Source of the DNA: a virus
DNA: 64,000 nt
IMG/VR virus record: IMGVR_UViG_3300004097_003605
Coordinates: 610-64,609 of that record
Direction: 5' to 3' (one strand)
Shown: piece by piece, positions 1-64,000 of the stretch
How the letters are laid out: each line of letters opens with the position of its first letter
Numbering within the stretch: the stretch's first letter is position 1
Position numbers and translations under genes: made by a program
Notes under the pieces: generated by a model
What the model was told of the DNA's origin: nothing
The model's input: the letters and a program-made list of their open reading frames with translations, nothing else
Database searches by the model: none

Positions 1-887
1 TGGTCGCGGCTGAAGGTCTGATTTCCCCAACGGCCGGTGACGAGAATCTTTGCTGTGAATTTCGTGTCGAGCACGATCAGGTGACCAGACGGCCGATGCT
101 GCAGGGCCAGGTCCGGTCTCATCGCCGGAAGAAACTCGGTCATTCCTTCTGCTGGCCACGCGAATGGCGGTTGCGAAGTGACCGTCCAGTCGCGGAGGTG
201 GTAGTTGTAGAACCGGGCGACGAAACGCTCGTAGGTGTCGTAGAGAGTGAACGCGTCCCGATCGAGTTGCGGCAATCCCGTAAAGCCCGAGTCCTCAGTC
301 GGCATTTGCCTCTTGCTCAGGAGAAAACAGATTGCGAGCATCAGTCGATAGTCGACATCGTGCCGATGTAATTGTTCCCGACGGATGTCGGACACCTTCA
401 GTTCGATCAGGTCGACTGCTTCCATCTCACGGACGATCCGTCGCAGCCGACCTCGCAATCCGTCGGCTGTTCGTCCATCTGTGCCGAACTGGCCAACCTG
501 AACCATCCGCGCGAGTGTGCTTCGCACGATCTGGTTCCTGGGGACATTGGCACTGAAGACCTGAAACTGGCAGTACGCTCGCCCATGTTGAAACGCCAGT
601 CGTTTCAGGCTTTCATTGAAGTCAACACGGCCGCGAATGCCCGCAATCTCGGCTGCGTGCGGCCGGTAGTCCCGCCCAAGACCAATGCGGATCCGTTGTT
701 GGATCAGATTCGCGAGAATCGTCGACAGTAGAGCGTCCAAAGTTGGGGCATTCTCGACTTCGGATTTCCAGTGGGACTTCAAATGCACGACGTCCCAGGC
801 ATACAGCAGCATGTGCCAGAGATTCCGAACCGGAATTCCGGTCTTCGTCAGCTGAACTTCCTGTGTTGAACACTCCATTTCGATCAT
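1..887 (-). CDS. mcrC: McrC family restriction endonuclease subunit (3' end runs off the window)
   Basis: Manual translation from the ATG at 887 (ATGA overlap with the mcrB stop) gives MIEMECSTQEVQLTKTGIPVRNLWHMLLYAW...RPDLALQHRPSGHLIVLDTKF, with the McrC N-terminal motif and a PD-(D/E)xK motif. The frame is open to base 1, so it is absent from the ORF track. Confidence 0.88.
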   Translation of the reverse strand, partial: MIEMECSTQEVQLTKTGIPVRNLWHMLLYAWDVVHLKSHWKSEVENAPTLDALLSTILANLIQQRIRIGLGRDYRPHAAEIAGIRGRVDFNESLKRLAFQHGRAYCQFQVFSANVPRNQIVRSTLARMVQVGQFGTDGRTADGLRGRLRRIVREMEAVDLIELKVSDIRREQLHRHDVDYRLMLAICFLLSKRQMPTEDSGFTGLPQLDRDAFTLYDTYERFVARFYNYHLRDWTVTSQPPFAWPAEGMTEFLPAMRPDLALQHRPSGHLIVLDTKFTAKILVTGRWGNQTFSRD

Positions 888-2995
888 TTCGCAAGCAGCC
901 CTTCCTCGGCCTGTTCAACCCGTCTCGCATTGTCGAACCAGTACTCCTTGAGTAGCGGAACAATTTCACTGCGAACGACTCCTTCGAACCATGAACGGTC
1001 CAATCCAGAGAAGTCGTCGCCGCGCGGACAGAAGAAGCTGTGTCCGACCTGGTAGTTCTCGCCGAGCAAGGGATCGTCAGCAATCTCCTGATTCAAGGTG
1101 ATCATGCGCGTGGCCACCAGTTCCGCGAGCTCCGGCTGCATTTTTCGATCGGTCAGCCACTGGCGAAAAACTCGACTTGAGTACTGCGGCGTGAGCGTCA
1201 TGAAGGCGAATCTGCGGCGCAATGCATAATCAACGATAGCCAGCGATCGATCGGCAAGATTCATCAATCCAATCAGATGCACGTTGGCAGGCACGTAGAA
1301 CCGCGGCTCACCGTTATTCTGATAAACGAGCGGCACGGCGAACTCAGGTCCCCGCTTGTCTGCTTCGATGAGCATCAGTAACTCACCGAATATCTGACTC
1401 AGGTTTCCGCGATTGATCTCGTCAATGATGAAAACGAAATCGCGGTCGGGATCGCTCTGCGCTCGCTGGCAGAACTTGTAGAAGACGGCGTCCTGCAGCC
1501 CGAACGTTCCCGCCTGGTCTGGCAGTGGGCGATATCCCCGCACGAAGTCTTCGTACGAATACGTCTGGTGGAACTGGACCAGTTCCAGACGGTCATCTGC
1601 CTTCTCCTCCATCAGGGCGTATGCCAGTTTTCGCGCGATGAAGGTCTTGCCAACACCTGGAGCGCCTTGAAGGATCAGGTTCTTCTTTGCACGAAGTCGG
1701 TCAATCGCGTGGGCAATCTCGGCCTCGGGCAGAAATACACCCGAGGCGATGATGTCCTCGATGCTGTACGGTTCCCCTGAACTACCATCGTCATCATCGG
1801 GGTCCGGTTCGGGAACGTCGTCTGAGCTCCACCATCGCTGACAGAACCAGCCATAGTCCTGGCTCGCCCCGTTCCAGATAAAGTCGATTAACCGGCTCGA
1901 AAGATCGGTATGTCGGTAATCAGGATCAGTTCGCAGTCGCCAGATGGTTCGGCGGTCTGTGTAGAAATACCACTCCTTTGGCTTGAAGCCGGAGTCCCAT
2001 TCCACCTCCAGCGTTCTGCCATCGCCACGATTGGCGACGACAGTGCCAATCGCCTTGATTGACATTCGCGAAACCGTGTTGCCACGCGCGTCAAACGGCA
2101 GGTTCTTTTTCTGTGTCGAGGATGACTTAATAGCAATTTGATCCCCGACTTTGATTGAGCGGACTTCTTCGAGGTACTTGTTCGTGTAACCGTTCTGCCA
2201 AACACCTTCGTCGAGGAACCGCTCTGTCTGGTCGGGCGGATCGGAATCGTTCCAGTAGGCGCCAACGAGCCAGTAATTATTTCCAGCCGGCAACTTCTTG
2301 CCGGGCTTGTCATCTCCGGTGTTAGTGGAGAGCCAGGCTTCGCGGGAAACCTCAGGCAGAGGTTTCCCCTTCTTTGCGACACTTTTGACTGCATCAATGT
2401 AGAAGCTGGCAGACAGACCCTCGGAAGGCAGATCGATCTTGAGATAGTCCCGGTTAATGTTGTCCAGATTCAAGAACGTGTCAGGGCGAATCCAGAACAG
2501 TCCCATCGTGAGATTTGTAGCGACACCCCTGACATTGAGTGCCTCATCAAATGCCTCTGCGAATTCCGGACTGCCAATCGGATCGTCACTCAGCGCCAAT
2601 CGAAACACGCGCCAGAGGGCCGAGACATCGTCGCGACCACGCTTGTCCTGGTAGGAAATGAACCATGAATTCTGGTTGTTCACAACCGGAATGCCATTGA
2701 AGTCATCTGGAAGGGGCTTCTCTGCTCCGAGGAGCCTTTTGACCTCGGTGAGGATCGCCAGGCGTTCCTCGTTTCGAATCTGGCGGTTGAAGGAGCCAAG
2801 AAATGTGAAAGGGTCGATCTCCTTGATCAGAAACCGTTCACCGTCCTTGCCTTTGTCATTCAGCGGCGTGACCTTGATGCCATCCGAACGCAATTTATTG
2901 AGGCACTCGATGAGTTCAGGCTGTCGGTCTTCCCAGTCAAGAAGCAGACGGCCAATCTCTGTATAAAGCGGAATCCAGGTAAATGTATTTTCCAT
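884..2995 (-). CDS. mcrB: McrB family AAA+ GTPase with non-canonical N-terminal DNA-reading domains
   Basis: Walker A GAPGVGKT, QFHQTYSYEDFVRG, Walker B IIDEINRG, McrB signature MNLADRS; coupled to mcrC. Confidence 0.92.
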   Translation of the reverse strand: MENTFTWIPLYTEIGRLLLDWEDRQPELIECLNKLRSDGIKVTPLNDKGKDGERFLIKEIDPFTFLGSFNRQIRNEERLAILTEVKRLLGAEKPLPDDFNGIPVVNNQNSWFISYQDKRGRDDVSALWRVFRLALSDDPIGSPEFAEAFDEALNVRGVATNLTMGLFWIRPDTFLNLDNINRDYLKIDLPSEGLSASFYIDAVKSVAKKGKPLPEVSREAWLSTNTGDDKPGKKLPAGNNYWLVGAYWNDSDPPDQTERFLDEGVWQNGYTNKYLEEVRSIKVGDQIAIKSSSTQKKNLPFDARGNTVSRMSIKAIGTVVANRGDGRTLEVEWDSGFKPKEWYFYTDRRTIWRLRTDPDYRHTDLSSRLIDFIWNGASQDYGWFCQRWWSSDDVPEPDPDDDDGSSGEPYSIEDIIASGVFLPEAEIAHAIDRLRAKKNLILQGAPGVGKTFIARKLAYALMEEKADDRLELVQFHQTYSYEDFVRGYRPLPDQAGTFGLQDAVFYKFCQRAQSDPDRDFVFIIDEINRGNLSQIFGELLMLIEADKRGPEFAVPLVYQNNGEPRFYVPANVHLIGLMNLADRSLAIVDYALRRRFAFMTLTPQYSSRVFRQWLTDRKMQPELAELVATRMITLNQEIADDPLLGENYQVGHSFFCPRGDDFSGLDRSWFEGVVRSEIVPLLKEYWFDNARRVEQAEEGLLAK

Positions 2996-3096
2996 GCAGC
3001 ATCTGGTCCTGAAGCATCATTGTAGATCTCTTGAGTGCTGGTCGGATTGTACAGAACCGTCATCCTCACAGCACTTGGCTACGGATGCTATTAAAT

Positions 3097-3507
3097 TCAG
3101 TCTGCTGGCGACTCCTTCGCCTCACCCCACGCTCGCCGTTGCTTCCGCCAGTCGGGGATGGCGGCGATGGGTTGGAGTTGGCGGAGGTGGAGCGGGTCGC
3201 GGCCGGATTCGACCCGAGGCAGGAACAGCAGGTCTTCCTGGATGTCGGGAGCCAGCATCAGCAGATTCATGATCTGCGTGACCCGAGCCCGACTGACGTT
3301 GCCGAGGTGGGCGAGTTCGGACTGGTTGTCGATCTTTCCAGCCTTGATCAGTCCGTCGAAGCGGATTGCCAGCGCCATCAGGCGGGCGACTCGCGGAATG
3401 CGTCCGGACGGACGCGGTGTGTCGTCCGGCGGGCCGTCGACCAGAACGCGGCGGCCACGATTCTGTCGCTGGAAGTGGATCTCGGCTTCGACTCGAATCG
3501 GTTTCAT
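3097..3507 (-). CDS. Recombinase-associated hypothetical HTH protein
   Basis: 136 aa; overlaps the recombinase stop; HTH-like segment SELAHLGNVSRARVTQIMNLL. Confidence 0.75.
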   Translation of the reverse strand: MKPIRVEAEIHFQRQNRGRRVLVDGPPDDTPRPSGRIPRVARLMALAIRFDGLIKAGKIDNQSELAHLGNVSRARVTQIMNLLMLAPDIQEDLLFLPRVESGRDPLHLRQLQPIAAIPDWRKQRRAWGEAKESPAD

Positions 3508-5096
3508 GATGCGTCTTCCTCGTCAGTGAATTCCTCGGTCAGTGTCTGGATTCCATTGGGATGAAACGTGACGGCGACCTTGTTGCGGGCACCGTCGTAG
3601 TCGACCCGGGAAACCAGCAGGCTGATGACACGAACCTGTTCGCGGGGTGGCATGGATTCCCACAGCGGGTCAAACAGGGACATGGCCTGTGCGACTTCCT
3701 TCTGGTCCACGACCTTGTGACTGAGCGCGAGCGCCTTCTCACGAAGTTCGGTCATGCGTCGTTCGCCGTCGCGGATACGTTCCTGCAGGTCAGCCAGCCG
3801 ATCGACGGCGGGCGATGCCTGATCGCTCGGCTTCAACTGGTCGATCAGACGTCTCACTTCGTCATTCCAGCGAACGAGTTCCTGTTCGAGACCGTGGCGT
3901 TCGGCTTCCAGCCCTTTCACCAGTTCGTTGGCCTGCTCACGGGCCTGTGCGACGGTGTCGCGAATCAACTCTTCGTCTCGACCGACGCAGCGGATCTGGT
4001 CTACGACGAATCGTTCAATCTCAGTCGCGGGGATAGAGCGCGACGGGCATGTGTGCCATCCGCGTTTCTGCGCCGCCGAGCAGACGTAGTAGCGGTAGCG
4101 TTTCCCGTCCGGCTTCTTCGTGTGTGTCGGCACCATTGCCGCATCGCAGGGAACACAGCGCAGAATGCCCTTCAGTAGAGCGCCGAAGCGGTTCCGCACG
4201 AGCGCGCCGCCAGTGCGACCGTTGCGCTGGAGCAACGACTGCACGCGCTGCCAGGTTTCCGGGTCGACGATGCCAGCGTGCTCCCCTTCATGGATTTCGT
4301 CCTTGTACCGCAGTTTGCCGGTGTACGTCACATTGGTGAGCAACTTGTGCAGACTCGACTTCGTAAACGTCTTCCCGCCGCGTTCAGTGCCCTTGCGGGT
4401 GATCCATCGCTTGTTGAACCATCCGCGATTCTCAAGTTCCTGAATGACGGCAAGCAGTGAGCGGTGTTCGAGGTACAGCTCGTAGATTATTCCCACGCGC
4501 ACAGCCTCGTCCTCATTGACGATCAGCTTCGAGCCACGCGGATCGACGTCATAGCCCAGTATCGGCATGCCGCCTGACCATTTCCCCTTGCGTCGCGCTG
4601 CGGCAATCTTGTCTCGCGTCCGTTCCGAAATGATCTCGCGTTCGAACTGGGCGAAGGACAGCAGGATGTTAAGCGTCAATCTGCCCATCGAACTGGTCGT
4701 ATTGAAATTCTGCGTGACAGCGACAAACGACACGCCGTGCAGGTCGAACTTCTCCAGCATGCGTGAGAAATCCATCAGCGACCGACTGAGGCGATCGACC
4801 TTGTAAACGACCACGCAGTCGATTCGGTCGGCTTCAATGTCGGCCATCAGCCGCTTCAGCGCTGGGCGGTCCATGTTGCCGCCTGTGAATCCGCCGTCGT
4901 CGTACTTGTCGGCGACAAGTTCCCAGCCTTCCTGTACCTGGCTGAGAATGTACGCCTCACCGGACTCACGTTGAGCGTCGAGCGAATTGAATTCCTGGTC
5001 GAGGCCTTCCTCTGTCGACTTTCGCGTGTAGACGGCACATCGAATCTTCGCTGGCGGCTTTTCCCGGCCATTGCGACGTTGAGAGAACTGACTCAT
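3504..5096 (-). CDS. Large serine recombinase (resolvase + recombinase + Zn-ribbon + coiled coil)
   Basis: YTRKST catalytic Ser motif, VVYKVDRLSRS, Zn ribbon LRCVPC...YYVC, C-terminal coiled coil. Confidence 0.95.
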   Translation of the reverse strand: MSQFSQRRNGREKPPAKIRCAVYTRKSTEEGLDQEFNSLDAQRESGEAYILSQVQEGWELVADKYDDGGFTGGNMDRPALKRLMADIEADRIDCVVVYKVDRLSRSLMDFSRMLEKFDLHGVSFVAVTQNFNTTSSMGRLTLNILLSFAQFEREIISERTRDKIAAARRKGKWSGGMPILGYDVDPRGSKLIVNEDEAVRVGIIYELYLEHRSLLAVIQELENRGWFNKRWITRKGTERGGKTFTKSSLHKLLTNVTYTGKLRYKDEIHEGEHAGIVDPETWQRVQSLLQRNGRTGGALVRNRFGALLKGILRCVPCDAAMVPTHTKKPDGKRYRYYVCSAAQKRGWHTCPSRSIPATEIERFVVDQIRCVGRDEELIRDTVAQAREQANELVKGLEAERHGLEQELVRWNDEVRRLIDQLKPSDQASPAVDRLADLQERIRDGERRMTELREKALALSHKVVDQKEVAQAMSLFDPLWESMPPREQVRVISLLVSRVDYDGARNKVAVTFHPNGIQTLTEEFTDEEDAS

Positions 5097-5593
5097 TTCC
5101 GGTTCTCCCGGCGAAGGCGGAAGAACTGAAAGCCGTTGATGTGCGTGCCGGTAATCTTCTTCGCGGCGGCGCTGAGCGAACGGTAGACCTCGCCTTCGTA
5201 TTCGAACCCGCTGGTCAACACGCGGACCTGAACCGTACGGCCCTTGTACTCGCGAGACAGCACCGTTCCTGGCAGCGGTAATCGATCGTCGTGATCGAAC
5301 TGCACGTGAGTTGTGACCGTCTGCGCTTCCGGGTTTGTTGTGGCAGGTTTTGGACGCGGTGGCGCAAGGCGCAGATCGGCATCGTTCGCGAGTTCCTCTG
5401 CCCGCTGCCGCGCCCGTTCGGATAAGCCACCCTCGGCGATTTCCTGAATTCGCCAGACGATTCGCTTGATGAGCCAGGCCCGGTTGCCCGTCTTCGTTTG
5501 ATCACCAAAGACGTCTTCGTACTTTCGTCGCAGCTCCCGGACTGTCATCCGCTGCAGCGCCGAGATCTCTTTGCCCACATTCAATGACATCAC
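5093..5593 (-). CDS. DUF2924 domain protein (recombinase accessory)
   Basis: LPGTVLSREYKG...YRSLSAAAKKITGTHING pattern; directly upstream of the recombinase. Confidence 0.85.
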   Translation of the reverse strand: MMSLNVGKEISALQRMTVRELRRKYEDVFGDQTKTGNRAWLIKRIVWRIQEIAEGGLSERARQRAEELANDADLRLAPPRPKPATTNPEAQTVTTHVQFDHDDRLPLPGTVLSREYKGRTVQVRVLTSGFEYEGEVYRSLSAAAKKITGTHINGFQFFRLRRENRK

Positions 5594-5639
5594 ATGCCTC
5601 CGTTTGAGAAATCGATCGCATCACACGATCTCGAAACCG

Positions 5640-5828
5640 TTAACCGTCGTGGTCACTGAGCACGGTTTCGGACGAAAGCTCAAGGCATGTCGTGTCGGAC
5701 GCGGGCGACTCCCGTTGTTCGAGGATCAACCGGCAACGCTGTCGCAGAATGACAGCAGAGAAGATCGCAGCCAGCTCGGTTCGACGTTCTTCCGACGTCA
5801 TCAGTACGGGGTCATCTGTCATGAGCAT
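5640..5828 (-). CDS. Small hypothetical protein, first gene of the recombinase operon
   Basis: 62 aa, AGGA RBS (true start may be 5822), co-oriented with the DUF2924 gene. Confidence 0.6.
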   Translation of the reverse strand: MLMTDDPVLMTSEERRTELAAIFSAVILRQRCRLILEQRESPASDTTCLELSSETVLSDHDG

Positions 5829-5916
5829 CCTGCTGTGAGTCTGGCGGCGCGCAGGGCGATCTCAGTTCAGCGATGCGGCAGCCAGCTCGGTTTCAGCGTT
5901 TATTCGTTCGCCCTGT

Positions 5917-5951
5917 CTGTAGACCTACCCGGTCGGAGATCGAACTGACGA
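5917..5951 (-). promoter_or_regulatory. Phage promoter motif, copy A (TCGTCA-N13-CCGGGTAGGTCTACAG)
   Basis: Identical blocks and spacing to the copies at 9695 and 23318; points into the recombinase operon. Confidence 0.75.
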
Positions 5952-5960
5952 ATTCGATCT
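5937..5960. promoter_or_regulatory. Perfect 8-bp inverted repeat AGATCGAA-N8-TTCGATCT, candidate operator
   Basis: Seen directly; overlaps the TCGTCA block of copy A in the divergent region before lexA. Confidence 0.45.
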
Positions 5961-6129
5961 CGCGAAAGTGACCGGCTCGTTCAGTCGCCGACGATTGTTG
6001 CCGAAGACGCCCGCCGGCGAGGGCGGCGATTCGGCGGCTAAAATACTTGTTCAATTGACCTGATAGATATGCGGGCTAAAATGCCGCCAATCAATGGACA
6101 GCAGAAAAAGGCGATGAAAGGACAGTTCT

Positions 6130-6792
6130 GTGGCGGGACAGCGTGCGCGTCGTGGTCGACGCCCAATATCCGGACTCACCGAGCCCCAGCAGAAGACGCT
6201 GGCAGCGGTGCAGGAATGGCTTGCGCGCAATCATGTCCCGCCGACGATGCAGGAACTGGCGGACGCGTTGGGAATCGCTCCCGCCAGTGTGCATGAGCAG
6301 ATCACACAGCTCGTGCGCAAAGGTTATCTGCATCGGGAACCGCGCAAGGCCCGCAGCCTGACTGTGGTCAGGCAGGTGCCCCCCGATCCGGCCGGACTCG
6401 TTTCGGTGCCGATCGTGGGCACGGTCGTTGCGGGCATGCCGCTGCTGGCGGAAGAAAACGTCGAAGGGGAAGTGCTGGTCGACGCGGCTCAGGTGCGTTC
6501 GGGCCGGCACTTCGCTCTGAGAGTTTCCGGTGACAGCATGCAGGATGCCGGCATGCAGACCGGAGACCTGGTCGTCGTCCGTCAACAGCCGGTGGCCGAG
6601 AACGGTGACATCGTGGTCGCACTGCTGGATGGCGAAGCGACCGTCAAACGACTGTCCATACAGGGGCACGAGATTGAACTGCGTCCCGAGAACTCCCGGT
6701 ATCGACCGATACCAGTGGCTCCGGATGCAGATCTTCGCGTGCTGGGCAAAGTCGTGGCGGTTCGCCGAATTCAGCAGGAACAGAACGAATGA
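6130..6792 (+). CDS. lexA: LexA-family repressor (prophage repressor)
   Basis: N-terminal wHTH (PPTMQELADALG), cleavage-site region VVAGMP, catalytic Ser in GDSM and Lys in TVKRL. Confidence 0.9.
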   Translation: MAGQRARRGRRPISGLTEPQQKTLAAVQEWLARNHVPPTMQELADALGIAPASVHEQITQLVRKGYLHREPRKARSLTVVRQVPPDPAGLVSVPIVGTVVAGMPLLAEENVEGEVLVDAAQVRSGRHFALRVSGDSMQDAGMQTGDLVVVRQQPVAENGDIVVALLDGEATVKRLSIQGHEIELRPENSRYRPIPVAPDADLRVLGKVVAVRRIQQEQNE

Positions 6793-8012
6793 CTCGATTT
6801 TCACTGCCAACCGTGCTGCGCATGGTTCCCAACCCGCTGCTGCGGGAATTCTTCATCCGGATGAACCTGGGCTCACTGCCCATCGACTGGGACGGTCTTC
6901 AGAAGCGGGAGATCGGTCCCATCCAGCAGGCTCTGGATGAACTCTCTGACGAGGACTTCGACCGGGTCGAATCGAATCTGCATGATGTCTGCGAGCTGTC
7001 ACGCGAGACCGGATTCAATGCACTGGTCGAAGCGGCAGCGGACGCTGGCGATTTCGATTTCGCCAACCGTCTGCCGGACAATGGCGGCTGGTATCACAAG
7101 GCGATGTGGGCCTGGTTGAATGAACCGGAACTTGTGCAGTCGGCGCTGGTGATTCACGAAGTTCAATCGCTGAGTCGCTGGCGGATACGCACCGATCTGC
7201 CTCACACGAATCCCGACACGTCGCCGGAAGCGGTTGAGCAATTGTCGCGTCAGCTGTCCGATCTGCTGGTCTGGGAACAGGGTCGCGGCCGGCACTGCAC
7301 GGTGGAAAAACTCAGTCGCAAGGGCGTCGAGTACTTTTTCGCGTGGCCTGACGATTTTGTGCAGAACGTCACGGTCCACGATTCGTCCGGACTGTTGCGA
7401 CCACGGATGATGCGGAAGACGTTTCAGATCGTCTTTGCGTTTTCGCCCGCCGACGGGACTCTCGAACTGCTGGCTCGCGTTCCGCCGAAAGTCCGCGACG
7501 GGATCGAAGCCGTCTTCGGCCGCGTGATGCTGGGTGTCGATCTGGCTCCGTGGAAACCGGAGACCGTGTATGACCTCGACGTGCTCAAGGACCCGCACTT
7601 CTCGCTGACCACCGATCCTGAAGATGCAGTCGAAGTTCGGATCCGGGCCATGCGGCTGTCGTTCCGAAACAGCCATCGCCGGATCACGCTGGAAGCCGAT
7701 CCCGACCGGACGCCAGACGACGTTTACCACATGATCGACGAGTGCCTGAACGATACGGGATGTCCGATGCACGCCGTGCATGTGACGCAGGTCACGTTCT
7801 GTTTTCAGTTTGCTCCTCGGAGCCGGACGCGCGGCGGAACGGTGACCTTCAACGTGACCTGGCCGAACTCATGCACCGTCCGCAGCGAACGGCCGGAACG
7901 AGTGGAGATCGTGCACAAGTACCTCAAGCGATGGGGAATCGAACGTGACGAGCAGTCTGTCGAGAGTGCTGCAGACGCTGGAGATGGAGCCAGCCCGGCT
8001 CTCGTCAACTGA
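6789..8012 (+). CDS. Conserved hypothetical protein, 407 aa
   Basis: Long ORF overlapping the lexA stop (ATGA); no motif recognised. Confidence 0.8.
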   Translation: MTRFSLPTVLRMVPNPLLREFFIRMNLGSLPIDWDGLQKREIGPIQQALDELSDEDFDRVESNLHDVCELSRETGFNALVEAAADAGDFDFANRLPDNGGWYHKAMWAWLNEPELVQSALVIHEVQSLSRWRIRTDLPHTNPDTSPEAVEQLSRQLSDLLVWEQGRGRHCTVEKLSRKGVEYFFAWPDDFVQNVTVHDSSGLLRPRMMRKTFQIVFAFSPADGTLELLARVPPKVRDGIEAVFGRVMLGVDLAPWKPETVYDLDVLKDPHFSLTTDPEDAVEVRIRAMRLSFRNSHRRITLEADPDRTPDDVYHMIDECLNDTGCPMHAVHVTQVTFCFQFAPRSRTRGGTVTFNVTWPNSCTVRSERPERVEIVHKYLKRWGIERDEQSVESAADAGDGASPALVN

Positions 8013-8892
8013 CGTCGAACGCTGGCTGTCGCCGTCACCAGCATGGATGAATGGAACTCGAGTTCTGGCAGCGGCGCAGCCGGCGCGTTCGCTGCCCTGT
8101 CCGCACTGCGCCGGAATCGGACGTGTTGCGCCGCTTGCGAAGTCACTGCTGCTGATGTGCCCCGAGTGCGGTCCGACGGGCATTGAGGCGTCGAGTCTCC
8201 AGCGATGGGACATCGACGTTCCCGCACTGCTCGCGCTTCTCAACAGCACAATAAACCTTCGCGGTCCAGCGACTGAACTTGTGACTGGCCGACTCTGGCG
8301 ATGGGGAACAGCCACGTGGAATGGCAGGTCGCGAGAGACCATGTTCGCCCGCAACTGGAAGGGACACGAGGCCAACATTCTCAATGAGATGGATCGCCGC
8401 CCGGCAGCTGTGGTCGTCGTTCCGACTGAAGCATCGGTTCGTCACTGGCCGTTTGCAGGATCGAAAGTCGTGGTCGCGCTGGAAAGCGTTCTTCTCGAAA
8501 CCAGCGATGGCCTCGAGTTCGATGCTGATCAGATCGCTGGCCGGTTTGAGGATGCGTCTGCGGACGAGCGATCTCGTCGGACTGCTCCAAAGAAACGTGG
8601 TGGCCGAGCCGCGAAGATCGAAAAGCTGGTTCACGAAATGCAGCGGCATCTCAATGCCGCGCGGAATCACGCTGCCGATACTCGGGAACGAACGGGTTCG
8701 CCTCGTCTGCTTCCACGACCTACGCAGGCCGAGTTGGCACACATGACAGGACTCAGCGAATCCGATGTCAGCCGCTGCCTGAAGGACGACAGCGCGGACG
8801 TTCTTCGCGTGCTCTGGGAAACAGCTGCTGATCTCAACGCCCTCGTATCGTGGAGCGGGGCCATTCGACCGCCGGTGGAAGTAGAGGACTAA
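7945..8892 (+). CDS. Hypothetical Zn-finger + C-terminal HTH protein
   Basis: CPHC...CPEC, and RPTQAELAHMTGLSESDVSRCL HTH-like segment. Confidence 0.75.
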   Translation: MTSSLSRVLQTLEMEPARLSSTDVERWLSPSPAWMNGTRVLAAAQPARSLPCPHCAGIGRVAPLAKSLLLMCPECGPTGIEASSLQRWDIDVPALLALLNSTINLRGPATELVTGRLWRWGTATWNGRSRETMFARNWKGHEANILNEMDRRPAAVVVVPTEASVRHWPFAGSKVVVALESVLLETSDGLEFDADQIAGRFEDASADERSRRTAPKKRGGRAAKIEKLVHEMQRHLNAARNHAADTRERTGSPRLLPRPTQAELAHMTGLSESDVSRCLKDDSADVLRVLWETAADLNALVSWSGAIRPPVEVED

Positions 8893-8900
8893 ACGTTGCA

Positions 8901-8933
8901 CTTGCAGTTGTCGCGTTTTCGTGCAACTGCAAG
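8901..8933. promoter_or_regulatory. Inverted repeat CTTGCAGTTG-N13-CAACTGCAAG (operator or hairpin) between the HTH gene and the sigma gene
   Basis: Perfect 10-bp arms seen directly; no clear U-tract. Confidence 0.5.
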
Positions 8934-9077
8934 ACGTGAAATCTCAAGACGGAAGTCTCAGCTGGGACACGCGTTGCGTCACCCGGCTGATTTTCTTTTC
9001 GCGTTTCGTGCCAGCCCCCCGGGGGCTGTCGTCGTGCACTGGGCACGACGGGAGTTCCACCCCGACGGAGTCACGAA

Positions 9078-9686
9078 ATGCTGCAGATCACTGACAATTC
9101 CACCGACCAACAAAGCCAGCCCCGCATTCCCGACAACTTCTCAACGTCGGTCGTTCGTCGCGCCGCCCGGCGCATGGTCGGGCGAGCCGGGTTCCAGTCC
9201 CATGACCGGGACGACATCGAACAGGAACTCTGGCTCAAGTTGCTACGCCATGCCGAGTCCTTTGACCCGAAGCGTGCCCACTGGCATGTCTTTGTGACGA
9301 CGGTCGTCAATCGCTACGCAGCGAACCTGCTGCGCGACCAGCGCGCTCTCAAACGCGACCGTGACCGGCTGGATTCGCTGCATGGCAAAGTGCGGGTCTC
9401 GGGCGAGGCACCGGTTGAACTCGGTGACTGTCTCGACACCACGGAAAAGAACCGCCATCGCGGACAGGTACCGCGTGATCAACTCGAGCAGGAATCGCTG
9501 GCCGTTGATGTCGCCTCACTGCTTGAAACGCTCAACCACGACGACCGCGACCTGGCCAGGCGATTGAGCGAAACGTCGATCTCTCAGGCGGCGCGCGAAT
9601 TGGGAGTCCCACGGACAACGCTCAATGACGCAGTTCGGCGACTGCGCCAGCGCTTCGAAGACGCAGCACTCCGAGACTGGCTTTGA
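9078..9686 (+). CDS. Phage-encoded sigma-70 family (ECF-like) sigma factor
   Basis: Region 2-like DDIEQELWLKLL...FVTTVVNRYAANLLR and region 4 HTH SISQAARELGVPRTTL; GGAG RBS. Confidence 0.85.
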   Translation: MLQITDNSTDQQSQPRIPDNFSTSVVRRAARRMVGRAGFQSHDRDDIEQELWLKLLRHAESFDPKRAHWHVFVTTVVNRYAANLLRDQRALKRDRDRLDSLHGKVRVSGEAPVELGDCLDTTEKNRHRGQVPRDQLEQESLAVDVASLLETLNHDDRDLARRLSETSISQAARELGVPRTTLNDAVRRLRQRFEDAALRDWL

Positions 9687-9694
9687 GAATCACT

Positions 9695-9729
9695 TCGTCA
9701 CCTCGCGTCCGAACCGGGTAGGTCTACAG
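9695..9729 (+). promoter_or_regulatory. Phage promoter motif, copy B
   Basis: TCGTCA-cctcgcgtccgaa-CCGGGTAGGTCTACAG; 37 nt before the ATG at 9766, the first gene of the replication operon. Confidence 0.78.
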
Positions 9730-9765
9730 GTAGAGACGAAACAAACCCCGCCGAGGAACACCTGG

Positions 9766-10089
9766 ATGCACAGCGCTGCCCGACGCTTCGTCTTCGCAGA
9801 CGAAGTCCCCTTCGAGGATGTGGAAGCGAGCCTGCTGCTCGCGATCTGGGCTACGGAAAGCCTGCATGGCAGTGAACGCGTCCGCATGGACGCGGGGCAT
9901 TTTCTCGACAAGGACGCTCGCACCGTCGTCGTCGCGGCCGACACCGATGTCGGTCGCGACCTGTGCAAGGTGTTCCTCGGCTTTCTTCGTCGTGAGTTCG
10001 GCGAAGACGCCTTTCGAATTGAACGCAACAACCAACCCAATCCACGTCATTCAATCAACGAAAGGACTGCAACTACATGTCACTCATGA
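9766..10089 (+). CDS. Hypothetical protein, first gene of the replication operon
   Basis: ATG 9766 with GAGGA RBS, in the frame of ORF 9625..10089. Confidence 0.75.
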   Translation: MHSAARRFVFADEVPFEDVEASLLLAIWATESLHGSERVRMDAGHFLDKDARTVVVAADTDVGRDLCKVFLGFLRREFGEDAFRIERNNQPNPRHSINERTATTCHS

Positions 10090-10862
10090 AGCAGATTCAG
10101 AAGGGGCGGCAACCCATGCCGCCACGACTGGCGGTGTACGGCACAGAGGGCATCGGGAAGAGCACGTTTGCGGCGCAGGCTCCGAAACCCGTCTTCATCC
10201 AAACTGAAGACGGACTCGCGGAGATCGACTGTGACCGCTTCCCGCTTTCCACCACTTTCGAAGACGTCGAGACGGCATTGGCCGAGCTCGCAATGGAGCA
10301 GCACCACTACCAGACGGTCGTGATTGATTCATTGGATTGGCTGGAGCGTCTGATCTGGGACGACCTTTGCCAGCAGTACAACGTCTCATCGATCGAGAAG
10401 GTCGATGGCGGCTATGCCAAGGGCTACACGCACGCCGTGTCTCTCTGGCGCAAAGTGCTGGACGCCTTGAACGGACTTCGAACCGAACGCGGCATGGTCG
10501 TGATCTGCATTGCTCATGCGAAGGTCGAGAAGTTCGAAGACCCGGAAACCGCCGCTTACGACCGCTATTCGCCTCGGTTGCACAAGCACGCCAGCGCACT
10601 CGTCAACGAATGGTCGGACGCCGTGCTGTTCGCCACGCGGAAGTTCCGCACTCAGACGGAAGATGCTGGCTTCGGTCGCAAACGGTCGATCGCGAAGGAA
10701 ATCGGTAACGCCGGCGGCGAACGCATTCTGCGCTGCGTTGGCGGACCGTCATGCATCGCGAAGAACCGCTACGGCATCGACGAAGAGATTGATCTCTCTT
10801 GGACGGCTTTCATCAACGCACTCTCATCAACCAAACCATCAACAGGAGAAAACAATGGCTGA
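10077..10862 (+). CDS. Sak4-like phage recombination ATPase (AAA_24)
   Basis: YGTEGIGKST Walker A, VVIDSLDWLE Walker B, AKNR C-terminal motif. Confidence 0.85.
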   Translation: MSLMKQIQKGRQPMPPRLAVYGTEGIGKSTFAAQAPKPVFIQTEDGLAEIDCDRFPLSTTFEDVETALAELAMEQHHYQTVVIDSLDWLERLIWDDLCQQYNVSSIEKVDGGYAKGYTHAVSLWRKVLDALNGLRTERGMVVICIAHAKVEKFEDPETAAYDRYSPRLHKHASALVNEWSDAVLFATRKFRTQTEDAGFGRKRSIAKEIGNAGGERILRCVGGPSCIAKNRYGIDEEIDLSWTAFINALSSTKPSTGENNG

Positions 10863-11313
10863 CCTGCAGGGATTCGACGCGAACGAAGTGGAACCAACAT
10901 CAGACTTCGAAGCGATTCCAGCCGGCAAGTACGTGGCTGTCATCACTGAGTCGGAAAAGAAACCGACAAAGGCTGGCACAGGCCAGTATTTGCAACTGAC
11001 GTTTCAGATCATCGAGGGACCTCACAGCAATCGGATTCTGTGGGCTCGCCTGAATCTGGATAACCCGAACGCGACGGCCGTCGCCATCGCGAAGGCGGAA
11101 CTGTCGGCTGTGTGTCGAGCCGTCGGTGTCATGGCTCCGAAGGACTCGGTGGAACTTCACAACCTGCCACTCGTGATCCACGTACGCTGCCGACGGCGTG
11201 ACGACACGGGTGACATTACGAATGAGATCCGCGGCTACTCCCGGAAAGAGTCTCCGCCGGTCGCTGCGGCCGCGGCGACATCAGTCAGGACGCCTCCGTG
11301 GAGCCGTGCCTGA
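10855..11313 (+). CDS. DUF669 family (phage ssDNA-binding-like) protein
   Basis: AGGAG RBS; FEAIPAGKYVAVITESEKKPTKAGTGQYLQLTFQI motif; follows the Sak4-like gene. Confidence 0.85.
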   Translation: MADLQGFDANEVEPTSDFEAIPAGKYVAVITESEKKPTKAGTGQYLQLTFQIIEGPHSNRILWARLNLDNPNATAVAIAKAELSAVCRAVGVMAPKDSVELHNLPLVIHVRCRRRDDTGDITNEIRGYSRKESPPVAAAAATSVRTPPWSRA

Positions 11314-11744
11314 TGGTGGAACTGGAGTTGCCGTGGCCACCGTCGATTAACCACTACTGGCGTCGGGTCGGAGCACGAACGCTGATCAGCCGCGAGGGTC
11401 GCCGGTTCCGGGAAACCGTACTGGCGATTCTCGCGGAGACGTCGATTGTGCCACTCACGGAAGAACTCGAAATGCTGATCGTGGCCTCACCGCCTGATCG
11501 TCGGCGGCGTGACATCGACAACATCGCGAAAGCACTCCTGGATGCACTTCAGCACGGTGGCGTCTACATCGACGACAGCCAGATCGTCGACCTGAGAATC
11601 AAGAAAGCCGATCCCATCAAAAGCGGCAGAACTCTCGTGCAGATCTTTGAACTGACTGGCGACGGTCATTCGAACGATTGCGCGGCGAGAAACTCGGCGG
11701 GAGTCAGGATCGGGCATTCTCCGGAGGTTGGAAAGTGCCCCTGA
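11313..11744 (+). CDS. rusA: RusA family Holliday-junction resolvase (C-terminus runs into the inserted TA module)
   Basis: PWPPSINHYW, RRRDIDNIAKALLDAL, DDSQI motifs. Confidence 0.9.
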   Translation: MVELELPWPPSINHYWRRVGARTLISREGRRFRETVLAILAETSIVPLTEELEMLIVASPPDRRRRDIDNIAKALLDALQHGGVYIDDSQIVDLRIKKADPIKSGRTLVQIFELTGDGHSNDCAARNSAGVRIGHSPEVGKCP

Positions 11745-12091
11745 TTGCGAGTTACCAGACAGTCGGCATTCGCCTGAACGGCACTCTGATATTGAACCGC
11801 GTCTTCAAAGTCCCGGAACTTTGCGTCTATCGCGAGTTGGATGGTGCTGGCGTTGCAGGCAACCGGCGTGAAAGCATCGCGGAGCAGACCGAGCGCCCGT
11901 CGAGCCGTCCTGAGATCGGTCAGTCGCCGAACGATGTAAAAGATGTTCGTGAAACTGAGGACCGATATCTGGCCAGTCACCGACTGCTGCTCGGCCAGCG
12001 TCCAGATCGCCGCCGAGTCGTCGTAGAACGGTTCCCGATCTGCCAGCACGTCGATCAGAACGTTGGTGTCAAGGAAAACCTTCATGGTCAC
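11666..12091 (-). CDS. PIN-domain (VapC-like) toxin
   Basis: FLDTNVLID...DFEDAVQY...LVTRN PIN acidic motifs. Confidence 0.88.
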   Translation of the reverse strand: MTMKVFLDTNVLIDVLADREPFYDDSAAIWTLAEQQSVTGQISVLSFTNIFYIVRRLTDLRTARRALGLLRDAFTPVACNASTIQLAIDAKFRDFEDAVQYQSAVQANADCLVTRNQGHFPTSGECPILTPAEFLAAQSFE

Positions 12092-12333
12092 AAGCCGTGC
12101 TTTTCTGCCAGAGCGTCTTCCAGCACATCGCGCTCTGACTGTCCTTCAGGAAGCTGGATGATCCCCGTTGCACGACGGGTCAATCGCCCGATCCGAGGCC
12201 GTTCGCGATCACGCTGCGACAGCAACTGGACGAAGCGCGAGAACATGGCTGACACACTTGTGCCCTGGCTCTTCGCCAGGCGATGTGCCTCGGAAATGAC
12301 TTCAGGATCAGCGCTGAGCGTGAGTTTTTTCAT
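12088..12333 (-). CDS. RHH-type antitoxin (DUF6364-like)
   Basis: MKKLTLSADPEVISEAHRLAKSQGTSVSAMF; overlaps the start of the PIN gene. Confidence 0.82.
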   Translation of the reverse strand: MKKLTLSADPEVISEAHRLAKSQGTSVSAMFSRFVQLLSQRDRERPRIGRLTRRATGIIQLPEGQSERDVLEDALAEKHGL

Positions 12334-12426
12334 TAGAGCTGCCTCGTTACGTATTGGGGGCGATAAATCGTACGTATCAGTCAGGTGGCGGGCAAGACCG
12401 ACTTCTCGAAATCAGGAGCCGGTGAA

Positions 12427-14079
12427 ATGCTGACTCTTCGCGCTTATCAGGAAGCTGCCCGGGCAGCGGTCTACGAGCACCTTCGATCGCGGGACGATAA
12501 CCCGTGCGTCGTGATTCCCACAGGCGGTGGCAAGACACCCGTCATCGCTTCGATCTGCCACGACGCTGTGACGCTCTGGCAGGGGCGGGTTTTGATTCTT
12601 GCACACGTGAAGGAACTGCTTGAGCAGGCTGCTGACAAACTGCGAGTCGTTTCGCCGGAACTTGAGTTCGGCATCTACTCGGCCGGGCTCAATCGGCGGG
12701 ATACGGGCAGCGGCGTCATCGTCGCCGGCATTCAGAGCGTTCATCGCCGGGCCCGGGAACTTGGGGCGTTCGACCTCATCATGATTGACGAGGCGCACAT
12801 GCTGCCGCCTGAAGGCGAAGGCATGTATCGGCAGTTCCTGAGCAATGCACAGGATGAGAATCCCAACGTCAGGCTCATCGGGTTCACAGCGACGCCGTTC
12901 CGAATGAAGGACGGCCCGATCTGCACACCGGACCATTTTCTTACTCACGTCTGCTACGAAGTCGGGGTGCGGGAACTGATCCGGGACGGTTACCTCTCAC
13001 CATTGACCGCAAAGGCCGGCCGGGAACAGGCCGACACGGATGCCCTGCATGTCCGGGCTGGCGAATTCGTCGCCGGCGAAGTCGAAGCGCTAATGGACAC
13101 CGAAGTGCTTGTCGAGTCGGCCTGCACCGAGATCATTGAAACCACGCGGGATCGCCGTGCCGTTCTGATCTTCGCGTCGGGCGTCCAGCACGGTGAGCAC
13201 GTTACGTCGGTCATCGAGCGGCATGGTTTCGAATGCGGGTTCATCAGCGGCCAAAGCTCGACGTCAGAACGCGACGCGACGCTCAAGCGATTCCGAGACG
13301 GCGGTCTGAAGTACCTGGCCAACGTCAATGTGCTGACGACCGGCTTCGACGCCACGCACATCGACTGCGTCGCACTGCTCCGGCCGACGCTCTCGCCGGG
13401 CCTCTACTACCAGATGGTCGGTAGGGGGTTCCGCTGCCATCCGGGGAAGCAGAACTGCCTCGTTCTGGATTTTGGTGGCAACGTGCTCCGTCATGGACCG
13501 GTGGACGCGATTCAGATTTCAGAGGCCGCAGAAACACTCGGTGAAGCCCCGGCAAAGATGTGTCCGGAATGCCGGTCGCTGATCGCCGCAGGCTACAGCG
13601 TATGTCCCGAATGTGGATTCGAGTTCCCGCCGCCTGATCGTCAGAAGCACGAAGCGAAGGCCAGTCAGACCGGAGTGCTGTCAGGCGAAGCAACCGACGT
13701 CCGATACGACGTGCTCGACGTCCGCTACAGCGTCCATCTGAAACGCGATGCCGATGAAGGCACGCCACGAACGATGCGCGTCGAGTACCGACTGGGTCTC
13801 GATCACTGGCAGTCTGAGTGGGTCTGCTTCGAGCATACCGGATACGCCCGGTGGAAAGCGGAGCAGTGGTGGAAACGCCGCTCGCCGGACCATGTACCCG
13901 AAACAGCACAGGACGCAGTCGACATCGCCAACGCCGGCGGCGTCGCCCTGGCGGAAACGATCACGGTGTGCAGTGTTGCTGGTGAGAAGTACGACCGAAT
14001 CATCGCATACGAACTGGGTGAACTGCCGGAGCCCGTCATTCATCAACCGAGTTTCGATGATGACGAGGTGCCCTTCTGA
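12427..14079 (+). CDS. SF2 DEAD/DEAH helicase with Zn finger
   Basis: PTGGGKT, IDEAH, TATP, QMVGRGFR, CPEC...CPECG; likely start is the ATG at 12427. Confidence 0.9.
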   Translation: MLTLRAYQEAARAAVYEHLRSRDDNPCVVIPTGGGKTPVIASICHDAVTLWQGRVLILAHVKELLEQAADKLRVVSPELEFGIYSAGLNRRDTGSGVIVAGIQSVHRRARELGAFDLIMIDEAHMLPPEGEGMYRQFLSNAQDENPNVRLIGFTATPFRMKDGPICTPDHFLTHVCYEVGVRELIRDGYLSPLTAKAGREQADTDALHVRAGEFVAGEVEALMDTEVLVESACTEIIETTRDRRAVLIFASGVQHGEHVTSVIERHGFECGFISGQSSTSERDATLKRFRDGGLKYLANVNVLTTGFDATHIDCVALLRPTLSPGLYYQMVGRGFRCHPGKQNCLVLDFGGNVLRHGPVDAIQISEAAETLGEAPAKMCPECRSLIAAGYSVCPECGFEFPPPDRQKHEAKASQTGVLSGEATDVRYDVLDVRYSVHLKRDADEGTPRTMRVEYRLGLDHWQSEWVCFEHTGYARWKAEQWWKRRSPDHVPETAQDAVDIANAGGVALAETITVCSVAGEKYDRIIAYELGELPEPVIHQPSFDDDEVPF

Positions 14080-14081
14080 AC

Positions 14082-16073
14082 GTGCAACGGACTGCACTCT
14101 GGACGGCTGCTTTGGAGTATTCACAACGGGGATACGCCGTCTTCCCCTGCGCACCCGGAACTAAAGCTCCGCTCACGAAGCACGGAAATCGTGACGCGAC
14201 GCTGGACGCCTCGCAGATCGATGAATGGTGGTCTCAACGCCCGAATGCCAACATCGGTCTGGCGACGCAGGGGCTGATCGTCATCGACGTCGACACCGGC
14301 AGCACGTGGCTCACCGAGGTTGAGGGTCGAACTGATGAACTGGGGACGGCACCATTGTCGCTGACCGCCAACGGCGGCCAACAGTACATATTTCGACAGC
14401 CTGCGGAAACGCACTGGCGAAACACGGCCGGCCGTCTTGCTGATCGAGTCGATACGCGTGGCGACGGCGGTTACATCGTCGTACCGCCATCGATCCTGCA
14501 GGGCGGTCGTCGCTATCGCTGGGATGAGGATCGGGAACTCGACCTGCCATTCGACCAGTTGCCGGAACCGCCTCACTGGTTGTGTCGCCAACTCGACGCG
14601 CTTGCCACCGAAACAAAATCAAACGGCCGGAACGAGCCAACCCGTTCGCCGTCCACGTCGCCCACGGTTGCCCGTGTCGCAACCGGTTCGATCTCGGCGA
14701 ACGCAATACCGTCAGGCCAACGGAACGCCACTCTGGCGAGACTTGCGGGCACGATGCGTCGTGTCGGGATGTCCCGCAGCGAAATCCTGGCAGCACTCGA
14801 TCGGGCGAATTCGGAACGCTGTTCACCACCACTCAAATCGGGCGAGGTTGATCGCATTGCAGACAGCGTTGGCCGCTACGAACCCGATCAGATCGCCGTT
14901 GCCCTGGTTGAGAATCACTGGGATCAGATGCGGGAGAGCGATTCCGGCCCCCGTTTCACGGGGATCACGTCGGCGGAACTCGACGCCAACGAGTACAACC
15001 TGGAATACCTGATTCCGGGACTTCTGGTTCGCGGTCAGCCTGGCGTGATTGCCGGCCCGAAGAAAACGCTCAAGACGAACATCAGTGTCGACCTGGCCAT
15101 CTCGCTCGGTCAGTGCGAACCGTTCCTCGGTGCGCACCCCGTCGCGACCGCGTGCCGCGTCGGCCTGATGAGCGGTGAATCCGGAGCCGCGACGATTCAG
15201 GAAACTGCACGGCGGATCGCTACATCCAAAGGCCTGCGGCTGGCCGAGTGTGACAACGTCATCTGGTCGTTCGAGGTACCGCAACTCGGGCAGGCCGAGC
15301 AGATTCGGGCACTCAAGGCTTTTATAGAAACGCATCGACTCGATGTTCTCATTCTCGATCCAACGTATCTCATGATGCTTGGCCTTGGTGAGAACGCCGG
15401 CAATCTTTTCATTGTTGGGTCGTATCTGAAGTCGCTTGGTGAACTGGCTCAGGAAACAGGATGCACGCCGCTGCTGTGCCATCACCTGAAGAAGGGCATC
15501 GCTGAGCCGTACGAACCGGCAGAGCTCGACAACATCGCGTGGGCGGGATTTCAGGAGTTCGTACGGCAATGGCTGCTGCTCAATCGTCGCGTGCGCTACG
15601 ACCCGGATCTGGGTGGTCACCACGAACTCTGGATGTCTGCCGGTGGCAGTGCCGGCCACAGCGGGCTCTGGGGGATCGACGTCGATGAAGGCACGCGTCA
15701 GGACTCGGACGGGCGTCGGTGGGATGTCCAGATGATGACCGCCGCCGAAGCATACGCGGCTCGTGATGAAGCCTCAGAGACCGTCACTCGCCGGCGTCGC
15801 GAACGTCGTGATGCCGCGCGGGTCGATCAGGATCAGCAGACGATCATCGACGTCCTGCCACGCTTCTCTGACGGCGAAACGGCGCGAGCGATCCGGGAAG
15901 CCACCGGTCTCAGCACACGCCGGTTCAACCCGGCGATCAACGAACTCGTTTCGAACAGGGTTGTGAGCGAATGCGAAATCACCAAGTCGAACGGTCAGAA
16001 GTACTCGGGTTATCGACTCGAAAACGTCACTGGGACGACTGGGACAGACCGGGACACAAACGCGGTCCAGTGA
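14082..16073 (+). CDS. Bifunctional primase-polymerase + PriCT + AAA_25 helicase
   Basis: Prim-pol motifs VFPC...PNANIGLAT...IVIDVD and DTRGDGGYIVVPPS; GQRNATLARLAG; Walker A GPKKTLKT; LILDP. Confidence 0.9.
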   Translation: MQRTALWTAALEYSQRGYAVFPCAPGTKAPLTKHGNRDATLDASQIDEWWSQRPNANIGLATQGLIVIDVDTGSTWLTEVEGRTDELGTAPLSLTANGGQQYIFRQPAETHWRNTAGRLADRVDTRGDGGYIVVPPSILQGGRRYRWDEDRELDLPFDQLPEPPHWLCRQLDALATETKSNGRNEPTRSPSTSPTVARVATGSISANAIPSGQRNATLARLAGTMRRVGMSRSEILAALDRANSERCSPPLKSGEVDRIADSVGRYEPDQIAVALVENHWDQMRESDSGPRFTGITSAELDANEYNLEYLIPGLLVRGQPGVIAGPKKTLKTNISVDLAISLGQCEPFLGAHPVATACRVGLMSGESGAATIQETARRIATSKGLRLAECDNVIWSFEVPQLGQAEQIRALKAFIETHRLDVLILDPTYLMMLGLGENAGNLFIVGSYLKSLGELAQETGCTPLLCHHLKKGIAEPYEPAELDNIAWAGFQEFVRQWLLLNRRVRYDPDLGGHHELWMSAGGSAGHSGLWGIDVDEGTRQDSDGRRWDVQMMTAAEAYAARDEASETVTRRRRERRDAARVDQDQQTIIDVLPRFSDGETARAIREATGLSTRRFNPAINELVSNRVVSECEITKSNGQKYSGYRLENVTGTTGTDRDTNAVQ

Positions 16074-16165
16074 CCGGAACACACAGTGGGACACACCCCT
16101 ATAAGGGGGTGTCCCCACTGTGTGTGCGATGGCCCGGTGGAGCACTGGTCGATTTGTCCCAGTGG
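16031..16165. repeat. GGGAC(A) iterons plus a 20-bp-arm inverted repeat; candidate phage replication origin
   Basis: GGGAC at 16032, 16041, 16051, 16088; inverted TGTCCC near 16110 and 16155; hairpin ACACAGTGGGACACACCCCT-ATA-AGGGGGTGTCCCCACTGTGT at 16081-16123. Confidence 0.6.
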
Positions 16166-16325
16166 CACAGTGCCGGCTGCTCAGGCATGGACGCGGTCAG
16201 GCGGAGCCAACCCCATGCGATTAGGTACTTCCGAACGATGCGAACAGAAACATCCACGCGGGAACAGCAGCGCTATTGAGGACAGTTTGTTTTGTGTGTC
16301 CGAAGTCTGAACGGAGTCAGAAATC

Positions 16326-17648
16326 ATGAGAATTGAGCAACGGAAACTGACGGACGTCAAACCCTATGAGCAGAACCCGCGTCTCAACGATGGCGCGGTG
16401 GAACCCGTGGTCCAGAGCATTCAGGAGTTCGGATTCCGGCAGCCGATTGTGGTCGACGAGGATGGCGTGATCATCGTCGGTCACACGCGATTCAAGGCGG
16501 CTCAGAAACTGGGGCTGGAGAAGGTGCCGGTCCATGTGGCGAAAGGACTGACGCCAGCGCAGGTGAAGGCTTACCGCCTCGCCGATAACCGCACGGGTGA
16601 GATCGCCGAGTGGGATTACGATCTGCTGCCCATCGAACTGTCGCAGCTTGGCGAGATGGACTTCGATCTGGGCATGCTCGCCTTCACGCAGGACGACCTG
16701 GCGACGCTGCTCGACCCGGGCGTGCAGGAAGGGCTCACCGATCCAGACGCAGTTCCTGAACCACCGGACGAAGCGATCACGCAACCCGGCGACCTTTGGA
16801 TCCTTGGCGATCATCGACTGCTGTGCGGCGACAGTTCGAAGCCTGAAGACGTGGATCGGCTGCTCGATGGCCAGGCGATCCACATCGTAAATATGGATCC
16901 GCCGTACAACGTGAAGGTCGAACCGCGGTCGAACAATGCGATCGCCGCCGGCCTGTCGTCGTTCGAGGGCGCGAAGCATCACCAGAAGCTGGACGTCGCT
17001 CGGCATCCCGAGAAGGCGAAGCCTACGCAGAAAAAGCTGCGAGCGAAGGACCGTCCGCTGGCCAATGACTTCGTGTCCGATGAGGAATTCGATCGGTTGC
17101 TGGATGCGTGGTTCGGGAACGCGGCGCGAGTGCTTGAGCCTGGTCGGGCGTTCTATATCTGGGGCGGCTATGCGAATTGTGCCAACTACCCGCCGTTCCT
17201 GAAGAAGCATGGCCTGTACTTCTCGCAGGCAATCATCTGGGACAAGCAGCATCCTGTGCTGACTCGGAAGGATTTCATGGGAGCGCACGAGTGGTGCTTC
17301 TACGGCTGGAAAGAAGGCTCGGCACACCAGTTCTTTGGACCGAACAACGCGACCGATCTATGGGCGATCAAGAAGGTCAACCCGCAGTCGATGATTCATC
17401 TCACGGAGAAGCCAGTTGAGCTGGCGGTGCGGGCGATGCAGTACTCATCCCGCACTGGCGAGAACGTGCTTGATCTGTTCGGCGGCTCCGGCAGCACGCT
17501 CATGGCGGCGGAGCAGACCGGACGCAAAGCGTTCCTTATGGAACTCGATTGCCTGTATGCCGACGTGATCGTCAAGCGGTGGGAGGAGTTTACGGGCCGT
17601 AAGGCGGAGCGGATCGCGGCAGTTCCAGAACAGGAGGTACCGGCATGA
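16326..17648 (+). CDS. ParB-like N-terminal domain + N6/N4 DNA methyltransferase
   Basis: NPRLND...QPIVVD...GHTR ParB motif; DPPY; LDLFGGSGST. Confidence 0.92.
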   Translation: MRIEQRKLTDVKPYEQNPRLNDGAVEPVVQSIQEFGFRQPIVVDEDGVIIVGHTRFKAAQKLGLEKVPVHVAKGLTPAQVKAYRLADNRTGEIAEWDYDLLPIELSQLGEMDFDLGMLAFTQDDLATLLDPGVQEGLTDPDAVPEPPDEAITQPGDLWILGDHRLLCGDSSKPEDVDRLLDGQAIHIVNMDPPYNVKVEPRSNNAIAAGLSSFEGAKHHQKLDVARHPEKAKPTQKKLRAKDRPLANDFVSDEEFDRLLDAWFGNAARVLEPGRAFYIWGGYANCANYPPFLKKHGLYFSQAIIWDKQHPVLTRKDFMGAHEWCFYGWKEGSAHQFFGPNNATDLWAIKKVNPQSMIHLTEKPVELAVRAMQYSSRTGENVLDLFGGSGSTLMAAEQTGRKAFLMELDCLYADVIVKRWEEFTGRKAERIAAVPEQEVPA

Positions 17649-18025
17649 TCTACCTGGCCAGCCCTTACACGCATGCAGACGCCACGATTCGGGAAGAACG
17701 ATTTCGTGCGGTCTGTCGCGCGGCAGCCACGCTCATGCGACAGGGCCACGTTGTCTTCGCACCGATCGTTCATGGGCATCCGCTGGTGGCGGAAGGGCTG
17801 CCGATCGAATGGCCGTGGTGGGAGCGGTTCGATCGCGAGCATCTGTCGCGCTGCGACGAAGTTGTTGTGCTGATACTCGATAGCTGGGAAACGAGCACCG
17901 GCGTGCAGGCTGAGATCCGAATCGCGGAGGAACTCGGCAAGCCGGTGCGTTATCTGGCTCCGGTTGACACCGTCGCGCCCGGTTCGCCCGTGTTGGCGCG
18001 TGTGGCGATGGAGGGCGGGCTTTGA
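17645..18025 (+). CDS. DUF1937 family (nucleoside deoxyribosyltransferase-like fold)
   Basis: MIYLASPY...APIVHGH...STGVQAEI motifs. Confidence 0.85.
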   Translation: MIYLASPYTHADATIREERFRAVCRAAATLMRQGHVVFAPIVHGHPLVAEGLPIEWPWWERFDREHLSRCDEVVVLILDSWETSTGVQAEIRIAEELGKPVRYLAPVDTVAPGSPVLARVAMEGGL

Positions 18026-18102
18026 ACGTTCTACGGACCAACGAGAAAACGCCCCGACGTCGCGAACGTGGGGCGTCACGCGCTACGGAGCGCGTCGGGC
18101 GG

Positions 18103-18285
18103 TCAGTTGCCAGTCGCGTCGCTGGTGGGAACGGGCGTGTCGAGGCGGTCTGCGATCGCCAGCAGGGCCTCGACCAGATCCCAGGCATCAATGCGTGTGG
18201 AACGCCGGCCTTCATCCAGCGTTGTCTGCATGGCGGCGGTCACGTCGCGGATGGCGTCCGCCACTTCAGCTCGTGTTGTCGTCAT
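18103..18285 (-). CDS. Small hypothetical protein (60 aa)
   Basis: ATG 18285 with GGAG RBS, in the frame of ORF 18103..18420. Confidence 0.6.
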   Translation of the reverse strand: MTTTRAEVADAIRDVTAAMQTTLDEGRRSTRIDAWDLVEALLAIADRLDTPVPTSDATGN

Positions 18286-18445
18286 CGTATTCGTACTCCG
18301 CATCGGGTTCGTAAAGATGTCCGCAGCTCGCACAGCGGACGGTTTCGAAGTTGTCCTGCCAGACCAGGCGATCCGCGTCGCGTTCTCCGCAGCGCGGACA
18401 TTCGCAGCCGGGCGGGACATCGCTGGATCGTCGTTCGGCGATCAT
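18266..18445 (-). CDS. Small Zn-ribbon protein (59 aa, not in the ORF track)
   Basis: Manual translation MIAERRSSDVPPGCECPRCGERDADRLVWQDNFETVRCASCGHLYEPDAEYEYDDDNTS; AAGGAG RBS. Confidence 0.65.
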   Translation of the reverse strand: MIAERRSSDVPPGCECPRCGERDADRLVWQDNFETVRCASCGHLYEPDAEYEYDDDNTS

Positions 18446-18459
18446 GTTCGGCGTCTCCT

Positions 18460-18825
18460 TCAGGCGGTCTTCAGGGCGAAGCGGCCGCGATCGGTCTTCA
18501 CAAATCGGCTGTCGTCGCCCTTCGTTCTGATCTCGCGGATGATCGCGGCGTAAAGTGTGGCGTGAGGCGTTTTGCCACCGGGGCTCGTCCAGTAGCCTTT
18601 GGTCGCCATCGTCTCGATCATCTCCTTCGAAGCCATCGGTTCGGTCGCTTCGCCGAGCACCTTTGCCGCAGCGTCCAAGGCGCTGAGCCTCTTCGCGGAG
18701 CCGGCCTTCTTCGCCGACTGTTTCTTCGCAGCCGGTTTCGCGGCATCCGGCTTTGCCGTCGCGCTCTTGCGAGTCGTGGCCTTCCGCGTGGTCGCCTTCT
18801 TCATCGTGGTCTTACTTGCAGCCAT
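18460..18825 (-). CDS. Lys/Ala-rich N-tail + winged HTH (HARE-HTH-like) DNA-binding protein
   Basis: [18 protein letters not shown] repeats; [16 protein letters not shown]...[11 protein letters not shown]. Confidence 0.8.
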
Positions 18826-18854
18826 TCTTCGTTCCCCTTCGTAAAGTGGGTCCA

Positions 18855-18887
18855 GAAACAGAAAGAGCCGGCCAACGTGGCCGGCTC
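18855..18887 (-). terminator. Intrinsic terminator-like hairpin
   Basis: GAGCCGGCCA-CGT-TGGCCGGCTC 10-bp stem followed by TTTCTGTTTC on the minus strand, at the stop of the 86-aa gene. Confidence 0.6.
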
Positions 18888-19146
18888 AGGAGTCCGTCGT
18901 AGTTGCCCGGTCTTTCCGGGCGAGCATCTTGTGATGCCAGTTCCAGAGTTCGATCTCGTCCTCGGTCGCGGGTCGCACCGTGTGAATGACGATCGGATGG
19001 TTGCCGTACTTCTCGCGGAAATCGGCGTAGAGGTCCTCAAGCAGCGGCATGGCCATCTCGCGGGCGAGCGTTTCGTTGTCGGCGTCGACCAGCACGTACC
19101 GCGTGACCGTCGCGACCAGCCAGGTGGTTGTGTTTGCGTTCTTCAT
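18886..19146 (-). CDS. Hypothetical protein, 86 aa
   Basis: GGCTCCTGCG region with RBS-like AGGGCT upstream; part of the antisense small-gene cluster. Confidence 0.65.
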   Translation of the reverse strand: MKNANTTTWLVATVTRYVLVDADNETLAREMAMPLLEDLYADFREKYGNHPIVIHTVRPATEDEIELWNWHHKMLARKDRATTTDS

Positions 19147-19158
19147 CGCAGGAGCCCT

Positions 19159-19458
19159 TCAGTCGCGGGTGTTGAGGAAGCGGGTGATCGAGCGTCGCGT
19201 CCAGGCGGGCAGCGGGCCGCTGATCCAGCCGTCGTGCGTCATCGCGTCAGCGAGGTGGCGTCCGTCTCGGCTGTCGAGGAAGTCGCGGGCGTGCTCGCTG
19301 GTCAGCCCGAATGCGTGAATCAACTCGCAGCTCACGTCACCCCAGATCTCACGGGCGTCGGTGTCGCTGCAGCCGGTGTTCGAAAGCGTGGTCCCAAAGA
19401 AACCCCACGCTTCGTTCCGTGTGGCGAGGATCTCGGGCATGTCGTGTGTGGCGTTCAT
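19159..19458 (-). CDS. Hypothetical phage protein (RNEAWGFFGT motif)
   Basis: ATG 19458 with GGAG RBS, within ORF 19159..19512. Confidence 0.7.
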   Translation of the reverse strand: MNATHDMPEILATRNEAWGFFGTTLSNTGCSDTDAREIWGDVSCELIHAFGLTSEHARDFLDSRDGRHLADAMTHDGWISGPLPAWTRRSITRFLNTRD

Positions 19459-19574
19459 CGTACGCGTCTCCGTAGTTCGTGGTCCGTTCAACAACGAGAC
19501 ACATGGAGCCATGAGACGCGGACGAACTCCAGCGAGTTCGCGAATGATTCCAGCATCTTTTCAAAGGTTTCCTG

Positions 19575-19787
19575 ATGTCGTCAGATGACCACGATCGCAG
19601 CCTGAATCCGACAGCACTGGCGATCCCGGCTGCAGCCGCGCTGCTGTCGAAGGTCGGTGGGAAGCCCGTGCGCGAGGACACGCTGCGGGCGGACATCGAG
19701 GCCGGCGCTCCGACGAATGCGAATGGCACGATCAACCTGGTGATGTACGCCGCGTGGCTGGTAAAGGGACTCGGACGTGGCGATTGA
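19575..19787 (+). CDS. Small terminase-associated DNA-binding protein (terminase small subunit candidate)
   Basis: 70 aa; overlaps the terminase start; C-terminal INLVMYAAWLV resembles the terminase N-terminal VDLLRYVAWLV. Confidence 0.65.
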   Translation: MSSDDHDRSLNPTALAIPAAAALLSKVGGKPVREDTLRADIEAGAPTNANGTINLVMYAAWLVKGLGRGD

Positions 19788-22041
19788 TCCTCGCAAACTC
19801 AGACCGGGCGAACTGTGCCGGCTGTTGAACTCGACCCCGCTGGGCGAAGTCATCAGCGAACGCCAGCTTTACCGCCACCGTACGCGGGCAGGCTTTCGCG
19901 TGGGTGACGGCCGGCATGTCGACCTGCTGCGGTACGTCGCGTGGCTCGTCGATGTCTGTCACCGGCCAGAAGCGGAACCGGACGCCGATCCCTACAGCAC
20001 ACTCAAGGAGCGAGCTCGTGCCCGTAATGCCGCAATCGCGCAGGCCGGTCGAGACATTGGCGAACTGCCGGCGATCGGCAATTCCGATCGACGTCATCGG
20101 GCCGAACGCGATTTTCGATTTTTCTGCGAGGCCTACTTCCCGCTGACATTTCATCTGGCCTGGTCGCCGGACCATCTCAAGGTCATCGCGAAGATCGAAG
20201 AGGCAGTGCTTGAAGGCGGTCTGTTCGCGATGGCGATGCCGCGTGGCAGCGGCAAGACGACAATCTGTGAATGTGCCTGCATCTGGGCCGTGCTGAACGG
20301 CCACCGCGAGTTCGTCTGCCTCATCGGTTCGAACGAAGGCCACGCGATGGACATGCTGGATTCCATCAAGACGGAACTCGACGGCAACGAGCTGCTGCTG
20401 GCAGACTTCCCCGAGGTCGTCTTTCCGATCCAGTGTCTTGATGGCATCGCGAACCGATGCAGCGGCCAGCTTCACCAAGGTGAGCGAACTCACATCGGCT
20501 GGACGGCCCGCGAAGTTGTGCTGCCCACGATGCCGGGTTCGTTGGCCAGCGGAGCGATCATCAAAGTCGCAGGCATCACCGGTCGGATTCGTGGAATGAA
20601 GTTCAAGCGATCCGATGGTCAGACGGTGCGACCGTCACTGGTCGTGCTCGACGATCCACAAACCGACGAGTCGGCCCGCTCGCTGTCTCAGTGTGCGAAT
20701 CGTGAGAGCATTCTGGCCGGAGCGGTCCTTGGTCTCGCTGGGCCGGGGAAGAAGATCAGCGGCATCATGCCCTGCACGGTGATTCGGCCCGGCGACATGG
20801 CCGACAGCATTCTTGATCGCGATCGGCATCCCGAATGGAACGGCGAACGCACCCGCATGGTTTACTCGTTCCCTGACGACGAAAAGCTGTGGGCTCGTTA
20901 CGCGGAACTCCGCGCAGAAGGCATGCGGAGCGGCGACGGTGGCAAAGCAGCGACCGAATTCTACGCTCAACATCGGGAAGCGATGGACGTCGGTGCGAAG
21001 ATCGCGTGGCCGGAACGCCACAATCACGACGAGCTGTCAGCGATCCAGCACGCGATGAATCTCAAACTGCAGGACGAGGCTGCATTTTTCGCAGAGTATC
21101 AGAACGAACCGCTGCCGGAGGAAACCGTCGACGAGGACATGCTCACCGCTGACCAGATCGAGGCGAAGATCAACAACATCCAGCGCGCCGAGATTCCAAT
21201 CTCGTGCAACCACCTGACGATGTTCATCGACGTGCAGCAGAAACTGCTGTTCTTCTGCGTGTGCGCGTGGGAAGACGACTTCACCGGCTACGTCGTCGAC
21301 TACGGCTCTTTTCCTGACCAGAAGCGGACGTACTTCACGCTACGGGATGCGCGCCACACGCTGGCCAATGCGTCACCGGGCAGTGGCCTGGAAGGTTCGA
21401 TCTACGCGGGCCTCGAAGCACTGACGCAGCAGTACCTCAGCCAGGAGTGGAAACGGGACGATGGAGCGGCGTTGAAGATTGATCGCTGTCTGATCGATGC
21501 CAACTGGGGGCACTCGACTGATGTTGTCTACCAGTTCTGCCGGCAAAGCAGTCACTCGACGATTATCACGCCATCGCATGGACGCTTTGTCGGCGCGTCG
21601 AGCATTCCCTTTTCCGAGTACAAGCGAAAACAGGGCGATCGCGTCGGACTCAACTGGCGCATCCCCAACGTCCGAGGCAAGCGGGCCATTCGGCATGTCG
21701 TCTACGACACGAACTGGTGGAAGTCGTTCGTCCACGCGAGGCTGGCGGTTTCGATGGGCGACCGGGGCTGCCTGTCGGTGTTCGGTTCAAAGCCCGAAAC
21801 ACACCGACTGTTTGCCGAGCAGGTCACCGCCGAGTACTTCGTCAAAACAACCGGTCGCGGCCGAACAGTCGACGAATGGAAACTTCGCCCAGAGCAGTCC
21901 GACAACCACTGGCTGGACTGTCTCGTTGGAAGTGCTGTGGCAGCATCAATTCAGGGAGCGGTTTTGTTTGGCACCGACGTCGCGCCGGTGCTGCCACGTC
22001 GTCGTCTGAAGCTCTCTGAACTGCAGAGAGGGCGACGTTGA
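19777..22041 (+). CDS. Terminase large subunit (GpA-like)
   Basis: Walker A MPRGSGKTT, Walker B VVLDDPQ, nuclease motifs FIDVQ and DNHWLDC. Confidence 0.9.
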   Translation: MAIDPRKLRPGELCRLLNSTPLGEVISERQLYRHRTRAGFRVGDGRHVDLLRYVAWLVDVCHRPEAEPDADPYSTLKERARARNAAIAQAGRDIGELPAIGNSDRRHRAERDFRFFCEAYFPLTFHLAWSPDHLKVIAKIEEAVLEGGLFAMAMPRGSGKTTICECACIWAVLNGHREFVCLIGSNEGHAMDMLDSIKTELDGNELLLADFPEVVFPIQCLDGIANRCSGQLHQGERTHIGWTAREVVLPTMPGSLASGAIIKVAGITGRIRGMKFKRSDGQTVRPSLVVLDDPQTDESARSLSQCANRESILAGAVLGLAGPGKKISGIMPCTVIRPGDMADSILDRDRHPEWNGERTRMVYSFPDDEKLWARYAELRAEGMRSGDGGKAATEFYAQHREAMDVGAKIAWPERHNHDELSAIQHAMNLKLQDEAAFFAEYQNEPLPEETVDEDMLTADQIEAKINNIQRAEIPISCNHLTMFIDVQQKLLFFCVCAWEDDFTGYVVDYGSFPDQKRTYFTLRDARHTLANASPGSGLEGSIYAGLEALTQQYLSQEWKRDDGAALKIDRCLIDANWGHSTDVVYQFCRQSSHSTIITPSHGRFVGASSIPFSEYKRKQGDRVGLNWRIPNVRGKRAIRHVVYDTNWWKSFVHARLAVSMGDRGCLSVFGSKPETHRLFAEQVTAEYFVKTTGRGRTVDEWKLRPEQSDNHWLDCLVGSAVAASIQGAVLFGTDVAPVLPRRRLKLSELQRGRR

Positions 22042-22220
22042 TGGGCGAGTCGAAGTCAAATCTGTCGAACTCTCGGCAGGGAATCGAATGTCCGAGGTGC
22101 GGTTGTCGACATTTCTTCGTCATCTATACGCGGCCCCGGGAAGGGAAGATCGTCCGTCGAAAAGAATGTCGACACTGCCAGTGGAGAGTGACCACTTCGG
22201 AAACGTTGGCTGGCTCGTGA
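22041..22220 (+). CDS. Small Zn-ribbon protein (Ogr/NrdR-like), possible late regulator
   Basis: CPRCGC...RRKECRHC. Confidence 0.7.
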   Translation: MGESKSNLSNSRQGIECPRCGCRHFFVIYTRPREGKIVRRKECRHCQWRVTTSETLAGS

Positions 22221-22270
22221 GAAAAGTGCCTGACCGAACCTCTCGTCGCCGTCGTGTATCCTGATCGACA

Positions 22271-23164
22271 ATGAGAATCGTCGACTTCCAACTTGAACCA
22301 ATCGTAGAGTTTCCGTTTCTGAATGCTGGTCGCGGAGCTGGGGGGTTCTACGTCGATCGACTTCCGGTGCATGTTGCGACAGTCGACCGTCTCCCGGCTG
22401 ATGCTCTTGCTGTAGTGGTGACTGCAGATCTCCAGGGGCGGGAGAGATTTGAAGACTCCGCAGGCGGACCGATTCGGCTCCTTGGTGAAGTCATACCGGA
22501 CCGTCTAGTCGCCGAAGTACTTCCACGTTTCGGAATCGACAACGGCAAGCACGTACGAGCGCTTCTGGCTGGTGATTTCTACACTGTTCCGAGACTCGAC
22601 AAGCGGGGTGGGACGGGTGACGTGACGGATGTGTGGAATGCATTCGCGGATTGCTTCGATTGGGTTGCTGGTGTTGCCGGAAACCACGACATCTTCAGTG
22701 ACCATCAATCCTGCCGACCGCGACTTCCGTCGAATGCCCATTATTTCGACGGGGACGTCGTTGAAATAGATGGACTGAAGATTGCTGGAATCGGTGGAAT
22801 CATTGGTAAGGCCACCCGCCTGAATCGTCGCAGCCATGACGATTACCTTGCGACGCTCAATCGTGTCCTCGACCGCGAGCCGGATGTTCTGATCATGCAC
22901 GATGGTCCCGCTGGACCACATGAGTCACAGCGGGGAATCTCGGAAGTACGCGACGCTTTGCTACGAAGAAGAGACTGCCTGGTCATTCGCGGGCATGCTC
23001 ACTGGAAGCAGCCATTCGTCGAGTTCGAAAACGGACTGCAGGTTCTCAACGTCGACGCCCGAATTGTCATCCTCACATCGGATGACCGGGCAGCGAACGC
23101 AATGCGGGCCCAGGCACTGGACGAGTTGGCCGCTCAGGCGCAGCAACTCGACATGGGCGACTGA
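22271..23164 (+). CDS. Calcineurin-like metallophosphoesterase (moron)
   Basis: ADLQG, AGDFY, AGNHD, MHDGP, GHAH motifs. Confidence 0.82.
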   Translation: MRIVDFQLEPIVEFPFLNAGRGAGGFYVDRLPVHVATVDRLPADALAVVVTADLQGRERFEDSAGGPIRLLGEVIPDRLVAEVLPRFGIDNGKHVRALLAGDFYTVPRLDKRGGTGDVTDVWNAFADCFDWVAGVAGNHDIFSDHQSCRPRLPSNAHYFDGDVVEIDGLKIAGIGGIIGKATRLNRRSHDDYLATLNRVLDREPDVLIMHDGPAGPHESQRGISEVRDALLRRRDCLVIRGHAHWKQPFVEFENGLQVLNVDARIVILTSDDRAANAMRAQALDELAAQAQQLDMGD

Positions 23165-23317
23165 GTCGGCACTCATCTGCGAGTGCGATGTCGTTGAGCC
23201 ACATCTCGAAATAGCGGTCAAGGCCGACCAGACGTTGAAGCACTGTGTGAGTTTCCAGCCGCTGATCACTCTTTGGTTCCACATATGGAGCAAGTCTGTC
23301 AATCAGGGCCGATTCCG

Positions 23318-23352
23318 TCGTCAGTTCGAACCGCAACCGGGTAGGTCTACAG
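23318..23352 (+). promoter_or_regulatory. Phage promoter motif, copy C
   Basis: TCGTCA-gttcgaaccgcaa-CCGGGTAGGTCTACAG; 44 nt before the GTG at 23396, the first morphogenesis gene. Confidence 0.78.
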
Positions 23353-23395
23353 GTAGGCGACGTTCGTTGTTCGTCATCAACACAGGAGACCGGAC

Positions 23396-23593
23396 GTGGC
23401 GGAATCACTCGACGAGACCATTCGCGAGAACGCTGCCGGACCGGCGAAGGCGTCGGGTGATTCGGGCAGCATGGAACAGCACAAGCTGACCGACCAGATC
23501 GCGGTCGACCGCCACCTGTGTTCGAAGGATGCCGCGAAGTCAAAGTCTCGCGGCCTGCGGTTCAATAAACTCACACCGCCGGGGTCGACATAG
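23396..23593 (+). CDS. Head-tail joining (gpW-like) small protein
   Basis: AGGAG RBS; 65 aa directly before the portal gene; function inferred from position. Confidence 0.65.
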   Translation: MAESLDETIRENAAGPAKASGDSGSMEQHKLTDQIAVDRHLCSKDAAKSKSRGLRFNKLTPPGST

Positions 23594-25053
23594 TGCTGGC
23601 GTGGCTCAGAAACATTTCGCGATCGCGACTGACCAAGGCGTCACTTTCGGGCCGTTCTGGTCGGTTCTTTCGCAGCCGCTACGACGCGGCGGCGACCACG
23701 CCGGATAACCGCCGTCACTGGGCGAATGCGGACGGGCTGTCGGCGTTGGCCGCCAATAGTGCCGATGTGCGGCGGATTCTTCGTAACCGGTCCCGTTACG
23801 AAGTGGCGAACAACAGCTACGCCCGCGGGATTGTGCTGACGCTCGCCAATGACGTGATCGGGACCGGGCCGCGATTGCAGTTGTTGACGGGTGATGGTGA
23901 CGCCAACCGCCGCATCGAGCGGGAGTTTCAACGCTGGGCGCAGGCCGTTGACCTGGCGGGAAAACTCCGCACGCTGCGGATGGCTCAGACGACTGATGGC
24001 GAAGCGTTCGCCGTGCTGATCAACAATTCCGCTCTGCCCACGGGCATTCAGCTCGATCTGCAACTTATCGAAGCCGAGCAGGTTGCCACGCCAGAACCGC
24101 TCACCACAGCCGGCAGCAATGCCGTCGATGGCATCGTGCTGGATCGCAGCGGAAACGCGGTCGAGTACCACGTGCTGCGGACTCATCCGGGCGATGCGGT
24201 GGCTGTGCCTGGTGTGGAATACGACCGTGTGCCAGCAGCCAGCGTCATTCACCAGTTCCGCACCGACCGACCTGGGCAGCGTCGCGGTGTTCCAGAAATT
24301 ACTCCCGCTCTGCCGCTGTTTGCCATGCTGCGGGACTACTCACTGGCGACGCTGGATGCCGCCAAGGCCGCTGCTTACTTCGCCGGGATTCTCTACACTG
24401 ACGCTCCCGCCAACGGGGAAGCTGACGCGGTTGAGCCGCTGGATGAGATTCAGCTTGACCGCAATCTGCTGCTGACCATGCCCGGCGGCTGGAAGATGTC
24501 GCAACTGCATGCCGAGCATCCGTCAGGCACATACGCCGATTTCAAACGCGAACTGCTCAACGAAATCGCGCGGTGTCTCAACATGCCGTATAACGTCGCC
24601 GCGGCGAATTCGTCGGGCTACAACTACGCCTCCGGCCGGCTCGACCATCAGACTTACTTCAAGTCGATTCGGGTCGATCAGTCGCACCTTGAGTGCCGCG
24701 TACTGGACCGCATTCTCGCCGCATGGCTCGATGAAGCAGTGCTGATTCCCGGGCTGCTCACTGCTGGCCTGGGGCCGATCGCCGACTGGCCACACCAGTG
24801 GTTCTGGGACGGTCACGAGCACGTGGATCCCGCCAAAGAAGCAACGGCACAAGCCACGCGATTGAAGTCTCACACGACCACACTCGCGGATGAATACGCA
24901 CGCCGCGGTCAGGACTGGGAATCGCAGTTGCGGCAGCGGGCTGGCGAACTGCAACTCATGAAGGAACTCGGACTGGTGGACGTTCCGCCGGATGACAACG
25001 CCTCACAGGATGTCGAGGAAAACGATGCAGAATCTGTCCCCACAGCTGCCTGA
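23593..25053 (+). CDS. Portal protein, lambda family
   Basis: LRNRSRYEVANNSYARG, GQRRGVPE, NYASGRLD, HVDPAKEA motifs. Confidence 0.92.
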   Translation: MLAWLRNISRSRLTKASLSGRSGRFFRSRYDAAATTPDNRRHWANADGLSALAANSADVRRILRNRSRYEVANNSYARGIVLTLANDVIGTGPRLQLLTGDGDANRRIEREFQRWAQAVDLAGKLRTLRMAQTTDGEAFAVLINNSALPTGIQLDLQLIEAEQVATPEPLTTAGSNAVDGIVLDRSGNAVEYHVLRTHPGDAVAVPGVEYDRVPAASVIHQFRTDRPGQRRGVPEITPALPLFAMLRDYSLATLDAAKAAAYFAGILYTDAPANGEADAVEPLDEIQLDRNLLLTMPGGWKMSQLHAEHPSGTYADFKRELLNEIARCLNMPYNVAAANSSGYNYASGRLDHQTYFKSIRVDQSHLECRVLDRILAAWLDEAVLIPGLLTAGLGPIADWPHQWFWDGHEHVDPAKEATAQATRLKSHTTTLADEYARRGQDWESQLRQRAGELQLMKELGLVDVPPDDNASQDVEENDAESVPTAA

Positions 25054-27106
25054 CGGACAATCACTGCGGCTGCAGGCTGCGGAACTGGAGATCGAAGCGG
25101 CGACCGAGAACGAACCCGGCCGGCAGCGGCGATTTCGGATGGTCGCCTACACGGGCGGAGCCATGAAGCTCACCGGCTGGAAACACCCGGTGGTTGTGGA
25201 TCTCAACGGGATTGATGTCGGTCTCCAGCGTCGGCCGATCCTTCTCGATCACACCCGTGACGTGGACTGCGTCCTCGGTCAGACAGACCGCATCACGGTC
25301 GAAGACAGCCGGCTGCTGGTCAGCGGCGAAGTATTGGGAGACTCGGGCAAGGTGCAGCGAGTGATTGCACTGAGCGACCGTGGATTCGCGTGGCAGGCTT
25401 CGATCGGTGCCCGGGCCGACGATGTGGAATTCGTTCCGGCGGGAAGCACGGTCGAGGTTAACGGCCGAGAGGTCAGTGGTCCGGTCAACATTGCCCGACG
25501 GGCGTTGCTGGGTGAGGTCAGCTTCGTCGTGCTCGGAGCTGACGACCAGACTTCGGCCGAGATCGCCGCCACACTGGAAGCGGCGACGCAGGATGACAAC
25601 TCGATGCGGGCTGGTGCGGACTTCGCCAACTGGGTGACGGCTCAGGGATTCGATGCGGGAAACCTGAGCGAACGGCAGCAGCAGAGCCTGAGCGAACTCT
25701 TCGCGACACGCGGGGCACGCACGGAAGCGGACGCGGCCACGGACGTCAGTGACGACGGGAACCCCGTGGCTACCCTGCGTGCCGAGTTGGCCGCAGAAAC
25801 GCAGCGTGTCGGCCGCATTCGAAAGATCTGCAGCGGCAGGCATGCGGACATCGAAGCCCGAGCCATCGCGGAAGGATGGGACAATATGCAGACGGAACTC
25901 GAAGTGCTGCGGGCCACACGTCCGCAGGGACCGGCCATTCACTCACGTGATGCGTCGAGGCCTGATGCGGAAGCGATTGAGGCAGCGTTGTGCCTGTCGG
26001 CCAGTCTGCCCGAGCAGAAGTGCGGAAAACTGTTCAGCGAACGCGCGATGAACGCGGCACTCGGCCGGGACCTGCGTGGCATCGGACTGCACTACCTGAT
26101 GCACGCCGTGATCCGCGCAGCGGGCATGCACGTGCAGCCCGGGCTTGTGGATAACGACTTCATTCGCGCGGCGATGGCGGCGGACCGCAAGCTGACCGCG
26201 TCCGGCGGATTCTCGACGGTCTCACTGTCGGGCATCCTGTCGAACGTGGCCAACCGGACGATGCTGGCTTCGTTTGAAGCCGTCGACAACGTGCTCGGTC
26301 AGATTGCGGCGCAGGCGGATGCCAACGACTTCAAGCAGGTCACCAGTTACCGCCTGACGGGACTGGGTGAGTTCCAGAAGGTCGGGCCGGACGGCGAGCT
26401 GAAGCACGGGTCGCTCAGCGAAGAGACCTTCCAGAATCAGGTTGAGACCTACGGCACGCTGCTGTCGCTGACGCGGCAGATGATGATCAACGACGACCTG
26501 GGCGCATTCCTGCGTCTGCCACGTCTGATCGGACGCCAGTCCGCGATCAAGTTGCAGAAAGTCGGTTTCGGTCTTCTGCTGGCCAATGCCAACGCGTTTT
26601 TCAGTGCCGGCAATGGCAACTACTTCGCAGGCGCCGAAAGCAATCTGCAGATCAATTCGCTGACGACCGCCGAGCAGATGTTCTTCGACCAGAAGGACGA
26701 GAATGGTGATCCAGTCTCAATGACGCCGGGCGTACTGCTCGTTCCGACGTCGCTGAAGACGGTCGGCGATCAGCTCTACAACGATGTGGCCGTCAACGAA
26801 ACGACGACGGCCAACAAGCCGAAGCCCAACCGCAACCCGCACGCCGGCAAGTTCCGTCCGGTGGCGACACCGTGGCTCAACGCTCAGTCGCTGACGGGCA
26901 GCAGTGACACTGCGTGGTATCTGCTGGCCGATCCGGCTGACGCGGCGGTCCTCGAAATCATTTATCTGCGGGGCCGTCGTGTGCCTTACATCGAGAGCGA
27001 GGAATCCTCGTTCAACACATTGGGCATGCAGTGGCGAGGCTACTTCGACTTCGGCGTCGCTCTACAGGAGAAGCGGGCCGGTGTGAAGAGCAAAGGCGCG
27101 GCGTAA
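25025..27106 (+). CDS. Prohead protease-major capsid fusion (Mu gpT-like capsid C-terminus)
   Basis: N-terminal protease PILLDH...WQASIG...LGEVSFV; capsid NDFKQV...ETYGTLLSLTRQMMINDDLGAF...FDFG. Confidence 0.88.
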   Translation: MQNLSPQLPDGQSLRLQAAELEIEAATENEPGRQRRFRMVAYTGGAMKLTGWKHPVVVDLNGIDVGLQRRPILLDHTRDVDCVLGQTDRITVEDSRLLVSGEVLGDSGKVQRVIALSDRGFAWQASIGARADDVEFVPAGSTVEVNGREVSGPVNIARRALLGEVSFVVLGADDQTSAEIAATLEAATQDDNSMRAGADFANWVTAQGFDAGNLSERQQQSLSELFATRGARTEADAATDVSDDGNPVATLRAELAAETQRVGRIRKICSGRHADIEARAIAEGWDNMQTELEVLRATRPQGPAIHSRDASRPDAEAIEAALCLSASLPEQKCGKLFSERAMNAALGRDLRGIGLHYLMHAVIRAAGMHVQPGLVDNDFIRAAMAADRKLTASGGFSTVSLSGILSNVANRTMLASFEAVDNVLGQIAAQADANDFKQVTSYRLTGLGEFQKVGPDGELKHGSLSEETFQNQVETYGTLLSLTRQMMINDDLGAFLRLPRLIGRQSAIKLQKVGFGLLLANANAFFSAGNGNYFAGAESNLQINSLTTAEQMFFDQKDENGDPVSMTPGVLLVPTSLKTVGDQLYNDVAVNETTTANKPKPNRNPHAGKFRPVATPWLNAQSLTGSSDTAWYLLADPADAAVLEIIYLRGRRVPYIESEESSFNTLGMQWRGYFDFGVALQEKRAGVKSKGAA

Positions 27107-27151
27107 GTGTTCGGCTGACACGGACCAGTTCACTCGACAGGAGCAGGATGT

Positions 27152-27493
27152 ATGGCGACGGCAGTATTTCGACAGGAAGGAGCGTCAATTGACCACACGC
27201 CGGGAGCGGCTGTGGCGGCTGGCGATGTAGTAGTCCAGGGCGACCTTATTGGCGTAGCGAAGCTGAACATCGAGGCGAGTCAGCTGGGAGCTCTCGCGGT
27301 CGAGGGGGTGTTCGACTTTCCCAAAGCAAGCGGTGCAGCCACGGCGATCACGTTGGGGACAAGCCTGTTCTGGGACGAGATCGCGCAGCAGGCAACCAGT
27401 GATGACAATGCCGGAGCCAATAAGGCACTTGGCAAGTCCATCGCAGATGCCAGCGACGATGACACCACAGTCCGCGTACGGATCAACCAGTAG
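27152..27493 (+). CDS. DUF2190 family capsid decoration/cement protein
   Basis: FRQEGASID...GALAVEGVFDFPK...VRVRIN; follows the capsid gene. Confidence 0.85.
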   Translation: MATAVFRQEGASIDHTPGAAVAAGDVVVQGDLIGVAKLNIEASQLGALAVEGVFDFPKASGAATAITLGTSLFWDEIAQQATSDDNAGANKALGKSIADASDDDTTVRVRINQ

Positions 27494-27584
27494 GCCACCA
27501 TTGGCGGTTTGATCGGGCTGTCGCCCGTAACTGTGAACGACGCGGTTCCAGACGCACCAGCCGAAAGGCAATTGAGAGAGATCG

Positions 27585-27968
27585 ATGACCGACATCCTTG
27601 AACGAGGCTCGAACTGGCTGGAAGACCAGCGGGTCGCTCACGCGTCCCGGCCGGTTGAATACCAGCGTGGCGAGAGCAGCGTCGAAGTGCCGGCATCGAT
27701 CGGACGGACTGTGTTCGAGATCGACGACGGTGTTGGGATTCTCCAGCGCACGGAGTCGCGGGACTTCCTTGTTCCGGCGGTGAGTCTGGTCCTGGACGGT
27801 ACGCAGACTCTGCCGGAACGAGGAGACCGCATCCGTGAAACGATCGGGACGGTCACGTTCACCTACGAGGTTATGGCTCCGGGGAAGGAGCCGCCGTGGC
27901 GGTACAGCGACGCGTACCGCCGCACATTGAGGATTCACACGAAGCTGACGGGAACGGAGTCCACATAG
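27585..27968 (+). CDS. Head closure/adaptor protein
   Basis: Position and size (127 aa); PERGDRIRE motif. Confidence 0.65.
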   Translation: MTDILERGSNWLEDQRVAHASRPVEYQRGESSVEVPASIGRTVFEIDDGVGILQRTESRDFLVPAVSLVLDGTQTLPERGDRIRETIGTVTFTYEVMAPGKEPPWRYSDAYRRTLRIHTKLTGTEST

Positions 27969-27970
27969 AT

Positions 27971-28399
27971 ATGTCAGTTATCAGCGACATTGCGGCGGCT
28001 GTTGTGTTCGAGATCAACGCGGCAGAACTCAGTCAGTCGGCGACCGCCGAGCGGACATTCCTCCCGGTTTTCGATCTGGAAGACATGCAGGACCTGCATG
28101 TGACAGTCGTGCCACGCGGAGTCATCACGCTGCCCGGCGGCCGTGCCCATAACCAGCACGATTACGCGATCGACATCGCCGTGCAGAAGAAGCTCGATGC
28201 TGTCAGCAATGCGGAAGTCGACGCGCTGCTGGGGCTCGTGCAGGAGCTGGCTGACTTGTTTCGGTTCAAGCGGCTGACGGATGCGCCGAATGCAGTGTGG
28301 CTGAAGTCCGACAACGTTCCTGTGTACTCGCCCGAGCACCTGGACCAGCTCCGGCAGTTCACCAGCGTCATCACGATCACATTTCGAATCATGAGGTAG
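27971..28399 (+). CDS. Tail terminator-like protein
   Basis: Position in the neck cluster; likely ATG at 27971. Confidence 0.6.
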   Translation: MSVISDIAAAVVFEINAAELSQSATAERTFLPVFDLEDMQDLHVTVVPRGVITLPGGRAHNQHDYAIDIAVQKKLDAVSNAEVDALLGLVQELADLFRFKRLTDAPNAVWLKSDNVPVYSPEHLDQLRQFTSVITITFRIMR

Positions 28400-28408
28400 G
28401 CGTCAGGG

Positions 28409-28840
28409 ATGCTCGGTGTGCAGATTGGACCAGCGAAAGGACTGTTCTTTGACCGGCCGGCGGTGATGAAGGCCGTGGATCGGGCTCAGCGGCGCGTGTT
28501 GTCCCGGTTCGGGGCGTATGTCCGACGCGGGGCGAGATCGAGTATCCGGCGACGGAAGCGTCCGGCTCCACCGGGCTCACCACCATCCGATCACACGGGG
28601 CGACTGAAGCGGAATATCTTCTTTGTTTACGAGCCGGTGAAGTCGAGCGTCCTGATTGGCCCGGTTCGGCTGAGTGGCAGCACGAACGCTCCGGAAACTC
28701 TGGAACACGGCGGACCAGTCGTCCTGAAACGTCGTGGCCGTCGCATTCGGAAGACTTATCAGCCGCGTCCTTTTATGGGGCCGGCCTTTGATCGAGAGCA
28801 GCCAAAGCTGCCAGCGATGTGGCGGGATTCAGTGAGGTAA
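28409..28840 (+). CDS. Neck/tail completion protein (HK97 gp10-like)
   Basis: Basic 143-aa protein ending in PRPFMGPAF. Confidence 0.65.
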   Translation: MLGVQIGPAKGLFFDRPAVMKAVDRAQRRVLSRFGAYVRRGARSSIRRRKRPAPPGSPPSDHTGRLKRNIFFVYEPVKSSVLIGPVRLSGSTNAPETLEHGGPVVLKRRGRRIRKTYQPRPFMGPAFDREQPKLPAMWRDSVR

Positions 28841-28843
28841 CGC

Positions 28844-29116
28844 ATGGCCTGCAGCAATGGACAGACAACGCATCCGCACGGCAACGGCTTCATCGTCGTG
28901 CCGAAGTGGTTCGTGTCGTTCATCAGTTTCATGACGTCGGTCGTGTTCGTAGGAGCCGTCTTGTGGGCGTGGTCCATCTCGAACGACGTGAGCGCGATCA
29001 AGGCGGAACTCAAGATGACCAATGACATCCGGACGGCGGAACTTGATGCCGTGCGGAGACGGCTCGACCGGCACGATGTGCTGCTCGATCGACTGACGGA
29101 GCGACTCAAGCCATGA
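28844..29116 (+). CDS. Single-TM + coiled-coil membrane protein (holin-like candidate)
   Basis: Hydrophobic FVSFISFMTSVVFVGAVLWAWSI followed by a coiled coil. Confidence 0.6.
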   Translation: MACSNGQTTHPHGNGFIVVPKWFVSFISFMTSVVFVGAVLWAWSISNDVSAIKAELKMTNDIRTAELDAVRRRLDRHDVLLDRLTERLKP

Positions 29117-29754
29117 CGGCACCACTGATCAACATCGATGACTTTCAGCCGCTAGACCTGCTGGCGTGCTACGGCACGGACGCAGCGTCGAAGGCAATCT
29201 CGTGGGGCACGGCCTCGGTGCTGGCTCCGTCGCGATTGCGGCTGGGGCCATCGCACGTCGCGGTGATCTGCGAATACCACGACTCACCATTGTGGGTGGA
29301 GTCGACCACTCTGTGCCGCCATGCGTGTACTGTGCTGGGGTATCCGGTCTCGGGTTGTCAGTCGCATCAGCCGGAAGAACGGCTCAGTGATTACGTTGAG
29401 GCTGGCGGGCACGTGGATGTTTATCGGCTCACGGCGGTCGACCAGTTGTCGCAGAGTGAGTCGGAACTGCTGACGCGGATTCTCGTGAGGCATTTCATCG
29501 GAAAGCAGGTCACGTACGACTTCGGCGGAGCCCTGCTGTCGGGGACGCGGCTGTTTCGACACACGCGGCTGCTGCCCGGAGCGGATCTCAACGAACTGTT
29601 CTGCTCGGAACTGGCAGCCAAGGTGCTGATGCGGCTGGGCCGGCTGAATCGGGACAACCCGACGAAGTACAGCCCGGCCACGCTGTTTCGGAAGCTCGTC
29701 CGTCAGGGCACGGTGCAGTTCCAGACGCGGTACGAACAGGAGGCTGCGAAGTGA
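29113..29754 (+). CDS. Permuted papain-like amidase (YaeF/YiiX-type NlpC/P60)
   Basis: His motif GPSHVAVI precedes Cys motif LFCSEL; YDFGG. Confidence 0.75.
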   Translation: MTAPLINIDDFQPLDLLACYGTDAASKAISWGTASVLAPSRLRLGPSHVAVICEYHDSPLWVESTTLCRHACTVLGYPVSGCQSHQPEERLSDYVEAGGHVDVYRLTAVDQLSQSESELLTRILVRHFIGKQVTYDFGGALLSGTRLFRHTRLLPGADLNELFCSELAAKVLMRLGRLNRDNPTKYSPATLFRKLVRQGTVQFQTRYEQEAAK

Positions 29755-31034
29755 CACACCGATTTCTTTTCACGGCAGTGCTCCTGATGACCGCATCGGT
29801 CGCCCATGCGGACGAACGCGATGCCGTCGTCCGTGTGGACGGCTGCACGGGATTCATCGTCGCCGACAATCTGCTCGTGACCGCGAAGCACTGCCGCCAT
29901 CCCGCCCGTCTGAAAGTCAAAGTGCAGGGGAAGGACGTTTCCGCAAGTCGCGTCTACGTGTACCGCGGTGAAGACGGTCCGGCGGTGTTTCAACTCGACG
30001 GTGGGCCGTTTGCAAGTCTGCCGGTCGCGAGCCGTAAGCCGGAGATTGGTGAGCGTGTCTATTCGCTGGGTTATCCCGGCGGGAACTGGGCACGGATTGA
30101 AGGCGAAGTCAGCGGCGGCAACGGCGTTGATATCAACTACACCAACCATCGCATCGACAGTGGTAACAGTGGTGGCCCGCTGCTCAACGCAAGAGGTGAG
30201 GTCGTTGGAGTCGCTCTGCACGTTGCCGCCAATCCAGGAGTACACAGCTCCGGGTTCTCTGGCTGGCGAGTGACGACGGAGGCGATTCGCGCGGCACAGG
30301 GCGAAACGATCGAATTGCCGCAGCGCTACAGCCGACAACCGGTCGTCGTCGTGTTTTCCTCGACCAGTTGTTCGAGTTGCCGACAACTTGAGACCGACGT
30401 CGCGTCAGGCCAGTTCCGCGACTACCAGTTCCGATTCGTGAAGTGGGATCCGCAGATGCGGCAGTGGAGTGATCCGGAATTGTTCCGGGAATTCTCGAAC
30501 ACGTGCCGTCCGACAGAACAACTCGGCTTTCCCACGATCTGGGTAAAAAACACAAGTCAATACCGGGTCGGCTATTCGGCTGCCCGACGAGGCGGTCTGC
30601 TCGGCTGGCTTTCAAACGCCGTACGGTCACTGGTGGAAGCAATCATCGGGCACGAAGAACCACCGCCTTTTCCGACACCGAATGAGGTTCCGATTCCACC
30701 GGTCACTGATCCGGCACCGGTCCCCGGACCACCATCCGAAGAAGCGGCACCCGACACTGCACTCCTGCGGCTGGCACGTGACCTTGCTGCTCTGCGTGAC
30801 GAGGCGAGGGAGACACGCAGCGACTTCAACGAATTCCGCGAGTCCGGGGTCATCGGAAAGATTCGGGCCATCGCCAGGTTGCGCGAAGATAAGGACGACG
30901 CACTGGAAGCGGTCAACGCCGTTCGGGCTGATGTGGATGCAGTCCGCGACGACTTTCGGGAACGACCACTGCAGTTTCTGTGGGGGCTGTTTGGAACCAT
31001 CACCGGGCTGCTTCATCGGAGGTTTGCTCACTGA
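29751..31034 (+). CDS. Secreted trypsin-like serine protease + thioredoxin-like domain + C-terminal amphipathic tail
   Basis: Signal peptide (..ASVAHA); VTAKHC; DSGNSGGP; CSSC with FPTIW; Pro-rich linker. Confidence 0.85.
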   Translation: MTHRFLFTAVLLMTASVAHADERDAVVRVDGCTGFIVADNLLVTAKHCRHPARLKVKVQGKDVSASRVYVYRGEDGPAVFQLDGGPFASLPVASRKPEIGERVYSLGYPGGNWARIEGEVSGGNGVDINYTNHRIDSGNSGGPLLNARGEVVGVALHVAANPGVHSSGFSGWRVTTEAIRAAQGETIELPQRYSRQPVVVVFSSTSCSSCRQLETDVASGQFRDYQFRFVKWDPQMRQWSDPELFREFSNTCRPTEQLGFPTIWVKNTSQYRVGYSAARRGGLLGWLSNAVRSLVEAIIGHEEPPPFPTPNEVPIPPVTDPAPVPGPPSEEAAPDTALLRLARDLAALRDEARETRSDFNEFRESGVIGKIRAIARLREDKDDALEAVNAVRADVDAVRDDFRERPLQFLWGLFGTITGLLHRRFAH

Positions 31035-31294
31035 TGGGAACGATTGCAGGCATCATCGCGACAGCAGCCCTGTCGCATCTGGGCGGAGCGACGCTGGGTG
31101 GCGTGCTCGCGAAGTTCGGCGTGCTGGGCTTCGGGAAGAAGCTGACGGTCGCACGGCACATCCTCAAAGTTGGAAAAGCACTCAGGCAACGGCTGGACCG
31201 CGACCGCAATGAAGAGGCTCGCAAGGACCTCAAAGCCTGGCTGAAGAATCACGATCCGGACAACGAGTCCGGCCTCGGTAACGGCATCACCTGA
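31034..31294 (+). CDS. Small hydrophobic protein (membrane/holin-like candidate)
   Basis: Gly/Ala/Leu-rich hydrophobic N-half, basic C-half. Confidence 0.6.
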   Translation: MGTIAGIIATAALSHLGGATLGGVLAKFGVLGFGKKLTVARHILKVGKALRQRLDRDRNEEARKDLKAWLKNHDPDNESGLGNGIT

Positions 31295-31311
31295 TTGGAC
31301 TGGAGTCCCTC

Positions 31312-31746
31312 ATGAAACTCGGCATGGAAGCAAAGCTGTACCGCAACACGGGCTCGTTCGGAGCACCGACGTGGGTCGAGATGACCAACGTCAAAGACCT
31401 GACGCTGAATCTCGAAGCCTCCGAAGCGGACGTCACTACGCGTGGCAACGCCGGCTGGCGAGCGACGATTGCGGCGTTGAAGGATGGTTCGATCGAGTTC
31501 GAGATGGTGTGGGATCCGGCGGACGCCGGTTTCACCGCCATTCAGGATGCGTACTTCAACAACACGACGCTGGAGTTCGGTGTGATGGATGGCGACATCA
31601 CGTCCAGCGGCACGCAGGGACTGCGAGCCACGATGTCGATCACCAAGCTCACTCGCAGCGAACCACTCGAACAGGCCATCACGGTCAGTGTCACCGCGAA
31701 GCCAACGTACTCGGCGAACGCGCCCGACTGGATGACGGTGCCGTAA
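31312..31746 (+). CDS. Tail tube protein
   Basis: NVKDLTLNLEASEADVTTRGNAGWR...GSIEFEM motif; located before chaperones and tape measure. Confidence 0.85.
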   Translation: MKLGMEAKLYRNTGSFGAPTWVEMTNVKDLTLNLEASEADVTTRGNAGWRATIAALKDGSIEFEMVWDPADAGFTAIQDAYFNNTTLEFGVMDGDITSSGTQGLRATMSITKLTRSEPLEQAITVSVTAKPTYSANAPDWMTVP

Positions 31747-31798
31747 TGAGGCGGAGACGTGAGGGCTGAGAGGCAAGTGTTCTTCGGGGAATTCAGGG

Positions 31799-32278
31799 AT
31801 GAAGACGTTTCAGGACAATGCAGGTCGCCAGTGGACGGTGACGATCAATGTAGACGCCATCCGGCGTGTCCGGTCATTGGTCGAGGTCAATCTGCTGGAC
31901 GTGCTCGACGACGGCTGCCGGTTGCTCGCGCAACTGCACGATGACCCGGTGCTGCTGGTCGATGTCATCTACTGCGTGTGCAAACTGGAAGCGGATGCAA
32001 AGGACGTCAGCGACGAGGACTTCGGTCGGGCAATGGCCGGTGACGCCATCGGAAATGCGACAGCCGCGCTGCTGGCGGAACTGTCGGATTTTTTCCCGAA
32101 TGCCCGGCAACGGGCGGCGATGCAGGAACTGCTCCGCAAGACGAACACAGTCGCGGACCGTCTGCTGGAGAAGGCGGTGTCCGCGATCCAGCAACTCGAT
32201 CCCGCGTGTGTGGTCGAGACGCTGACCGCTTCATCAGCGAACTCGCCGGCATCGTCGGCCTCGATCCCGGACGGCTGA
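31799..32278 (+). CDS. Tail assembly chaperone (G)
   Basis: Located between tail tube and tape measure; contains DFFP. Confidence 0.75.
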   Translation: MKTFQDNAGRQWTVTINVDAIRRVRSLVEVNLLDVLDDGCRLLAQLHDDPVLLVDVIYCVCKLEADAKDVSDEDFGRAMAGDAIGNATAALLAELSDFFPNARQRAAMQELLRKTNTVADRLLEKAVSAIQQLDPACVVETLTASSANSPASSASIPDG

Positions 32279-32529
32279 CGCTGCGTGAACTGATTCGCAT
32301 GGCCGAGTCCCGCATCCGGCAGGAGTGGAATCACACGTCCGCCGTGCTGGCGATGCTGGCCAACTGCCATCGTGACCCGAAGAAGGCCCGGACGTTCCGG
32401 CCTGGGGATTTTCATCCGTTGACTCGTGAATCCGCCCGTCGCGGCGAACTGCCGAAAGCCAGCATTATGCTGCTGAAGACCATCTTCGTGGACCAGCACC
32501 GCCGCGCCGACGCGGCTCCGGAGGCCTGA
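32206..32529 (+). CDS. Tail assembly chaperone T segment (probably expressed by -1 frameshift)
   Basis: -1 frame relative to G, open from 32044, only a weak GTG start; ELAGIVGLDPGRLTLREL. Confidence 0.65.
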   Translation: MCGRDADRFISELAGIVGLDPGRLTLRELIRMAESRIRQEWNHTSAVLAMLANCHRDPKKARTFRPGDFHPLTRESARRGELPKASIMLLKTIFVDQHRRADAAPEA

Positions 32530-32530
32530 C

Positions 32531-34570
32531 ATGGCCAGTGCATCCGGAATCCGCGCTGGACGGGCTTTTGTCGAGTTGTTCGCGGATGACTCAAAGCTCG
32601 TTCGCGGTCTGAACGCTGCCCGCAAACGATTACAGGCGTTCGGTTCGTCGGCGCGGGCCATCGGCACGCGATTATTGACTGCCGGGTCTCTTGTGGCCGC
32701 TCCGCTGTCGTTCGCGGTGAAGGCCGGCAGCGACATGGAAGAGACGATGAACAAGTTCAATGTCGTCTTTGGTCAGAACGCACCGGCGGTGAAAGATTGG
32801 AGCGATCAGTTTGCCGGACAGATGGGACGCTCGAAAAAGCAGGTGGCCGACTTTCTTGCCGGGACTCAGGACCTGCTGGTTCCGATCGGTTTTGACGATG
32901 ACAGTGCGACCACGATGAGCCAGCAGCTGACCGGCCTGGCGATCGACCTGGCGTCTTTCAACAACATGTCGGATTCGGATGTGCTGCGCGACCTGCACGC
33001 GGCACTGACAGGATCGAGCGAGGTCATGAAAAAGTATGGCGTGATCGTCAACGAGACCGCCGTCAAACAGGAGATGCTCAATCAGGGTGTCGACCCCAGT
33101 CACGCCACCGAGCAGCAGAAGGTGATGTCGCGGCTGGCGATCATCATGCGCGGGACGACTGCGGCGCAGGGCGATGCCGAACGCTCGGCCGGTTCGTTCG
33201 CGAATCAGATGAAAGCGCTGCAGGCGAAGGTCGAGGACGCGGCGGTTGAGATCGGGTCGGCTTTGCTGCCGGTCGTCACGCCGCTGGTCACTGCGCTGGC
33301 CGACGCCGTGAAGATGGTCAGCGCGTGGATCAAAGAGAATCGCGGGCTGGTCATTGTGCTGGCGAAGATCGCTGCTGCTGCGGTCGCTGCCGGACTGGCG
33401 TTCATCCTGATCGGCACTGTGGTCTCGGGATTCGGGGCGACGCTGGGAGCACTCGCGTCCGTGCTCACCGGCATCGGAAGTGCGTTCAGCCTCGTGGGGT
33501 CAGCGATTGCCGCACTGATGTCGCCGATCGGACTGGTGATCGCCGGCGTCGGAGTACTCGCGGCTTACCTCATCACCTCGACGGATGCCGGCGGGCAGGC
33601 TCTGGCATGGCTGGGCGACAAGTTCGCAGTCCTCAAAGACGAGGCGCTCGCCGCGTGGAGCGGTATCAGTGACGCACTTGCGGCGGGAGATATCGGGCTG
33701 GCCGCACGCATTTTGTGGTTGACGCTCAAGTTACAGTGGCAGAAGGGCGTCGCCGCTCTTAACCGCATCTGGGCCAGCGTGAAGAACACGTTTCTCACGA
33801 CTTGGACGGAAGCGGTCTTCAGTACAGCTGCGATCGCCACGGAAGGCTGGGCCGGGCTGCAGTCCGCGTGGACGGAGACGATCGACTTCCTCGCCGATGC
33901 GTGGTCGATCTTCACGACCGGCCTGACGAAGACGTGGAACACGGCCGTCGGGTTCATTCGTACGGCGTGGATCAAACTGAAGTCGCTGTTCGACGACGAG
34001 GTAGATGTCGACGCCGAAGTCGTCCGCATCACGGAAGAAACAACTTCGGCGAATGCCTCGGAAGACCGGTCGCGCGACGAACGTATCTTCCAGCGTGAGC
34101 GGCAGCGTCGAGAGCGACTGAGTGAGATCGAACAGCAGAGCTCCGGCACGCTGGAAGAACTCGAACGCGAACGGGTCAGTGAACAGGACCGCCACTCGGA
34201 GCAGTTCCGTTCCGACGTTCGGCAGTCGGAAGACTCGCTTTCTCAGGCGCGTCGAGAGTGGCAGCAGGCGACCGAACAGGCGGCCGAGGCTCGTCGCCAG
34301 TCGGAGTCCGAAGCTGACGACGGTCCCGCGAAGGCAAAGTCGCCAGGCGATCTGATTCAGCAGTTGCAGCAGCAACTCAACGGAGCGGGCGAGCAACTGC
34401 AGGAGACGCAGGATCGCATCAGCGTTACGGGAACTTTCAACGCCGCCGCTGTGCGTGGTCTGGGCGGTGGAGCCCCCGAGGAACGAACGGCCAAAGCCAC
34501 GGAAGAAACCGCGAAGAACACCCGCCGCATTCTGGATGAGGCCCGTCAGAACGGGCTTGTTTTTGGTTGA
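32531..34570 (+). CDS. Tape measure protein
   Basis: 679 aa, Ala-rich helical protein with hydrophobic middle; follows the chaperones. Confidence 0.9.
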   Translation: MASASGIRAGRAFVELFADDSKLVRGLNAARKRLQAFGSSARAIGTRLLTAGSLVAAPLSFAVKAGSDMEETMNKFNVVFGQNAPAVKDWSDQFAGQMGRSKKQVADFLAGTQDLLVPIGFDDDSATTMSQQLTGLAIDLASFNNMSDSDVLRDLHAALTGSSEVMKKYGVIVNETAVKQEMLNQGVDPSHATEQQKVMSRLAIIMRGTTAAQGDAERSAGSFANQMKALQAKVEDAAVEIGSALLPVVTPLVTALADAVKMVSAWIKENRGLVIVLAKIAAAAVAAGLAFILIGTVVSGFGATLGALASVLTGIGSAFSLVGSAIAALMSPIGLVIAGVGVLAAYLITSTDAGGQALAWLGDKFAVLKDEALAAWSGISDALAAGDIGLAARILWLTLKLQWQKGVAALNRIWASVKNTFLTTWTEAVFSTAAIATEGWAGLQSAWTETIDFLADAWSIFTTGLTKTWNTAVGFIRTAWIKLKSLFDDEVDVDAEVVRITEETTSANASEDRSRDERIFQRERQRRERLSEIEQQSSGTLEELERERVSEQDRHSEQFRSDVRQSEDSLSQARREWQQATEQAAEARRQSESEADDGPAKAKSPGDLIQQLQQQLNGAGEQLQETQDRISVTGTFNAAAVRGLGGGAPEERTAKATEETAKNTRRILDEARQNGLVFG

Positions 34571-34598
34571 GGAATCATGAGGACACCGGTCACACGAA

Positions 34599-35393
34599 AT
34601 GCCTGTCACGGTTCACGAGAAATGGGACAGCCGCGAAACGACGATCAGCGAAGACTCGACCGTCGATCTGCGGTTCGTGATTCGCGGCACGAACGACGAC
34701 GCGGCGGCCAACTCGGCGCTGCTGTCGGCGTCGCCCGTGCTGTATGGCGGGCTTGTGCGCCAGAGTCTTCATACCGAGCGGATCGCCGAGTACGAGTGGG
34801 AAGGCTCGGTCCGTTACGGCCGGTTCGAACCGCCTCAGACCGGCGACAGTTCCTTCTCGTTCGACACGGGTGGCGGCTCACAACACATCACACAGTCGCT
34901 GGCCACGGTTGGAGCGTGGTCAGTCGATGGGCCGCCTCCCGACTTTCGCGGCGCGATCGGAGTCACACGCGACAGTGTCGACGGCGTGGACATCACGGTC
35001 CCGGTCTACAACTTCAGCGAGACGCACTACATCAGTGTGGGCTTCGTGACCGCTGCCTACAAGGCGGCTCTCTTCTACCTCACCGGTCAGGTCAACAACG
35101 CGCCGTTCCGCGGGTTCGCTTCCGGCGAAGTGCTCTTCCTCGGCGCGTCCGGTTCGAGGCGAGGCCCCGACGACTGGGAGATCACGTACCGCTTCGCCGC
35201 CAGTCCCAACGTCGCCGGACTGGCCGTTGGCGACATGACAGGCATCGGCAAACGCGGCTGGGAGTATCTCTGGGTGCGGTATGAGGATGTCGAAGACACG
35301 GCGGCGATGGCACTCGTCAAGCGGCCGGTCGCGTCTTACGTCGAACAGGTTTATCCGTATGGCAACTTCGCGGGACTTGGCATTGGAGCGTGA
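34599..35393 (+). CDS. Tail tip/distal tail protein
   Basis: Directly after the tape measure; beta-rich, 264 aa. Confidence 0.65.
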   Translation: MPVTVHEKWDSRETTISEDSTVDLRFVIRGTNDDAAANSALLSASPVLYGGLVRQSLHTERIAEYEWEGSVRYGRFEPPQTGDSSFSFDTGGGSQHITQSLATVGAWSVDGPPPDFRGAIGVTRDSVDGVDITVPVYNFSETHYISVGFVTAAYKAALFYLTGQVNNAPFRGFASGEVLFLGASGSRRGPDDWEITYRFAASPNVAGLAVGDMTGIGKRGWEYLWVRYEDVEDTAAMALVKRPVASYVEQVYPYGNFAGLGIGA

Positions 35394-35396
35394 CGT

Positions 35397-36032
35397 GTGG
35401 GAGATGCCTTCCGAAAAGTCCGGACCGGCGACGCCCTGCGAATTCCGGCTGAGACGTTCAACACGTTCATTGATGCCGCGCGCGATTTCAAAACGCGGCA
35501 ACGTTCACTGGCCCGGCAGGTTGAATCCGAATTCTCGCAGGCAGGCATCATCCCGGTCCGTAATGACTCGGGCGAGGACCGCAGTCGGTTCGACGTGCTG
35601 GGCATCTGCGGTCCGGTGTTTCCGCCAGCGGTCAGCCTCACGTCGTTCCAGAACCGCGTCGCGCTCGCCGGAACGACGCCGTGTGAGGTCGCCCACCTCG
35701 GACGGTTCGTCGTGCTGCTCGAACCGGTCCGTGCCGGACGGATCGGCATGGCCTGTGTCAGTGGCGTCTGTGTGGCAAAGGTTACGGTTGAGGATCCCAC
35801 GCATGAATTTGCAGACGTTGAGGACGGCAACCCGGAGAACCTGAAGTCAGCCGAATCCGGTTCCGCGTTTCTGCTGTGGACCGACGACCCCGGCGGTGAT
35901 GGAGATGGCTACGACGGCGGATACGGCTACTGCGGTTACGGATACACGGGCGGCTATGGCTACGGCGGACCGGTGTGGGCGGTCATTCGGATTGGCAACA
36001 TTTGTCCGGGGCAGCAGTGGGGTGCGGTGTAA
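35397..36032 (+). CDS. Tail tip protein with Gly/Tyr-rich loop
   Basis: 211 aa; GGDGDGYDGGYGYCGYGYTGGYGYGG near the C-terminus. Confidence 0.65.
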   Translation: MGDAFRKVRTGDALRIPAETFNTFIDAARDFKTRQRSLARQVESEFSQAGIIPVRNDSGEDRSRFDVLGICGPVFPPAVSLTSFQNRVALAGTTPCEVAHLGRFVVLLEPVRAGRIGMACVSGVCVAKVTVEDPTHEFADVEDGNPENLKSAESGSAFLLWTDDPGGDGDGYDGGYGYCGYGYTGGYGYGGPVWAVIRIGNICPGQQWGAV

Positions 36033-36067
36033 CGGGGATGGACGAACGAAGTCAGGCAGGAGGGACA

Positions 36068-39000
36068 ATGACAATCGTGAATGGAGCCGCGACGCTGCTG
36101 GCCGATCTGACGCGACTTGGAATCCGTCTGGAACCGCGCGGCAGTCGACTGGCGTACTTCCCGCAGTCGCGGATGACGCCCGACCTGCTGTCCCGACTGG
36201 GACAATACAAATCGGAACTGTTGCCACTGCTGAACGGAACGTCGGTCGTCGCACGGACGCCGAAAGAGCAGAAGGCGGAGTCCCCGGTTGTCAGCACGGT
36301 CGCAACCGTTGACGTGACAGCGCCCGTCTCGGTGATCATCACCTGCCACAACTACGCGCGGTACCTGGAATCGGCGATCCTCAGCGTCCTCGGCCAGACT
36401 CAGCGGCCGACCGAAATTATCGTGGTCGACGACGCGAGCACAGATCACACGAAAGATGTAGCGGCCCTGTTTGCACGCGAGGGCGTCGAATATATCCGCG
36501 TGGAGCATCGCAGTACTCACCTGGCCCGACTGGCGGGCTTCAACCGGGCGCACGGTGAATTCGTCCTGTTCGTCGACGCCGACAACCTGCTCTCACGCGA
36601 GTTCATCGAACATGGACTGGCTGCATTTGACGCCAGTGACATCGGTGCTGTGTACGGAAACGTCGAGCGTTTCGGGATCGATACGGGCCGGACGAATCGT
36701 CCTGCGGAGTTACCGCGTGAAGACATTTTCCGTGCGGCACTCGGTGATTGCTCTGCGATCATCCGCCGTAACGCACTGGTCTCCGCGGCAGCGTGGGACC
36801 GCACGCTGCCGGCGGAAATTCCGGCTCAGGCTTATGTCTATCAGAAACTTGCCCGGCTCGGCTGGAAGTTCCACCGTCACGACGGCGTGCTCCGCATCCG
36901 CACGCACGCCGGTCAGCAACACCGACGATTCGCCGATCAGCGAGCCGAGTATTTCGTCCGAGAGGCACTTTCGCTGCAGGACGTGACACTGTTTATCCCG
37001 CTCGCCGGGCGACACTTCGCCTGGGACCGAATGAGTGACTTTCTGCAGCAGCAGGTCTGGCCGCATCCGCAGACGCATCTGATCTTGTGCGACACCAGCC
37101 AGAACCGACGATTCAGCGATCGCATTCGCGACTGGATCCGGCAGTGCGATTATCCGGACGTGCGACACATGATGTGTGCGCCGGGCCCGGCAGGTCTGGC
37201 TGACCGCGTACGCGGCGGCGGAACGGACGCGATCCGTTACCTCAACGAGGTCATGTGTCGCATCGCCAACCGCCTGCGGGCGACGGTCGATACCGAGTAC
37301 ACGTGGGTCCTCGAAGACGACGTGATCCCGTCGCCAGATGTGCTGCCGCGACTGATGCGGCATTTCCGCGAGAACGTCGGCACGGTCTCTGCGCCGTACC
37401 GGTCGCGTCAGGACGGACAGTACTACGTGTGGGATCGCGATCTCGGCAAAACGCCAGGCGTGCATCGCATTAACCGTCCTGAAGCAGATCGTCCTCAGAC
37501 GCAGGACGTTCGTGGCACGGGATTCGGCTGCGTGGTGATGCGGAGCGATCTGCTGCGGAAGCACGTCTTCTCGATCCCACGCGGCGAACTCTGCTTTGAC
37601 GTCCACTTCTTCCGCACACTGGAATCCCGCTGGCGACGCATCTGCGACTGGACATGCGAAGCCGAACACCTCTCCGCACCGAACAGTAGCCCGAAGAGAC
37701 GCAAGGAGAAGTTCCCGGATCCGGTGTGGTTCCGGCAGGCAACGATGCGTCGCAGTGACTGGACACTGGATGAACTCTACAAACTGGTCAGCGGCACGTT
37801 CTCCGACATCAGCGAGCACTGTTCGACACTGAAAGAACTTGCCTCTCAGTGTGATCACGTCACGGAACTCGGCACGCGTTACGGCATCTCGACCGTCGCT
37901 CTGCTGGCCGGACAGCCGGAGCAGTTCGTGAGCTGCGACCTGCACCGGCAGCCGACAATCGGCGTCATCGAATCAGTCACCGGTGAGACGAAGTTCCGCT
38001 TCATGGAAGGCGACAGCAGGCGGATCGATCTTGAGGAAACCGATCTGCTCTTCATCGACACGCTGCATGAGTACGACCAGCTCCGAGCGGAACTGGCCCG
38101 TCACTCGGCCAAGGTCCGCAAGTGGATCGTGCTGCACGACACCGAGTCATTCCGCACCGAAGGCGAAGCTGGCGGGCGTGGTCTGTGGCCGGCTGTTGAA
38201 GAGTTCGTTCGCAATGGCCAGTGGCGGATCGCGAAACATCACGAGAACAACAATGGTCTGACCGTTCTCGAACGGATCGTCCACACGCCCGGCGTGTCTC
38301 TGATCACTCCGACCGGCGATCGTCCCGAAGCCTTCGCGTTGTGCGTCAAATGGATGCAGCGGCAGCAGTGCGAGAAGGTCGGCCCGCTGCAATGGATCAT
38401 CGTCGATGACGGACGAAAGCCGATTGACCGTTCGCTGCTCTCAGCTCTGGATTCTGATCGCTGGACCATCCAGTACATCCGCCGGGAGCCGCTACCAAAA
38501 GATCCGGCGCACACGCTGTGTCTCAACATGCAGCTGGCGCTGCCACACATTGCTCGCGACAAAGTGCTGATTATCGAGGATGACGATTACTACGCCCCCG
38601 ACTACATCACCACGATGGCCAGCTGGCTCGACAAAGCCGACCTCGTTGGCGAAGTCGGAGCGAAATACTACTACCTCGATTCCCGCTCCTACTACCACTT
38701 CCGCGAACACCAGCACGCGAGCTGGTGCCGCACTGGCTTCCGTCCCTCGGTCATTCCCATTGTGTGGAAGGAAGCGGCCCGCACAAATCAGTGGTCGCTC
38801 GATCTACGGGTGTGGGAAGCATGGAGCGGCTCAAAGCACCCGTGGGTCGATGAGTCTGGCAGCCGTGCTCTGTGCATCGGCATCAAGGGAGTCCCCGGTC
38901 GGGCCGGAGCGACCTGGAAGACCGGACGGGCCAGCTATGCCGATCCGGGTTTGAAGCAACTGAAAACATGGCTCGGTGATGACGCGACCGACTACGAACC

Positions 39001-39712
39001 ACTACTGACGAGCCGCCAGCGAGTGAAGGCTCCGTCGGCAAAGGTCGTTGTCTACACCGCGATCTTCGACGGCTACGACCGGTTGCTCACAGACCACGTC
39101 GTCAACGACGGCGTGAATTACGTTTGCTTCACGGATGCCGACATCAAAGAACCCGGCCCGTGGGAATTGAGACGAGTCGAACGCACTCAGAAATCCGCCC
39201 GCCGTGAGAACCGCCGCTACAAGCTGCTCTCGCACCGCTGGTTTCCGGATGCCGACTACACAATCTATTTCGACGGCTGCTCGCGGTTGCTGATCGATCC
39301 GGTCGACCTGGTCAACTACTGCGAGTCATGCGACCCGCAAATGGCCCGGCGTAACGAAGCGAAGCTGTTCACGTGCCGACACCCGGAACGCGACTGCCTC
39401 TATGCAGAGGCCGACGTCTGCATCCGCACACGGCGCGATGATCCGGACACGATCCGCAGGCAGATCGAGCGATACCGCAAGGAAGCCTTCCCCGAGCATG
39501 CCGGTCTGCCGCACGGCGGCTTACTCATCCGTAAACGCGGCTGCGAGTTCTTCAATCAATGCTGGTGGGATGAGGTCATGGCAGACTCGTGCCGCGACCA
39601 GATCAGCTTTCCGTATGCCGTCCGTCGATCAGGCATCGGTCACGTGCTGCTGCCCGAGCCCATTGAAAAGTTCACCGAACGGCTGCGGCACGCGCAGCCG
39701 TATCACATCTGA
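36068..39712 (+). CDS. Multidomain glycosyltransferase: TubC_N-like + GT2 + GT2-like + methyltransferase + GT2-like + DUF616
   Basis: AGGAGGG RBS before ATG 36068; VSVIITCHNY..VVDDAS..FVDADN; VLEDDV; TELGTRYGIST..LLFIDTLH..LHDT; IIEDDDYY; RRYKLLSH..YFDG..RDQISFPY. Confidence 0.85.
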   Translation: MTIVNGAATLLADLTRLGIRLEPRGSRLAYFPQSRMTPDLLSRLGQYKSELLPLLNGTSVVARTPKEQKAESPVVSTVATVDVTAPVSVIITCHNYARYLESAILSVLGQTQRPTEIIVVDDASTDHTKDVAALFAREGVEYIRVEHRSTHLARLAGFNRAHGEFVLFVDADNLLSREFIEHGLAAFDASDIGAVYGNVERFGIDTGRTNRPAELPREDIFRAALGDCSAIIRRNALVSAAAWDRTLPAEIPAQAYVYQKLARLGWKFHRHDGVLRIRTHAGQQHRRFADQRAEYFVREALSLQDVTLFIPLAGRHFAWDRMSDFLQQQVWPHPQTHLILCDTSQNRRFSDRIRDWIRQCDYPDVRHMMCAPGPAGLADRVRGGGTDAIRYLNEVMCRIANRLRATVDTEYTWVLEDDVIPSPDVLPRLMRHFRENVGTVSAPYRSRQDGQYYVWDRDLGKTPGVHRINRPEADRPQTQDVRGTGFGCVVMRSDLLRKHVFSIPRGELCFDVHFFRTLESRWRRICDWTCEAEHLSAPNSSPKRRKEKFPDPVWFRQATMRRSDWTLDELYKLVSGTFSDISEHCSTLKELASQCDHVTELGTRYGISTVALLAGQPEQFVSCDLHRQPTIGVIESVTGETKFRFMEGDSRRIDLEETDLLFIDTLHEYDQLRAELARHSAKVRKWIVLHDTESFRTEGEAGGRGLWPAVEEFVRNGQWRIAKHHENNNGLTVLERIVHTPGVSLITPTGDRPEAFALCVKWMQRQQCEKVGPLQWIIVDDGRKPIDRSLLSALDSDRWTIQYIRREPLPKDPAHTLCLNMQLALPHIARDKVLIIEDDDYYAPDYITTMASWLDKADLVGEVGAKYYYLDSRSYYHFREHQHASWCRTGFRPSVIPIVWKEAARTNQWSLDLRVWEAWSGSKHPWVDESGSRALCIGIKGVPGRAGATWKTGRASYADPGLKQLKTWLGDDATDYEPLLTSRQRVKAPSAKVVVYTAIFDGYDRLLTDHVVNDGVNYVCFTDADIKEPGPWELRRVERTQKSARRENRRYKLLSHRWFPDADYTIYFDGCSRLLIDPVDLVNYCESCDPQMARRNEAKLFTCRHPERDCLYAEADVCIRTRRDDPDTIRRQIERYRKEAFPEHAGLPHGGLLIRKRGCEFFNQCWWDEVMADSCRDQISFPYAVRRSGIGHVLLPEPIEKFTERLRHAQPYHI

Positions 39713-39727
39713 AAGGATCACGCAGGG

Positions 39728-41611
39728 ATGCAGGTCTCCGTCATTATCACCTCTCACAACTATGGTCACTTCCTCGAACCGGCGATCCTCAGCGTCCTCG
39801 CGCAGACAACGCGGCCGCACGAGATTCTCGTCGTCGATGATTCGAGCACGGACAACACCCGCGAGGTCGCCGAAGGTTTCGCCGACCGGGGCGTGAAGCA
39901 TCTGCGACTGGAAACCGGTAGCGTTCACAAGGCCCGCCGTGCCGGCGTGAAGCAGACGTCGGGCGATGTCGTGCTGTTTCTTGACGCCGACAACTGCCTG
40001 GCACCGGATTACATCGAGTGCGGCCTCAAAGAATTTGTCAGTCTGAAAGTTGGCGTGGTCTACGCGGACCTGCAGCGTTTCGGCCAGTACGACCACGACC
40101 GCACCAACTTCCCGGCGTTCACTCGCGGACGGTTACTGCGGTTCAACTTCGTCGATGCCTGCGCTCTGGTGCGTCGCGACGCTCTCGAAGTCTGCAATGC
40201 ATGGGACACCGCGTTCGATGACTTCCTCACGCCAGAAGACGACTGGATGTTTCAGTGTCTGGCTCGAGACGGATGGGAGTTCCGCAAGCAGAAAGGACTC
40301 GTCTGGTATCGAACTCACGACGGCCAGAAGAACCGCCGGGCGTTTGGCGAGCGCAAGAGAGCAGGCTATTTCATTTTGCGGGGCCTGCATCTGCAGCAGG
40401 TGACACTATTCATCCCACTGGCCGGACGCGACTACGCGTGGGCGGAGCAGAGTCGGTTCCTGGAACGGCAGGCCTGGCCGCACGACCGTATCCGGTTGAT
40501 TCTGTGCGACACGAGCCAGAACCCGGAATTCACTCGAAAGGTCCGCCAGTGGATCGCGTCCTGCGATTACACCGATATCCGTCACTTCCAGTTCGCACCC
40601 GATCGCGCGGGCATTGCGGACGAGTCCCGTTACGACCGGCAGATTGAACACGACGTCCAGGTCGCGATGTGCCGTATTTACAACCGGCTGCGGGCGGCCA
40701 TCGACACCGATTACGTGTGGGTACTCGAGGACGACATCATTCCGCCGGACGATGCCCTCGAACGCCTCATGAAACATTTCAGCCGGGACGTGGCCTGCGT
40801 CGGAGCACCCTATCCGTCCCGCTGGGATCCACAGTACGTCGTGTGGAACGCCGACCGAAAGCCTGGTCAAAAGGGTGTGCATCGTGCCTTGAAGCCAGCT
40901 GATGGCGAACCACAGGTGCAGCAGGTCCGAGGCATGGGCTTCGGCTGCACGGTCTTTCGTTCTGAAGTCCTGCTCGATCACATCTTCCGCATGCCACGCG
41001 GCGAGCCTTATTACGATCCCTACTTCTATCGCAGCCTGCCCGATACATGGAAACGGATCTGCGACTGGTCCTGCGAAGCACAGCACCTTGGTCCGCGCGG
41101 ACGCGGGGCTCAGGCGTATTGGGAAGGTCGCAAAGATCTGAGGTACTACCGTCAGGCTGTCGATCTGGCTCGGAAGCATGCCCCTGAAGCGACGTCACTG
41201 CTCGACGTCGGTGGCGGAGTGAGTCTCGGCTGCCGTTACCTGGAGTGGTTCGACTGGATCACCGATCGCGTGTCCGTCGAACGAAACGACGGTGACTACA
41301 CGCTTGACGGTGTCCAGGTTGAATTTGCCGACTTCTCGGTCTGGCAATCAACAAAACGCTTCGATGTTGTGATGGCTTTGCAGGTACTGGAGCATCAGCC
41401 TGACCCGGCTTCCTTCGCGCAGAAACTGCTGGCCACTGGCGGGATCATGATCATCAGCGTGCCTTATCGCTGGCTGGCTGGTTCGTGTGGCGATCACCGG
41501 CATGATCCCATTGACGAAGCGAAGCTCCATCAATGGTTCGGCTGTGAGCCACTCGAATCAAACATTGAGGACACTCGTCTGGTCGCTGTCTACAAAGGGG
41601 TGGCCGGATGA
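39728..41611 (+). CDS. GT2 + GT2-like + SAM methyltransferase
   Basis: VSVIITSHNY..FLDADN; VLEDDI; LLDVGGG..QVLEH. Confidence 0.87.
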   Translation: MQVSVIITSHNYGHFLEPAILSVLAQTTRPHEILVVDDSSTDNTREVAEGFADRGVKHLRLETGSVHKARRAGVKQTSGDVVLFLDADNCLAPDYIECGLKEFVSLKVGVVYADLQRFGQYDHDRTNFPAFTRGRLLRFNFVDACALVRRDALEVCNAWDTAFDDFLTPEDDWMFQCLARDGWEFRKQKGLVWYRTHDGQKNRRAFGERKRAGYFILRGLHLQQVTLFIPLAGRDYAWAEQSRFLERQAWPHDRIRLILCDTSQNPEFTRKVRQWIASCDYTDIRHFQFAPDRAGIADESRYDRQIEHDVQVAMCRIYNRLRAAIDTDYVWVLEDDIIPPDDALERLMKHFSRDVACVGAPYPSRWDPQYVVWNADRKPGQKGVHRALKPADGEPQVQQVRGMGFGCTVFRSEVLLDHIFRMPRGEPYYDPYFYRSLPDTWKRICDWSCEAQHLGPRGRGAQAYWEGRKDLRYYRQAVDLARKHAPEATSLLDVGGGVSLGCRYLEWFDWITDRVSVERNDGDYTLDGVQVEFADFSVWQSTKRFDVVMALQVLEHQPDPASFAQKLLATGGIMIISVPYRWLAGSCGDHRHDPIDEAKLHQWFGCEPLESNIEDTRLVAVYKGVAG

Positions 41612-42216
41612 CGAACGAACAACTCACCCAGCGTCGGGCGTTGTGGGATGCGTACCTGAAAGAGCACCAGCCCAACGCATCGGTCGCACATCACCTGCAG
41701 CGAATGCTGTTCGCCTACACTCGGTATCCCGAGGCTGAATCGGCTTTGAGTCACTTGCCATGCGCTGGAAGCCATGTCCTCGACTTCGGCTGCGGCGTCG
41801 GTGACTACGGAGTCTCGTTCGCCCGACGTAGTTGGACTGTCACCTTCTGCGACGTCCCGGACGTCCTGAAGTTCGCGAGGTTCCGCTGCAGGCACGAAAC
41901 GATCAATGCCGAGTTCATCGAGTCACCGACCGAGTTCCACGGTTTCGATGCTGTCGTCTTCGGCGAAGTTCTCGAACACCTGACAAACCCGCTGGAACTG
42001 CTCACCGCCTGCATCCAGCAAGTCCGCTGGATCGTCACGTCGAGCTACCCGCTTCCGCACAGTGACGAGTACTGGACCCGCTACCCGGATCACACCGATG
42101 AAGCCCGTCAGCAGCAATCGGCCTGCCTGAGCCTGCTGCGATCGCACTGCGAATGCAGCCGGACCAGCGGAATGCTCTGCGTCTGGAAGAACCGCTCACT
42201 GCCGGAGCCTGAGTAG
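41608..42216 (+). CDS. Class I SAM-dependent methyltransferase
   Basis: VLDFGCGVG, FDAVVFGEVLEHL. Confidence 0.88.
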   Translation: MTNEQLTQRRALWDAYLKEHQPNASVAHHLQRMLFAYTRYPEAESALSHLPCAGSHVLDFGCGVGDYGVSFARRSWTVTFCDVPDVLKFARFRCRHETINAEFIESPTEFHGFDAVVFGEVLEHLTNPLELLTACIQQVRWIVTSSYPLPHSDEYWTRYPDHTDEARQQQSACLSLLRSHCECSRTSGMLCVWKNRSLPEPE

Positions 42217-42903
42217 ATGGCCGACCTGACGCTGATCACCTGCACGGCCGACCGGCCGGAAGCCTTCCATCTATGCGAACGCTGGATGGCACGGCAGACG
42301 TATCGAGGCTCCATTCAATGGATCGTCGCTGACGGCGGTGAGAAACCCGCGAATTGCACCCGAGGTCAACAGCACCTGATCCTCGGCCCCGAACCCGACC
42401 CGCTGAAGAACTTCCGCCGAAACCTGACCGTCGCCCTGGAGCACGTCGAGTCCCGGATGATCGCGTTCATCGAAGACGACGACTGGTATGCCCCCGACTG
42501 GCTAGAAGCTGTAACCGGTTGGCTCACCAACGCCGACATCGCCGGCGAAATCCCGGCCCGATACTACAACGTCGCGTCACGTCGTTACCACGAGCATGCC
42601 AACGGCACGCACGCGTCCCTGTGTCAGACCGCGATGCGTTCGTCGCTGCTTTGGAGTCTTCTGACTGCAATCGGGCATGATCGGGGACCTTTTGTTGATC
42701 GCACGCTATGGGACCAGGTTGCTGCAACGAAGCGTCAGCGACTTGAGCGATCTTGCCGCGTGATTGGCATGAAAGGTGTTATAGGTCGCGTTGGCCTTGG
42801 GCTTGGCCATGCTGATCACCACTTCGGATCCAGCGATCCAGATAGAGCAACTCTTGACCGCTGGATGAGTTGCGATGCCGGTCTGTTCTTTCCGAAAACT
42901 TGA
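42217..42903 (+). CDS. GT2-like glycosyltransferase
   Basis: LITCTADRPEAF..FIEDDDWY; paralogous to the third GT domain of the 36068 gene. Confidence 0.8.
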   Translation: MADLTLITCTADRPEAFHLCERWMARQTYRGSIQWIVADGGEKPANCTRGQQHLILGPEPDPLKNFRRNLTVALEHVESRMIAFIEDDDWYAPDWLEAVTGWLTNADIAGEIPARYYNVASRRYHEHANGTHASLCQTAMRSSLLWSLLTAIGHDRGPFVDRTLWDQVAATKRQRLERSCRVIGMKGVIGRVGLGLGHADHHFGSSDPDRATLDRWMSCDAGLFFPKT

Positions 42904-43254
42904 TTCCTGCACGCGGCTGTTTGCTGCACGGTAGCAACCATACACTCTGATTTGCCCTAAGCACAAAGAGAATTGCGGTAGTGGCACGCAGTCGAATTCG
43001 GGTCTCCTGAACTGGCCACAACGATCTACTTGGGCTGGCTGCTGATACTACTGCTTAACAACAAAATATCATTCTCGAATCGGATTAATCGTGCGCTGCT
43101 CGAAACCATCGACAGACGGGTTTTAGAGTGATGCCGTGTCGCGAAACTTCGACGGGCAACCATCCCGTCCGCTTCCAACGACGCTATGTCGCTATCAAAA
43201 AGCAAAGGGGCCTATAATGCTGTCTTCAGAACTCGTTGCAGGCGACATACGTAA

Positions 43255-46200
43255 TCATCGCCAAGCGTCCTCGAATTCATTCAAATCGATTTCGAACCAG
43301 ACTCCGTGCGATTGCTTTCGGCAATTGGACGTAAATCCATACAGGCCATGCCCAAGTAAAACCTTGTAATGCTGCTTAGTAGCACCGTCTATAGTTTCAA
43401 CATAGAGCGGCCGGTCATGCTCTTCGAAGAATGCATGCTCGAGCGCGATTTCAAGATTCAAGTGCTTCAAGTCACGTCTTAGCCGCGAAACTTCTGCTTG
43501 TTGTTCATCATCACTTCCGAAATTTCCTTTGCCAATTCGCTGCAGTCTTGCAGTTTGTATGTGCACATTAGAGTTGTCGCTCCCCCGTAGGGCCCGGAGA
43601 AACAGCTCGACTGCAAACACTTGGTGAGGCCCACTCATAATGTGTGGGTCGACAATCAATACTCGGCTTACACGATGCAATAGAATCTGTCCGAGGTAGT
43701 CGGTCGCCATCGGATTATGGCCTGTTCCTCCCTGAAGCGTGAATGCATGAAAATGACGTGATTCAGGTAGCGTCGCGACTGACCAACTGAGGTCAGACTT
43801 AACATCCGAATATGCATCCAATTCACGTCCAATTCGGCTGCACGAGGCTGATTGCAATCCGCTGCCGAGTTTCTCACTCGCGGGCCATTTCCAAACGACC
43901 AATGGCTGCTTGCCCTCGCCATCAATCACGATTGATGAGACATCAGGCTGTGCGTTGCCCGGCGATTCGACCGTTACGCCAAGTTCATTTAGCTCAGAGA
44001 GACGATTACGAGCGATATTGCGGTCCACTGCGTCAGCCCCCGCATCAACAGAACTAATTCTCAGAATGACGCCTGCTGGGCCAACGGGCGACATTGCCAC
44101 TTCCTTTATTACATCAAACCAGTCCTTGTGCAGTCCCGCAATTCGTCGTGGGACAAGTTCCGAAACAGTAAATACAACTCGCCCACGCGCCCCGCGTAGA
44201 GATGCAACAATCTCCCGCTCCGCCGATTTGCTTGGCGTTCGCCATGGAGATTCGCGCCCAGTGTCTGCAGCATCAATGAGACGATTCAGATATTGAAGAG
44301 GCTCACCTCGAGACAGCTGTTCGTGGCTAAATTGATTCTGGTAGTCGCAAAGACAGCCGTAACAACCGACGCTATCTGGATCGCATTCACAACTTGCAAG
44401 TAGATCACGAGCTGCTCGTAAGACAGCATCGAGATCCCTCAAAATTCGTTGGCAATGTCCAGCACCTCCCGGAACAGTATCGTACAAGACGATGACCTGT
44501 TTTCCGGTTGACGGATACGTCGTCGCTGCGAGATCGGAACGCTCGATTCCCAATGACTGACACGCGCCATTTGTCAAAGCATATGCGAGGCTGAGCCAGA
44601 AGCCAGTTTCTGACAAAGAGTGTTCAGAACCATGAAATTGAAGTGTCACGACGTCGGTTTCATACTCGTGGCCCAGCGCCACACCCTCACCTGTAGTCTC
44701 AGGACCAACGCCAATCGGTCCACAACAGGAAGTGCCGCGTGTGTGATACGGAGCGCGATGCTTATTTGGCCTGTTTCGGGCTTGGTCAAAATGCGAACGG
44801 CCACATGTGCTGCAGATCACAAACCCATTTCGAAATTGATTAGAGTCCGAAGCACGAACGAATGATCCGAGATTGAGCACCAACAGGCTGCGTCCGGTCA
44901 AGTACTCAGCATCAACGCGGACCGGATCATCTGCCGTCGGAATCGTGTTCATCTGATCCACTGTTTGCGTCGCATCTGTTCCAAGGTGTTGGAGAAAGAA
45001 CGATCGCGTCGCATGGCTTCTACGTGGCCGGCGACGACGTGGCTCTTTACCTTTCTCTGATGCGTCGGTTACGAATCCCCACTTGGGATCTATCCATTGC
45101 ATTGGTGCGCTACGCGAGGGATCAAACGGATTTCCGCAGACCTTACACTCTGGGTCAATTCCGTCAGGAGAGTGAGCGTCTCGCCATGTTTCGAGTGAAT
45201 TGCATTGGTTACACCAACGGAACCAGTTCGTTCCATCAAACTCAAGAGCCGGGAACTTTCGAAGACCGATTGATCTGTGAACCCGTTTGCCAGCAACAAT
45301 CTCCGCGCCGGGGGCATATTCGGCAAGCGCTATTTTTCCATCACGTTCCAGACGCAACGCTCCCCGTTCATTTGGCTTGGCGCTAAACTCCTGGTGCGTG
45401 AGGTGGAGCTTTACGACGTTAATCGGAAATGCGAAACTCGGGAGAACCCCGTGTCCCATTAGGTACGAGATCAGGAACTCTCCTCGAGTTTGTTTCAGCA
45501 ACTTCTCGAAGGACCGGACGATCGAACGCTCACGATCTGCATCCTTGTTCCGCTCACTTTCAATTTTGCGGTTACTATCGCGAGAAGTTCGGGCCTGACC
45601 TTCGAAGTTTTTGGCCTCTTCCCTGTGCCGATCAATTTCCAAACGGAAACTTCGCAGGAGGCTCGTCGTCGTCTGAGTTGCAATTGCCAGCGGATTTCCA
45701 CTTGCTGGATCAGAGTTGGCGAACAGACTCATGAAGTCTAATGCATCCACTCGAGTAATGTCGGGGAAGGACTCAATTATCCGTTTTAGGCAGATATCGG
45801 AATTATTTGCTTCATCCAACCAGTTACGTAGATTATCAACTGGGGACTGCCCGGTGCTGGCAATCTGACTGTCAAAGAAATGGCCGACGGTTCCAGCACG
45901 CTCAAACGCGTTCAACTCTCCATCAATTTTTTGGACGTTCAACCATTCCCAGTACTCGGATAGTACTTCAGCGAAGCAGTGACGCTGGAGAATTTTTCGA
46001 TTATTAAGATCGAGAACTGGTGGTGTTACTTCACCATTTATTATTCGAACCGGGTCATCGAAATGGACTCGATCGTGTGGACGCCGCTGGCAGAATGTCA
46101 GGACGAATGCAACGGAATCCGCTCGGCGCCCCGCTCGACCGGCTCGTTGCACATAGTTCACTGTGCTTGGGGGGACATTTCTTAGGACAACCGCCTGCAG

Positions 46201-49200
46201 GGCCCCAATGTCAATTCCCATTTCGAAAGTTGTCGAGCAGGAAAGTGCATTTACTTGTCCGCATTGGAACGCTTCTTGTGTTTCCTGACCGAATCCAGAC
46301 GACAACTGAGCCGTATGCTCTTCGCAACGAAGCTCTGTCGAAGCCATCCGTACAATTCGGCTGGTAAAAATATTTTCGCCAGGGGCGTCACTTGGAAGTT
46401 TATCAACACTTTTCAACTTGCCGTTGCATCTCGGAGTGCTGCATATGTGCTCGATATTAACTGACTCGAAGCGGCCGCATTTGTCACATTTCCAGATGAC
46501 GCGTGGTCTGGCTACCATCAGCGCGGAGTCTTGAATTACTAGAGCATTCTCACCTCCAATTTCCTCACGACGAAACAACGATTCGAGCGATTCGCCGGAC
46601 AAAAGATCGGTATATATTTGCCCAAGGAATTCTCGGACCGCGCTGTCTGGCAACGTATTCTGTGTACGTCTCAACCACCATCGTTTCACGAGTTCTTCAA
46701 ACAGGGTTTCATTTGCGCCCGAATTGCGCAGTCCATGCAGAACGGCATCACCCTTTCTCTGTCGTTCTATCACCAAATAATGTTGCTTGTCATGGAACCC
46801 TGGCTGTTCGATAGTGTCTGGCACACGAACTAAATGCCGTCGACGCATAAGGTTTATGATTCGTTCAACTAGATGTAGCAACTCATTCCAAGTCAATTTT
46901 CCCGGGAGGCCGCAGCTGTCAATTTGCTCATCACCTTGCGACAGAAATTGATCGCGAACCTCGTTTAGAATCGATACATGCATCAGGCCAAGGGACTCGA
47001 TTGAGAGCCGATCGGAGCCCATCACTTCAGACATTAGGTGATAGATCACTCTATTCTTGCGCTCATTTTTTCCAGTGAGGTACGAACCCTTGAAGGGGCC
47101 GTCGGGCATGTCCGCCAATTCGCGACTCTCAAGAAAGGGAACCTTTAGCCCTCGCTCTCGAATAACATCCAAACAACGCTCCGCCCATTCGGAAATATGA
47201 ATGGCCGAGTAGTCTTTCGGAAGAGCCTGGAAAGCCACTTCACGCATCATACTTTCGCTGATCTGGTCCTGAAAAAATGAGGCCATGAATGCGGCGTTCT
47301 GCCTGCTGTCACTGAAGACCAGCATTTTCCGTCCGCCGCCAACGAGTGGATCGTCACTAGCCGTTGTGCGGTGCGGAAACGATTTGCGAAGTTCCGATTG
47401 TTGCGTGGAAGAAAGGGCAGGAAGCTGAGTGTAGAGTGCCTGTGAGAGAATGCTTACAGGCACGTCTTGTCCCGTTTGAAGACGTTCGGCAATTCGTTGA
47501 TGCCTGCTAATTCCACAGTTCGGGCAGGATCGGACATCGGTTCGATCTTCATTCGTGGGGACTATATACATCGTTCTCCATATCGGAGTACGGTTGCTTG
47601 ACTGCCCCTCCAACGCACCAGTTACTAAATCAAATCGAACTGGCTCCAATGAGTCTCCTTCAAGGTTTGCATCCTCGAAAGCCAAAAAGTTGACCGGACG
47701 AGTCCACTCCGGAGGTTGATCCAGGCTTTCCCCTCTCTGCGACACATTGTTGCAGATAAATGGGAATTGACAGCTTCTGCACCTCGCAACTTCGAACGCT
47801 TCACGATCAACCGCCTTTTGACGACGAATGTCGATCGCAGTGATGCCGAGATCTGGAACACAGTCTTTGACAGACCTGCTTTCGATTTCTTCATCAGACG
47901 CGAGAACAACAAAAAGTCCTTCAAGAGCACCGGCGAACATATGATATCGGCACGGTAGAAGCGGCTGATCGCCGGGCGCGGGACGAGCGGAATTGCAAAG
48001 TGAAACAAGTCGTTCCAGATGGTTGGAATAATCGGTATCGGATGACTGGCCTTTGTTCCAGCGATCAGCCAGCTCCTGAAATGCCTTGGGCTCGTCCTTA
48101 ATTTGATTCCAGAGCCAGCGGAATCGTGGATGTCCCTTCATCAGGTGAAACAGAAATGCCCTTCGATCATTCCCCGCGGTCTTCTTTGCATTTATCCAGG
48201 TGTCTTTCGGCGCTAAATGCTTGAATGTGTCGACGAACTTTTCGTGATTACATCCATCTATGTCGACCAGCTGATCCGCCGGAATTTCCCCAAATGCATC
48301 ATCCGCGATACCCTGAAGCTTCGTCGACGCGAATTCCCAACCGAATGTAACGTCAGTTGGTGCAAGTCGTTTCGCAAGGATGACAGATGACTCGTCAAAT
48401 GGCAGCCCGAATAAATCGCCTGCAAAGGTAGACGTCGCGTTTCGCTTGTCCTTGTCAGACATTCTGGGGCCGGTAAGTGTTGCACTCGTCGCAATGCACA
48501 CAGGTTCGCGATACTCCGTACCGACGGCCTTTTTTCCACGGTGAATTGCAGCTCGGAGCCGCTGCATCAGACGTGCCAACTCGATCCCCTGAGCACCACG
48601 ATAGCTATGGGCTTCGTCGAGAATTAGAAATCGCCATGCCGCCTCATCCACAATCTCGAAAAACGGCGACTCGTATGGACGAAGAAGCGATTGCTCAAGC
48701 ATCGCAAAGTTCGTGATCAGAATGTCCGGCGGATCCTCAACGATTTCTTCTCGGCTTAGTAACTGGTTGTCAGGCGCATTCGGCTCCTTGCGAAGTCCCT
48801 TTTCGCGTCCACCTTTCACCGTCTCACTTGTGTATCGCGCGAATGTAATCGGGATTGCGTTTTCGCCGTTACTATCGTTGTATCCAATGAGCTGAACGAG
48901 TCGACGAATCTGGTCGTTTACCAATGCATTCATTGGATAGACAATCAGAGCCCGAATTCCCTTACCGCATTGGCTTCCGTCTGGAGAACGAGTCGGCCAC
49001 CTTAGAATCCAGTCGATGGCCGGTAACAGAAAGCATTCAGTTTTTCCGCTACCAGTTCCGCTTGCAACTACAGTATTCGCCCCACCATTTGTACAAAGTC
49101 TGGTGATCGCTGACTCCTGATGTTCGTACAGCTTCCGGCTTCCTGGAATCCTTTCGCGTGCAACAACAGCTTTCGCTGTTCGAGACTTCCGTCCGATTGA

Positions 49201-49500
49201 CAGACCTCTACTAGTTCCAGATTCCCTGGACGGTTCGGGCTGGTTCTCGCGAAATAGCTCGGAAAATCTTTCGTGAAGAGTTCCATCAGAAACAAGCGTG
49301 TCTAGTGTCGAATTTCCAAGCGTAAATGGGGCCGTCGCTTCGAGAAACGGGCCATTGATGAGCCGACCTGGTGATCTAAGAATTCGACGGAATTCATCAT
49401 TTAGCTCGCGAGTACCTGCATCACCACTCAGCCCGAACGATGTAGCAAGGTAGGCCAAGTATTCGTTGCGAAGATTGTTGGCCACGTCGATAGGGTTCAT
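43255..49500 (-). CDS. DruE-like SF2 helicase + DUF1998 + C-terminal MIT_C/PLD-like domain
   Basis: SGTGSGKT, LDEAH, ATSAT, STTFEMGIDIG, QRAGRAGRR; DUF1998 YDTVPGGAG..CEC..CYGC; C-terminal IVDPH..HQ..HDR..LGHGL; likely ATG at 49500. Confidence 0.85.
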   Translation of the reverse strand: MNPIDVANNLRNEYLAYLATSFGLSGDAGTRELNDEFRRILRSPGRLINGPFLEATAPFTLGNSTLDTLVSDGTLHERFSELFRENQPEPSRESGTSRGLSIGRKSRTAKAVVARERIPGSRKLYEHQESAITRLCTNGGANTVVASGTGSGKTECFLLPAIDWILRWPTRSPDGSQCGKGIRALIVYPMNALVNDQIRRLVQLIGYNDSNGENAIPITFARYTSETVKGGREKGLRKEPNAPDNQLLSREEIVEDPPDILITNFAMLEQSLLRPYESPFFEIVDEAAWRFLILDEAHSYRGAQGIELARLMQRLRAAIHRGKKAVGTEYREPVCIATSATLTGPRMSDKDKRNATSTFAGDLFGLPFDESSVILAKRLAPTDVTFGWEFASTKLQGIADDAFGEIPADQLVDIDGCNHEKFVDTFKHLAPKDTWINAKKTAGNDRRAFLFHLMKGHPRFRWLWNQIKDEPKAFQELADRWNKGQSSDTDYSNHLERLVSLCNSARPAPGDQPLLPCRYHMFAGALEGLFVVLASDEEIESRSVKDCVPDLGITAIDIRRQKAVDREAFEVARCRSCQFPFICNNVSQRGESLDQPPEWTRPVNFLAFEDANLEGDSLEPVRFDLVTGALEGQSSNRTPIWRTMYIVPTNEDRTDVRSCPNCGISRHQRIAERLQTGQDVPVSILSQALYTQLPALSSTQQSELRKSFPHRTTASDDPLVGGGRKMLVFSDSRQNAAFMASFFQDQISESMMREVAFQALPKDYSAIHISEWAERCLDVIRERGLKVPFLESRELADMPDGPFKGSYLTGKNERKNRVIYHLMSEVMGSDRLSIESLGLMHVSILNEVRDQFLSQGDEQIDSCGLPGKLTWNELLHLVERIINLMRRRHLVRVPDTIEQPGFHDKQHYLVIERQRKGDAVLHGLRNSGANETLFEELVKRWWLRRTQNTLPDSAVREFLGQIYTDLLSGESLESLFRREEIGGENALVIQDSALMVARPRVIWKCDKCGRFESVNIEHICSTPRCNGKLKSVDKLPSDAPGENIFTSRIVRMASTELRCEEHTAQLSSGFGQETQEAFQCGQVNALSCSTTFEMGIDIGALQAVVLRNVPPSTVNYVQRAGRAGRRADSVAFVLTFCQRRPHDRVHFDDPVRIINGEVTPPVLDLNNRKILQRHCFAEVLSEYWEWLNVQKIDGELNAFERAGTVGHFFDSQIASTGQSPVDNLRNWLDEANNSDICLKRIIESFPDITRVDALDFMSLFANSDPASGNPLAIATQTTTSLLRSFRLEIDRHREEAKNFEGQARTSRDSNRKIESERNKDADRERSIVRSFEKLLKQTRGEFLISYLMGHGVLPSFAFPINVVKLHLTHQEFSAKPNERGALRLERDGKIALAEYAPGAEIVAGKRVHRSIGLRKFPALEFDGTNWFRWCNQCNSLETWRDAHSPDGIDPECKVCGNPFDPSRSAPMQWIDPKWGFVTDASEKGKEPRRRRPRRSHATRSFFLQHLGTDATQTVDQMNTIPTADDPVRVDAEYLTGRSLLVLNLGSFVRASDSNQFRNGFVICSTCGRSHFDQARNRPNKHRAPYHTRGTSCCGPIGVGPETTGEGVALGHEYETDVVTLQFHGSEHSLSETGFWLSLAYALTNGACQSLGIERSDLAATTYPSTGKQVIVLYDTVPGGAGHCQRILRDLDAVLRAARDLLASCECDPDSVGCYGCLCDYQNQFSHEQLSRGEPLQYLNRLIDAADTGRESPWRTPSKSAEREIVASLRGARGRVVFTVSELVPRRIAGLHKDWFDVIKEVAMSPVGPAGVILRISSVDAGADAVDRNIARNRLSELNELGVTVESPGNAQPDVSSIVIDGEGKQPLVVWKWPASEKLGSGLQSASCSRIGRELDAYSDVKSDLSWSVATLPESRHFHAFTLQGGTGHNPMATDYLGQILLHRVSRVLIVDPHIMSGPHQVFAVELFLRALRGSDNSNVHIQTARLQRIGKGNFGSDDEQQAEVSRLRRDLKHLNLEIALEHAFFEEHDRPLYVETIDGATKQHYKVLLGHGLYGFTSNCRKQSHGVWFEIDLNEFEDAWR

Positions 49501-49510
49501 TGCGTTCTCG

Positions 49511-52500
49511 CTATTTATAGATGAATGACCCGTCTGGTAGGCCGGCTCCACCTCGGTAGAAGATTTGTACGAGAAGCTCGGCGAGAATTAGACACTTGCG
49601 AGCTTTCGTGGGGGCCTGCTCCATGACTTTGCCAAGCTGACGGTTTAGAATTTTGATGATTGGTGCGTCAAAGTCGTCGATCCCAAACACAGGCTCAGGA
49701 CCCTCTGATGCCACAATTCGGTCCATCCAGCTGATCAGCCAGATATCTCGAATTGACTCGGAAATTCGTAAAGATTCCTGTTTGATCGCAGATCCCCAAA
49801 GCATTTGAGTGCTTGCCCCAGCCGGACGACTTACCTCTTCGTACCACTCGCCCGCAATTGGTGACATAGTTTCGGCACTGCAGAAGCTGAGGTCGATATC
49901 AGCACCCGTAAGCGATTCTTGTGGACTGACTTCGTCCCACTCATTCAACGTCTTGCGAAGATCGATCAGTTCGCTGACGCTATCTGATGCCGGCGGACTG
50001 ATTCGCAACGCCCCGTCGAACCTGCATGTAGCCAGCCCGTTGATAAGATCTCTTTCGTCGAAAATTGTCCATACGTGATTCTTATCAGACCACCGTAACG
50101 AACAGGCCTGTTTGCGGCGGGAAGCGCTTCCGTAGCAGTTCGCATTAATGATCATGTCGCCGTTGGCGTTGCTATCATTGTCAATATTCAGGAGTTGAAG
50201 CTGATGTCGGTGGCGACCATTTCTACAGATGAACTCAGTGGTTGAACCGAGGTTGAGCGGATGCAACTGCTTAAGAGGCGGCAACCCCAAAGCGGCGTGA
50301 TGAGCTTCAATGCGGCTACTTGCTTCTCGTTTGTTGTAGTACTTGGCCTTTTCGCTGGATGCTCTACTGACAAGCCACAAATCCCGGATGTAGTCAATGG
50401 GGAATGTCAATTCTGGCGATGATGCCCCAATCGGAGGTATCCAATTGGCGACCGTTACATTGAAGTCCGCAAAATGCCGACCATCCATAAGCAATTCGAC
50501 ACATTCTGCATCGCATTCCTTCTTCGTCGCGAGTTTGTTGAAGAAGGAAAGCGGGTCGAGTAACTGATGACCGCGCCTTGCTGATTGCAGCCGATTAGCG
50601 AAATTGACAAGCTCCTCATCAGCATGTGATTGCTCGCCAATCCATGCCCTGATTCTCTGCTCAAATGCAATCAGGTCATCGCTTCCCACTGGCTCTGAAA
50701 AGTTGGGATTAAACTCCGACAAGTCGCGAGCCAGCTTCCTACGAAAATCGGGCAATCCATCGCTAAGTTGAGCCAGTAGATAGGCTGAATTTGCCGCCCC
50801 GATGAGCGAAGCGGAAGTGAATGAGGACTGCTCATTATGGAAACGCCAGCACGGTGTCCTCATGCTTTTGCTGTCGACGGCAATGCGCAGGGCGGGCTTC
50901 TTTAGCGACAACCCGCGAGGCGGCAGAGTGGTGACAGCGATGGCAGTCCGACTGCCTGCAGGTAGTTCATCCAGCGTCCCAATCCATGAGATGTTTCGGT
51001 TTGAATCATCACAGCTCGCCAAAACGGTCGGACGGCTGGCCGGGTCCAGAGGATCCCATGCAACAAGAGAACAATGTTCGTTTTCAAGCTCAAGCTCAGC
51101 CGTAATTTGAAACGTGTTGTGATCGGCTTCGACATCGAGATTGACGACAATTGGTCGATCAACCTTGATGAGGGCAACGAATTCCTTGCCACAACTTTCA
51201 AACCGGATCTCATTGACTGAGTCAAGTTTCCGTACAACGCGCAGACCGGACTCAGTCTTCTGTCCGTCAAAAGTAAGGTCTCGACCAAGAATACGAATGT
51301 CACTGTCGAACGGTACTTCGATTTCAAGTAATGCCCCTGCCGCATCCCGCTTGTCGATCAGGATTACCTCGTCTGTCCAGATCGCGTCAGAGTCCTTCGC
51401 GGAGACGACTCGCCAGCGAATGCCTTGTACGGGCCAGCTGAATGAGATGGCAGGCACCCTGTCATCATCCCATTTCCATAACGCAGACAAGGCGGGCTGG
51501 ACCGTTGAATCTTTGACGGCCCAAAGGCCGTCGATGTTGGAGACGTGTTGGCCTTCCAGGACTCCACCCTGTGGCGCGAGAACTTCAACGGCAGCACTCT
51601 TCCCGTTGTCGGTGTAATGTGGCCCATCGAAGCTAAAGCCTGGAATTACTGCAAGGCGGGATACCAAGCGGCCTATCCCTTTGGCATTTCGAAGTTGAAA
51701 CACCCCTGGGCCTTCGTTTGGATCAATCGGGAACAACAAACTCTGGCTTGAATCTATACGAATTCGTGAGGGATCGCCGAGCTCATAGGCGGAGTACTCG
51801 CGTGTCAGCAATAACGTGACCGGTTGTCGGCTGTCAGAGTTAACAAGCGGCGGCTCGTCATAGACGTCAACTAGTTGTCCATCTGACGTTTCTGCAGTAA
51901 CTACAGGCTTCGGCAGTTCAACATGCGCGCCAGGACGGTAAGCCAGCTCAATTGACTCCTCTTCACCGTCGATCATCCATTTAAGAGTAGACTCGCTATG
52001 TGACCTAACAGGTACTTGAACTTCCCAGGCCGTCCAGGTTTTGTGTTTTGAAAACCAACGCCATTTCGTTTGCAGCTGACGAATCAGACCGGGACAACAC
52101 TCAGTGTCGGGAGTGCCTTCAATCAGTACGTACCAACGACCGGCTCCAAGTCCGCGGGAGTCCAGAATCGCGGCATCCTCAAGATTTCCGTTGTGCCCGT
52201 GAAACCAGATCCAGTGAGAATCGTTGTGGCGAGCAAGAAAGGACCTGTTCAAATCCGGGTCGCGACGAGACACCACCGCAACGTCCTCTATGATTGGTCC
52301 CTGCACATACGCGGTCGATTCAGACTTGCCCTTGATCCAGAACGGTTTTTCGATTCCTGATAGGCGCCAGGCGGTTGTATCGGTTGACGGCACCGACAGT
52401 ACAACGTGACCGGTTTCCGGACGAAACTTGATTTCAGGAAAACTGCGATGACGAGATCGAGAACGCAGCCCGACCGAAAGGTCGGCCAGTGCAGATCGAA

Positions 52501-53239
52501 CAAGGGACAAGTCGATACTCGGTGGAAGCAGTTCCAGCTCTAGATCTGCGTTTCCCCGTTGAACCCAGCCAACAACAACTCGACTGAAGCACGCCCATAG
52601 TTCAGCTGCTCCCAGCGATTCGCCCTCTAGGAACCTGCGGGTCTTGGCCGGGATGCCGCGAAATCCTGTCACATGGCGTTCGATGAGTTGACGCCGCATG
52701 TCCACTGGAAGGTTTGGCAATGAATGGCCATGAACGTCAAAACCTTTCGCAAGTACTCCAATGAGAGGATTAATTGCGACGTTTGGGAGACCGCAGTGGT
52801 AGACGATTGGGCCAATGTTGCTCTGACGAGTCCGTGGTATTGTGTAGTCGAATGCATCAAGAGCATGTCGCGCCCAAGACCCGAGCAAGCGTTGCTTCTG
52901 CGGGCCGCCTGGCACGCTCTTGGGGCACCGGCTGTTTGGCGCGTAGCGGGCCGTTCGAATGTGCTCAAAAAGGAATGGCCAGAATTCGCTCCACCCGTCT
53001 GTCGCATAGTCCTTTTGCGCAACGCTCAAAAACGCGTGCAGCGCTTTAGCTAAATCAAGATCTGTTGCCTTTGACTCATCCTTATCACGGTTGACAACTT
53101 CGAAAAGCAGTCGGAGACAATCATCAAGGATGAGAGGGTCATCTGGCAGGCCGGCAAGCCCAGCGATGTCAAATTCATTCTCACGAAAAGCCTGTGCAAG
53201 TTTCTCGGTGATCTTTGAGTGATTCGAAGTCACAGACAT
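49511..53239 (-). CDS. Large hypothetical protein, DruH-like partner of the helicase
   Basis: ~1240 aa, GGAGG RBS before ATG 53239, ends 10 nt before the helicase; N-terminal WSEFWPFL..IVYHCGLP. The DruH call is mainly from context. Confidence 0.6.
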   Translation of the reverse strand: MSVTSNHSKITEKLAQAFRENEFDIAGLAGLPDDPLILDDCLRLLFEVVNRDKDESKATDLDLAKALHAFLSVAQKDYATDGWSEFWPFLFEHIRTARYAPNSRCPKSVPGGPQKQRLLGSWARHALDAFDYTIPRTRQSNIGPIVYHCGLPNVAINPLIGVLAKGFDVHGHSLPNLPVDMRRQLIERHVTGFRGIPAKTRRFLEGESLGAAELWACFSRVVVGWVQRGNADLELELLPPSIDLSLVRSALADLSVGLRSRSRHRSFPEIKFRPETGHVVLSVPSTDTTAWRLSGIEKPFWIKGKSESTAYVQGPIIEDVAVVSRRDPDLNRSFLARHNDSHWIWFHGHNGNLEDAAILDSRGLGAGRWYVLIEGTPDTECCPGLIRQLQTKWRWFSKHKTWTAWEVQVPVRSHSESTLKWMIDGEEESIELAYRPGAHVELPKPVVTAETSDGQLVDVYDEPPLVNSDSRQPVTLLLTREYSAYELGDPSRIRIDSSQSLLFPIDPNEGPGVFQLRNAKGIGRLVSRLAVIPGFSFDGPHYTDNGKSAAVEVLAPQGGVLEGQHVSNIDGLWAVKDSTVQPALSALWKWDDDRVPAISFSWPVQGIRWRVVSAKDSDAIWTDEVILIDKRDAAGALLEIEVPFDSDIRILGRDLTFDGQKTESGLRVVRKLDSVNEIRFESCGKEFVALIKVDRPIVVNLDVEADHNTFQITAELELENEHCSLVAWDPLDPASRPTVLASCDDSNRNISWIGTLDELPAGSRTAIAVTTLPPRGLSLKKPALRIAVDSKSMRTPCWRFHNEQSSFTSASLIGAANSAYLLAQLSDGLPDFRRKLARDLSEFNPNFSEPVGSDDLIAFEQRIRAWIGEQSHADEELVNFANRLQSARRGHQLLDPLSFFNKLATKKECDAECVELLMDGRHFADFNVTVANWIPPIGASSPELTFPIDYIRDLWLVSRASSEKAKYYNKREASSRIEAHHAALGLPPLKQLHPLNLGSTTEFICRNGRHRHQLQLLNIDNDSNANGDMIINANCYGSASRRKQACSLRWSDKNHVWTIFDERDLINGLATCRFDGALRISPPASDSVSELIDLRKTLNEWDEVSPQESLTGADIDLSFCSAETMSPIAGEWYEEVSRPAGASTQMLWGSAIKQESLRISESIRDIWLISWMDRIVASEGPEPVFGIDDFDAPIIKILNRQLGKVMEQAPTKARKCLILAELLVQIFYRGGAGLPDGSFIYK

Positions 53240-53550
53240 CTCTCGTGCCTCCTGCCGATAGGTATTCCTCAGACGAAACAAACACGGTGTCTGTTTACGT
53301 CATGCCCCAGCCATATTGCATCAAAGATGTTCGATGCCAAGATATACACTTCGGATCAGTTTTGCTATGAAGCTGACAGATAAGGAAGAGATCAACTGTA
53401 TGCAAAACCTGCCTGCGTAAGCCGCGGAAAGACTGCCGCCAAAACCGGATTAGACTTAGCCTGCCAACCACCTGTGCTCGGTACAGCAATGCCCGATGGG
53501 CAAGGTGAGACTGAGTTGCTTGGCGCCCCGCAATCGGGGCTGGCGTAGAT

Positions 53551-53910
53551 TCATGTTGATTCCCTGAGCGGGAATTGGATTCCGTGGATTACGGTCGTGC
53601 TGACGGGGCCACATGCAAAACCATGCTCAGTGAAGGCAAACAGCACGGCGTTTTCCGGCATCGCGTTTAGGAATTCGTCTTCGCATGGCGAAGGTTCGTA
53701 CCCGTCTTCGTCCGACAGTAGCTTCAGGGTTTTCTTTGTCTCGATGCTGCTGTTTTCGTACTCGCCAACCACGTCAATCCAAGAGAACAGTAAGTGATCG
53801 CAAGGCTTGGACGTGCCCTCGCCGTTTACGCTGTAGACTTCCTTTCCGCAGACTGGGCAGCAGAACTGCGGTCCCGACCAGATGTTCTCGATTTCGATGA
53901 GCTGAGCCAT
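53551..53910 (-). CDS. Small acidic protein with Zn-binding motif
   Basis: AAGGAG RBS; CCPVCG..PCDH. Confidence 0.7.
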   Translation of the reverse strand: MAQLIEIENIWSGPQFCCPVCGKEVYSVNGEGTSKPCDHLLFSWIDVVGEYENSSIETKKTLKLLSDEDGYEPSPCEDEFLNAMPENAVLFAFTEHGFACGPVSTTVIHGIQFPLREST

Positions 53911-53966
53911 GTTCGTGTCTCCTTTGGGGGTTCTGAAAAATGTGGGTTACTGTGCTACTGTCCGAA

Positions 53967-55604
53967 TCATTCAGAGGCTGACGCGTTTGCCAGGTGCTGC
54001 TGCAATCGCTCGATCTGAGTATCTAGTCCGGATTTCAGTCGCTCGGCTTTCTTCACGATCTTCTCGCTGCTGCTTCTGACCGTCGTAGCAAATTTAATGA
54101 TGTCTCCCAGCGATTCAGCGTCTCGCAGGATGGTATTCACTGCCTGGTCCATCTCCGCAAAGTCGGCGGCAGAGCTGTCTTTCGCACGGCGGTCTGCGAC
54201 GACCATGGCGCGAGCGAGTGAGATCGCAGCCTTGAGAAATACGTCATGCTCTGGACTCTCTGCGTCCCAGACGACGATGATGTCATCTCCCCATCGATTG
54301 ATGACCTCAAGCCCCTCTGGAGCAGCATCCGGCGTGAAAACCATGACGCCTACTGTGGCTTCCCGGTTTTCTCTTGCTGTTTGAAGCTCCTTCAGCGCCT
54401 TGGAAACTCCGTAGCTCTTGTTGCCCTTTGCTTCGAAGACAATACGTCCGCCCGGAGCCGCTGACTCCGGCCCCAGCTCCTGGACATGGTCTCCCACTTT
54501 GCAGCGGGAGATCGTTCCGGCGGAGTCTGTGGTATCGACAAAGATGTCGTTCAGCCGACGGGATTCGATTTGCAGAAATTCGCCCAGCGAATCCTCGAAC
54601 TCGAGCCCATGGCGTGTGGACCGTCCTGCTTCTTCCCGCTTTGCATTGAGTGCCTCAAGTGAGGCACGCACATCCGACTGAAAATTCGTATTCGACTCAG
54701 CCATCGCGTCGATGGTTTTTCGCAGCTCATTTCTCAGTCGCGACAGGGGTGAGTCCTCACGGTCGAGACTGAGACTGTCACGAATTGATGAATGCATTTG
54801 CTCCAGCAGATTCGACATCCGGTTGATTGCTGAGTTCTCGTTGTCGCGTGAGAACTCTTTCATGATGGTGTCGTTTGCCGCTTCGACGCGTGTAACAAGT
54901 CGCGAGAGAGCGCCGTCTTCGTTGTCGAGCGAGAACTCTTGCCGAACGGCATCGACGTCTTCAGCAAGTTCCTTGCGAAGCCGTCCGTTCTCGCCAGTCA
55001 GTTCTTCAACGAGCCGCGAAAGCGCCGACTCTTTGTCGTCCAGTGAGAACTGACCTAGGATCACCTTTCGGTGTCCCTTCAGCGAGGTCTCGACTGTCTC
55101 TCCAAGCAGAGCAAGGACACCATTGCTCTGCTCCGGAGACAGCATCTTCAAGAGGGGACTGTCTGAGCCGATGTGCTGTTTCAATGTTCCAGCAAGTGTT
55201 GAACCGTCATCACCGACGTGTCGAGCCAGCAATTGTTCCAGTTCGCCGTCACGAGAAACGAGCCGGTTGATACGCTGCGGCAGCTCGCCGTCAGTGGCGT
55301 CGAAGTACTTCTGGAGTGAGTTCGACACGCCGCGAAGTGTCGTGTCCGCGTGCTCGGTCAGAGCAGACTTGACCGAGTTCATCAGCCGCTCGCCTTCGAG
55401 ACGTACAGAGTCAGCGTCAACCGTGCCAGTCGCCTGTCGCAGGGCGAGAACTCCAAGCCGGAGCGACGACAGTGCAAACAGGTCACGGGCCTCACCCTCG
55501 GGGTGCTTCATCAACTCGCAAATAATGTCAGGGTCGGCCACCGTCAGGTGCAGCTGAATCGTTCGGGCGGATTGACCATTGAGGGGGTTCTGCGTGTCGA
55601 TCAT
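53967..55604 (-). CDS. Long coiled-coil protein with C-terminal PD-(D/E)xK-like domain
   Basis: ATG 55604 with GGAG RBS; heptad-rich body; GLEFE..GDHV..IVFEAK. Confidence 0.75.
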   Translation of the reverse strand: MIDTQNPLNGQSARTIQLHLTVADPDIICELMKHPEGEARDLFALSSLRLGVLALRQATGTVDADSVRLEGERLMNSVKSALTEHADTTLRGVSNSLQKYFDATDGELPQRINRLVSRDGELEQLLARHVGDDGSTLAGTLKQHIGSDSPLLKMLSPEQSNGVLALLGETVETSLKGHRKVILGQFSLDDKESALSRLVEELTGENGRLRKELAEDVDAVRQEFSLDNEDGALSRLVTRVEAANDTIMKEFSRDNENSAINRMSNLLEQMHSSIRDSLSLDREDSPLSRLRNELRKTIDAMAESNTNFQSDVRASLEALNAKREEAGRSTRHGLEFEDSLGEFLQIESRRLNDIFVDTTDSAGTISRCKVGDHVQELGPESAAPGGRIVFEAKGNKSYGVSKALKELQTARENREATVGVMVFTPDAAPEGLEVINRWGDDIIVVWDAESPEHDVFLKAAISLARAMVVADRRAKDSSAADFAEMDQAVNTILRDAESLGDIIKFATTVRSSSEKIVKKAERLKSGLDTQIERLQQHLANASASE

Positions 55605-55654
55605 CTGAGTGCTCCAGCTGAAATGGGGTGTTAAGGGCGACGAAACCTCTCTAA

Positions 55655-55671
55655 AGCAGACGATGTGCCAA
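55655..55671 (-). promoter_or_regulatory. Sigma54 (-24/-12) promoter
   Basis: TTGGCAC-ATCGT-CTGCT on the minus strand; GG and GC are exactly 10 nt apart; 51 nt before ATG 55604; divergent from a sigma54 activator. Confidence 0.78.
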
Positions 55672-55819
55672 TGCGGAATCTTCGATGTACGGTTGAGTTG
55701 CAATTGCTGTCTGTAATTGGAGTTGTACTCTTTTTAAAAGGATTCTTTCCTGGTCAGTACTCACTCTTCTCTGTCTGGGGTACAGTTAGGTTTGTGATTT
55801 GAACAAATGGAGATATGCA

Positions 55820-57418
55820 ATGAAAAGCAAGCGAATTCTGGTCGCATGGATCGGGCACAATGACTTGCTCGGCCTTGCTGCCGACTTGCCGGCAGGGCAG
55901 CAGGCTGCCCTGCTGAAGCGGATCAGTCGCTCTCTTCCTGCCGGGAAACAGAACGGCCCCATTCGGACGCTGGTGCAACAAGAGCTTTTTGACGAAGTAC
56001 ACCTACTGAGCAACGGCCATCCTGCAGCCACGACGAAGGCATTCGTCAAATGGCTGGGAGTGGAGGCGGCTGTCCACGAAGTCACCGTTGAAAATCCGAC
56101 GGACTATTCAGCGATCTTTGCTGCGGCGGAGACGACGCTGGCTGAGATCACCCGCGGCAAAGGATCGAAAGAACTCTGCATCCACCTCAGCCCTGGCACG
56201 CCGGCCATGACGGCGATCTGGGTGCTGCTCGGCAAGAGTCGCTACCCGGCGACATTTTATCAGTCGTACGACGGCCGTGCTTGGGAGACGACGATCCCCT
56301 TCGATCTTGTCGTTGATTTCGTGCCGGAACTTCTGATGCGACCGGACCAGAGTCTCCAGCACCTTGCCGCGCAGAGCCCTCAAGAAGTTGAAGGATTTGA
56401 GTCCATCGTTGGAGGGAGCCAGGCCATCCGTCTTGCAGTTGGAAGGGCTCAAAAGGCTGCAATTCGTGACGTCCCTGTCTTGATTCTTGGAGAGACGGGT
56501 ACCGGCAAGGAGATGTTTGCGCGGGCGATTCATGCAGCGAGCCACCGTAATGATGGTCCATTCATCGCAATTAATTGCGCTGCGATGCCGAAAGACCTGC
56601 TGGAGTCGGAATTGTTCGGCCACGCCAAGGGAGCATTCACTGGTGCCGATAAGCCCAGGGCTGGTGCATTCGAAACGGCTGACGGCGGGACACTGTTTCT
56701 GGATGAGCTTGGTGAGTGCGGGCCAGAGATGCAGGCAAAACTGTTACGTGCGCTCCAGCCGCCGCCCGGCAAAGGGCCATGTCACCGCGTGTTTCAGCGG
56801 CTCGGGGAAACGCGTGAAAGAACGAGCAATGTGCGAGTCGTTGCTGCAACGAACCGCGACCTGCTGGCTGACATTCGCGCCAACCGGTTTCGTGAGGATC
56901 TTTACTACCGTCTCGCTGTGATTTCGCTGCGGCTGCCACCTCTTCGTGAGCGTCGATCCGACGTCCCCCTTTTGACGCAGAGTCTTCTCGATCAGATCAA
57001 TCGCGAGTTTGCGGAAACCGAACCGGGCTATCAGCCACGACAACTCTCAAAAACCGCGCTGTCCTACGTGAAGCGACACCCGTGGAACGGCAATGTCCGG
57101 CAATTGCACAGTGTCCTGGTCCAGGCTGCCGTGATGTGCGACGGCACTGAAATCAAACCACGCGACCTGGCCGCATCAGCATCCGAACAGGAAAGTTCGG
57201 AATTCTCGCAGCTGTTGAATGTCTCGCTTGGCGGAGACTTTTCGAGTGAGAAATACCTTGAGAACATCCAGCGCCAGTTGCTGATCCGGGCAATGGATGA
57301 CGCAGACGGAGTGCTGGTAAAAGCCGCTGCTCTGCTTGGGATCACAAACTATCAGACGCTCGACGCACAACTGACGCGACTGGGAATAGACAAGTCACAA
57401 TGGAAACAGCGTCGCTGA
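55820..57418 (+). CDS. Sigma54-dependent activator (bEBP) with N-terminal RtcR-like CARF domain and C-terminal HTH
   Basis: ILVAWIGHNDL..IHLSPGTPAM (CARF-like); GETGTGKE; ESELFGHAKGAFTGA; FLDELGE; FREDLYYRL; WNGNVRQL. Confidence 0.88.
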   Translation: MKSKRILVAWIGHNDLLGLAADLPAGQQAALLKRISRSLPAGKQNGPIRTLVQQELFDEVHLLSNGHPAATTKAFVKWLGVEAAVHEVTVENPTDYSAIFAAAETTLAEITRGKGSKELCIHLSPGTPAMTAIWVLLGKSRYPATFYQSYDGRAWETTIPFDLVVDFVPELLMRPDQSLQHLAAQSPQEVEGFESIVGGSQAIRLAVGRAQKAAIRDVPVLILGETGTGKEMFARAIHAASHRNDGPFIAINCAAMPKDLLESELFGHAKGAFTGADKPRAGAFETADGGTLFLDELGECGPEMQAKLLRALQPPPGKGPCHRVFQRLGETRERTSNVRVVAATNRDLLADIRANRFREDLYYRLAVISLRLPPLRERRSDVPLLTQSLLDQINREFAETEPGYQPRQLSKTALSYVKRHPWNGNVRQLHSVLVQAAVMCDGTEIKPRDLAASASEQESSEFSQLLNVSLGGDFSSEKYLENIQRQLLIRAMDDADGVLVKAAALLGITNYQTLDAQLTRLGIDKSQWKQRR

Positions 57419-57555
57419 TTCGTTCAGGACTGCGTATGCTTGTGCATTCGCCTGTAGCAGTGAAACAATGACCACACACTTATAGAGGCACGCAACGATC
57501 GAGCATGCAGCAAAATCGGCCTTGCAGGAACTGATTCACAAGTAGGGGTCGAGGT

Positions 57556-59289
57556 GTGGCATCGATTGGTGACAGGCTTGATGGCAAATATTTGGTAACA
57601 AAGCGGCTTGGCGCCGGTGGGTTTGGAGAAGTCTTTCTTGCAGATGACGCGGCCATTCCTGGGCGGCATGTCGCCATTAAGGTGCTTCACCGCGCGGACG
57701 ACGAAGATGACCAGAGCGATCTGGTCTGGGAGATGCAGCAACTCGCAAAGGTCAGCCATCCTCACGTCGTGAGCTTTCACCATCATTTTTTTGAGGATGG
57801 CCACCTTCACCTTGTGATGGAGTATTGCTCGAAAGGCAGTCTTGACGAGCATCTGGCAAAAGCAGGGTCGTTCCCGGAGCGGCAAGTCTTCGAGTGGGCG
57901 TTACAGCTGTGCGGTGCACTTTCCCATGTTCATGGCAGAGGAATCGTGCACCACGACATCAAGCCGCAGAACGTTCTGTTTGCGGCTGATGGAACCATCA
58001 AGCTTAGCGATTTCGGCGTGGCGAATACGCACGCGGGAACGTTGGCATTTCTACCACCGGAAGCCTTCCTTCACGAGCCGGTTTCTCAAATGGATCCGCG
58101 CATCGACGTCTACGCATTTGGCCTCACGCTGATCCAGATGCTTACCGGCGAGCACCCGTTCTTTGGAGTTTCGAGAGAAGACGCGGTCGAGGCTCGAATC
58201 AGACACGACTTCGTTCCCGCCAGTCTTTCTCAGTGGACGCAGGATGTTCTGCTCAAGGCAACGCACCCCACTCCCGAATTGCGATTTCAGTCGATCGCAG
58301 ATCTTGCGCAGGCCATTCGCGCACAGCACGTCCCGTTCATCATCGATTTGAAGCGGATCCAGGCAGATAAACTTGCAGGCAAGGCCGAAGCTCAAATGCG
58401 CAGAGGTCGCTGGCGAAAGGCGGAGGAGCATATCAGATACGCTCTCGACTATAGCCCAGACTGTGTCTCTGCCTTGATGGCCGCGGGACGCTGCAAGCTA
58501 CTGGTACGCCAGACTGACAGTGCTTTCGAATACTTCCGCAAGGCGATGCGAGTCAGTCCTCGCACGCCTGTGCAGAAAGAACTCGCTGAAATCAGCCTGC
58601 AGCGAGGCAGGATTCCCAGAGCCATCTCGCTGTTGACGGATCATCTCCAGCGAAACGCGTCAGACTTTGAAGCATACAACCTGTTGCTGAAGTGCTACTA
58701 CCTGACTGATCGGCTTGAGGCGGGCATCGAACTGGCCGAGTCGCTTAAGGATGAATCGCCCAGCGTCTGCTTATCAAACAACCTGTTTGTACTGCGTATT
58801 CTGGATGGTGCAGTGACCAGCGACGAACTGGATGAACTTGAACGGGCTGACCGCAGTAATCCGTTCTTCGCTTACAACCTGGAAGTGTTCTGCGGAGCAC
58901 TCCGGCTCAGCGATCAGTCGCAGCCGCCACTGAAGTCCAAGTTGCTCTTTCAGGAATACCGGTTCGGGCTCGATGAGCCGAGAGGCAAATCGAATATTGT
59001 GTCCGTCTATCTGCCAGACGGACACCGAGAAGATTTCTCTCAACCCATTATTACCATCGGCTGGCTGGATTCGAATGACGTGACACTCGATTCCAGGGGA
59101 GTCAGTCGCCGTCACTGCGTCGTCGTCAACCGCTCGGATGATGTCTGGCTCTATGACCTCGAAAGTACGGTCGGCACTCTCGTCGATGGAGAGCAAATCT
59201 CAGGAAGCCAGCATCTTCCGGGTGTGCATAACATCGAGCTGGGGGAAGTCAGCCTCCGCATCGCGGCAAGCCATGATCTGCTTGTCTAA
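57556..59289 (+). CDS. Hanks-type Ser/Thr kinase + TPR repeats + FHA-like domain
   Basis: GAGGFGEV, VAIK, HHDIKPQN, DFG, PPE; TPR-like middle; C-terminal VSRRHC..DLESTVGT. Confidence 0.88.
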   Translation: MASIGDRLDGKYLVTKRLGAGGFGEVFLADDAAIPGRHVAIKVLHRADDEDDQSDLVWEMQQLAKVSHPHVVSFHHHFFEDGHLHLVMEYCSKGSLDEHLAKAGSFPERQVFEWALQLCGALSHVHGRGIVHHDIKPQNVLFAADGTIKLSDFGVANTHAGTLAFLPPEAFLHEPVSQMDPRIDVYAFGLTLIQMLTGEHPFFGVSREDAVEARIRHDFVPASLSQWTQDVLLKATHPTPELRFQSIADLAQAIRAQHVPFIIDLKRIQADKLAGKAEAQMRRGRWRKAEEHIRYALDYSPDCVSALMAAGRCKLLVRQTDSAFEYFRKAMRVSPRTPVQKELAEISLQRGRIPRAISLLTDHLQRNASDFEAYNLLLKCYYLTDRLEAGIELAESLKDESPSVCLSNNLFVLRILDGAVTSDELDELERADRSNPFFAYNLEVFCGALRLSDQSQPPLKSKLLFQEYRFGLDEPRGKSNIVSVYLPDGHREDFSQPIITIGWLDSNDVTLDSRGVSRRHCVVVNRSDDVWLYDLESTVGTLVDGEQISGSQHLPGVHNIELGEVSLRIAASHDLLV

Positions 59290-59306
59290 CAGTGGTCGCG
59301 CAATGC

Positions 59307-62300
59307 TCAGTCTGATTCGAAGTCCTGAGTCGAGAATTTCAATGTGCGGCAATTCTCCATGACAGTCCGCACGACGTTATCGGGAACGCCCTCTGGAATC
59401 TCGATCTGGATTTCCATCGTCACGTTGGCACTGGCACCGGGAAGTCCAGTCAGATGACTGAGTACTTCCTCGGCCACACGCCCGGCATCACGACCCAGTC
59501 GACTGGCATCGAGGGGGATCGCACCGAAGAAGCGGCGAGGTTTCGTGTCGACTTCTTCCGCATCCTGAGACTCACCATCTTCGGTCGGTTCCGAACCTCC
59601 GGGCGTCGTACCGCCAGAGGGCTTTCCGGAGCCTCCGCCTGGCCACGGTGCGGTTTCATCGGTCCCGATCTGCGCTGAAGCGATGTCGGGCTTGACCAGA
59701 ACAGTACTTCCGTCGGCGATGATGTTGGCATTCGTTGAATAGCGCAGACCTCGGTAGCGGTTTCGATCAGGGTCGAAGGCATCAGCGACGGCGAAGGTGT
59801 CTTCGCTCCATGTCAGCGAACTCACGCCGTCGATCATCGACTGGATGATCGCCCGCTGGTTCTTGAATCGAGGCAGGTACAGATACTGGGCCATGTCCTC
59901 GCAGAGCTGTTTGACTCCAACGTGGTTGCCTCGCCACAGCGGGACGCGGTCAAGGTCCATGCGCAGACGCACGCCGGCGTACTCGGTAACGAACAACTCC
60001 TCGCTGACGAGTTTCTTTGAGGCTCGTACAGGAAGTCGATCGGCGCCGGTGGCTTTGAATGTCTGCCACTGGACGGGCTGAGTCGGCTCCGGTTGAGTCG
60101 GGACCAGTAGCCACTGATAGGTTTCCGGAATTCGTGCCTGCACGGTTCCGTCGGATTCCTCAAACTTGGTCTTGGCCTGATTCGTCTGGAATGGGTCGAG
60201 GTTGAGTGACGTGCGGTCGTTGTAAATCGACTTCCACGCCAGGTACTTGCGAACAGCGTCTTCGAGGTCTGTAAGCCTCGTCCGATCGGCGGCCGCAAAC
60301 ACCAGAGTATTGCGGTTGATACGAGGGCTGCTGCCGCGCTGTTCAAGAATGGCCTGAGCAGCCTGCAGGGCGAGACTGTCTTCGTTCTTGTTCACGTGGG
60401 GCGATTCCGGTTTCAGAATCACGAGGCGTCCTTCGGTTTCGTCTGGGACGTCGGCTCCGGAGTCCGGGCAGGCGTGAACCCTCTCGAAGTCGCCGGCGTG
60501 CTTCTGCTCGGCTGCCAGGCGATTGCGGATCTCTTCCAGCACATCGTCATCAGTCTGTTCCGCGGCCCGGTCCTGAGCGACTCGCGTGACGCTGGGCTGA
60601 GTCGAATACCAGTAGCGGCTGCCATCGACATACAGGTGTGTCGCCTGATCGGTGAGCCGCCGGAGGGCATCGCCAAAGACGGCCACGCCTTCTCCTGGTT
60701 GAACGCAGCCCAGCTTGATGCGGCGATCGTCGACGCCTTTGCGCGCCGTGTCCGCGATGGGGGCCGAGCCGACATAGATCGTACGTGCCACGCGGCGGCA
60801 AGCAGACAGACGGCCGAGGTTGGGGTTGTCGCGGTCGATGCGTCGTGACAGCGAATCGTTGCCATCCACGTCGGTTTCGATGACCGTGGTCCATGCGGGC
60901 GACAGGCCGGACTTGGTGGTGATCTCGCTGAGGATTGCGGAATCGTCCATCGGAATCATGGCCGGCATGATCATCAGAGATTTGTCATCGCCTTCCCACA
61001 GCGAGTAGATCACTGTGGCCATCAGACGCAGCACGCCACGAGTTCTCTGGAATTCTTCCAGCGAGGCCCAGTCGGTATAGAGTCGTTCGAACAGCTCTGG
61101 GTGAACCGGATAGGCCAGCTCGACTTTGCGGCGGTAGTCGCCGTCGCGGCAGCCGGACGGGAATTCGGCTTCCTGCTTCTTGTAGAGCTGCATGTAGGCA
61201 TCGATCACCGCGTCCCGCGAGGCGAGGTTGTCTGGTTCGATCGATTCAAACAATCGCCGTCGAACGATCTCGTAGCTCTCTTCCTGACTGGCGGGCCGCC
61301 AGCTCGATTTCACGCGGGTGAACGTGTTCTCCAGAATGTCGAGTGCCTTCTGGCCGCCCTCGCCACCGACCTCAATCCGCGACTGAGGCAGCGACGCCAC
61401 GACCAGCACGTTTGGAGACTTGGCGGCCTCTGTCAGCGACTGAGCGAAGGTGAGGTTGGAGTCGAAACTGCCGCCGGGCAGGTCAGGCGTCTCGTATGTC
61501 TGACGGATGTAGGCGACCCATTCGTCGATCAGGATCAGCGTTGGTCCGGCTTTGGCGAACAGCTCGCTGAGGATGTCTGAGCCCGGACTCGTGCCGTTTT
61601 TGTCCGAGTCCGCGACGATGGCGTACCCTTTCTTGCCGAGCAGTTGCCAGGCCATTTCACCCCACAGCGTATGAACGACAGTTCCGTCCGGTTTCTTGTG
61701 AGCCTGACCGGCCGAGAGCGCCGTGCCCACCAATACGGCACGTTTGGCTTTCGGCAGCTCGGTGGCTTCGGTTTCACTCAGCAGAACATCGATGCCCGGC
61801 AGATCGGCCGCGCTGGTTCCAGACACCAGGTGATACAGCGCCAGCATCGAGTGTGTTTTTCCGCCACCGAAGTTGGTCTGCAGTTCGATGACTGGGTCAC
61901 TGCCGTTTCCGGTCAGACGATTAATCGCCCCCAGCAGCAGTCCACGTAAGCCGTCGGTGATGAACGTGCGGCGAAAGAACTCTTTGGGATTGCCGTACTC
62001 GTCGGTGGCGTCGCCGCGGATGACTTGCGCGAGGTCGGCGGCGAACTCGGCCTGAGCGAACCGGCCGCTGGCGACATCGGGGTGAGGCGTCACGACGTCG
62101 CGCCAGGGACGCAGTCCGCCGGTGGGTGTCCCGGCAAGGGCTTCCTTCTGAGCCCGTCGCGTTTCCTGACGAGCCAGTTCGCGGGAGCGTGTGTGTTGAG
62201 TGTCCGCCTTCAGGCGATCCACCTGCGCGGCTTCGTCGCCGGCCGAGATGGATGACAGCAGGCGGTGGATCGTATCCAGAGCCCGCCAGGTGTCGTCCGT

Positions 62301-62621
62301 GCTGAAGGCTTCCTGGTGAGCCCATCGGTTTCGGATTTCGGACAGCTCGTGCAGCATGCCGCGTTCGGCTTTGCCCAGCTTGTTGCGGAACAGGTACTGC
62401 CATTCGCTGTTGATGACGTTGACGATCAGCGGTGCGTCCCAGGGGATCTGAGCCCGACTGGCCTTCTCGGCAGTGGATTTGTTGCTCCGCAGGACCTCGC
62501 GGATCTTCTCCTGCCACTCATCTTTGTGACGGGCTTTCATTTCCCGTTCGACGAAGGGCTGCATGCCTTCGACGAACAGGTCCAGCGCGGTGCCTACGCG
62601 GTCTTTGTTGCTCTTTGCCAT
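59307..62621 (-). CDS. Swt1-like HEPN + DUF499 AAA+ ATPase (restriction-like defence system)
   Basis: N-terminal RNRWAH (R-X4-H); QTNFGGGKTHS; LILIDEW; FQRTRGVLRL. Confidence 0.88.
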   Translation of the reverse strand: MAKSNKDRVGTALDLFVEGMQPFVEREMKARHKDEWQEKIREVLRSNKSTAEKASRAQIPWDAPLIVNVINSEWQYLFRNKLGKAERGMLHELSEIRNRWAHQEAFSTDDTWRALDTIHRLLSSISAGDEAAQVDRLKADTQHTRSRELARQETRRAQKEALAGTPTGGLRPWRDVVTPHPDVASGRFAQAEFAADLAQVIRGDATDEYGNPKEFFRRTFITDGLRGLLLGAINRLTGNGSDPVIELQTNFGGGKTHSMLALYHLVSGTSAADLPGIDVLLSETEATELPKAKRAVLVGTALSAGQAHKKPDGTVVHTLWGEMAWQLLGKKGYAIVADSDKNGTSPGSDILSELFAKAGPTLILIDEWVAYIRQTYETPDLPGGSFDSNLTFAQSLTEAAKSPNVLVVASLPQSRIEVGGEGGQKALDILENTFTRVKSSWRPASQEESYEIVRRRLFESIEPDNLASRDAVIDAYMQLYKKQEAEFPSGCRDGDYRRKVELAYPVHPELFERLYTDWASLEEFQRTRGVLRLMATVIYSLWEGDDKSLMIMPAMIPMDDSAILSEITTKSGLSPAWTTVIETDVDGNDSLSRRIDRDNPNLGRLSACRRVARTIYVGSAPIADTARKGVDDRRIKLGCVQPGEGVAVFGDALRRLTDQATHLYVDGSRYWYSTQPSVTRVAQDRAAEQTDDDVLEEIRNRLAAEQKHAGDFERVHACPDSGADVPDETEGRLVILKPESPHVNKNEDSLALQAAQAILEQRGSSPRINRNTLVFAAADRTRLTDLEDAVRKYLAWKSIYNDRTSLNLDPFQTNQAKTKFEESDGTVQARIPETYQWLLVPTQPEPTQPVQWQTFKATGADRLPVRASKKLVSEELFVTEYAGVRLRMDLDRVPLWRGNHVGVKQLCEDMAQYLYLPRFKNQRAIIQSMIDGVSSLTWSEDTFAVADAFDPDRNRYRGLRYSTNANIIADGSTVLVKPDIASAQIGTDETAPWPGGGSGKPSGGTTPGGSEPTEDGESQDAEEVDTKPRRFFGAIPLDASRLGRDAGRVAEEVLSHLTGLPGASANVTMEIQIEIPEGVPDNVVRTVMENCRTLKFSTQDFESD

Positions 62622-62643
62622 GACGGGTCAATCCCTGATATGT

Positions 62644-64000
62644 CTATTCGAAGAGTTCTGTTTGAGTCTCTGCCTTTGGTGCTTCGCGGGCGAGTCGGGT
62701 GATTTCCGGCCAGCTCACGACCAGGCCGTTGTAGCTGCGGGCCTGGTCGGCCAGTTTTTTCTTTTCGCAGGTCTGGTACAGGCGGTAGGCCAGTTCGCGG
62801 GCGATTTCGCCGTTGGCGCTGCCGACGCGGGCCAGTAAGGCTCCGGCACCGGATTCGCCGTCGCTTTCCAGTTTGCGGATCAGATGCTGCGCGACTTCCC
62901 ACATTGTCAGTCGCGAGTCCGTGGTCGGGTCCCAGCCGGCGTCCATTTCGTCGCGTTGTAGCAGGCTGACTTTGCCGGCTCCGGATTTGGCGATACCGGC
63001 TTCGACGACGCCGGAGACGCTGACGGCCATGGCCTTCGAAAGGGTTTCGGCATCGCCGAAGGGGCCTTCGGTCATGCCGTACTGCTCGAACCAGCGGAGG
63101 GCGAACCGCGTTTCGGCGTCAAAATCGGATTCCTGCTCGACGAGCGACTCGTCCAGGACCTGATTGATCAGCTGCAGCGCCTCGCGGACGGACATCGGTG
63201 AGCCGTCGGCGTTGACGACCTTGCTGTAGCGGCTGAACACGGCCATCCCCGGCCCGATCGAAGCCTGAGCCAGGTCCACCGGAGCCACGTTGCCCGATTG
63301 CAGGTGTTTGATCGCTTCGGGTAACTCTTTCCGCAAAGCGTTCGCAAAGTCTCGACGTGTTACCATCGAAGCGTCAGAAGGTCTCGAACGGCAAACCAAT
63401 ACGATCGACGAAGCCAAGGCGTTGCTGTCTAGATTTCTAGTTCGAGCTTCTCGCTCACTTCGCATCGGCCAAGTTCCAACAATTGAACACCCGCTTTCGA
63501 TCAATCCAGCAAGCATAGTTTCCCATCCAGTTGAGGAAGTTGCCCCATCGCCTGAGCTTTCTGATTGTTTGAATGCGTAGAAGATCGTGACTGGCGCTTC
63601 CGAGTTAGCACCGTTTCGCATTTGGTGAAATGCTCGCCGCAATCCATCCTCGAAAAACGTGTTGGCAGCATTGCGGTCGTCTTCATGTCGAAATGGATTT
63701 GCAATCATTTCGGTCGACTTAGGAGTGAGCATTGTTGAGAGCAAATTGCCGTATTCTTGCCCCAACATTCTTCTAAGCCAGACGTAAAAGAAGTCGCTTA
63801 GGTCGGCATAGCCAATGTTGTCGTAGTATGGAGGGTCGCAGGAGATGACAGGAGGCGTTGGTGACGTGTACTCAGACGTTGCATCCGCTTGTTGAGCGTT
63901 TCCAGACACCACATTCAAATCGCCAATTGCCTCAAGTCCCGCGATCGTATTGTCAAGCATGCTTTCAAGCGATCCACTTGGCCCATTTACGACATTTGCT
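62644..64000 (-). CDS. DUF1156-type adenine DNA methyltransferase (5' part outside the window)
   Basis: DPPYYDNIGYADLSDFFYVWL; TWPMRSE; LASSIVLVCR; frame stays open to base 64000. Confidence 0.88.
   Translation of the reverse strand, partial: ANVVNGPSGSLESMLDNTIAGLEAIGDLNVVSGNAQQADATSEYTSPTPPVISCDPPYYDNIGYADLSDFFYVWLRRMLGQEYGNLLSTMLTPKSTEMIANPFRHEDDRNAANTFFEDGLRRAFHQMRNGANSEAPVTIFYAFKQSESSGDGATSSTGWETMLAGLIESGCSIVGTWPMRSEREARTRNLDSNALASSIVLVCRSRPSDASMVTRRDFANALRKELPEAIKHLQSGNVAPVDLAQASIGPGMAVFSRYSKVVNADGSPMSVREALQLINQVLDESLVEQESDFDAETRFALRWFEQYGMTEGPFGDAETLSKAMAVSVSGVVEAGIAKSGAGKVSLLQRDEMDAGWDPTTDSRLTMWEVAQHLIRKLESDGESGAGALLARVGSANGEIARELAYRLYQTCEKKKLADQARSYNGLVVSWPEITRLAREAPKAETQTELFE

Follow-up and report, generated by a model that had tools for sequence, protein, structure and literature searches.

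Three copies of a bipartite motif as candidate promoters for an ECF-type sigma factor encoded by an uncultured temperate phage

The virus contig described here carries three exact copies of one bipartite motif, each just ahead of an operon, together with a gene for an ECF-type sigma factor. We propose that the three copies are promoters for the host RNA polymerase core directed by the phage sigma, a reading that we consider likely from the comparison of related sequences. The stretch analyzed, hereafter the window, comprises 64,000 nt from a marine metagenome (IMGVR_UViG_3300004097_003605, positions 610-64,609). If confirmed, this arrangement would amount to a complete and simple regulatory map, from repressor to sigma to three promoters, for widespread uncultured temperate phages of Planctomycetota, Armatimonadota and Nitrospirota. 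To our knowledge, little is known about phage gene regulation in these three groups.

Three copies of one motif precede three operons

The pattern TCGTCA-N13-CCGGGTAGGTCTACAG has three exact matches in the window, at the positions given in an earlier note on this DNA:

5917-5951, minus strand: motif copy A, putative P-int; exact match, with CGTCA at 5950-5946 and GGTA at 5929-5926
9695-9729, plus strand: motif copy B, putative P-rep; exact match, with CGTCA at 9696-9700 and GGTA at 9717-9720
23318-23352, plus strand: motif copy C, putative P-late; exact match

The earlier note had found no other copy, and a scan of the entire 71,615-bp record (G000) likewise returned no fourth occurrence of the 35-nt pattern at up to three mismatches. 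Chance expectation is negligible (mean 0.00, maximum 0 in 100 shuffles). The 16-mer CCGGGTAGGTCTACAG by itself, again with up to three mismatches, falls on the same three sites only, and relaxed scans (CGNCA-N16-GGTA; CGTCA-N15-17-GGTA) added a single match at 33590-33566 on the minus strand, where late ORFs cover the plus strand. Searching the literature with the motif strings returned only unrelated primer sequences.

Each copy is intergenic and points in the same direction as the next gene. The distances to the first genes measure 88, 36 and 43 nt, in agreement with the 37-89 nt of the earlier note, and all three start codons have a ribosome-binding site: copy A precedes the ATG at 5828 of a 62-aa ORF that lies ahead of DUF2924 and the serine integrase, copy B precedes the ATG at 9766 (site GAGGA), and copy C precedes the GTG at 23396 (site AGGAGA). 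Copy B begins 8 nt past the stop codon of the sigma gene, which ends at 9686. The operons behind the copies are as follows:

3097-5828, minus strand: operon 1, from Pfam and PHROG matches; 62-aa ORF (5640-5828), DUF2924 protein (5093-5593), large serine integrase (3504-5096) and 136-aa recombinase-associated protein (3097-3507)
9766-23164, plus strand: operon 2; 107-aa protein, Sak4-like ATPase, RusA, helicase, primase-polymerase, ParB-methylase, gpA-like large terminase and metallophosphatase
23396-42903, plus strand: operon 3; 65-aa protein, lambda-type portal, protease-capsid fusion and cement protein, then further plus-strand ORFs

The gene identities that the earlier note assigned to these operons hold, but copy C heads the portal, head and tail block and not all of packaging, because the large terminase (19777-22041) lies upstream of it. 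The four genes of operon 1 also follow the motif in the relatives L020, L035, L052, L069 and L070 and in the integrase module G010:C31, and the plus-strand ORFs of operon 3 run unbroken to 42903 without a further motif copy.

It is extremely unlikely, in our judgment, that the copies serve in recombination, packaging or (as iterons) replication, form a structured RNA or are mere inherited repeats instead of acting as transcription signals. Although one copy adjoins the integrase module, all three stand co-oriented and immediately upstream of operon starts. Folding gave no signal of RNA structure at the copies (z = -0.21, +1.33 and +0.93), and the motif shows no tandem-repeat or iteron arrangement. 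In relatives whose sigmas are 33-52% identical, the two short blocks are kept while the spacer is free to vary, and this pattern points to selection on a bipartite protein-binding site.

The phage sigma factor and its operon

The gene at 9078-9686 had been described as encoding an ECF-like sigma, and matches to TIGR02937, to Sigma70_r2 and to known folds all agree. The sigma gene and the features upstream of it are:

6055-6082, plus strand: sigma-70-like promoter TTGACC-N16-TAAAAT ahead of the operon from LexA to sigma, a consensus match only
6130-6792, plus strand: phage LexA homologue, an S24 autopeptidase repressor and the first gene of the sigma operon
6789-8892, plus strand: conserved proteins of 407 aa (6789-8012) and 315 aa (7945-8892), with homologues in relatives
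9078-9686, plus strand: ECF-type sigma factor P0001, 202 aa, from profile matches, an AF2 model and a fold search

P0001 scores 62.2 bits against the TIGR02937 sigma70-ECF profile (cut-off 42.9) over residues 25-194, and 38.4 against Pfam Sigma70_r2 (cut-off 24). Its AF2 model (pLDDT 89) consists of two helical domains with a less confident linker, and over about 180 columns its best fold matches in the PDB are the ECF sigmas SigL, SigH, AlgU and RpoE. When PDB sequences were searched with a profile of the sigma alignment, nothing reached E<=0.001. Both its membership of the curated family and its possession of sigma-2 and sigma-4 without regions 1.1 and 3 mark P0001, in sequence and fold, as bona fide ECF (group 4) type.

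The phage LexA homologue scores 183.5 bits against the TIGR00498 lexA equivalog (cut-off 110.95), matches both LexA_DNA_bind and Peptidase_S24 in Pfam, and has VAG, SGDSM and VKR motifs in its translation. The 315-aa protein contains a Zn-ribbon-like stretch and a C-terminal HTH. Homologues of the 407- and 315-aa proteins are present in L020, L035 and L052, and none was detected by tblastn in L037, L051, L069 or L070. The candidate promoter at 6055-6082 is the sole sigma-70-type match between 5500 and 10200 (10/12 positions) and is kept in a 90% relative. No recognized LexA box was seen near it, only an 8-bp palindrome, spotted by eye, and a GGCTAAAAT direct repeat.

Promoter type and the conserved core

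Across lineages the conserved core is CGNCA-N16-GGTANGT, in which CGNCA resembles a -35 element and GGTANGT a -10 element. The upstream block takes the form (T/G/C)CGTCA or CCG(A/G)C(A/G). The earlier note had implied a GTC(T)-type -10 for the downstream block, which the comparison does not support: the GTCT of the 16-mer is swapped in relatives (GGTATC, GGTAAC, TTTAAC, GTTAAC or AAGTAA), and it is GGTA that stays. ECF promoters are bipartite, with a spacer of 14-17 bp between the -35 and a group-specific -10, and the CGNCA-N16-GGTA spacing lies within that range (PMC5758882). The system resembles canonical ECF regulons in its two-domain sigma and bipartite promoter, but differs from them in several respects (PMC5758882). 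The AAC of ECF -35 elements is missing from the upstream block and occurs only sporadically in spacers, the downstream block is not of the usual CGT/GTC type, profile searches recognized no domain of an anti-sigma, a common but not universal partner of ECF sigmas, in the genes neighboring the sigma, and the putative regulon is the lytic program of a phage. What remains of the 16-mer (CTACAG, often then GTAGAG) probably spans both discriminator and start site. Because 16 exactly conserved bases exceed the needs of a sigma, a second factor may also bind the motif.

Covariation of motif and sigma, which the earlier note had put forward as a check, looks perfect at six versus six. All six sigmas paired with a CG(A/G)C upstream block have Tyr in the recognition helix of sigma-4 ('T(L/I)-Y'), whereas all six paired with CGTCA have a non-Tyr residue at that position. 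However, a single change on the tree suffices to produce this split, so we do not count it as independent replication.

The motif follows the sigma across relatives

Of the lineages whose sigmas are 33-52% identical, most have the element directly behind the stop codon of the sigma gene. These lineages include a Fimbriimonadales group (L013-L021, L034, L040), the Planctomycetaceae MAG L035, the loci L043, L048, L051 and L069, and a class II set (L037/L049, L047, L052, L070). The relatives derive from MAGs and metagenomes; Planctomycetota are among them, as the earlier note had expected, but so are Armatimonadota and Nitrospirota. Second and third copies stand before the small ORF/DUF2924/integrase genes and the late genes in L020/L025/L029, L035, L037, L052, L069 and L070, and the full three-slot layout of the window is repeated in L020/L025/L029, L052 and L070. 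Where the integrase module is inverted with respect to the sigma (the L020 group, L037, L070 and G010:C31), the motif is inverted too. The distance from block to block is invariant in all instances while the spacer sequence differs between lineages, and in L051 the motif is retained amid T-rich flanks. L044 and L046 carry CGTCG-N13-CCGGCTCGTA.

The motif accompanies the sigma even in loci that lack both LexA and the 407/315-aa homologues, and it persists where XRE/ImmA replaces LexA. As far as these loci reveal, the presence of the motif goes with that of the sigma and not with that of the LexA-like repressor or of the 407- and 315-aa proteins. L020, L037 and L070 have a motif copy upstream of the sigma gene in the same orientation, which suggests that in those elements the sigma is autoregulated instead of being expressed from an earlier host-sigma promoter; the window has no such co-oriented copy. 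Five more distant sigma loci (L036, L038, L053, L067 and L068) lack this motif. A de novo repeat search behind the sigmas of L036, L038 and L053 yielded no convincing alternative, and L067 and L068 have a different switch architecture.

These comparisons bear on whether the motif might instead be the site of another phage DNA-binding protein acting together with a host sigma, either as an asymmetric operator or as a site from which the 315-aa Zn/HTH protein or the 107-aa protein activates transcription. Asymmetric repressor operators do exist, as in the 'stoperators' of mycobacteriophage L5. Such a site would accord with 16 bp of exact identity, which is longer than a typical -10, with the perfect 9-bp inverted repeat that brackets the CGTCA of copy A, and with the 107-aa gene of the copy B operon, which accompanies the sigma in every lineage compared. 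However, no sigma-70-type -10/-35 was found at or just downstream of any of the three copies, the 107-aa protein has no DNA-binding domain recognizable by profile searches, and the motif outlasts both the loss or replacement of LexA and the disappearance of detectable 407/315-aa homologues. Two blocks at a fixed spacing and in strict co-orientation are also a better fit to a promoter than to an operator. We therefore regard this explanation as unlikely.

A further possibility is that the motif is the promoter of a host alternative sigma exploited by the phage, and that the phage sigma has other targets. Its geometry is generally like that of an alternative-sigma promoter, and G010:C31 is an integrase module with two motif copies but no sigma in the 36 kb of contig read. 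The other sigma homologues of G010, an incomplete MAG, are without a recognizable motif. Against a host sigma stand the retention of one core in prophages of three phyla and the change of the motif together with the phage sigma clade. Moreover, scans of four whole host MAGs located the core solely on contigs that carry a prophage or an integrase module, with one match in coding sequence as the exception. We consider a host-sigma promoter very unlikely. A cognate promoter of the phage sigma, as first proposed in that note, agrees with all of the comparative tests run (slots, orientation, spacing, host-MAG scans and tracking of the sigma).

A proposed regulatory cascade

We infer the following cascade from the repeats, their gene contexts, the family of the sigma and the behavior of the motif in relatives, where its sequence, orientation and spacing are kept and where, within host genomes, it is nearly exclusive to prophage and integrase-module contigs. 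That this sigma binds the motif, that transcription starts where we place it and that LexA is the trigger are all predictions. The sigma-70-like promoter at 6055-6082 would drive the operon that runs from the phage LexA homologue to the sigma. Inactivation of the LexA-like repressor, presumably by RecA-stimulated self-cleavage, would derepress this operon and allow the sigma to accumulate. The sigma would then fire P-int (copy A) for the putative excision and integration genes, P-rep (copy B) for replication, recombination and terminase, and P-late (copy C) for a block of about 19.5 kb that holds the portal, head, tail and remaining genes. Transcription would be expected to start at roughly 5916-5911, 9730-9735 and 23353-23358, respectively. 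With repressor and sigma encoded in a single operon, this cascade does not account for the silence of the sigma in a lysogen.

None of the RNA runs searched contains the window. On a Fimbriimonadales relative, the reads from three hot-spring metatranscriptomes (0, 0 and 2) were too few to use, and one microbial-mat RNA library gave five contigs, too short to show a start site.

More tentatively, and with slightly less than even confidence, we hypothesize that these loci represent a portable master switch, in which a swappable damage-sensing repressor (either a LexA of the phage or XRE together with an ImmA-like protease) sits over one ECF-type sigma. Two to three CGNCA-N16-GGTANGT promoters would run the entire lytic program, including integrase and excision, in serine-integrase temperate phages of at least three phyla. 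Natural variants would differ in specificity, with CG(A/G)C read by sigmas that have the sigma-4 Tyr and CGTCA by those that have another residue there, and integrase modules without a sigma, such as G010:C31, would be mobilized in trans by the sigma of a helper phage.

Confirmation would also add to the ECF sigma/promoter pairs one whose -35 is unusual in having no AAC, along with natural specificity variants. These could find use as orthogonal parts for gene expression, and recognition of the -35 by sigma-4 could be tested on them. The motif is in addition a practical marker, since a scan for it marks out operons and points to metagenomic prophages of this family.

Comparison with known systems

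Classical phage sigma cascades use a few near-identical promoters before middle or late operons. The layout described here, with the sigma on the element and near-identical candidate promoters heading later operons, very likely makes this a system of that known kind. SPO1 gp28 and gp33/34 and T4 gp55 are non-ECF sigmas of lytic phages that replace the promoter specificity of the host. Unlike these, the temperate phage in the window appears to place integrase and excision, replication and morphogenesis under one sigma.

When DNA is damaged, SigN (ZpdN) of the B. subtilis plasmid pBS32 is released from repression by the host LexA and brings polymerase to promoters of its own, one of them autoregulatory (PMC6751061). 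The two systems are alike in having a sigma on a mobile phage-like element together with a set of its own promoters, putative ones in the case of the window. They differ in that the LexA homologue in the window is encoded by the element itself, in one operon with the sigma, in that no co-oriented motif lies upstream of the sigma gene there, and in that the promoter consensuses are unrelated.

Kuravirus phages are virulent podophages that are not known to carry an integrase or repressor. In the account of Savalia 2008 given by PMC7881722, phiEco32 gp36 and related Kuravirus ECF-like sigmas bind host RNA polymerase and are an outlier among ECF families; on that account, gp36 is like P0001 a phage-encoded ECF-type sigma. 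A tblastn search of 50,697 GenBank phage records with P0001 gave no match to the Kuravirus sigmas. The only records matched were those of Wolbachia phage WO, at 23-26% identity over 77% of the length. The sigma-like gene of phage WO is annotated as hypothetical and, although very distant in sequence, resembles the sigma gene of the window in its position, as in MN180251 it heads a run of co-oriented genes.

A probable promoter for the phage sigma factor

We think it likely that a two-block motif in the window is the promoter recognised by the phage's own ECF-type sigma factor, P0001 (202 aa). A pattern scan of the window and of the 71,615-bp IMG/VR record containing it bore out the earlier note's count of three exact copies of TCGTCA-N13-CCGGGTAGGTCTACAG with a fixed spacer, and found no copy beyond these:

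5917-5951, minus strand: copy A, exact match (putative P-int)
9695-9729, plus strand: copy B, exact match (putative P-rep)
23318-23352, plus strand: copy C, exact match (putative P-late)

At up to three mismatches the window holds no fourth copy, the 16-mer block alone marks the same three sites only, and 100 shuffles that preserved dinucleotides yielded no chance match. Relaxed scans (e.g. CGNCA-N16-GGTA) add one match, at 33590-33566 on the minus strand, within the plus-strand late ORF region. A sigma-70-type promoter is absent from all three copies, and their regions fold no better than shuffled sequence. The gene blocks are arranged as follows:

Copy A, leftward: 88 nt to a 62-aa ORF, then DUF2924, a large serine integrase and a 136-aa recombinase-associated protein
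Between copies A and B, rightward: operon of a LexA homologue, an unknown 407-aa protein, a 315-aa protein and the 202-aa sigma
6055-6082, preceding the LexA-to-sigma operon: sigma-70-type promoter match TTGACC-N16-TAAAAT, the sole such match in the region
Behind copy B, plus strand: replication block of a conserved 107-aa gene, Sak4-like ATPase, RusA, helicase, primase-polymerase and ParB-methylase, also a gpA-like large terminase
Behind copy C, plus strand: 43 nt to a 65-aa gene, then lambda-type portal, protease-capsid fusion and cement protein

The earlier note had rightly recognised integration, replication and head-tail blocks; the terminase belongs to the second of these and not the third. 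It lies at the end of that block (19777-22041), upstream of copy C, with a metallophosphatase gene between it and the portal. Plus-strand ORFs behind copy C are unbroken to 42903. Copy B begins 8 nt past the sigma stop codon and lies 36 nt ahead of the 107-aa gene (9766-10089; YRYxF...ESLHGE...CVIDA...VGRD.NRLF), whose family is first behind copy B in every lineage compared, has no Pfam or NCBIfam match and falls in mostly viral Atlas clusters.

The sigma operon opens with a true LexA homologue (TIGR00498, 183.5 bits), and its 315-aa protein has a Zn-ribbon-like stretch and an HTH. Around the sigma-70-like promoter (window 6036-6089) stand two candidate operators for the phage LexA: a direct repeat, GGCTAAAAT, at 6036 and 6074, the latter copy overlapping the -10 hexamer, and an 8-bp palindrome, TCAATTGA, noticed by eye, that overlaps the -35 hexamer. 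None of the known LexA boxes could be recognised in this stretch.

The ECF-like sigma that the earlier note placed at 9078-9686 is well founded. P0001 scores 62.2 bits with TIGR02937, the curated ECF model (cut-off 42.9), and also passes Pfam Sigma70_r2; its AlphaFold model, made from 48 homologues, has two helical domains (pLDDT 89) and is closest to the solved ECF sigmas SigL, SigH, AlgU and RpoE.

Conservation and covariation of the motif

Scanning viral contigs with the exact pattern returned two close relatives (~87-90% nucleotide identity); searches with the sigma protein as query were more informative. In a group of Fimbriimonadales MAG and viral contigs, whose sigma is ~52% identical to P0001, GCGTCA-N13-CCGGGTAGGTCTAC lies directly past the sigma stop codon with a spacer sequence unlike the window's. 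A second copy stands ~50 nt ahead of the 65-aa-gene homologue and the next gene, and a third ~90 nt ahead of a small ORF, DUF2924 and integrase; compared with the window this integrase module is flipped, and its motif copy along with it. A Planctomycetaceae MAG (sigma 39% identical) has two copies, and loci L043, L048, L051 (in T-rich surroundings) and L069 also carry the motif. A second class, CCG(A/G)C(A/G)-N13-(T/C/G)CCGGTA(A/T)GTAA, occurs in L037/L049 (Nitrospirales MAG), L047, L052 and L070; of these, L037, L052 and L070 have three copies apiece. Aligned by spacing, all instances share the core CGNCA-N16-GGTANGT; the GTCT associated in the earlier note with ECF -10 elements is not conserved among relatives.

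The Nitrospirales prophage L037 also has two exact 19-nt repeats (9141-9159 and 9253-9271) just upstream of the motif copy preceding its sigma gene, which probably serve as operators of a sigma promoter under autoregulation. Five contigs (150-184 nt) of microbial-mat metatranscriptome X27 are 100% identical to a Fimbriimonadales prophage (L040 5281-10610), too few for inferring transcription or start sites; one begins at L040 8605, within the copy B downstream block, and no start site can be inferred from it.

The co-variation of motif and sigma that the earlier note suggested testing in relatives is present, with a caveat. Directly after the conserved T(L/I) of the sigma-4 recognition helix, all six sigmas with a CG(A/G)C upstream block have Tyr, and the six with CGTCA have Asn, Leu, Arg or Gln; sigma-2 differs by class too (FVTTVV versus F(M/I)ARIV). 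However, a single branch of the maximum-likelihood tree separates the two classes in 96% of bootstrap trees, and the covariation may therefore reflect one evolutionary event. It agrees with the sigma-promoter model and would not count as independent replication.

Specificity and rival readings

The earlier note would have taken a motif common in host intergenic DNA as refuting the promoter reading. Scans of four host MAGs of relatives (2.9-5.9 Mb), using the class II core or the 12 bases of the class I core, confined the motif to prophage or integrase-module contigs, plus one coding-region match; within these relatives' hosts the reading passes the note's test. Conservation across phyla and absence from the scanned host chromosomes, that match aside, make it unlikely that a host sigma reads the motif.

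The sigma operon has a modular head: it is occupied by LexA in the window and in L035, by an XRE repressor and an M78 ImmA-like protease in L052 (4927-6007) and L053 (6453-7568), and by neither in the Fimbriimonadales group. Homologues of the 407- and 315-aa proteins are undetectable in L037, L051, L069 and L070. The motif persists in all of these except L053, and so follows the sigma rather than its neighbouring regulators. This independence, together with fixed two-block geometry and strict co-orientation, favours a promoter over a binding site for another protein, for which it can be said that 16 identical bases exceed what a sigma needs and that the CGTCA of copy A sits between the 9-bp arms (5936-5944 and 5953-5961) of a perfect inverted repeat (window 5936-5961). 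That repeat, a candidate operator that could occlude P-int, is weaker in the 90% relative (7/9, alignment by eye).

The promoter reading has weak points. The AAC usual in ECF promoters is missing from the upstream block, sigma and repressor share one operon, which sits awkwardly with a sigma held off in the lysogen, and in more distant sigma clades the motif is absent. On G010:C31, a Planctomycetota MAG contig (L065 6411-9369), two copies lie in tandem, 110 nt from each other, ahead of a small ORF, DUF2924, a serine integrase sharing 67% identity with that of the window, and the 136-aa gene, with no sigma or phage body within the 36 kb examined; other sigma homologues in that MAG have no recognisable motif. 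This module may be a remnant or a trans-driven element. In the 183-aa sigma clade (L067 9599-10001, L068 2277-2682), two sigma-like genes diverge from a 400-nt stretch dense in ATTGGGGACA-type repeats, a palindrome included; this is a different switch design and lacks CGNCA-N16-GGTA.

Relation to known systems

Sigma cascades of phages and plasmids are already well known, SPO1 and T4 being the classical phage examples. A comparable element-borne cascade is that of pBS32, whose SigN is repressed by LexA and recognises its own promoters (PMC6751061), and phiEco32, like the window phage, has a gene for an ECF-like sigma (cited in PMC7881722). Our literature search found no description of the P0001 family or the motif, as the earlier note had supposed for the latter. 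A search of 50,697 GenBank phage records with P0001 gave weak matches (23-26% identity) to hypothetical proteins of Wolbachia WO phages and to nothing else. In WO record MN180251 (L071 6917-7411) the sigma-like gene heads a co-oriented gene run, divergent from methylase and terminase genes.

Follow-up and report, generated by a model that had tools for sequence, protein, structure and literature searches.

To our knowledge, every tailed phage studied to date breaks peptidoglycan to exit its host. The mycolylarabinogalactan esterase LysB of mycobacteriophages is an accessory lysis enzyme. The circularly permuted NlpC/P60 enzymes display a hydrophobic S1 pocket, a fatty acid is bound in YiiX, and an additional conserved Tyr together with a polar third residue of the triad are the marks of the YaeF/YiiX-like enzymes (PMC3142127). 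The characterised permuted NlpC/P60 enzymes Tox-Act1 and TseH are phospholipases acting in the periplasm (PMC12994826). In the Bacillus phage Izhevsk, a "YiiX-like amidase" is listed among the tail genes, flanked by those of the tape measure and of the tail endopeptidase (PMC7685451), so phage YiiX-like enzymes are not always lysis genes. Concerning the envelope of the host considered here, Planctomycetes contain peptidoglycan (PMC12673574), and the genes of peptidoglycan synthesis are mostly non-essential in Planctopirus limnophila (PMC10632474). The Cys-rich YTV wall proteins are limited to the class Planctomycetia, and one YTV-domain protein is found among the essential genes (PMC10632474, PMC12673574). 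Nothing specific to lysis by Planctomycete phages was found in the literature.

The window is a stretch of 64,000 nucleotides from a temperate phage of marine Planctomycete bacteria; the full record is of 71.6 kb, with an estimated completeness of 78% and a minimal tail tip. The analysis was computational throughout. Four genes, A to D, are located between the tail-completion gene (Tc) and the tail-tube gene, and an ORF check placed them on the + strand at the coordinates given in the preliminary description, with the flanking genes also as described there:

28844..29116, + strand: gene A, ORF of 90 aa with one TM helix and a coiled coil
29113..29754, + strand: gene B, 213 aa without signal peptide, circularly permuted NlpC/P60 (YaeF/YiiX-like) Cys hydrolase
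29751..31034, + strand: gene C, 427 aa with a GTG start; signal peptide, S1 protease and CxxC thioredoxin-like domain
31034..31294, + strand: gene D, 86 aa, Gly/Ala-rich with a basic tail, its ATG overlapping the stop of C

The cassette is preceded by a head-tail joining protein (PF25138, E 1e-47) and then by the tail-completion (Neck1-like) gene, whose stop TAA ends at 28840, A starting at 28844. Downstream are localized the major tail (tail-tube) protein, whose ATG at 31312 is 17 nt past the end of D, and the tape measure. Consecutive genes overlap, A and B having ATGA in common, B and C GTGA, and C and D TGATG. A scan of 27.0-32.6 kb detected no promoter-like or terminator-like site inside A-D or at the borders, and the GC content of A-D is that of the neighbouring genes. 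From the coupled starts and stops, the lack of a promoter or terminator of their own and the neighbour-like GC content, A-D are late-operon genes, and the reading of the cassette as a moron is ruled out. That A-D constitute a lysis or egress cassette is the reading to which we lean, with moderate confidence; they probably help the phage to burst an unusual, protein-walled host.

Ten endolysin families of Pfam (Phage_lysozyme, Amidase_2, SLT, GH108, Peptidase_M15_4, GH25, GH19, Amidase_3, CHAP and NLPC_P60) gave zero matches in a six-frame search of the whole 71.6-kb record. The result was the same in the set composed of this record and four relatives (G000-G004), where the positive control Trypsin_2 matched in 5 of 5 records; the negatives for GH108 and GH19 are weaker, as a control of 14 genomes also gave none for both. 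Among the ~40 ORFs of the window, no endolysin, holin or spanin family was detected with PHROGs or Pfam. No ORF with a lipobox was seen, by eye on the ORF list, in or over the cassette, and A-D have neither a PHROG spanin match nor a lipobox-bearing outer-membrane partner. The preliminary description, which had recognised no lysozyme, amidase_2, CHAP or spanin gene and had proposed an HMM search of the phage ORFs for endolysins, holds after the PHROGs, Pfam and six-frame searches. A truncated prophage as the cause of the missing endolysin is largely rejected, since the relatives G003 and G004, with an estimated completeness of 97% and 100% (CheckV), are also devoid of all ten families. A hidden lysis cassette before the terminase was likewise rejected: the plus-strand "TM" ORFs at 18.6-19.3 kb are antisense shadows of minus-strand genes. 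These minus-strand genes include a K/A/T-rich HTH protein. The absence of the ten families is compatible with a muralytic enzyme of another fold, either among the unannotated ORFs or in a 264-aa protein of the relatives.

The enzyme that links this cassette to other phages is B, for which the following residues were located:

29254-29256, + strand: His48, predicted catalytic, in the motif PSHVA
29299-29301, + strand: Glu63, predicted polar third residue of the triad
29515-29517, + strand: Tyr135, the additional conserved Tyr
29602-29604, + strand: Cys164, predicted nucleophile, in the motif FCSEL

The family profile of B matches the PDB entries 3kw0 (E 4e-5) and 2if6 (E 1.5e-4). The AF2 model (pLDDT 90.3) retrieves the same two structures with Foldseek (E 6e-5 and 1e-3, respectively; probability 1.0, TM 0.53-0.62), no other fold scoring above E 0.1. 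The circular permutation is seen in the order of the residues, His48 preceding Cys164, and PSHVA and FCSEL align with SHTGI and ICSEF of 3kw0. The residues His48, Glu63, Tyr135 and Cys164 are invariant or nearly so among the homologues; Tyr135 and Glu63 are invariant in one alignment (A3) and conserved in at least 90% of the sequences in another (A2). The identity of B with the solved structures is low, 14-18%, and B has no match in Pfam at E<=1; PF05708 (Peptidase_C92) is absent at the same threshold from five related records. B is a remote relative or a sister family and not a member of Pfam C92. Over 440 cluster representatives reach E<=0.001, and B forms a large phage-borne family of its own without Pfam entry. 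A tblastn search with B and C against 50,697 GenBank phage records, representing the cultured phages, gave no match. The fold and the permutation announced for B in the preliminary description are retained, and the role of lipoprotein amidase is less favoured, as the characterised relatives are phospholipases. For this reason, cleavage of phospholipids is at least as likely as cleavage of lipoprotein anchors, and the analogy favours a lipid as the predicted target.

A search of related loci, run from an alignment of 20 sequences, detected B in other phage lineages. In three unrelated low-GC lineages, B comes directly after a coiled-coil membrane protein and one more gene; in two of these lineages the latter encodes an M15 endolysin. 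In the loci L055 and L059 (GC 31-37%), a coiled-coil/TM protein comes first, then a Peptidase_M15_4 endolysin and then B. These endolysins match phrog_465 at E 1.9e-33 and 1.4e-28, and in the Pfam scan the protein of L055, not that of L059, also matched PF13539 (3.6e-7). In L057 a coiled-coil/TM protein is followed by a 141-aa protein and then by B. The family HMM recognises the B proteins of the three loci (E 1e-27 to 1e-32), in which the motifs SH, ES, YD and FCSE are retained. In nine further loci (L040-L044, L046, L048, L050 and L051), B is found ~3-4 kb upstream of terL amid signal-peptide or TM proteins, with a trypsin-like protease nearby in L040 and a membrane-anchored thioredoxin in L048. 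This association with M15 endolysin cassettes and with exported or membrane proteins provides independent support for a role in lysis. In phages that also have an M15 endolysin, B must be accessory to the endolysin and not a substitute for it. The family looks like an accessory lysis enzyme that is widespread and so far undescribed, located behind endolysins or before the terminase in several lineages.

The third gene, C, encodes a predicted exported protein with the following layout:

29751-29810, + strand: signal peptide (residues 1-20), AHA/DE cleavage site judged by eye
29826-30296, + strand: S1 protease (residues ~26-182), with H47, D75 and S140
30333-30647, + strand: thioredoxin-like domain (residues ~195-299), with C207-S-S-C210 and cis-Pro 261
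30648-30755, + strand: Pro-rich disordered linker (residues 300-335)
30759-30962, + strand: two long helices (residues 337-404), coiled coil in the AF2 layout
30966-31028, + strand: conserved hydrophobic C-terminal helix (residues 406-426), followed by RRF

C matches Trypsin_2 at E 2e-16 (61.5 bits for a cut-off of 27.6), and its protease domain resembles Spl, MarP (Rv3671c) and DegS/HtrA (Foldseek E ~1e-10). With Thioredoxin_2, the window copy (E 3e-4, 21.4 bits) does not reach the cut-off of 27; in L011, a relative with a longer C, Thioredoxin_2 (33.4 bits) and Thioredoxin (25.2 bits) are both above their cut-offs. The AF2 model displays the CxxC at the start of helix 1, the cis-Pro loop and the beta-alpha-beta-alpha-beta-beta-alpha order of a thioredoxin (E198-204, H208-218, E226-233, H242-252, E262-265, E271-273 and H277-299). 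An alignment of 18 homologues shows no variation at H47, D75, S140, C207, C210 and P261, and the C-terminal anchor helix is also conserved in it; an invariant pair Cys32/Cys48 is present as well. The signal-peptide trypsin of the preliminary description is borne out by these data, and its CxxC thioredoxin is supported as a thioredoxin-like domain. The consensus dipeptide in the CxxC is x-P, many relatives having CGPC, as in the reducing thioredoxins. A periplasmic reductase requires a supply of electrons, and no source is evident for C. A scan of genome contigs with C matched only an unrelated protease of Oscillospiraceae. We know of no phage protein described as combining an S1 protease and a CxxC thioredoxin-like domain.

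The two small proteins A and D frame these enzymes. Their segments are the following:

28907-28975, + strand: TM helix of A (residues ~22-44), preceded by a short N-terminal segment
28976-29113, + strand: charged coiled coil of A, containing the invariant motif RRRLxRHD
31034-31132, + strand: N-terminal 33 residues of D, Gly/Ala-rich and weakly hydrophobic
31133-31291, + strand: basic C-terminal tail of D, net charge +5

A had been described as a protein with one TM helix, and this helix (KD17 2.23) is indeed single and the sole strong TM segment of the phage besides the tape measure. It is near-invariant in 14 homologues (W22, F23, V24, S25, F26, S28, F29, S32 and others), and its Ser stripe (S25, S28, S32) suggests helix-helix packing or the lining of a pore. 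Only a weak match with DUF2570 (E 0.014, 15.8 bits for a cut-off of 26.6) was obtained for A in Pfam, which falls short of an i-spanin family match, and its atlas neighbours are unnamed phage clusters, without named relatives. A is small, has at least one TM helix and a charged C-terminal tail, and its gene is beside that of a putative lytic enzyme, as in holins; neither A nor D matches a holin family in Pfam or PHROGs. From its sequence, A is a candidate holin-like protein or membrane partner of B; the predicted A+B complex (score 0.00, run without controls) carries no weight either way. D is of moderate hydrophobicity (KD17 1.39), so that the hydrophobic character first reported is kept and its TM helix is uncertain; as an alternative start, a GTG located further upstream, at 30980, is open too. 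It has no family match in Pfam or PHROGs and no named relatives in the atlas search. The identity of D is 85-88% in close relatives and falls to 61% in a relative with 58% identity in C. The least certain of the four assignments is that of D as a candidate pinholin or antiholin-like protein. It is present only in the subclade with a short C and absent from the long-C relatives. Most relatives have this longer C followed by the strongly conserved 264-aa protein, for which the atlas search gave no named relatives. An origin of D by splitting from the tail of the long C was rejected, the local alignment being non-significant (z = 2.4).

We propose that A-D are expressed within the late head-tail operon and act as a lysis or egress cassette in four steps. 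First, C would be exported by Sec late in infection, as its signal peptide, its invariant pair Cys32/Cys48 and its CxxC domain indicate; its C-terminal helix would tether it to the cytoplasmic membrane, the protease-thioredoxin head standing in the periplasm on the coiled-coil and Pro-rich stalk. Second, A, possibly with D, would accumulate in the membrane and permeabilise it at a set time, like a holin. Third, B, which has no export signal, would reach the membranes or periplasm through the lesion made by A, hydrolyse acyl linkages in phospholipids or lipoproteins as Tox-Act1 and TseH do, and act as an outer-membrane disruptor, analogous to spanins or LysB. Fourth, the head of C would reduce and cleave the Cys-rich protein wall and the tethers of the Planctomycete envelope. 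The preliminary description had inferred an exit by reduction and proteolysis of envelope proteins and by cutting of lipoprotein anchors; the role in lysis is supported by the synteny of B, the missing endolysin and the literature on peptidoglycan-synthesis genes and YTV proteins, and the details of that mechanism are weakened by the phospholipase relatives and by the optional presence of C. That lysis is truly endolysin-free and independent of peptidoglycan is a tentative proposal, which we regard as unlikely. Equally doubtful is the claim in full, in which a family of tailed phages of Planctomycetaceae would have no muralytic enzyme, the Cys-rich YTV-type protein layer would be the wall that matters and be dismantled from the periplasm by a membrane-tethered serine protease-reducing thioredoxin, and a holin-released phospholipase-type permuted NlpC/P60 enzyme would destroy the membranes. 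If true, no earlier case of lysis independent of peptidoglycan would be known for a tailed phage with a walled diderm host, and genetics would independently testify that the load in Planctomycete cells is carried by protein rather than murein. A phage family without recognisable muralytic enzyme, equipped with an exported protease-thioredoxin and a lipid-type hydrolase in its place, would show lysis adapting to an atypical envelope. The cassette would also bear on the long debate over the source of the strength of Planctomycete cells, given the mostly dispensable peptidoglycan-synthesis genes of P. limnophila and the YTV wall protein among the essential genes (PMC10632474).

The coexistence of B with an M15 endolysin in L055 and L059, where B is not muralytic, is also what would be expected if A-D were an accessory module only. 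The phage would then rely on a peptidoglycan hydrolase of unrecognised fold or on host autolysins triggered by depolarisation, A-D would add the disruption of the outer layer as spanins or LysB do, and lysis would not be endolysin-free. Candidates for such a hydrolase are present, as many ORFs of the window are without family (g407, g315, g251, t264 and t211) and the 264-aa protein of the relatives, of unassigned fold, is inside the cassette; moreover, the host contains peptidoglycan (PMC12673574). Against these points stand the absence of the ten endolysin families and of the PHROG lysis families in the window, that of the ten Pfam families in four relatives, and the dispensability of most peptidoglycan-synthesis genes in P. 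limnophila, from which peptidoglycan cleavage may not be limiting (PMC10632474). We judge this explanation unlikely.

The conservation of the locus bears on a second explanation, in which B would be a tail-associated enzyme penetrating the envelope or a processing enzyme of the neck or tail, and A an assembly factor. A-B-C are kept between Tc and the tail-tube gene in 13 of 13 relatives from IMG/VR, even where the capsid is down to 40-50% identity. The identities among relatives (61-93% for A and 63-92% for B) are similar to those of the terminase and tail tube and above that of the capsid. Lysis genes are usually more variable than this, and the slot between neck and tail tube is unusual for a lysis cassette. 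One relative, L025, has only A, B and the tail tube without protease gene, which indicates that C is dispensable, and its B has a Ser in place of the catalytic Cys, suggesting that B may not be catalytic in every relative. The single four-gene module of the preliminary description is consequently not a fixed unit, C being missing in L025 and D confined to the short-C subclade. Every Planctomycete-phage relative has the cassette, reduced to A and B in L025, immediately ahead of the gene for the major tail protein. This position, a conservation as high as that of structural genes, and the tail-gene setting of the Izhevsk enzyme (PMC7685451) are in agreement with a function in virion morphogenesis or entry. 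However, the TM helix of A and the Sec signal, Cys pair and CxxC of C point to the membrane and periplasm, no PHROG structural family was found for A, B, C or D, and elsewhere the B module is outside the structural block, before terL or after an endolysin. Tailed-phage virions are assembled in the cytoplasm. We consider this explanation very unlikely.

Least probable of all, and highly improbable in our view, is a late-expressed function in envelope remodelling or superinfection exclusion, where C would destroy or unfold the phage's own receptor and B alter lipids, sparing progeny loss to debris or infected cells, or where A and B would be a toxin-immunity-like pair: C does belong to the structural class of DegS, MarP and Spl as an exported, membrane-tethered protease, and Tox-Act1-type toxins have membrane-associated immunity proteins encoded adjacent to them (PMC12994826), but A-D have no promoter or terminator of their own and are translationally coupled to virion genes, and hence would be silent in lysogens, the cells that profit from exclusion, B is devoid of a secretion or delivery domain, and the holin-like proteins and endolysins that accompany it in other phages speak for lysis.

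Read as a lysis or egress cassette, A-D resemble the lambda S-R-Rz/Rz1 cassettes in the association of small membrane protein(s), a signal-less enzyme and a periplasm-spanning component, tightly packed and late; in other lineages, the place of the B module is immediately ahead of the terminase genes. In contrast to lambda-type cassettes, A-D have no recognised muralytic enzyme, no holin or spanin match and no lipobox o-spanin, and they are sited between neck and tail tube. As enzyme they have a Cys hydrolase of lipid type, and the predicted spanning protein C bears protease and thioredoxin domains. The T1 gp11 unimolecular spanin and the membrane-anchored S1 proteases DegS and MarP are comparable to C, for which an inner-membrane anchor and a stalk reaching across the periplasm are predicted. 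However, C has catalytic domains, which gp11 has not, its cleavable non-lipoprotein signal peptide implies no outer-membrane anchor, and it has no PDZ domain.

In the PBSX prophage of Bacillus (XhlA-XhlB-XlyA), a small bitopic coiled-coil membrane protein also precedes the lytic enzymes. The L059 protein upstream of the endolysin matches "hemolysin" PHROGs (phrog_937, E 6.5e-5), a family that we take to be XhlA-like, and the proteins upstream of B in L040 and of the 141-aa gene in L057 have the same architecture of a coiled coil with a C-terminal TM. A is reversed, with the TM helix first and the coiled coil second, and has no XhlA family match. With the YaeF/YiiX-like enzymes (BcPPNE 3kw0 and YiiX 2if6) and with Tox-Act1 and TseH, B shares the His-before-Cys permuted core, the conserved Tyr and the fold, and by analogy a hydrophobic acyl pocket is expected; it differs in being missed by PF05708 at E<=1 and in having no secretion or delivery domain. 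Concerning LysB, there is no kinship of sequence or fold, LysB being a cutinase-like alpha/beta-hydrolase with a Ser nucleophile whereas B, whose function is predicted only, is permuted papain-like with a Cys nucleophile. The likeness is in the proposed role, that of a second, lipid-directed hydrolase acting on an unusual outer layer beyond the reach of the endolysin, and the gene order LysA-LysB has its counterpart in L055 and L059, where B comes after the endolysin. B is a candidate third-step (outer-membrane) lysis factor beside the spanins, the disruptin and LysB.

The window contains a temperate siphovirus-type prophage belonging to a 71.6-kb IMG/VR record. Its gene order is as follows, the four flagged genes being labelled A to D.

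3504-5096, minus strand: serine integrase
Grouped with the integrase at the start of the gene order: CI-like repressor and ECF-type sigma factor
Between the regulator genes and the large terminase: Sak4, SSB, RusA, helicase and primase-polymerase, then ParB-methyltransferase
18022-19575, minus strand: small genes for 59-aa Zn-ribbon-like, 121-aa K/A/T-rich HTH, 86-aa and 117-aa proteins
19777-22041: large terminase
24992-27106: protease-capsid fusion, preceded by the portal
Up to 28840: decoration protein and three neck genes, the last of which stops at this position
28844-29116, plus strand: A, 90 aa
29113-29754, plus strand: B, 213 aa
29751-31034, plus strand: C, 427 aa
31034-31294, plus strand: D, 86 aa
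31312-31746: major tail protein, directly after D
32531-34570: tape measure, preceded by chaperones
After the tape measure: two small tail-tip genes, then a glycosyl/methyl-transferase block

The ORF coordinates, the overlaps and the flanking virion genes bear out the preliminary description, which had placed the four genes between the neck and tail-tube genes. The starts and stops of A to D overlap (ATGA, GTGA and TGATG), the gaps to the flanking virion genes are of 3 nt upstream and 17 nt downstream, a scan of 27.0-32.6 kb revealed no promoter-like or terminator-like site inside A-D or at their borders, and the GC content is even across these genes and their neighbours. These features argue that A to D are late-operon genes and not an inserted moron. 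Elsewhere in the window, a 517-aa plus-strand ORF at 18022-19575 is very probably spurious, the small minus-strand genes listed there being the real ones. Among the overlapping ORF pairs that follow the tape measure (34577-36032), the conserved frames are 34599-35393 (264 aa) and 35397-36032 (211 aa), with 92% and 89% identity in relatives, as against 74% and 78% in the alternative frames. Pfam gave no match for either of the conserved frames. No large tail fibre follows them, in contrast to relatives with proteins of 855-1083 aa at this place.

Protein A contains the sole strong TM segment of the phage apart from the tape measure (hydrophobicity score KD17 of 2.23), followed by a charged coiled coil. 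The 14 homologues compared share a nearly invariant TM helix with a serine stripe (S25, S28 and S32), as well as an unchanging RRRLxRHD motif; no family match was obtained in Pfam, PHROGs or Atlas. The 86-aa protein D, initially presented as hydrophobic, is Gly/Ala-rich and hydrophobic, but weakly so; it displays a +5 tail and no relatives were found beyond the close clade. The description of C as a signal-peptide trypsin protease joined to a CxxC thioredoxin fold is upheld, with a thioredoxin-like domain as the second part. A Sec-type signal peptide (cleavage site AHA/DE, read by eye) precedes a Trypsin_2 domain (E 2e-16), in which His47, Asp75 and Ser140 are invariant, as is the pair Cys32/Cys48. 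In the thioredoxin-like domain, C207-x-x-C210 and Pro261 are invariant. Further on come a disordered linker rich in Pro, a pair of long helices and a conserved hydrophobic C-terminal helix, with RRF after it. The structures nearest to the protease domain are those of the Spl proteases, which are secreted, and of MarP and DegS, which are periplasmic proteases anchored in the membrane.

Protein B displays neither a signal peptide nor a Pfam match. Its assignment to the permuted NlpC/P60 enzymes, already proposed, is upheld by a profile built from 80 homologues, which matches the two solved YaeF/YiiX-type proteins 3kw0 (E 4e-5) and 2if6 (E 1.5e-4), and by the AlphaFold model (pLDDT 90), for which these two structures were the only Foldseek matches (probability 1.0, TM 0.53-0.62). 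The residues His48, Glu63, Tyr135 and Cys164 show no or almost no variation among the homologues, and fit the Cys/His triad and conserved Tyr described for the YaeF/YiiX-type group (PMC3142127). With the Pfam family PF05708, B went undetected in each of the five related records at a threshold as loose as E<=1. B is therefore placed in a large family of its own, for which 442 cluster representatives (50% identity) score E<=0.001. Isolates with a B homologue in their genome are Thalassoglobus polymorphus (P0013), Maioricimonas rarisocia Mal4 (P0112) and Planctomicrobium sp. SH661 (P0084).

In all 13 IMG/VR relatives detected with B, the genes A, B and C follow one another in the same place, after the tail-completion gene and before that for the tail tube. 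The identity in these relatives is of 61-93% for A and 63-92% for B, about the conservation of the terminase and the tail tube and above that of the capsid protein (40-52% identity, with one relative excepted). C occurs in two forms: in the subclade of the window a short C is followed by D, whereas most relatives have a long C of about 500 aa, whose CGPC thioredoxin exceeds the Pfam cut-off. Beyond the thioredoxin, this long C has a TM helix with a Gly zipper, then an Arg cluster and, on the cytoplasmic side, a conserved tail of about 70 aa. The genes that follow the long C encode a strongly conserved protein that we call X264 and sometimes a staphylococcal-nuclease (SNase) homologue. X264 (reference copy L011:12166-12957; also in L008, L009, L012-L015, L023 and L042-L044, with 262-275 aa) shares 53-62% identity between otherwise very different phages, and 33% in L043; it has no Pfam, PHROG or Atlas relative and is missing from the window. 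In the relative L025, A (68% identical) and B directly precede the tail-tube gene and the protease is absent; in this B homologue (L025:530-1174) a Ser substitutes for the catalytic Cys (FSTS versus FCSE) and the His and Glu are kept; it may be a pseudo-enzyme or a Ser-nucleophile enzyme. In the AT-rich phage L023, the SNase gene, B, the long C and X264 occur in quite a different context and A is absent. The module is therefore mobile and variable, and its conserved genes form two sets that share B: A+B, and B+C+X264. Several lineages carry the small SNase homologue (PF00565, E 1e-7) next to the cassette. Immediately 5' of B in L023 lies an SNase-like gene; the other copies are:

L009:7196-7534
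L012:12512-12853
L013:4199-4546
L044:8526-9008

In one relative (record G004), the gene at L020:5693-9604 lies between those for the terminase and the ParB-methyltransferase. Its 1304-aa product has a SIR2_2 domain (E 3e-22) and may serve in phage-borne defence or counter-defence.

No classical lysin had been recognised by inspection, and the HMM searches agree. Endolysin, holin and spanin families gave no match among the window ORFs in PHROGs and Pfam, and six-frame searches of the window's record and four relatives, two of them 97% and 100% complete by CheckV, gave zero matches to ten Pfam families (Phage_lysozyme, Amidase_2, SLT, GH108, Peptidase_M15_4, GH25, GH19, Amidase_3, CHAP and NLPC_P60). 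The same procedure detected Trypsin_2, the positive control, in five of five records; the negatives for GH108 and GH19 are weaker, since control genomes likewise gave no match. A muralytic enzyme with an unrecognised fold could nevertheless be hidden among the unannotated ORFs, X264 being one candidate in the relatives. Strongly "hydrophobic" plus-strand ORFs upstream of the terminase were discarded as antisense shadows of real minus-strand genes.

A profile-guided scan for the B family recovered 38 viral loci. In nine of them (L040-L044, L046, L048, L050 and L051), the large terminase gene is preceded by B at a distance of about 3-4 kb, the place where lambdoid lysis cassettes classically sit, and B is embedded in runs of signal-peptide or TM-helix proteins. 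The run of L040 includes a trypsin-like protease, and that of the unrelated phage L048 a 144-aa thioredoxin (L048:8962-9393; Pfam Thioredoxin E 1e-7) with a lipobox-like signal (LLMASC), a CQPC motif and a C-terminal TM helix, which resembles a unimolecular spanin in its two membrane anchors but differs by its thioredoxin core. In L024 and L040, a small bitopic coiled-coil membrane protein is encoded directly upstream of B. The low-GC loci L055 and L059 present the order small coiled-coil membrane protein, Peptidase_M15_4 endolysin, B, the endolysins matching phrog_465 (E 1.9e-33 and 1.4e-28, respectively) and, for L055, PF13539 (E 3.6e-7). In the low-GC locus L057, the place of the endolysin is taken by a 141-aa protein (L057:5478-5900; phrog_1501, of unknown function), whose HHGN...GCI motif resembles, by eye, YkuD-type LD-peptidases. 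The B proteins of these three loci reach E 1e-27 to 1e-32 with the family HMM and keep all the catalytic motifs. The endolysin, membrane-protein and pre-terminase contexts indicate that B-family enzymes are recurrent members of lysis cassettes, in which they come behind the endolysin, a position otherwise taken by spanins or LysB-type enzymes. Where an M15 endolysin co-occurs, B must be an accessory enzyme. The initial proposal of a non-canonical lysis module is supported in part.

The fixed position ahead of the tail-tube gene suggests a role in the virion or in entry, and so does the listing of a "YiiX-like amidase" with the tail genes in Bacillus phage Izhevsk (PMC7685451); against this, A and C are predicted to be targeted to the membrane or periplasm and B occurs in non-structural contexts in other phages. 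A role in destroying the receptor, in excluding superinfection or as a toxin-immunity pair fits poorly with the strict late-operon coupling of A-D and with a B that has no delivery domain.

The best-supported reading is a lysis mechanism of which we infer every step. A, perhaps together with D, would make a timed membrane lesion, through which the signal-less B would reach the membranes and the periplasm. The permuted NlpC/P60 enzymes characterised so far target acyl groups: a fatty acid is bound in the hydrophobic S1 pocket of YiiX (PMC3142127), and Tox-Act1 and TseH are phospholipases acting in the periplasm (PMC12994826). B is thus read as attacking phospholipids or lipoprotein acyl chains. 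C, exported earlier and tethered on its stalk, would reduce and cleave envelope proteins. The biology of Planctomycete hosts fits this mechanism: in Planctopirus limnophila the peptidoglycan-synthesis genes are mostly dispensable and a YTV-domain protein is among the essential genes, the Cys-rich YTV wall proteins being confined to the class Planctomycetia (PMC10632474, PMC12673574). The four genes are best classed as a phage lysis cassette of a new variety, centred on permuted NlpC/P60 enzymes from a phage family not described before; in the Planctomycete-phage clade, the protease-thioredoxin fusion is an optional extra.

What the first reader, a model, noticed from the sequence alone, without database searches (positions are those of the whole stretch)
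36068..42903. Prophage-encoded soluble glycan assembly cassette in the tail-fibre slot: candidate virion glycosylation system
Seen: four co-transcribed genes at the end of the late operon encode about six GT2-like domains, one DUF616-like GT and three methyltransferase domains. I saw no TM segments, flippase, GtrA/B or sugar-nucleotide synthesis genes, and no base-hydroxymethylase. Established: serotype-conversion cassettes are membrane-based and lysogen-expressed, whereas some mycobacteriophages glycosylate capsid and tail proteins using GTs near the structural genes. Inference: this phage builds a methyl-capped oligosaccharide on virion proteins in the cytoplasm, for shielding or as a glycan adhesin replacing a fibre. 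I know of no such report for Planctomycete phages.
Basis: partly seen in the sequence, partly recalled or inferred. Interest (0 to 1): 0.85.

Follow-up and report, generated by a model that had tools for sequence, protein, structure and literature searches.

The report
Phage tail-end glycan-building enzyme cassette
A prophage of a marine Planctomycete ends its virion-gene operon with four soluble enzymes carrying seven sugar-transferase and three methyltransferase domains; comparison with related phages suggests, without proving it, that they put a methylated sugar chain on a small virion appendage protein encoded just upstream.

Summary
Window 36068-42903 carries four tightly packed plus-strand genes with six GT2-type domains, one TOD1/MUCI70 (DUF616) domain, three SAM-methyltransferase domains and an N-terminal TubC_N-type docking domain. 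I found no convincing membrane segment.

The genes close the late operon of a roughly 39-kb serine-integrase prophage of a Planctomycetaceae host. They match the prophage, not the flanks, in codon-position GC and in divergence from a relative.

- **Conserved module.** Ten phage loci share TMP, a 264-aa tube/Dit-like protein (tA), a roughly 200-aa protein with a disordered Gly-Tyr loop (tB), then the docking-domain GT. The tailoring enzymes after that GT vary.
- **tB tail type tracks a GT.** Other tB clades with poly-serine tails are followed by unrelated GTs (GT25-sulfotransferase, GT4). Ten sampled relatives with other tails are followed by none.
- **GT-C family.** The g4/g1-C domain sits inside head, connector or tail gene blocks in 39 of 50 dereplicated viral contigs, and in Stenotrophomonas maltophilia prophages.

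Best reading (about 0.55): cytoplasmic glycosylation of a virion protein, probably tB. Lysogenic conversion remains the main rival. It is a new variant of a known kind (mycobacteriophage and chlorovirus virion glycosylation). This scan has noted many similar cassettes on other DNA. No glycan, acceptor or expression timing is shown.

The parts
3504..5096 (-). Large serine recombinase, at the left end of the prophage.
   Evidence: Pfam Resolvase, Recombinase and Zn_ribbon_recom. McrBC-like host genes lie to its left.
23318..23352 (+). Promoter-like motif TCGTCA-N13-CCGGGTAGGTCTACAG ahead of the portal gene. It is the nearest upstream copy on the cassette's strand.
   Evidence: Three exact copies occur in the window (5917 minus, 9695 plus, 23318 plus). 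No further copy appears with up to 3 mismatches, and none lies before g1.
32531..34570 (+). Tail tape measure protein.
   Evidence: 15 PHROG families matched, 13 of them annotated tape measure.
34599..35393 (+). tA, a 264-aa conserved tail-end protein with two tube-like beta domains.
   Evidence: Frame chosen by GC3 of 0.78. The family has 4817 representative clusters. The model has pLDDT 92.7. Weak Foldseek matches go to tail tube, Dit and baseplate proteins, with the best E at 0.02.
35397..36032 (+). tB, a 211-aa virion appendage-base protein and the proposed acceptor.
   Evidence: 183 homologues, mostly from Planctomycetota, with variable C-termini. The model has an N-terminal helix plus a beta domain. 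Weak matches (Z 5.5-5.7) go to capsid decoration and head-fibre base proteins.
35892..35969 (+). Gly-Tyr tract of tB (GGDGDGYDGGYGYCGYGYTGGYGYGG), modelled as a disordered loop.
   Evidence: pLDDT is below 50 for residues 166-188. Tract length differs between relatives. An assembly bubble at 35901-36131 covers most of the tract and the tB-g1 junction.
36068..36250 (+). g1 N-terminal TubC_N-type docking domain.
   Evidence: Pfam PF18563 at 28 bits against a cutoff of 26. PDB sequence matches to AerJ and TubC docking domains. The domain is conserved in L107, L188 and L189.
36323..37834 (+). g1 GT2 domain A followed by GT2-like domain B.
   Evidence: PF00535 stretches. 47% and 55% identical to g2 domains A and B. 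The closest solved sequences are heparosan and chondroitin synthases, GalT1, TarS and TarP.
37835..38290 (+). g1 Methyltransf_24 domain.
   Evidence: Pfam PF13578. A 145-nt deletion variant at 38098-38242 exists in another assembly.
38294..39004 (+). g1 GT-C domain, a GT2-like domain with the EDDDYY motif.
   Evidence: 34% identical to g4. 152 viral-contig relatives.
39038..39712 (+). g1 TOD1/MUCI70 (DUF616) glycosyltransferase-like domain.
   Evidence: Pfam PF04765, E 7e-20. PHROG 26101.
39728..41611 (+). g2, with the domain order GT2-A, GT2-B, Methyltransf_23.
   Evidence: Pfam. The family is large in Planctomycetota, and many members carry a TubC_N domain.
41608..42216 (+). g3, a stand-alone class I SAM methyltransferase.
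   Evidence: Pfam. 45% identical to the methyltransferase directly upstream of GT-C in L006 and L007.
42217..42903 (+). g4, a stand-alone GT-C glycosyltransferase and the last gene of the element.
   Evidence: Pfam PF00535 at 27.7 bits. Homology with the relative L004 ends at about 42828. 44% identical to the S. maltophilia prophage protein.

Best explanation
The four genes form a phage-encoded, cytoplasmic glycan-assembly line. They are most likely read from the same late transcript as the head and tail genes.

I propose these steps, all of them inferred:
1. The docking domain of g1 tethers the enzyme to a partner. That partner is most likely tB, the small virion appendage protein encoded directly upstream, or another enzyme of the line.
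2. The first GT2 domains start a sugar chain on a virion protein. The best candidate site is tB's exposed Gly-Tyr loop.
3. The remaining GT domains (GT-C, DUF616, and the second series in g2 and g4) extend the chain.
4. The three methyltransferase domains O-methylate sugars.

The result would be a virion carrying a methylated glycan at the place where related phages carry a protein extension. The glycan could serve adsorption or shielding.

**Shown:** domain content, phage membership, conserved gene order, and the link between tB tail type and a downstream GT.
**Inferred:** the acceptor, the chemistry, the timing and the benefit.
For: **1. The cassette belongs to the phage.**
- GC3 of g1-g4 is 0.65-0.76. 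Prophage genes show 0.64-0.78 (most 0.70 or more) and the flanking genes 0.49-0.72, with the adjacent right-flank genes at 0.49-0.54.
- The relative L004 keeps TMP, tA, tB and g1-g4 at 72-94% protein identity, and homology stops at the end of g4.
- The genes are tightly spaced, and g1 has no copy of the phage promoter motif of its own.

**2. The order TMP, tA, tB with Gly-Tyr loop, then docking-domain GT recurs in ten loci.**
- These are the window, L004/L108, L107, L109-L113, L188 and L189.
- Across them tB identity falls to 46% and tape-measure identity to 38%.
- The enzymes after the first GT differ from locus to locus.

**3. tB tail type tracks a downstream GT.**
- Among 80 viral loci with a tB homologue, 6 of 6 Gly-Tyr short forms are followed within 3-219 nt by the A-B GT, against 1 of 74 others.
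- Two other tB clades with poly-serine tails are followed by unrelated GTs: GT25-sulfotransferase and GT4.
- Among ten sampled relatives with other tails, none of the downstream genes tested (mostly the next plus-strand ORF; a later one in L125 and L133) had a GT domain.

**4. GT-C sits among virion genes elsewhere.**
- It lies within six genes of a head, connector or tail gene in 39 of 50 dereplicated viral loci, often next to methyltransferases.
- In S. maltophilia prophages it sits between the head-closure and tail-completion genes.
- In L006 and L009 it follows the tape measure.

**5. The tB model shows a plausible acceptor.** The Gly-Tyr tract is a disordered loop on a well-folded beta domain.

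**6. Precedents exist.**
- Cluster O mycobacteriophages carry an O-methyltransferase plus three GTs that modify capsid and tail tube proteins (PMC11600133, citing Freeman et al. 2023).
- PBCV-1 A064R is a soluble GT-GT-methyltransferase enzyme that builds the capsid glycan (PMC9614988).
Against: - No chemistry, no acceptor and no expression data are available. No RNA run was listed.
- The Gly-Tyr forms are a single clade (support 100/99). Their link with the docking-domain GT therefore counts as one evolutionary event.
- Counted by clade, the tail-type association is modest: 3 of 4 low-complexity clades against 1 of 11 others, Fisher p about 0.03 (my own calculation).
- L141 has a GT2 gene after a tB without a low-complexity tail. 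L182 has a serine-rich tail but no adjacent GT.
- The cassette is the last block before the prophage end, which is also the usual place for lysogenic-conversion cargo.
- Capsid and tail tube proteins here have no Ser/Thr-rich C-terminal tails.
- There is no sequence homology to the Corndog enzymes.
- Fold matches for tA and tB are weak, so their place on the virion is not settled.
- Truncated copies of the cassette occur next to host genes or an IS element.
Confidence: 0.55

Rival explanations
1. Lysogenic conversion. The cassette is prophage cargo, expressed in the lysogen, that alters a host envelope glycopolymer or glycoprotein from the cytoplasmic side. This would work as TarP does for wall teichoic acid in S. 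aureus prophages, and would change phage susceptibility or surface properties.
For: - The cassette is the last block before the right prophage end, a typical place for such cargo.
- The first GT2 domains match TarP and TarS at sequence level (E 2e-6 to 2e-7).
- The A-B didomain family is abundant in Planctomycetota genomes.
- Remnant copies persist next to host genes, as might be expected if the host benefits.
Against: - There is no separate promoter motif and no change in GC, and the genes are tightly coupled to the tail genes.
- The docking-domain GT always follows tB in ten related loci.
- GT-C relatives sit in the middle of head and connector operons in many phages, which is a poor place for lysogen-expressed cargo.
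- A GT is found downstream according to the tB tail type.
Confidence: 0.22
2. Late-expressed modification of something other than the virion. The target could be the dying cell's envelope or released debris (for example, masking receptors so that progeny are not trapped), or a free methylated oligosaccharide or polysaccharide.
For: - The position in the late operon and the soluble enzymes fit this equally well.
- The tailoring sets are large and variable, including sulfotransferase-like, pyruvyl-transferase and 2OG-oxygenase genes in L188 and L189. They resemble polysaccharide loci.
Against: - This does not explain why a GT tracks low-complexity tracts in tB.
- It does not explain the docking domain.
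- No initiating polyprenyl-phosphate transferase or exporter is present.
Confidence: 0.12
3. Glycosylation of phage DNA bases, as an anti-restriction hypermodification.
For: - The phage encodes a ParB-DNA methyltransferase fusion.
- It lies beside defence islands.
- Phage GTs that hypermodify DNA are known (bioRxiv 10.1101/2023.12.21.572611, abstract seen).
Against: - No hydroxymethylase, TET/5mYOX or dNMP kinase module was found.
- The cassette lies at the tail end, far from the replication genes.
- Seven GT domains would be excessive for base decoration.
- The conserved pairing is with tB.
Confidence: 0.03
4. The cassette is not phage DNA. It is a host locus that happens to lie next to the integration site.
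For: - One JGI assembly breaks exactly at 36068-36107.
- A Planctomycetaceae MAG contig joins host genes (GH38-like, PilM-like) to the middle of g1.
Against: - The break is a 40-nt contig overlap inside a low-depth assembly bubble at 35901-36131.
- Ten loci in different genomic backgrounds keep tB followed by the docking-domain GT.
- GC3 matches the prophage.
- Homology with L004 continues through g4 and then stops.
Confidence: 0.03

Closest known systems
Mycobacteriophage virion glycosylation genes, e.g. cluster O phages such as Corndog: an O-methyltransferase followed by three GTs (Freeman et al. 2023, read only through PMC11600133 and PMC11256854)
   Same: - Phage-encoded, soluble GTs together with a methyltransferase.
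- Located in or next to the structural genes.
- Reported to modify virion proteins (capsid and tail tube).
   Different: - No detectable sequence homology to Corndog gp35-38.
- Here the enzymes are fused into multi-domain proteins with a docking domain.
- Here they lie after the tail-end genes, not between the portal and protease genes.
- The candidate acceptor is a Gly-Tyr loop of a tail-end protein, not C-terminal tails of capsid or tube.
- The host is a Planctomycete.
Chlorovirus PBCV-1 A064R (638 aa: GT, GT, methyltransferase) with the stand-alone methyltransferase A061L (PMC9614988)
   Same: - g2 (627 aa) has the same order of two GT domains followed by a SAM methyltransferase, and g3 is a separate methyltransferase.
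- The enzymes are soluble and cytoplasmic, and in PBCV-1 they build and methylate the end of a capsid-protein glycan.
   Different: - No sequence similarity was detected; no PBCV-1 chain appears among the PDB sequence matches.
- The PBCV-1 host is eukaryotic and its glycans are N-linked.
- The acceptor here is unknown.
TarP, a prophage-encoded wall-teichoic-acid GT2 of Staphylococcus aureus (PDB 6h1j)
   Same: - A prophage-borne GT2 without membrane segments.
- Weak sequence match to the first GT2 domain of g2 (E 1.9e-6).
   Different: - TarP is a single-domain enzyme that acts on a host polymer in the lysogen.
- Here there are ten transferase domains, coupled to tail genes and to tB.
TubC_N-type docking domains of NRPS/PKS assembly lines (TubC, PDB 2jug; AerJ, PDB 8aqq)
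   Same: The g1 N-terminus passes the Pfam cutoff for PF18563 and matches both solved docking domains.
   Different: - In NRPS systems these domains pair consecutive synthetase subunits.
- Fusion to glycosyltransferases in phages is not something I know to be described.
- The partner here is not identified.
Bifunctional glycosaminoglycan synthases (heparosan synthase PmHS2, chondroitin polymerase K4CP)
   Same: - They are the best solved sequence relatives of the first GT2 domains (E 3e-13 to 3e-11).
- They also carry two GT-A domains in one chain.
   Different: - The matches cover only about 100-135 residues of one domain.
- Nothing here indicates a polymerase of a repeating disaccharide.

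Membership tests
GT2 (GT-A fold) glycosyltransferases | Sequence match to PF00535 above the curated cutoff. | tested here: met
   - g1: 140 bits, three stretches.
- g2: 118.8 bits, two stretches.
- g4: 27.7 bits against a cutoff of 23.3.
GT2 (GT-A fold) glycosyltransferases | Acidic DXD-type metal and nucleotide-sugar binding motif in each domain. | tested here: met
   The translations show DAD in g1-A and g2-A, EDD in g1-B and g2-B, and EDDD in g1-C and g4. Assignment is by eye, not by structure.
Class I SAM-dependent methyltransferases | Pfam methyltransferase match plus the glycine-rich SAM-binding motif I. | tested here: met
   - Methyltransf_24 in g1, Methyltransf_23 in g2, and Methyltransf_23/25/12/11 in g3, each above cutoff.
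- Motifs ELGTRYG, DVGGGVS and DFGCGVG are visible.
Phage virion glycosylation systems (as in mycobacteriophages) | GT genes carried by the phage itself. | tested here: met
   Composition, co-divergence with the tail genes, and conserved order in ten loci.
Phage virion glycosylation systems (as in mycobacteriophages) | Glycan covalently attached to virion proteins. | not testable with these tools
   This needs purified particles and mass spectrometry.
Phage virion glycosylation systems (as in mycobacteriophages) | Homology to the characterised enzymes. | tested here: not met
   No hit between Corndog gp35-38 and any cassette domain, by BLASTP or with a GT-C profile.
Membrane-based serotype conversion (GtrABC or Wzy/Oac type) | A flippase (GtrA), a membrane-anchored bactoprenol GT (GtrB) and a polytopic serotype-specific GT. 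| tested here: not met
   No convincing membrane segments. The PHROG 'GtrB-like' hits cover only the soluble catalytic part.
DNA base glycosylation systems | A hydroxymethylating or oxidising enzyme that creates the acceptor base (dCMP/dUMP hydroxymethylase or TET/5mYOX) alongside the GT. | tested here: not met
   None was found among the prophage genes scanned with PHROGs and Pfam, or in the precomputed Pfam hits. A few small ORFs were not scanned.
TubC_N docking domains | Binding of a short C-terminal peptide of a partner protein. | not tested
   Only the sequence match was tested.

The most novel reading that the evidence does not exclude
tB is a virion appendage base whose protein receptor-binding extension has been replaced by a Gly-Tyr loop.

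The docking-domain megaenzyme recognises tB, possibly through its conserved C-terminal QWGxV peptide. It then O-glycosylates tyrosines of the loop in the cytoplasm. The variable downstream enzymes extend and methylate the chain.

The result would be a 'glyco-fibre' that serves as the phage's adhesin. The enzyme set, rather than a protein domain, would then be the evolving host-range determinant.
Probability: 0.15. Interest if true: 0.9.

Novelty: new variant of a known kind. Interest (0 to 1): 0.62.

Why it matters
Virion glycosylation has been shown only for some mycobacteriophages and for giant algal viruses.

Here a whole family of Planctomycete phages keeps a glycan-assembly line at the position where tailed phages usually vary their receptor-binding proteins. 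An NRPS-style docking domain is fused to the first enzyme, and a candidate acceptor tract lies in the adjacent virion protein.

If confirmed, this would have three consequences:
- Phage-made glycans would extend to another bacterial phylum.
- It would give a testable rule: a low-complexity tract in an appendage protein predicts a GT in the next gene.
- It would raise the possibility that enzymes, not protein domains, set adsorption or shielding properties.

The GT-C plus methyltransferase pair in S. maltophilia prophages offers a culturable system for a first test.

Tried and rejected
1. **Wrong frames after the tape measure.** My first ORF choices (34577-35284 and 35281-35844) were wrong frames. 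GC3 analysis replaced them.
2. **False mosaic.** An apparent mosaic between the window and L004 (54-63% in some domains) came from my own out-of-frame domain cuts. In frame, identities are 72-94%.
3. **Contig start at 36068.** The JGI contig that begins exactly at 36068 looked like a prophage boundary. It is a 40-nt overlap between two contigs of one assembly, inside a low-depth bubble.
4. **AT-rich loose end at 35804.** One contig in each of runs X1 and X2 carries an AT-rich loose end here. It matches nothing in the window and remains unexplained.
5. **Cultured phages.** g4 finds nothing in 50,697 GenBank phage records or in PHROGs. g1 finds only weak single-domain hits.
6. **Methyltransferase families.** The methyltransferases next to GT-C in other phages (my cluster 1) are not detectably related to g3 or to the g1 and g2 methyltransferase domains. 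The pairing holds only at superfamily level.
7. **Fold searches.** Searches for tA and tB gave only weak matches.
8. **Terminator and sigma-70 scans.** Counts did not exceed chance.
10. **RNA runs.** None was listed.
11. **Freeman et al. 2023.** The paper is not held in the library.
12. **P0163 (Gimesia fumaroli).** It could not be located by exact look-up.

Full report
**What is there.**
The window is positions 610-64609 of a 71.6-kb IMG/VR record. Between about 3.5 and 42.9 kb lies a prophage. Its genes, in order:
- large serine recombinase (3504-5096, minus strand)
- LexA-like repressor
- an ECF-type sigma factor
- AAA_24 ATPase, helicase, primase and a ParB-DNA methylase fusion
- large terminase, portal and a protease-capsid fusion
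- a lysis-like block
- tail tube protein, chaperones and tape measure

The flanks are host-like and lower in GC. McrBC-type genes lie on the left. On the right lie a 2098-aa DEAD/MZB helicase, a sigma-54 activator, a Ser/Thr kinase and a HEPN-DUF499 protein.

**The observation.**
Genes g1 (36068-39712), g2 (39728-41611), g3 (41608-42216) and g4 (42217-42903) are packed with gaps of 15, -4 and 0 nt.

Pfam gives:
- g1: TubC_N dock, three GT2 stretches, Methyltransf_24 and TOD1/MUCI70
- g2: two GT2 stretches and Methyltransf_23
- g3: a SAM methyltransferase
- g4: a weak but above-cutoff GT2

The cassette is internally duplicated:
- g1-A and g2-A are 47% identical.
- g1-B and g2-B are 55% identical.
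- g1-C and g4 are 34% identical.

So one domain series is fused in g1, and a second series is split over g2 to g4. This agrees with an earlier first-reader note on this stretch.

A hydropathy scan shows no convincing membrane segment. I found no flippase, sugar-nucleotide synthesis gene or base-hydroxymethylating gene.

**Is the cassette part of the phage?**
Four lines say yes.
- *Composition.* GC3 of g1-g4 is 0.65-0.76. Prophage genes show 0.64-0.78 (most 0.70 or more), and the adjacent right-flank genes 0.49-0.54.
- *Co-divergence.* The viral contig L004 carries TMP, tA, tB and g1-g4 at 72-94% protein identity. The tail genes diverge to the same degree as the cassette, and homology stops near the end of g4.
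- *Promoter motif.* A promoter-like motif, presumably read by the phage sigma factor, occurs exactly three times, at 5917 (minus), 9695 and 23318. No copy appears with up to three mismatches anywhere else. The nearest upstream copy on the cassette's strand is the one ahead of the portal gene.
- *More distant relatives*, described below.

Two observations looked contrary. A JGI contig starts exactly at 36068. It overlaps the neighbouring contig of the same assembly by 40 nt, inside a low-depth bubble at 35901-36131 seen in the Logan contigs. That is an assembly break, not a biological boundary. Truncated copies also exist. A Planctomycetaceae MAG joins host genes to the middle of g1. Other contigs show an IS element, a shortened g2, g3, g4, a serine recombinase and then host genes with planctomycete-type domains. 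I read these as decayed remnants. They also place the host in the Planctomycetaceae.

**The genes just upstream.**
By codon-position GC, the real genes after the tape measure are tA (34599-35393, 264 aa) and tB (35397-36032, 211 aa). Neither has a Pfam or PHROG match.

tA belongs to a very large unannotated family, with 4817 representative clusters. It folds with high confidence (pLDDT 92.7) into two beta domains. Its only, weak, matches are tail tube, Dit and baseplate proteins.

tB has 183 detected homologues, mostly from Planctomycetota. They share a conserved N-terminal part of about 165 residues and have very variable C-termini. One carries a phage tail-collar domain.

The tB model shows:
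- an N-terminal helix
- a confident beta domain
- a disordered loop at residues 166-188, made of Gly-Tyr repeats
- one more strand
- a short C-terminal end

The best fold matches of the beta domain are capsid decoration and head-fibre base proteins. They score only Z 5.5-5.7, so I call tB a virion appendage-base protein without fixing where on the virion it sits.

The Gly-Tyr tract varies in length between relatives. The assembly bubble covers most of it.

**The conserved module.**
Relatives of g2's A-B didomain are numerous in Planctomycetota, and many carry the TubC_N dock. Every one I could place in context lies directly after tA and tB homologues in a phage tail operon:
- L107, on a 494-kb host contig: portal, capsid, tube, TMP, tA (83%), tB (60%), dock-A-B, methyltransferase
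- L109-L113, viral contigs
- L188 and L189, NCBI assemblies

All these tB proteins have the Gly-Tyr loop and a C-terminus ending in WGxV (QWGxV in most).

What follows the first GT differs between loci:
- a single methyltransferase (L107, L109)
- a 2OG oxygenase, a sulfotransferase-like or pyruvyl-transferase protein and a large methyltransferase-GT2 protein (L188, L189)
- the ten-domain set of the window

This is the pattern of a conserved anchor followed by a variable tailoring set.

**Does the GT go with the tB tail type?**
Of 80 viral loci with a tB homologue, six have the short Gly-Tyr form. All six are followed within 3-219 nt by the A-B GT. Only one of the other 74 is (L141, without a dock).

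A tree of the N-terminal domain shows the Gly-Tyr forms as one well-supported clade. That association is therefore one event retained over long divergence, not many events.

More independent support comes from other clades whose tB tails are poly-serine tracts:
- L179/L181 are followed by a GT25-sulfotransferase fusion.
- L177/L146 are followed by a GT4-type enzyme. Both GTs are unrelated to GT2.

As a control, I sampled ten relatives with other tails. None of the downstream genes tested (mostly the next plus-strand ORF; a later one in L125 and L133) has a GT domain.

Counting clades, three of four low-complexity clades have an adjacent GT, against one of eleven others. By my own Fisher test p is about 0.03. 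This is suggestive, not conclusive.

**The GT-C family.**
The domain shared by g1 (residues 743-979 from the ATG) and g4 has 152 relatives in IMG/VR. Most are stand-alone proteins of 224-262 aa. It has no relative in GenBank phage records or in PHROGs.

In 39 of 50 loci dereplicated at 90% identity, it lies within six genes of a head, connector or tail gene. That annotation rests on PHROG hits of cluster representatives. Methyltransferases lie close by in 25 of the 50. The recurring arrangements are:
- capsid, methyltransferases, GT-C, connectors, tail tube
- methyltransferases or GTs, GT-C, head protease, capsid
- portal, protease, capsid, methyltransferase, GT-C, head-tail adaptor

In lambda-like prophages of Stenotrophomonas maltophilia, a methyltransferase and a GT-C homologue (44% identical to g4) sit between the head-closure and tail-completion genes. 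In L006/L007 and L009/L010, GT-C follows the tape measure and tail-end genes.

Genes fixed in the middle of morphogenesis operons are poor candidates for lysogen-expressed cargo.

**Mechanism proposed.**
*Shown:*
- the domain inventory with intact motifs
- phage membership
- the late-operon position
- the conserved order tA, tB, dock-GT
- the link between tail type and a downstream GT

*Inferred:*
- The enzymes act in the cytoplasm on a virion protein before or during assembly.
- tB's Gly-Tyr loop is the acceptor.
- The dock binds tB, perhaps its conserved C-terminal peptide, or another enzyme of the line.
- The later GT domains extend the chain and the methyltransferases O-methylate sugars.

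Tyrosine-linked glycans exist in bacterial S-layer glycoproteins (PMC2943079) and in a RiPP (bioRxiv 10.1101/2020.05.20.105809). The chemistry is therefore not unprecedented, but nothing here demonstrates it.

**Comparison with known systems.**
- *Cluster O mycobacteriophages.* They carry an O-methyltransferase followed by three GTs, reported to modify capsid and tail tube proteins (PMC11600133, citing Freeman et al. 2023, which I could not read). The logic is the same, but there is no detectable homology. The position and the candidate acceptor also differ.
- *PBCV-1 A064R.* This is a soluble GT-GT-methyltransferase enzyme of 638 aa. It works with a separate methyltransferase on the capsid glycan (PMC9614988). 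g2 plus g3 mirror that layout without sequence similarity.
- *Prophage TarP.* This is the model for the rival reading, lysogenic conversion.
- *Solved sequence relatives.* For the first GT2 domains, the closest are glycosaminoglycan synthases, GalT1, TarS and TarP. For the N-terminus, they are the TubC and AerJ docking domains.

**Novelty and standing within the scan.**
Earlier notes of this scan describe many GT-methyltransferase cassettes in phage structural operons on other DNA, including one downstream of tail genes. The general idea is therefore recurrent here and is not unique to this window.

Four things are specific to this finding:
- the Planctomycete phage family
- the NRPS-type dock on the first GT
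- the Gly-Tyr loop in the adjacent appendage protein
- the tail-type rule across GT families

I rate it a new variant of a known kind. I put about 0.55 on virion-protein glycosylation in general and about 0.15 on the full 'glyco-fibre' model.

**Limits.**
- No expression data could be found.
- All family-search calls were used, so the control sample is small.
- Gene calls in other loci come from a simple ORF heuristic.

Noticed in passing
window 38098-38242 (seen in L084): Another assembly of the same population (JGI sample 3300028829) carries a 145-nt deletion inside the g1 methyltransferase domain. The deletion shifts the frame. The gene caller then splits g1 into a 682-aa dock-GT-GT protein and a 472-aa GT-C-DUF616 protein. 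Logan contigs of the source sample also break here.
   Followed up: partly
L086, L087 and L088, about 9450-10681: Lambda-like prophages of Stenotrophomonas maltophilia carry a 185-aa SAM methyltransferase and a 226-aa GT-C homologue (44% identical to g4). The pair sits between the head-closure and tail-completion genes, and at least 20 contigs carry it. This is a culturable system in which the family could be tested.
   Followed up: partly
L089 1-13999 (Planctomycetaceae MAG SP200): Host genes (GH38-like, PilM-like and two unknowns) are joined to a truncated g1 starting at window position 38006, followed by g2 and g3. No prophage genes lie upstream. This is either a decayed remnant or a chimeric contig.
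   Followed up: partly
contigs carrying P0007 (ENA ERZ247946xx; no DNA available): The gene order is DDE transposase, two small genes, a shortened g2 (524 aa), g3, g4 (80% identical), a 158-aa ORF, a large serine recombinase and a ParB_N protein. Host genes with PSCyt2/PSD1 domains follow. This looks like an IS-disrupted cassette next to a recombinase.
   Followed up: no
window 5917-5951 (minus), 9695-9729 and 23318-23352: Three exact copies of TCGTCA-N13-CCGGGTAGGTCTACAG lie ahead of the integration-side, replication and head-tail gene blocks. No other copy appears with up to 3 mismatches. The motif probably defines the regulon of the phage's own sigma factor (9078-9686).
   Followed up: partly
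window 28844-31294: Between the connector and tail-tube genes lie four genes: a one-TM 90-aa protein, a 213-aa protein with a weak hydratase-like PHROG hit, a signal-peptide trypsin-like protease fused to a thioredoxin-like domain, and a hydrophobic 104-aa protein. This may be an unusual lysis block. Some relatives have it (L112, L113, L189) and L107 lacks it.
   Followed up: no
window 34599-35393: tA belongs to a family with 4817 representative clusters at E up to 1e-3, but it has no Pfam or PHROG model. The model is confident (pLDDT 92.7) and shows two tube-like beta domains.
   Followed up: partly
L138, L146, L149, L177, L179, L181 and L182 (tB homologues): Several tB relatives carry long poly-serine C-terminal tracts. 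Where the next gene could be read, it is a GT25-sulfotransferase fusion or a GT4-type enzyme.
   Followed up: partly
window 1-2995 and 43255-64000: The prophage sits between defence-type genes. McrBC-like genes lie on the left. On the right lie a 2098-aa DEAD/MZB helicase with a 1256-aa partner at GC 0.50-0.53, a CARF-like sigma-54 activator and a HEPN_Swt1-DUF499 protein.
   Followed up: no
window 35804 (runs X1 and X2): One contig in each of two runs of the source sample matches the window rightwards from 35804. To the left it continues into at least 255 nt of AT-rich sequence that is not found in the window. This is unexplained.
   Followed up: partly
window 18022-19575: This 517-aa ORF is arginine-rich nonsense with no family match. 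It is most likely not a gene.
   Followed up: no
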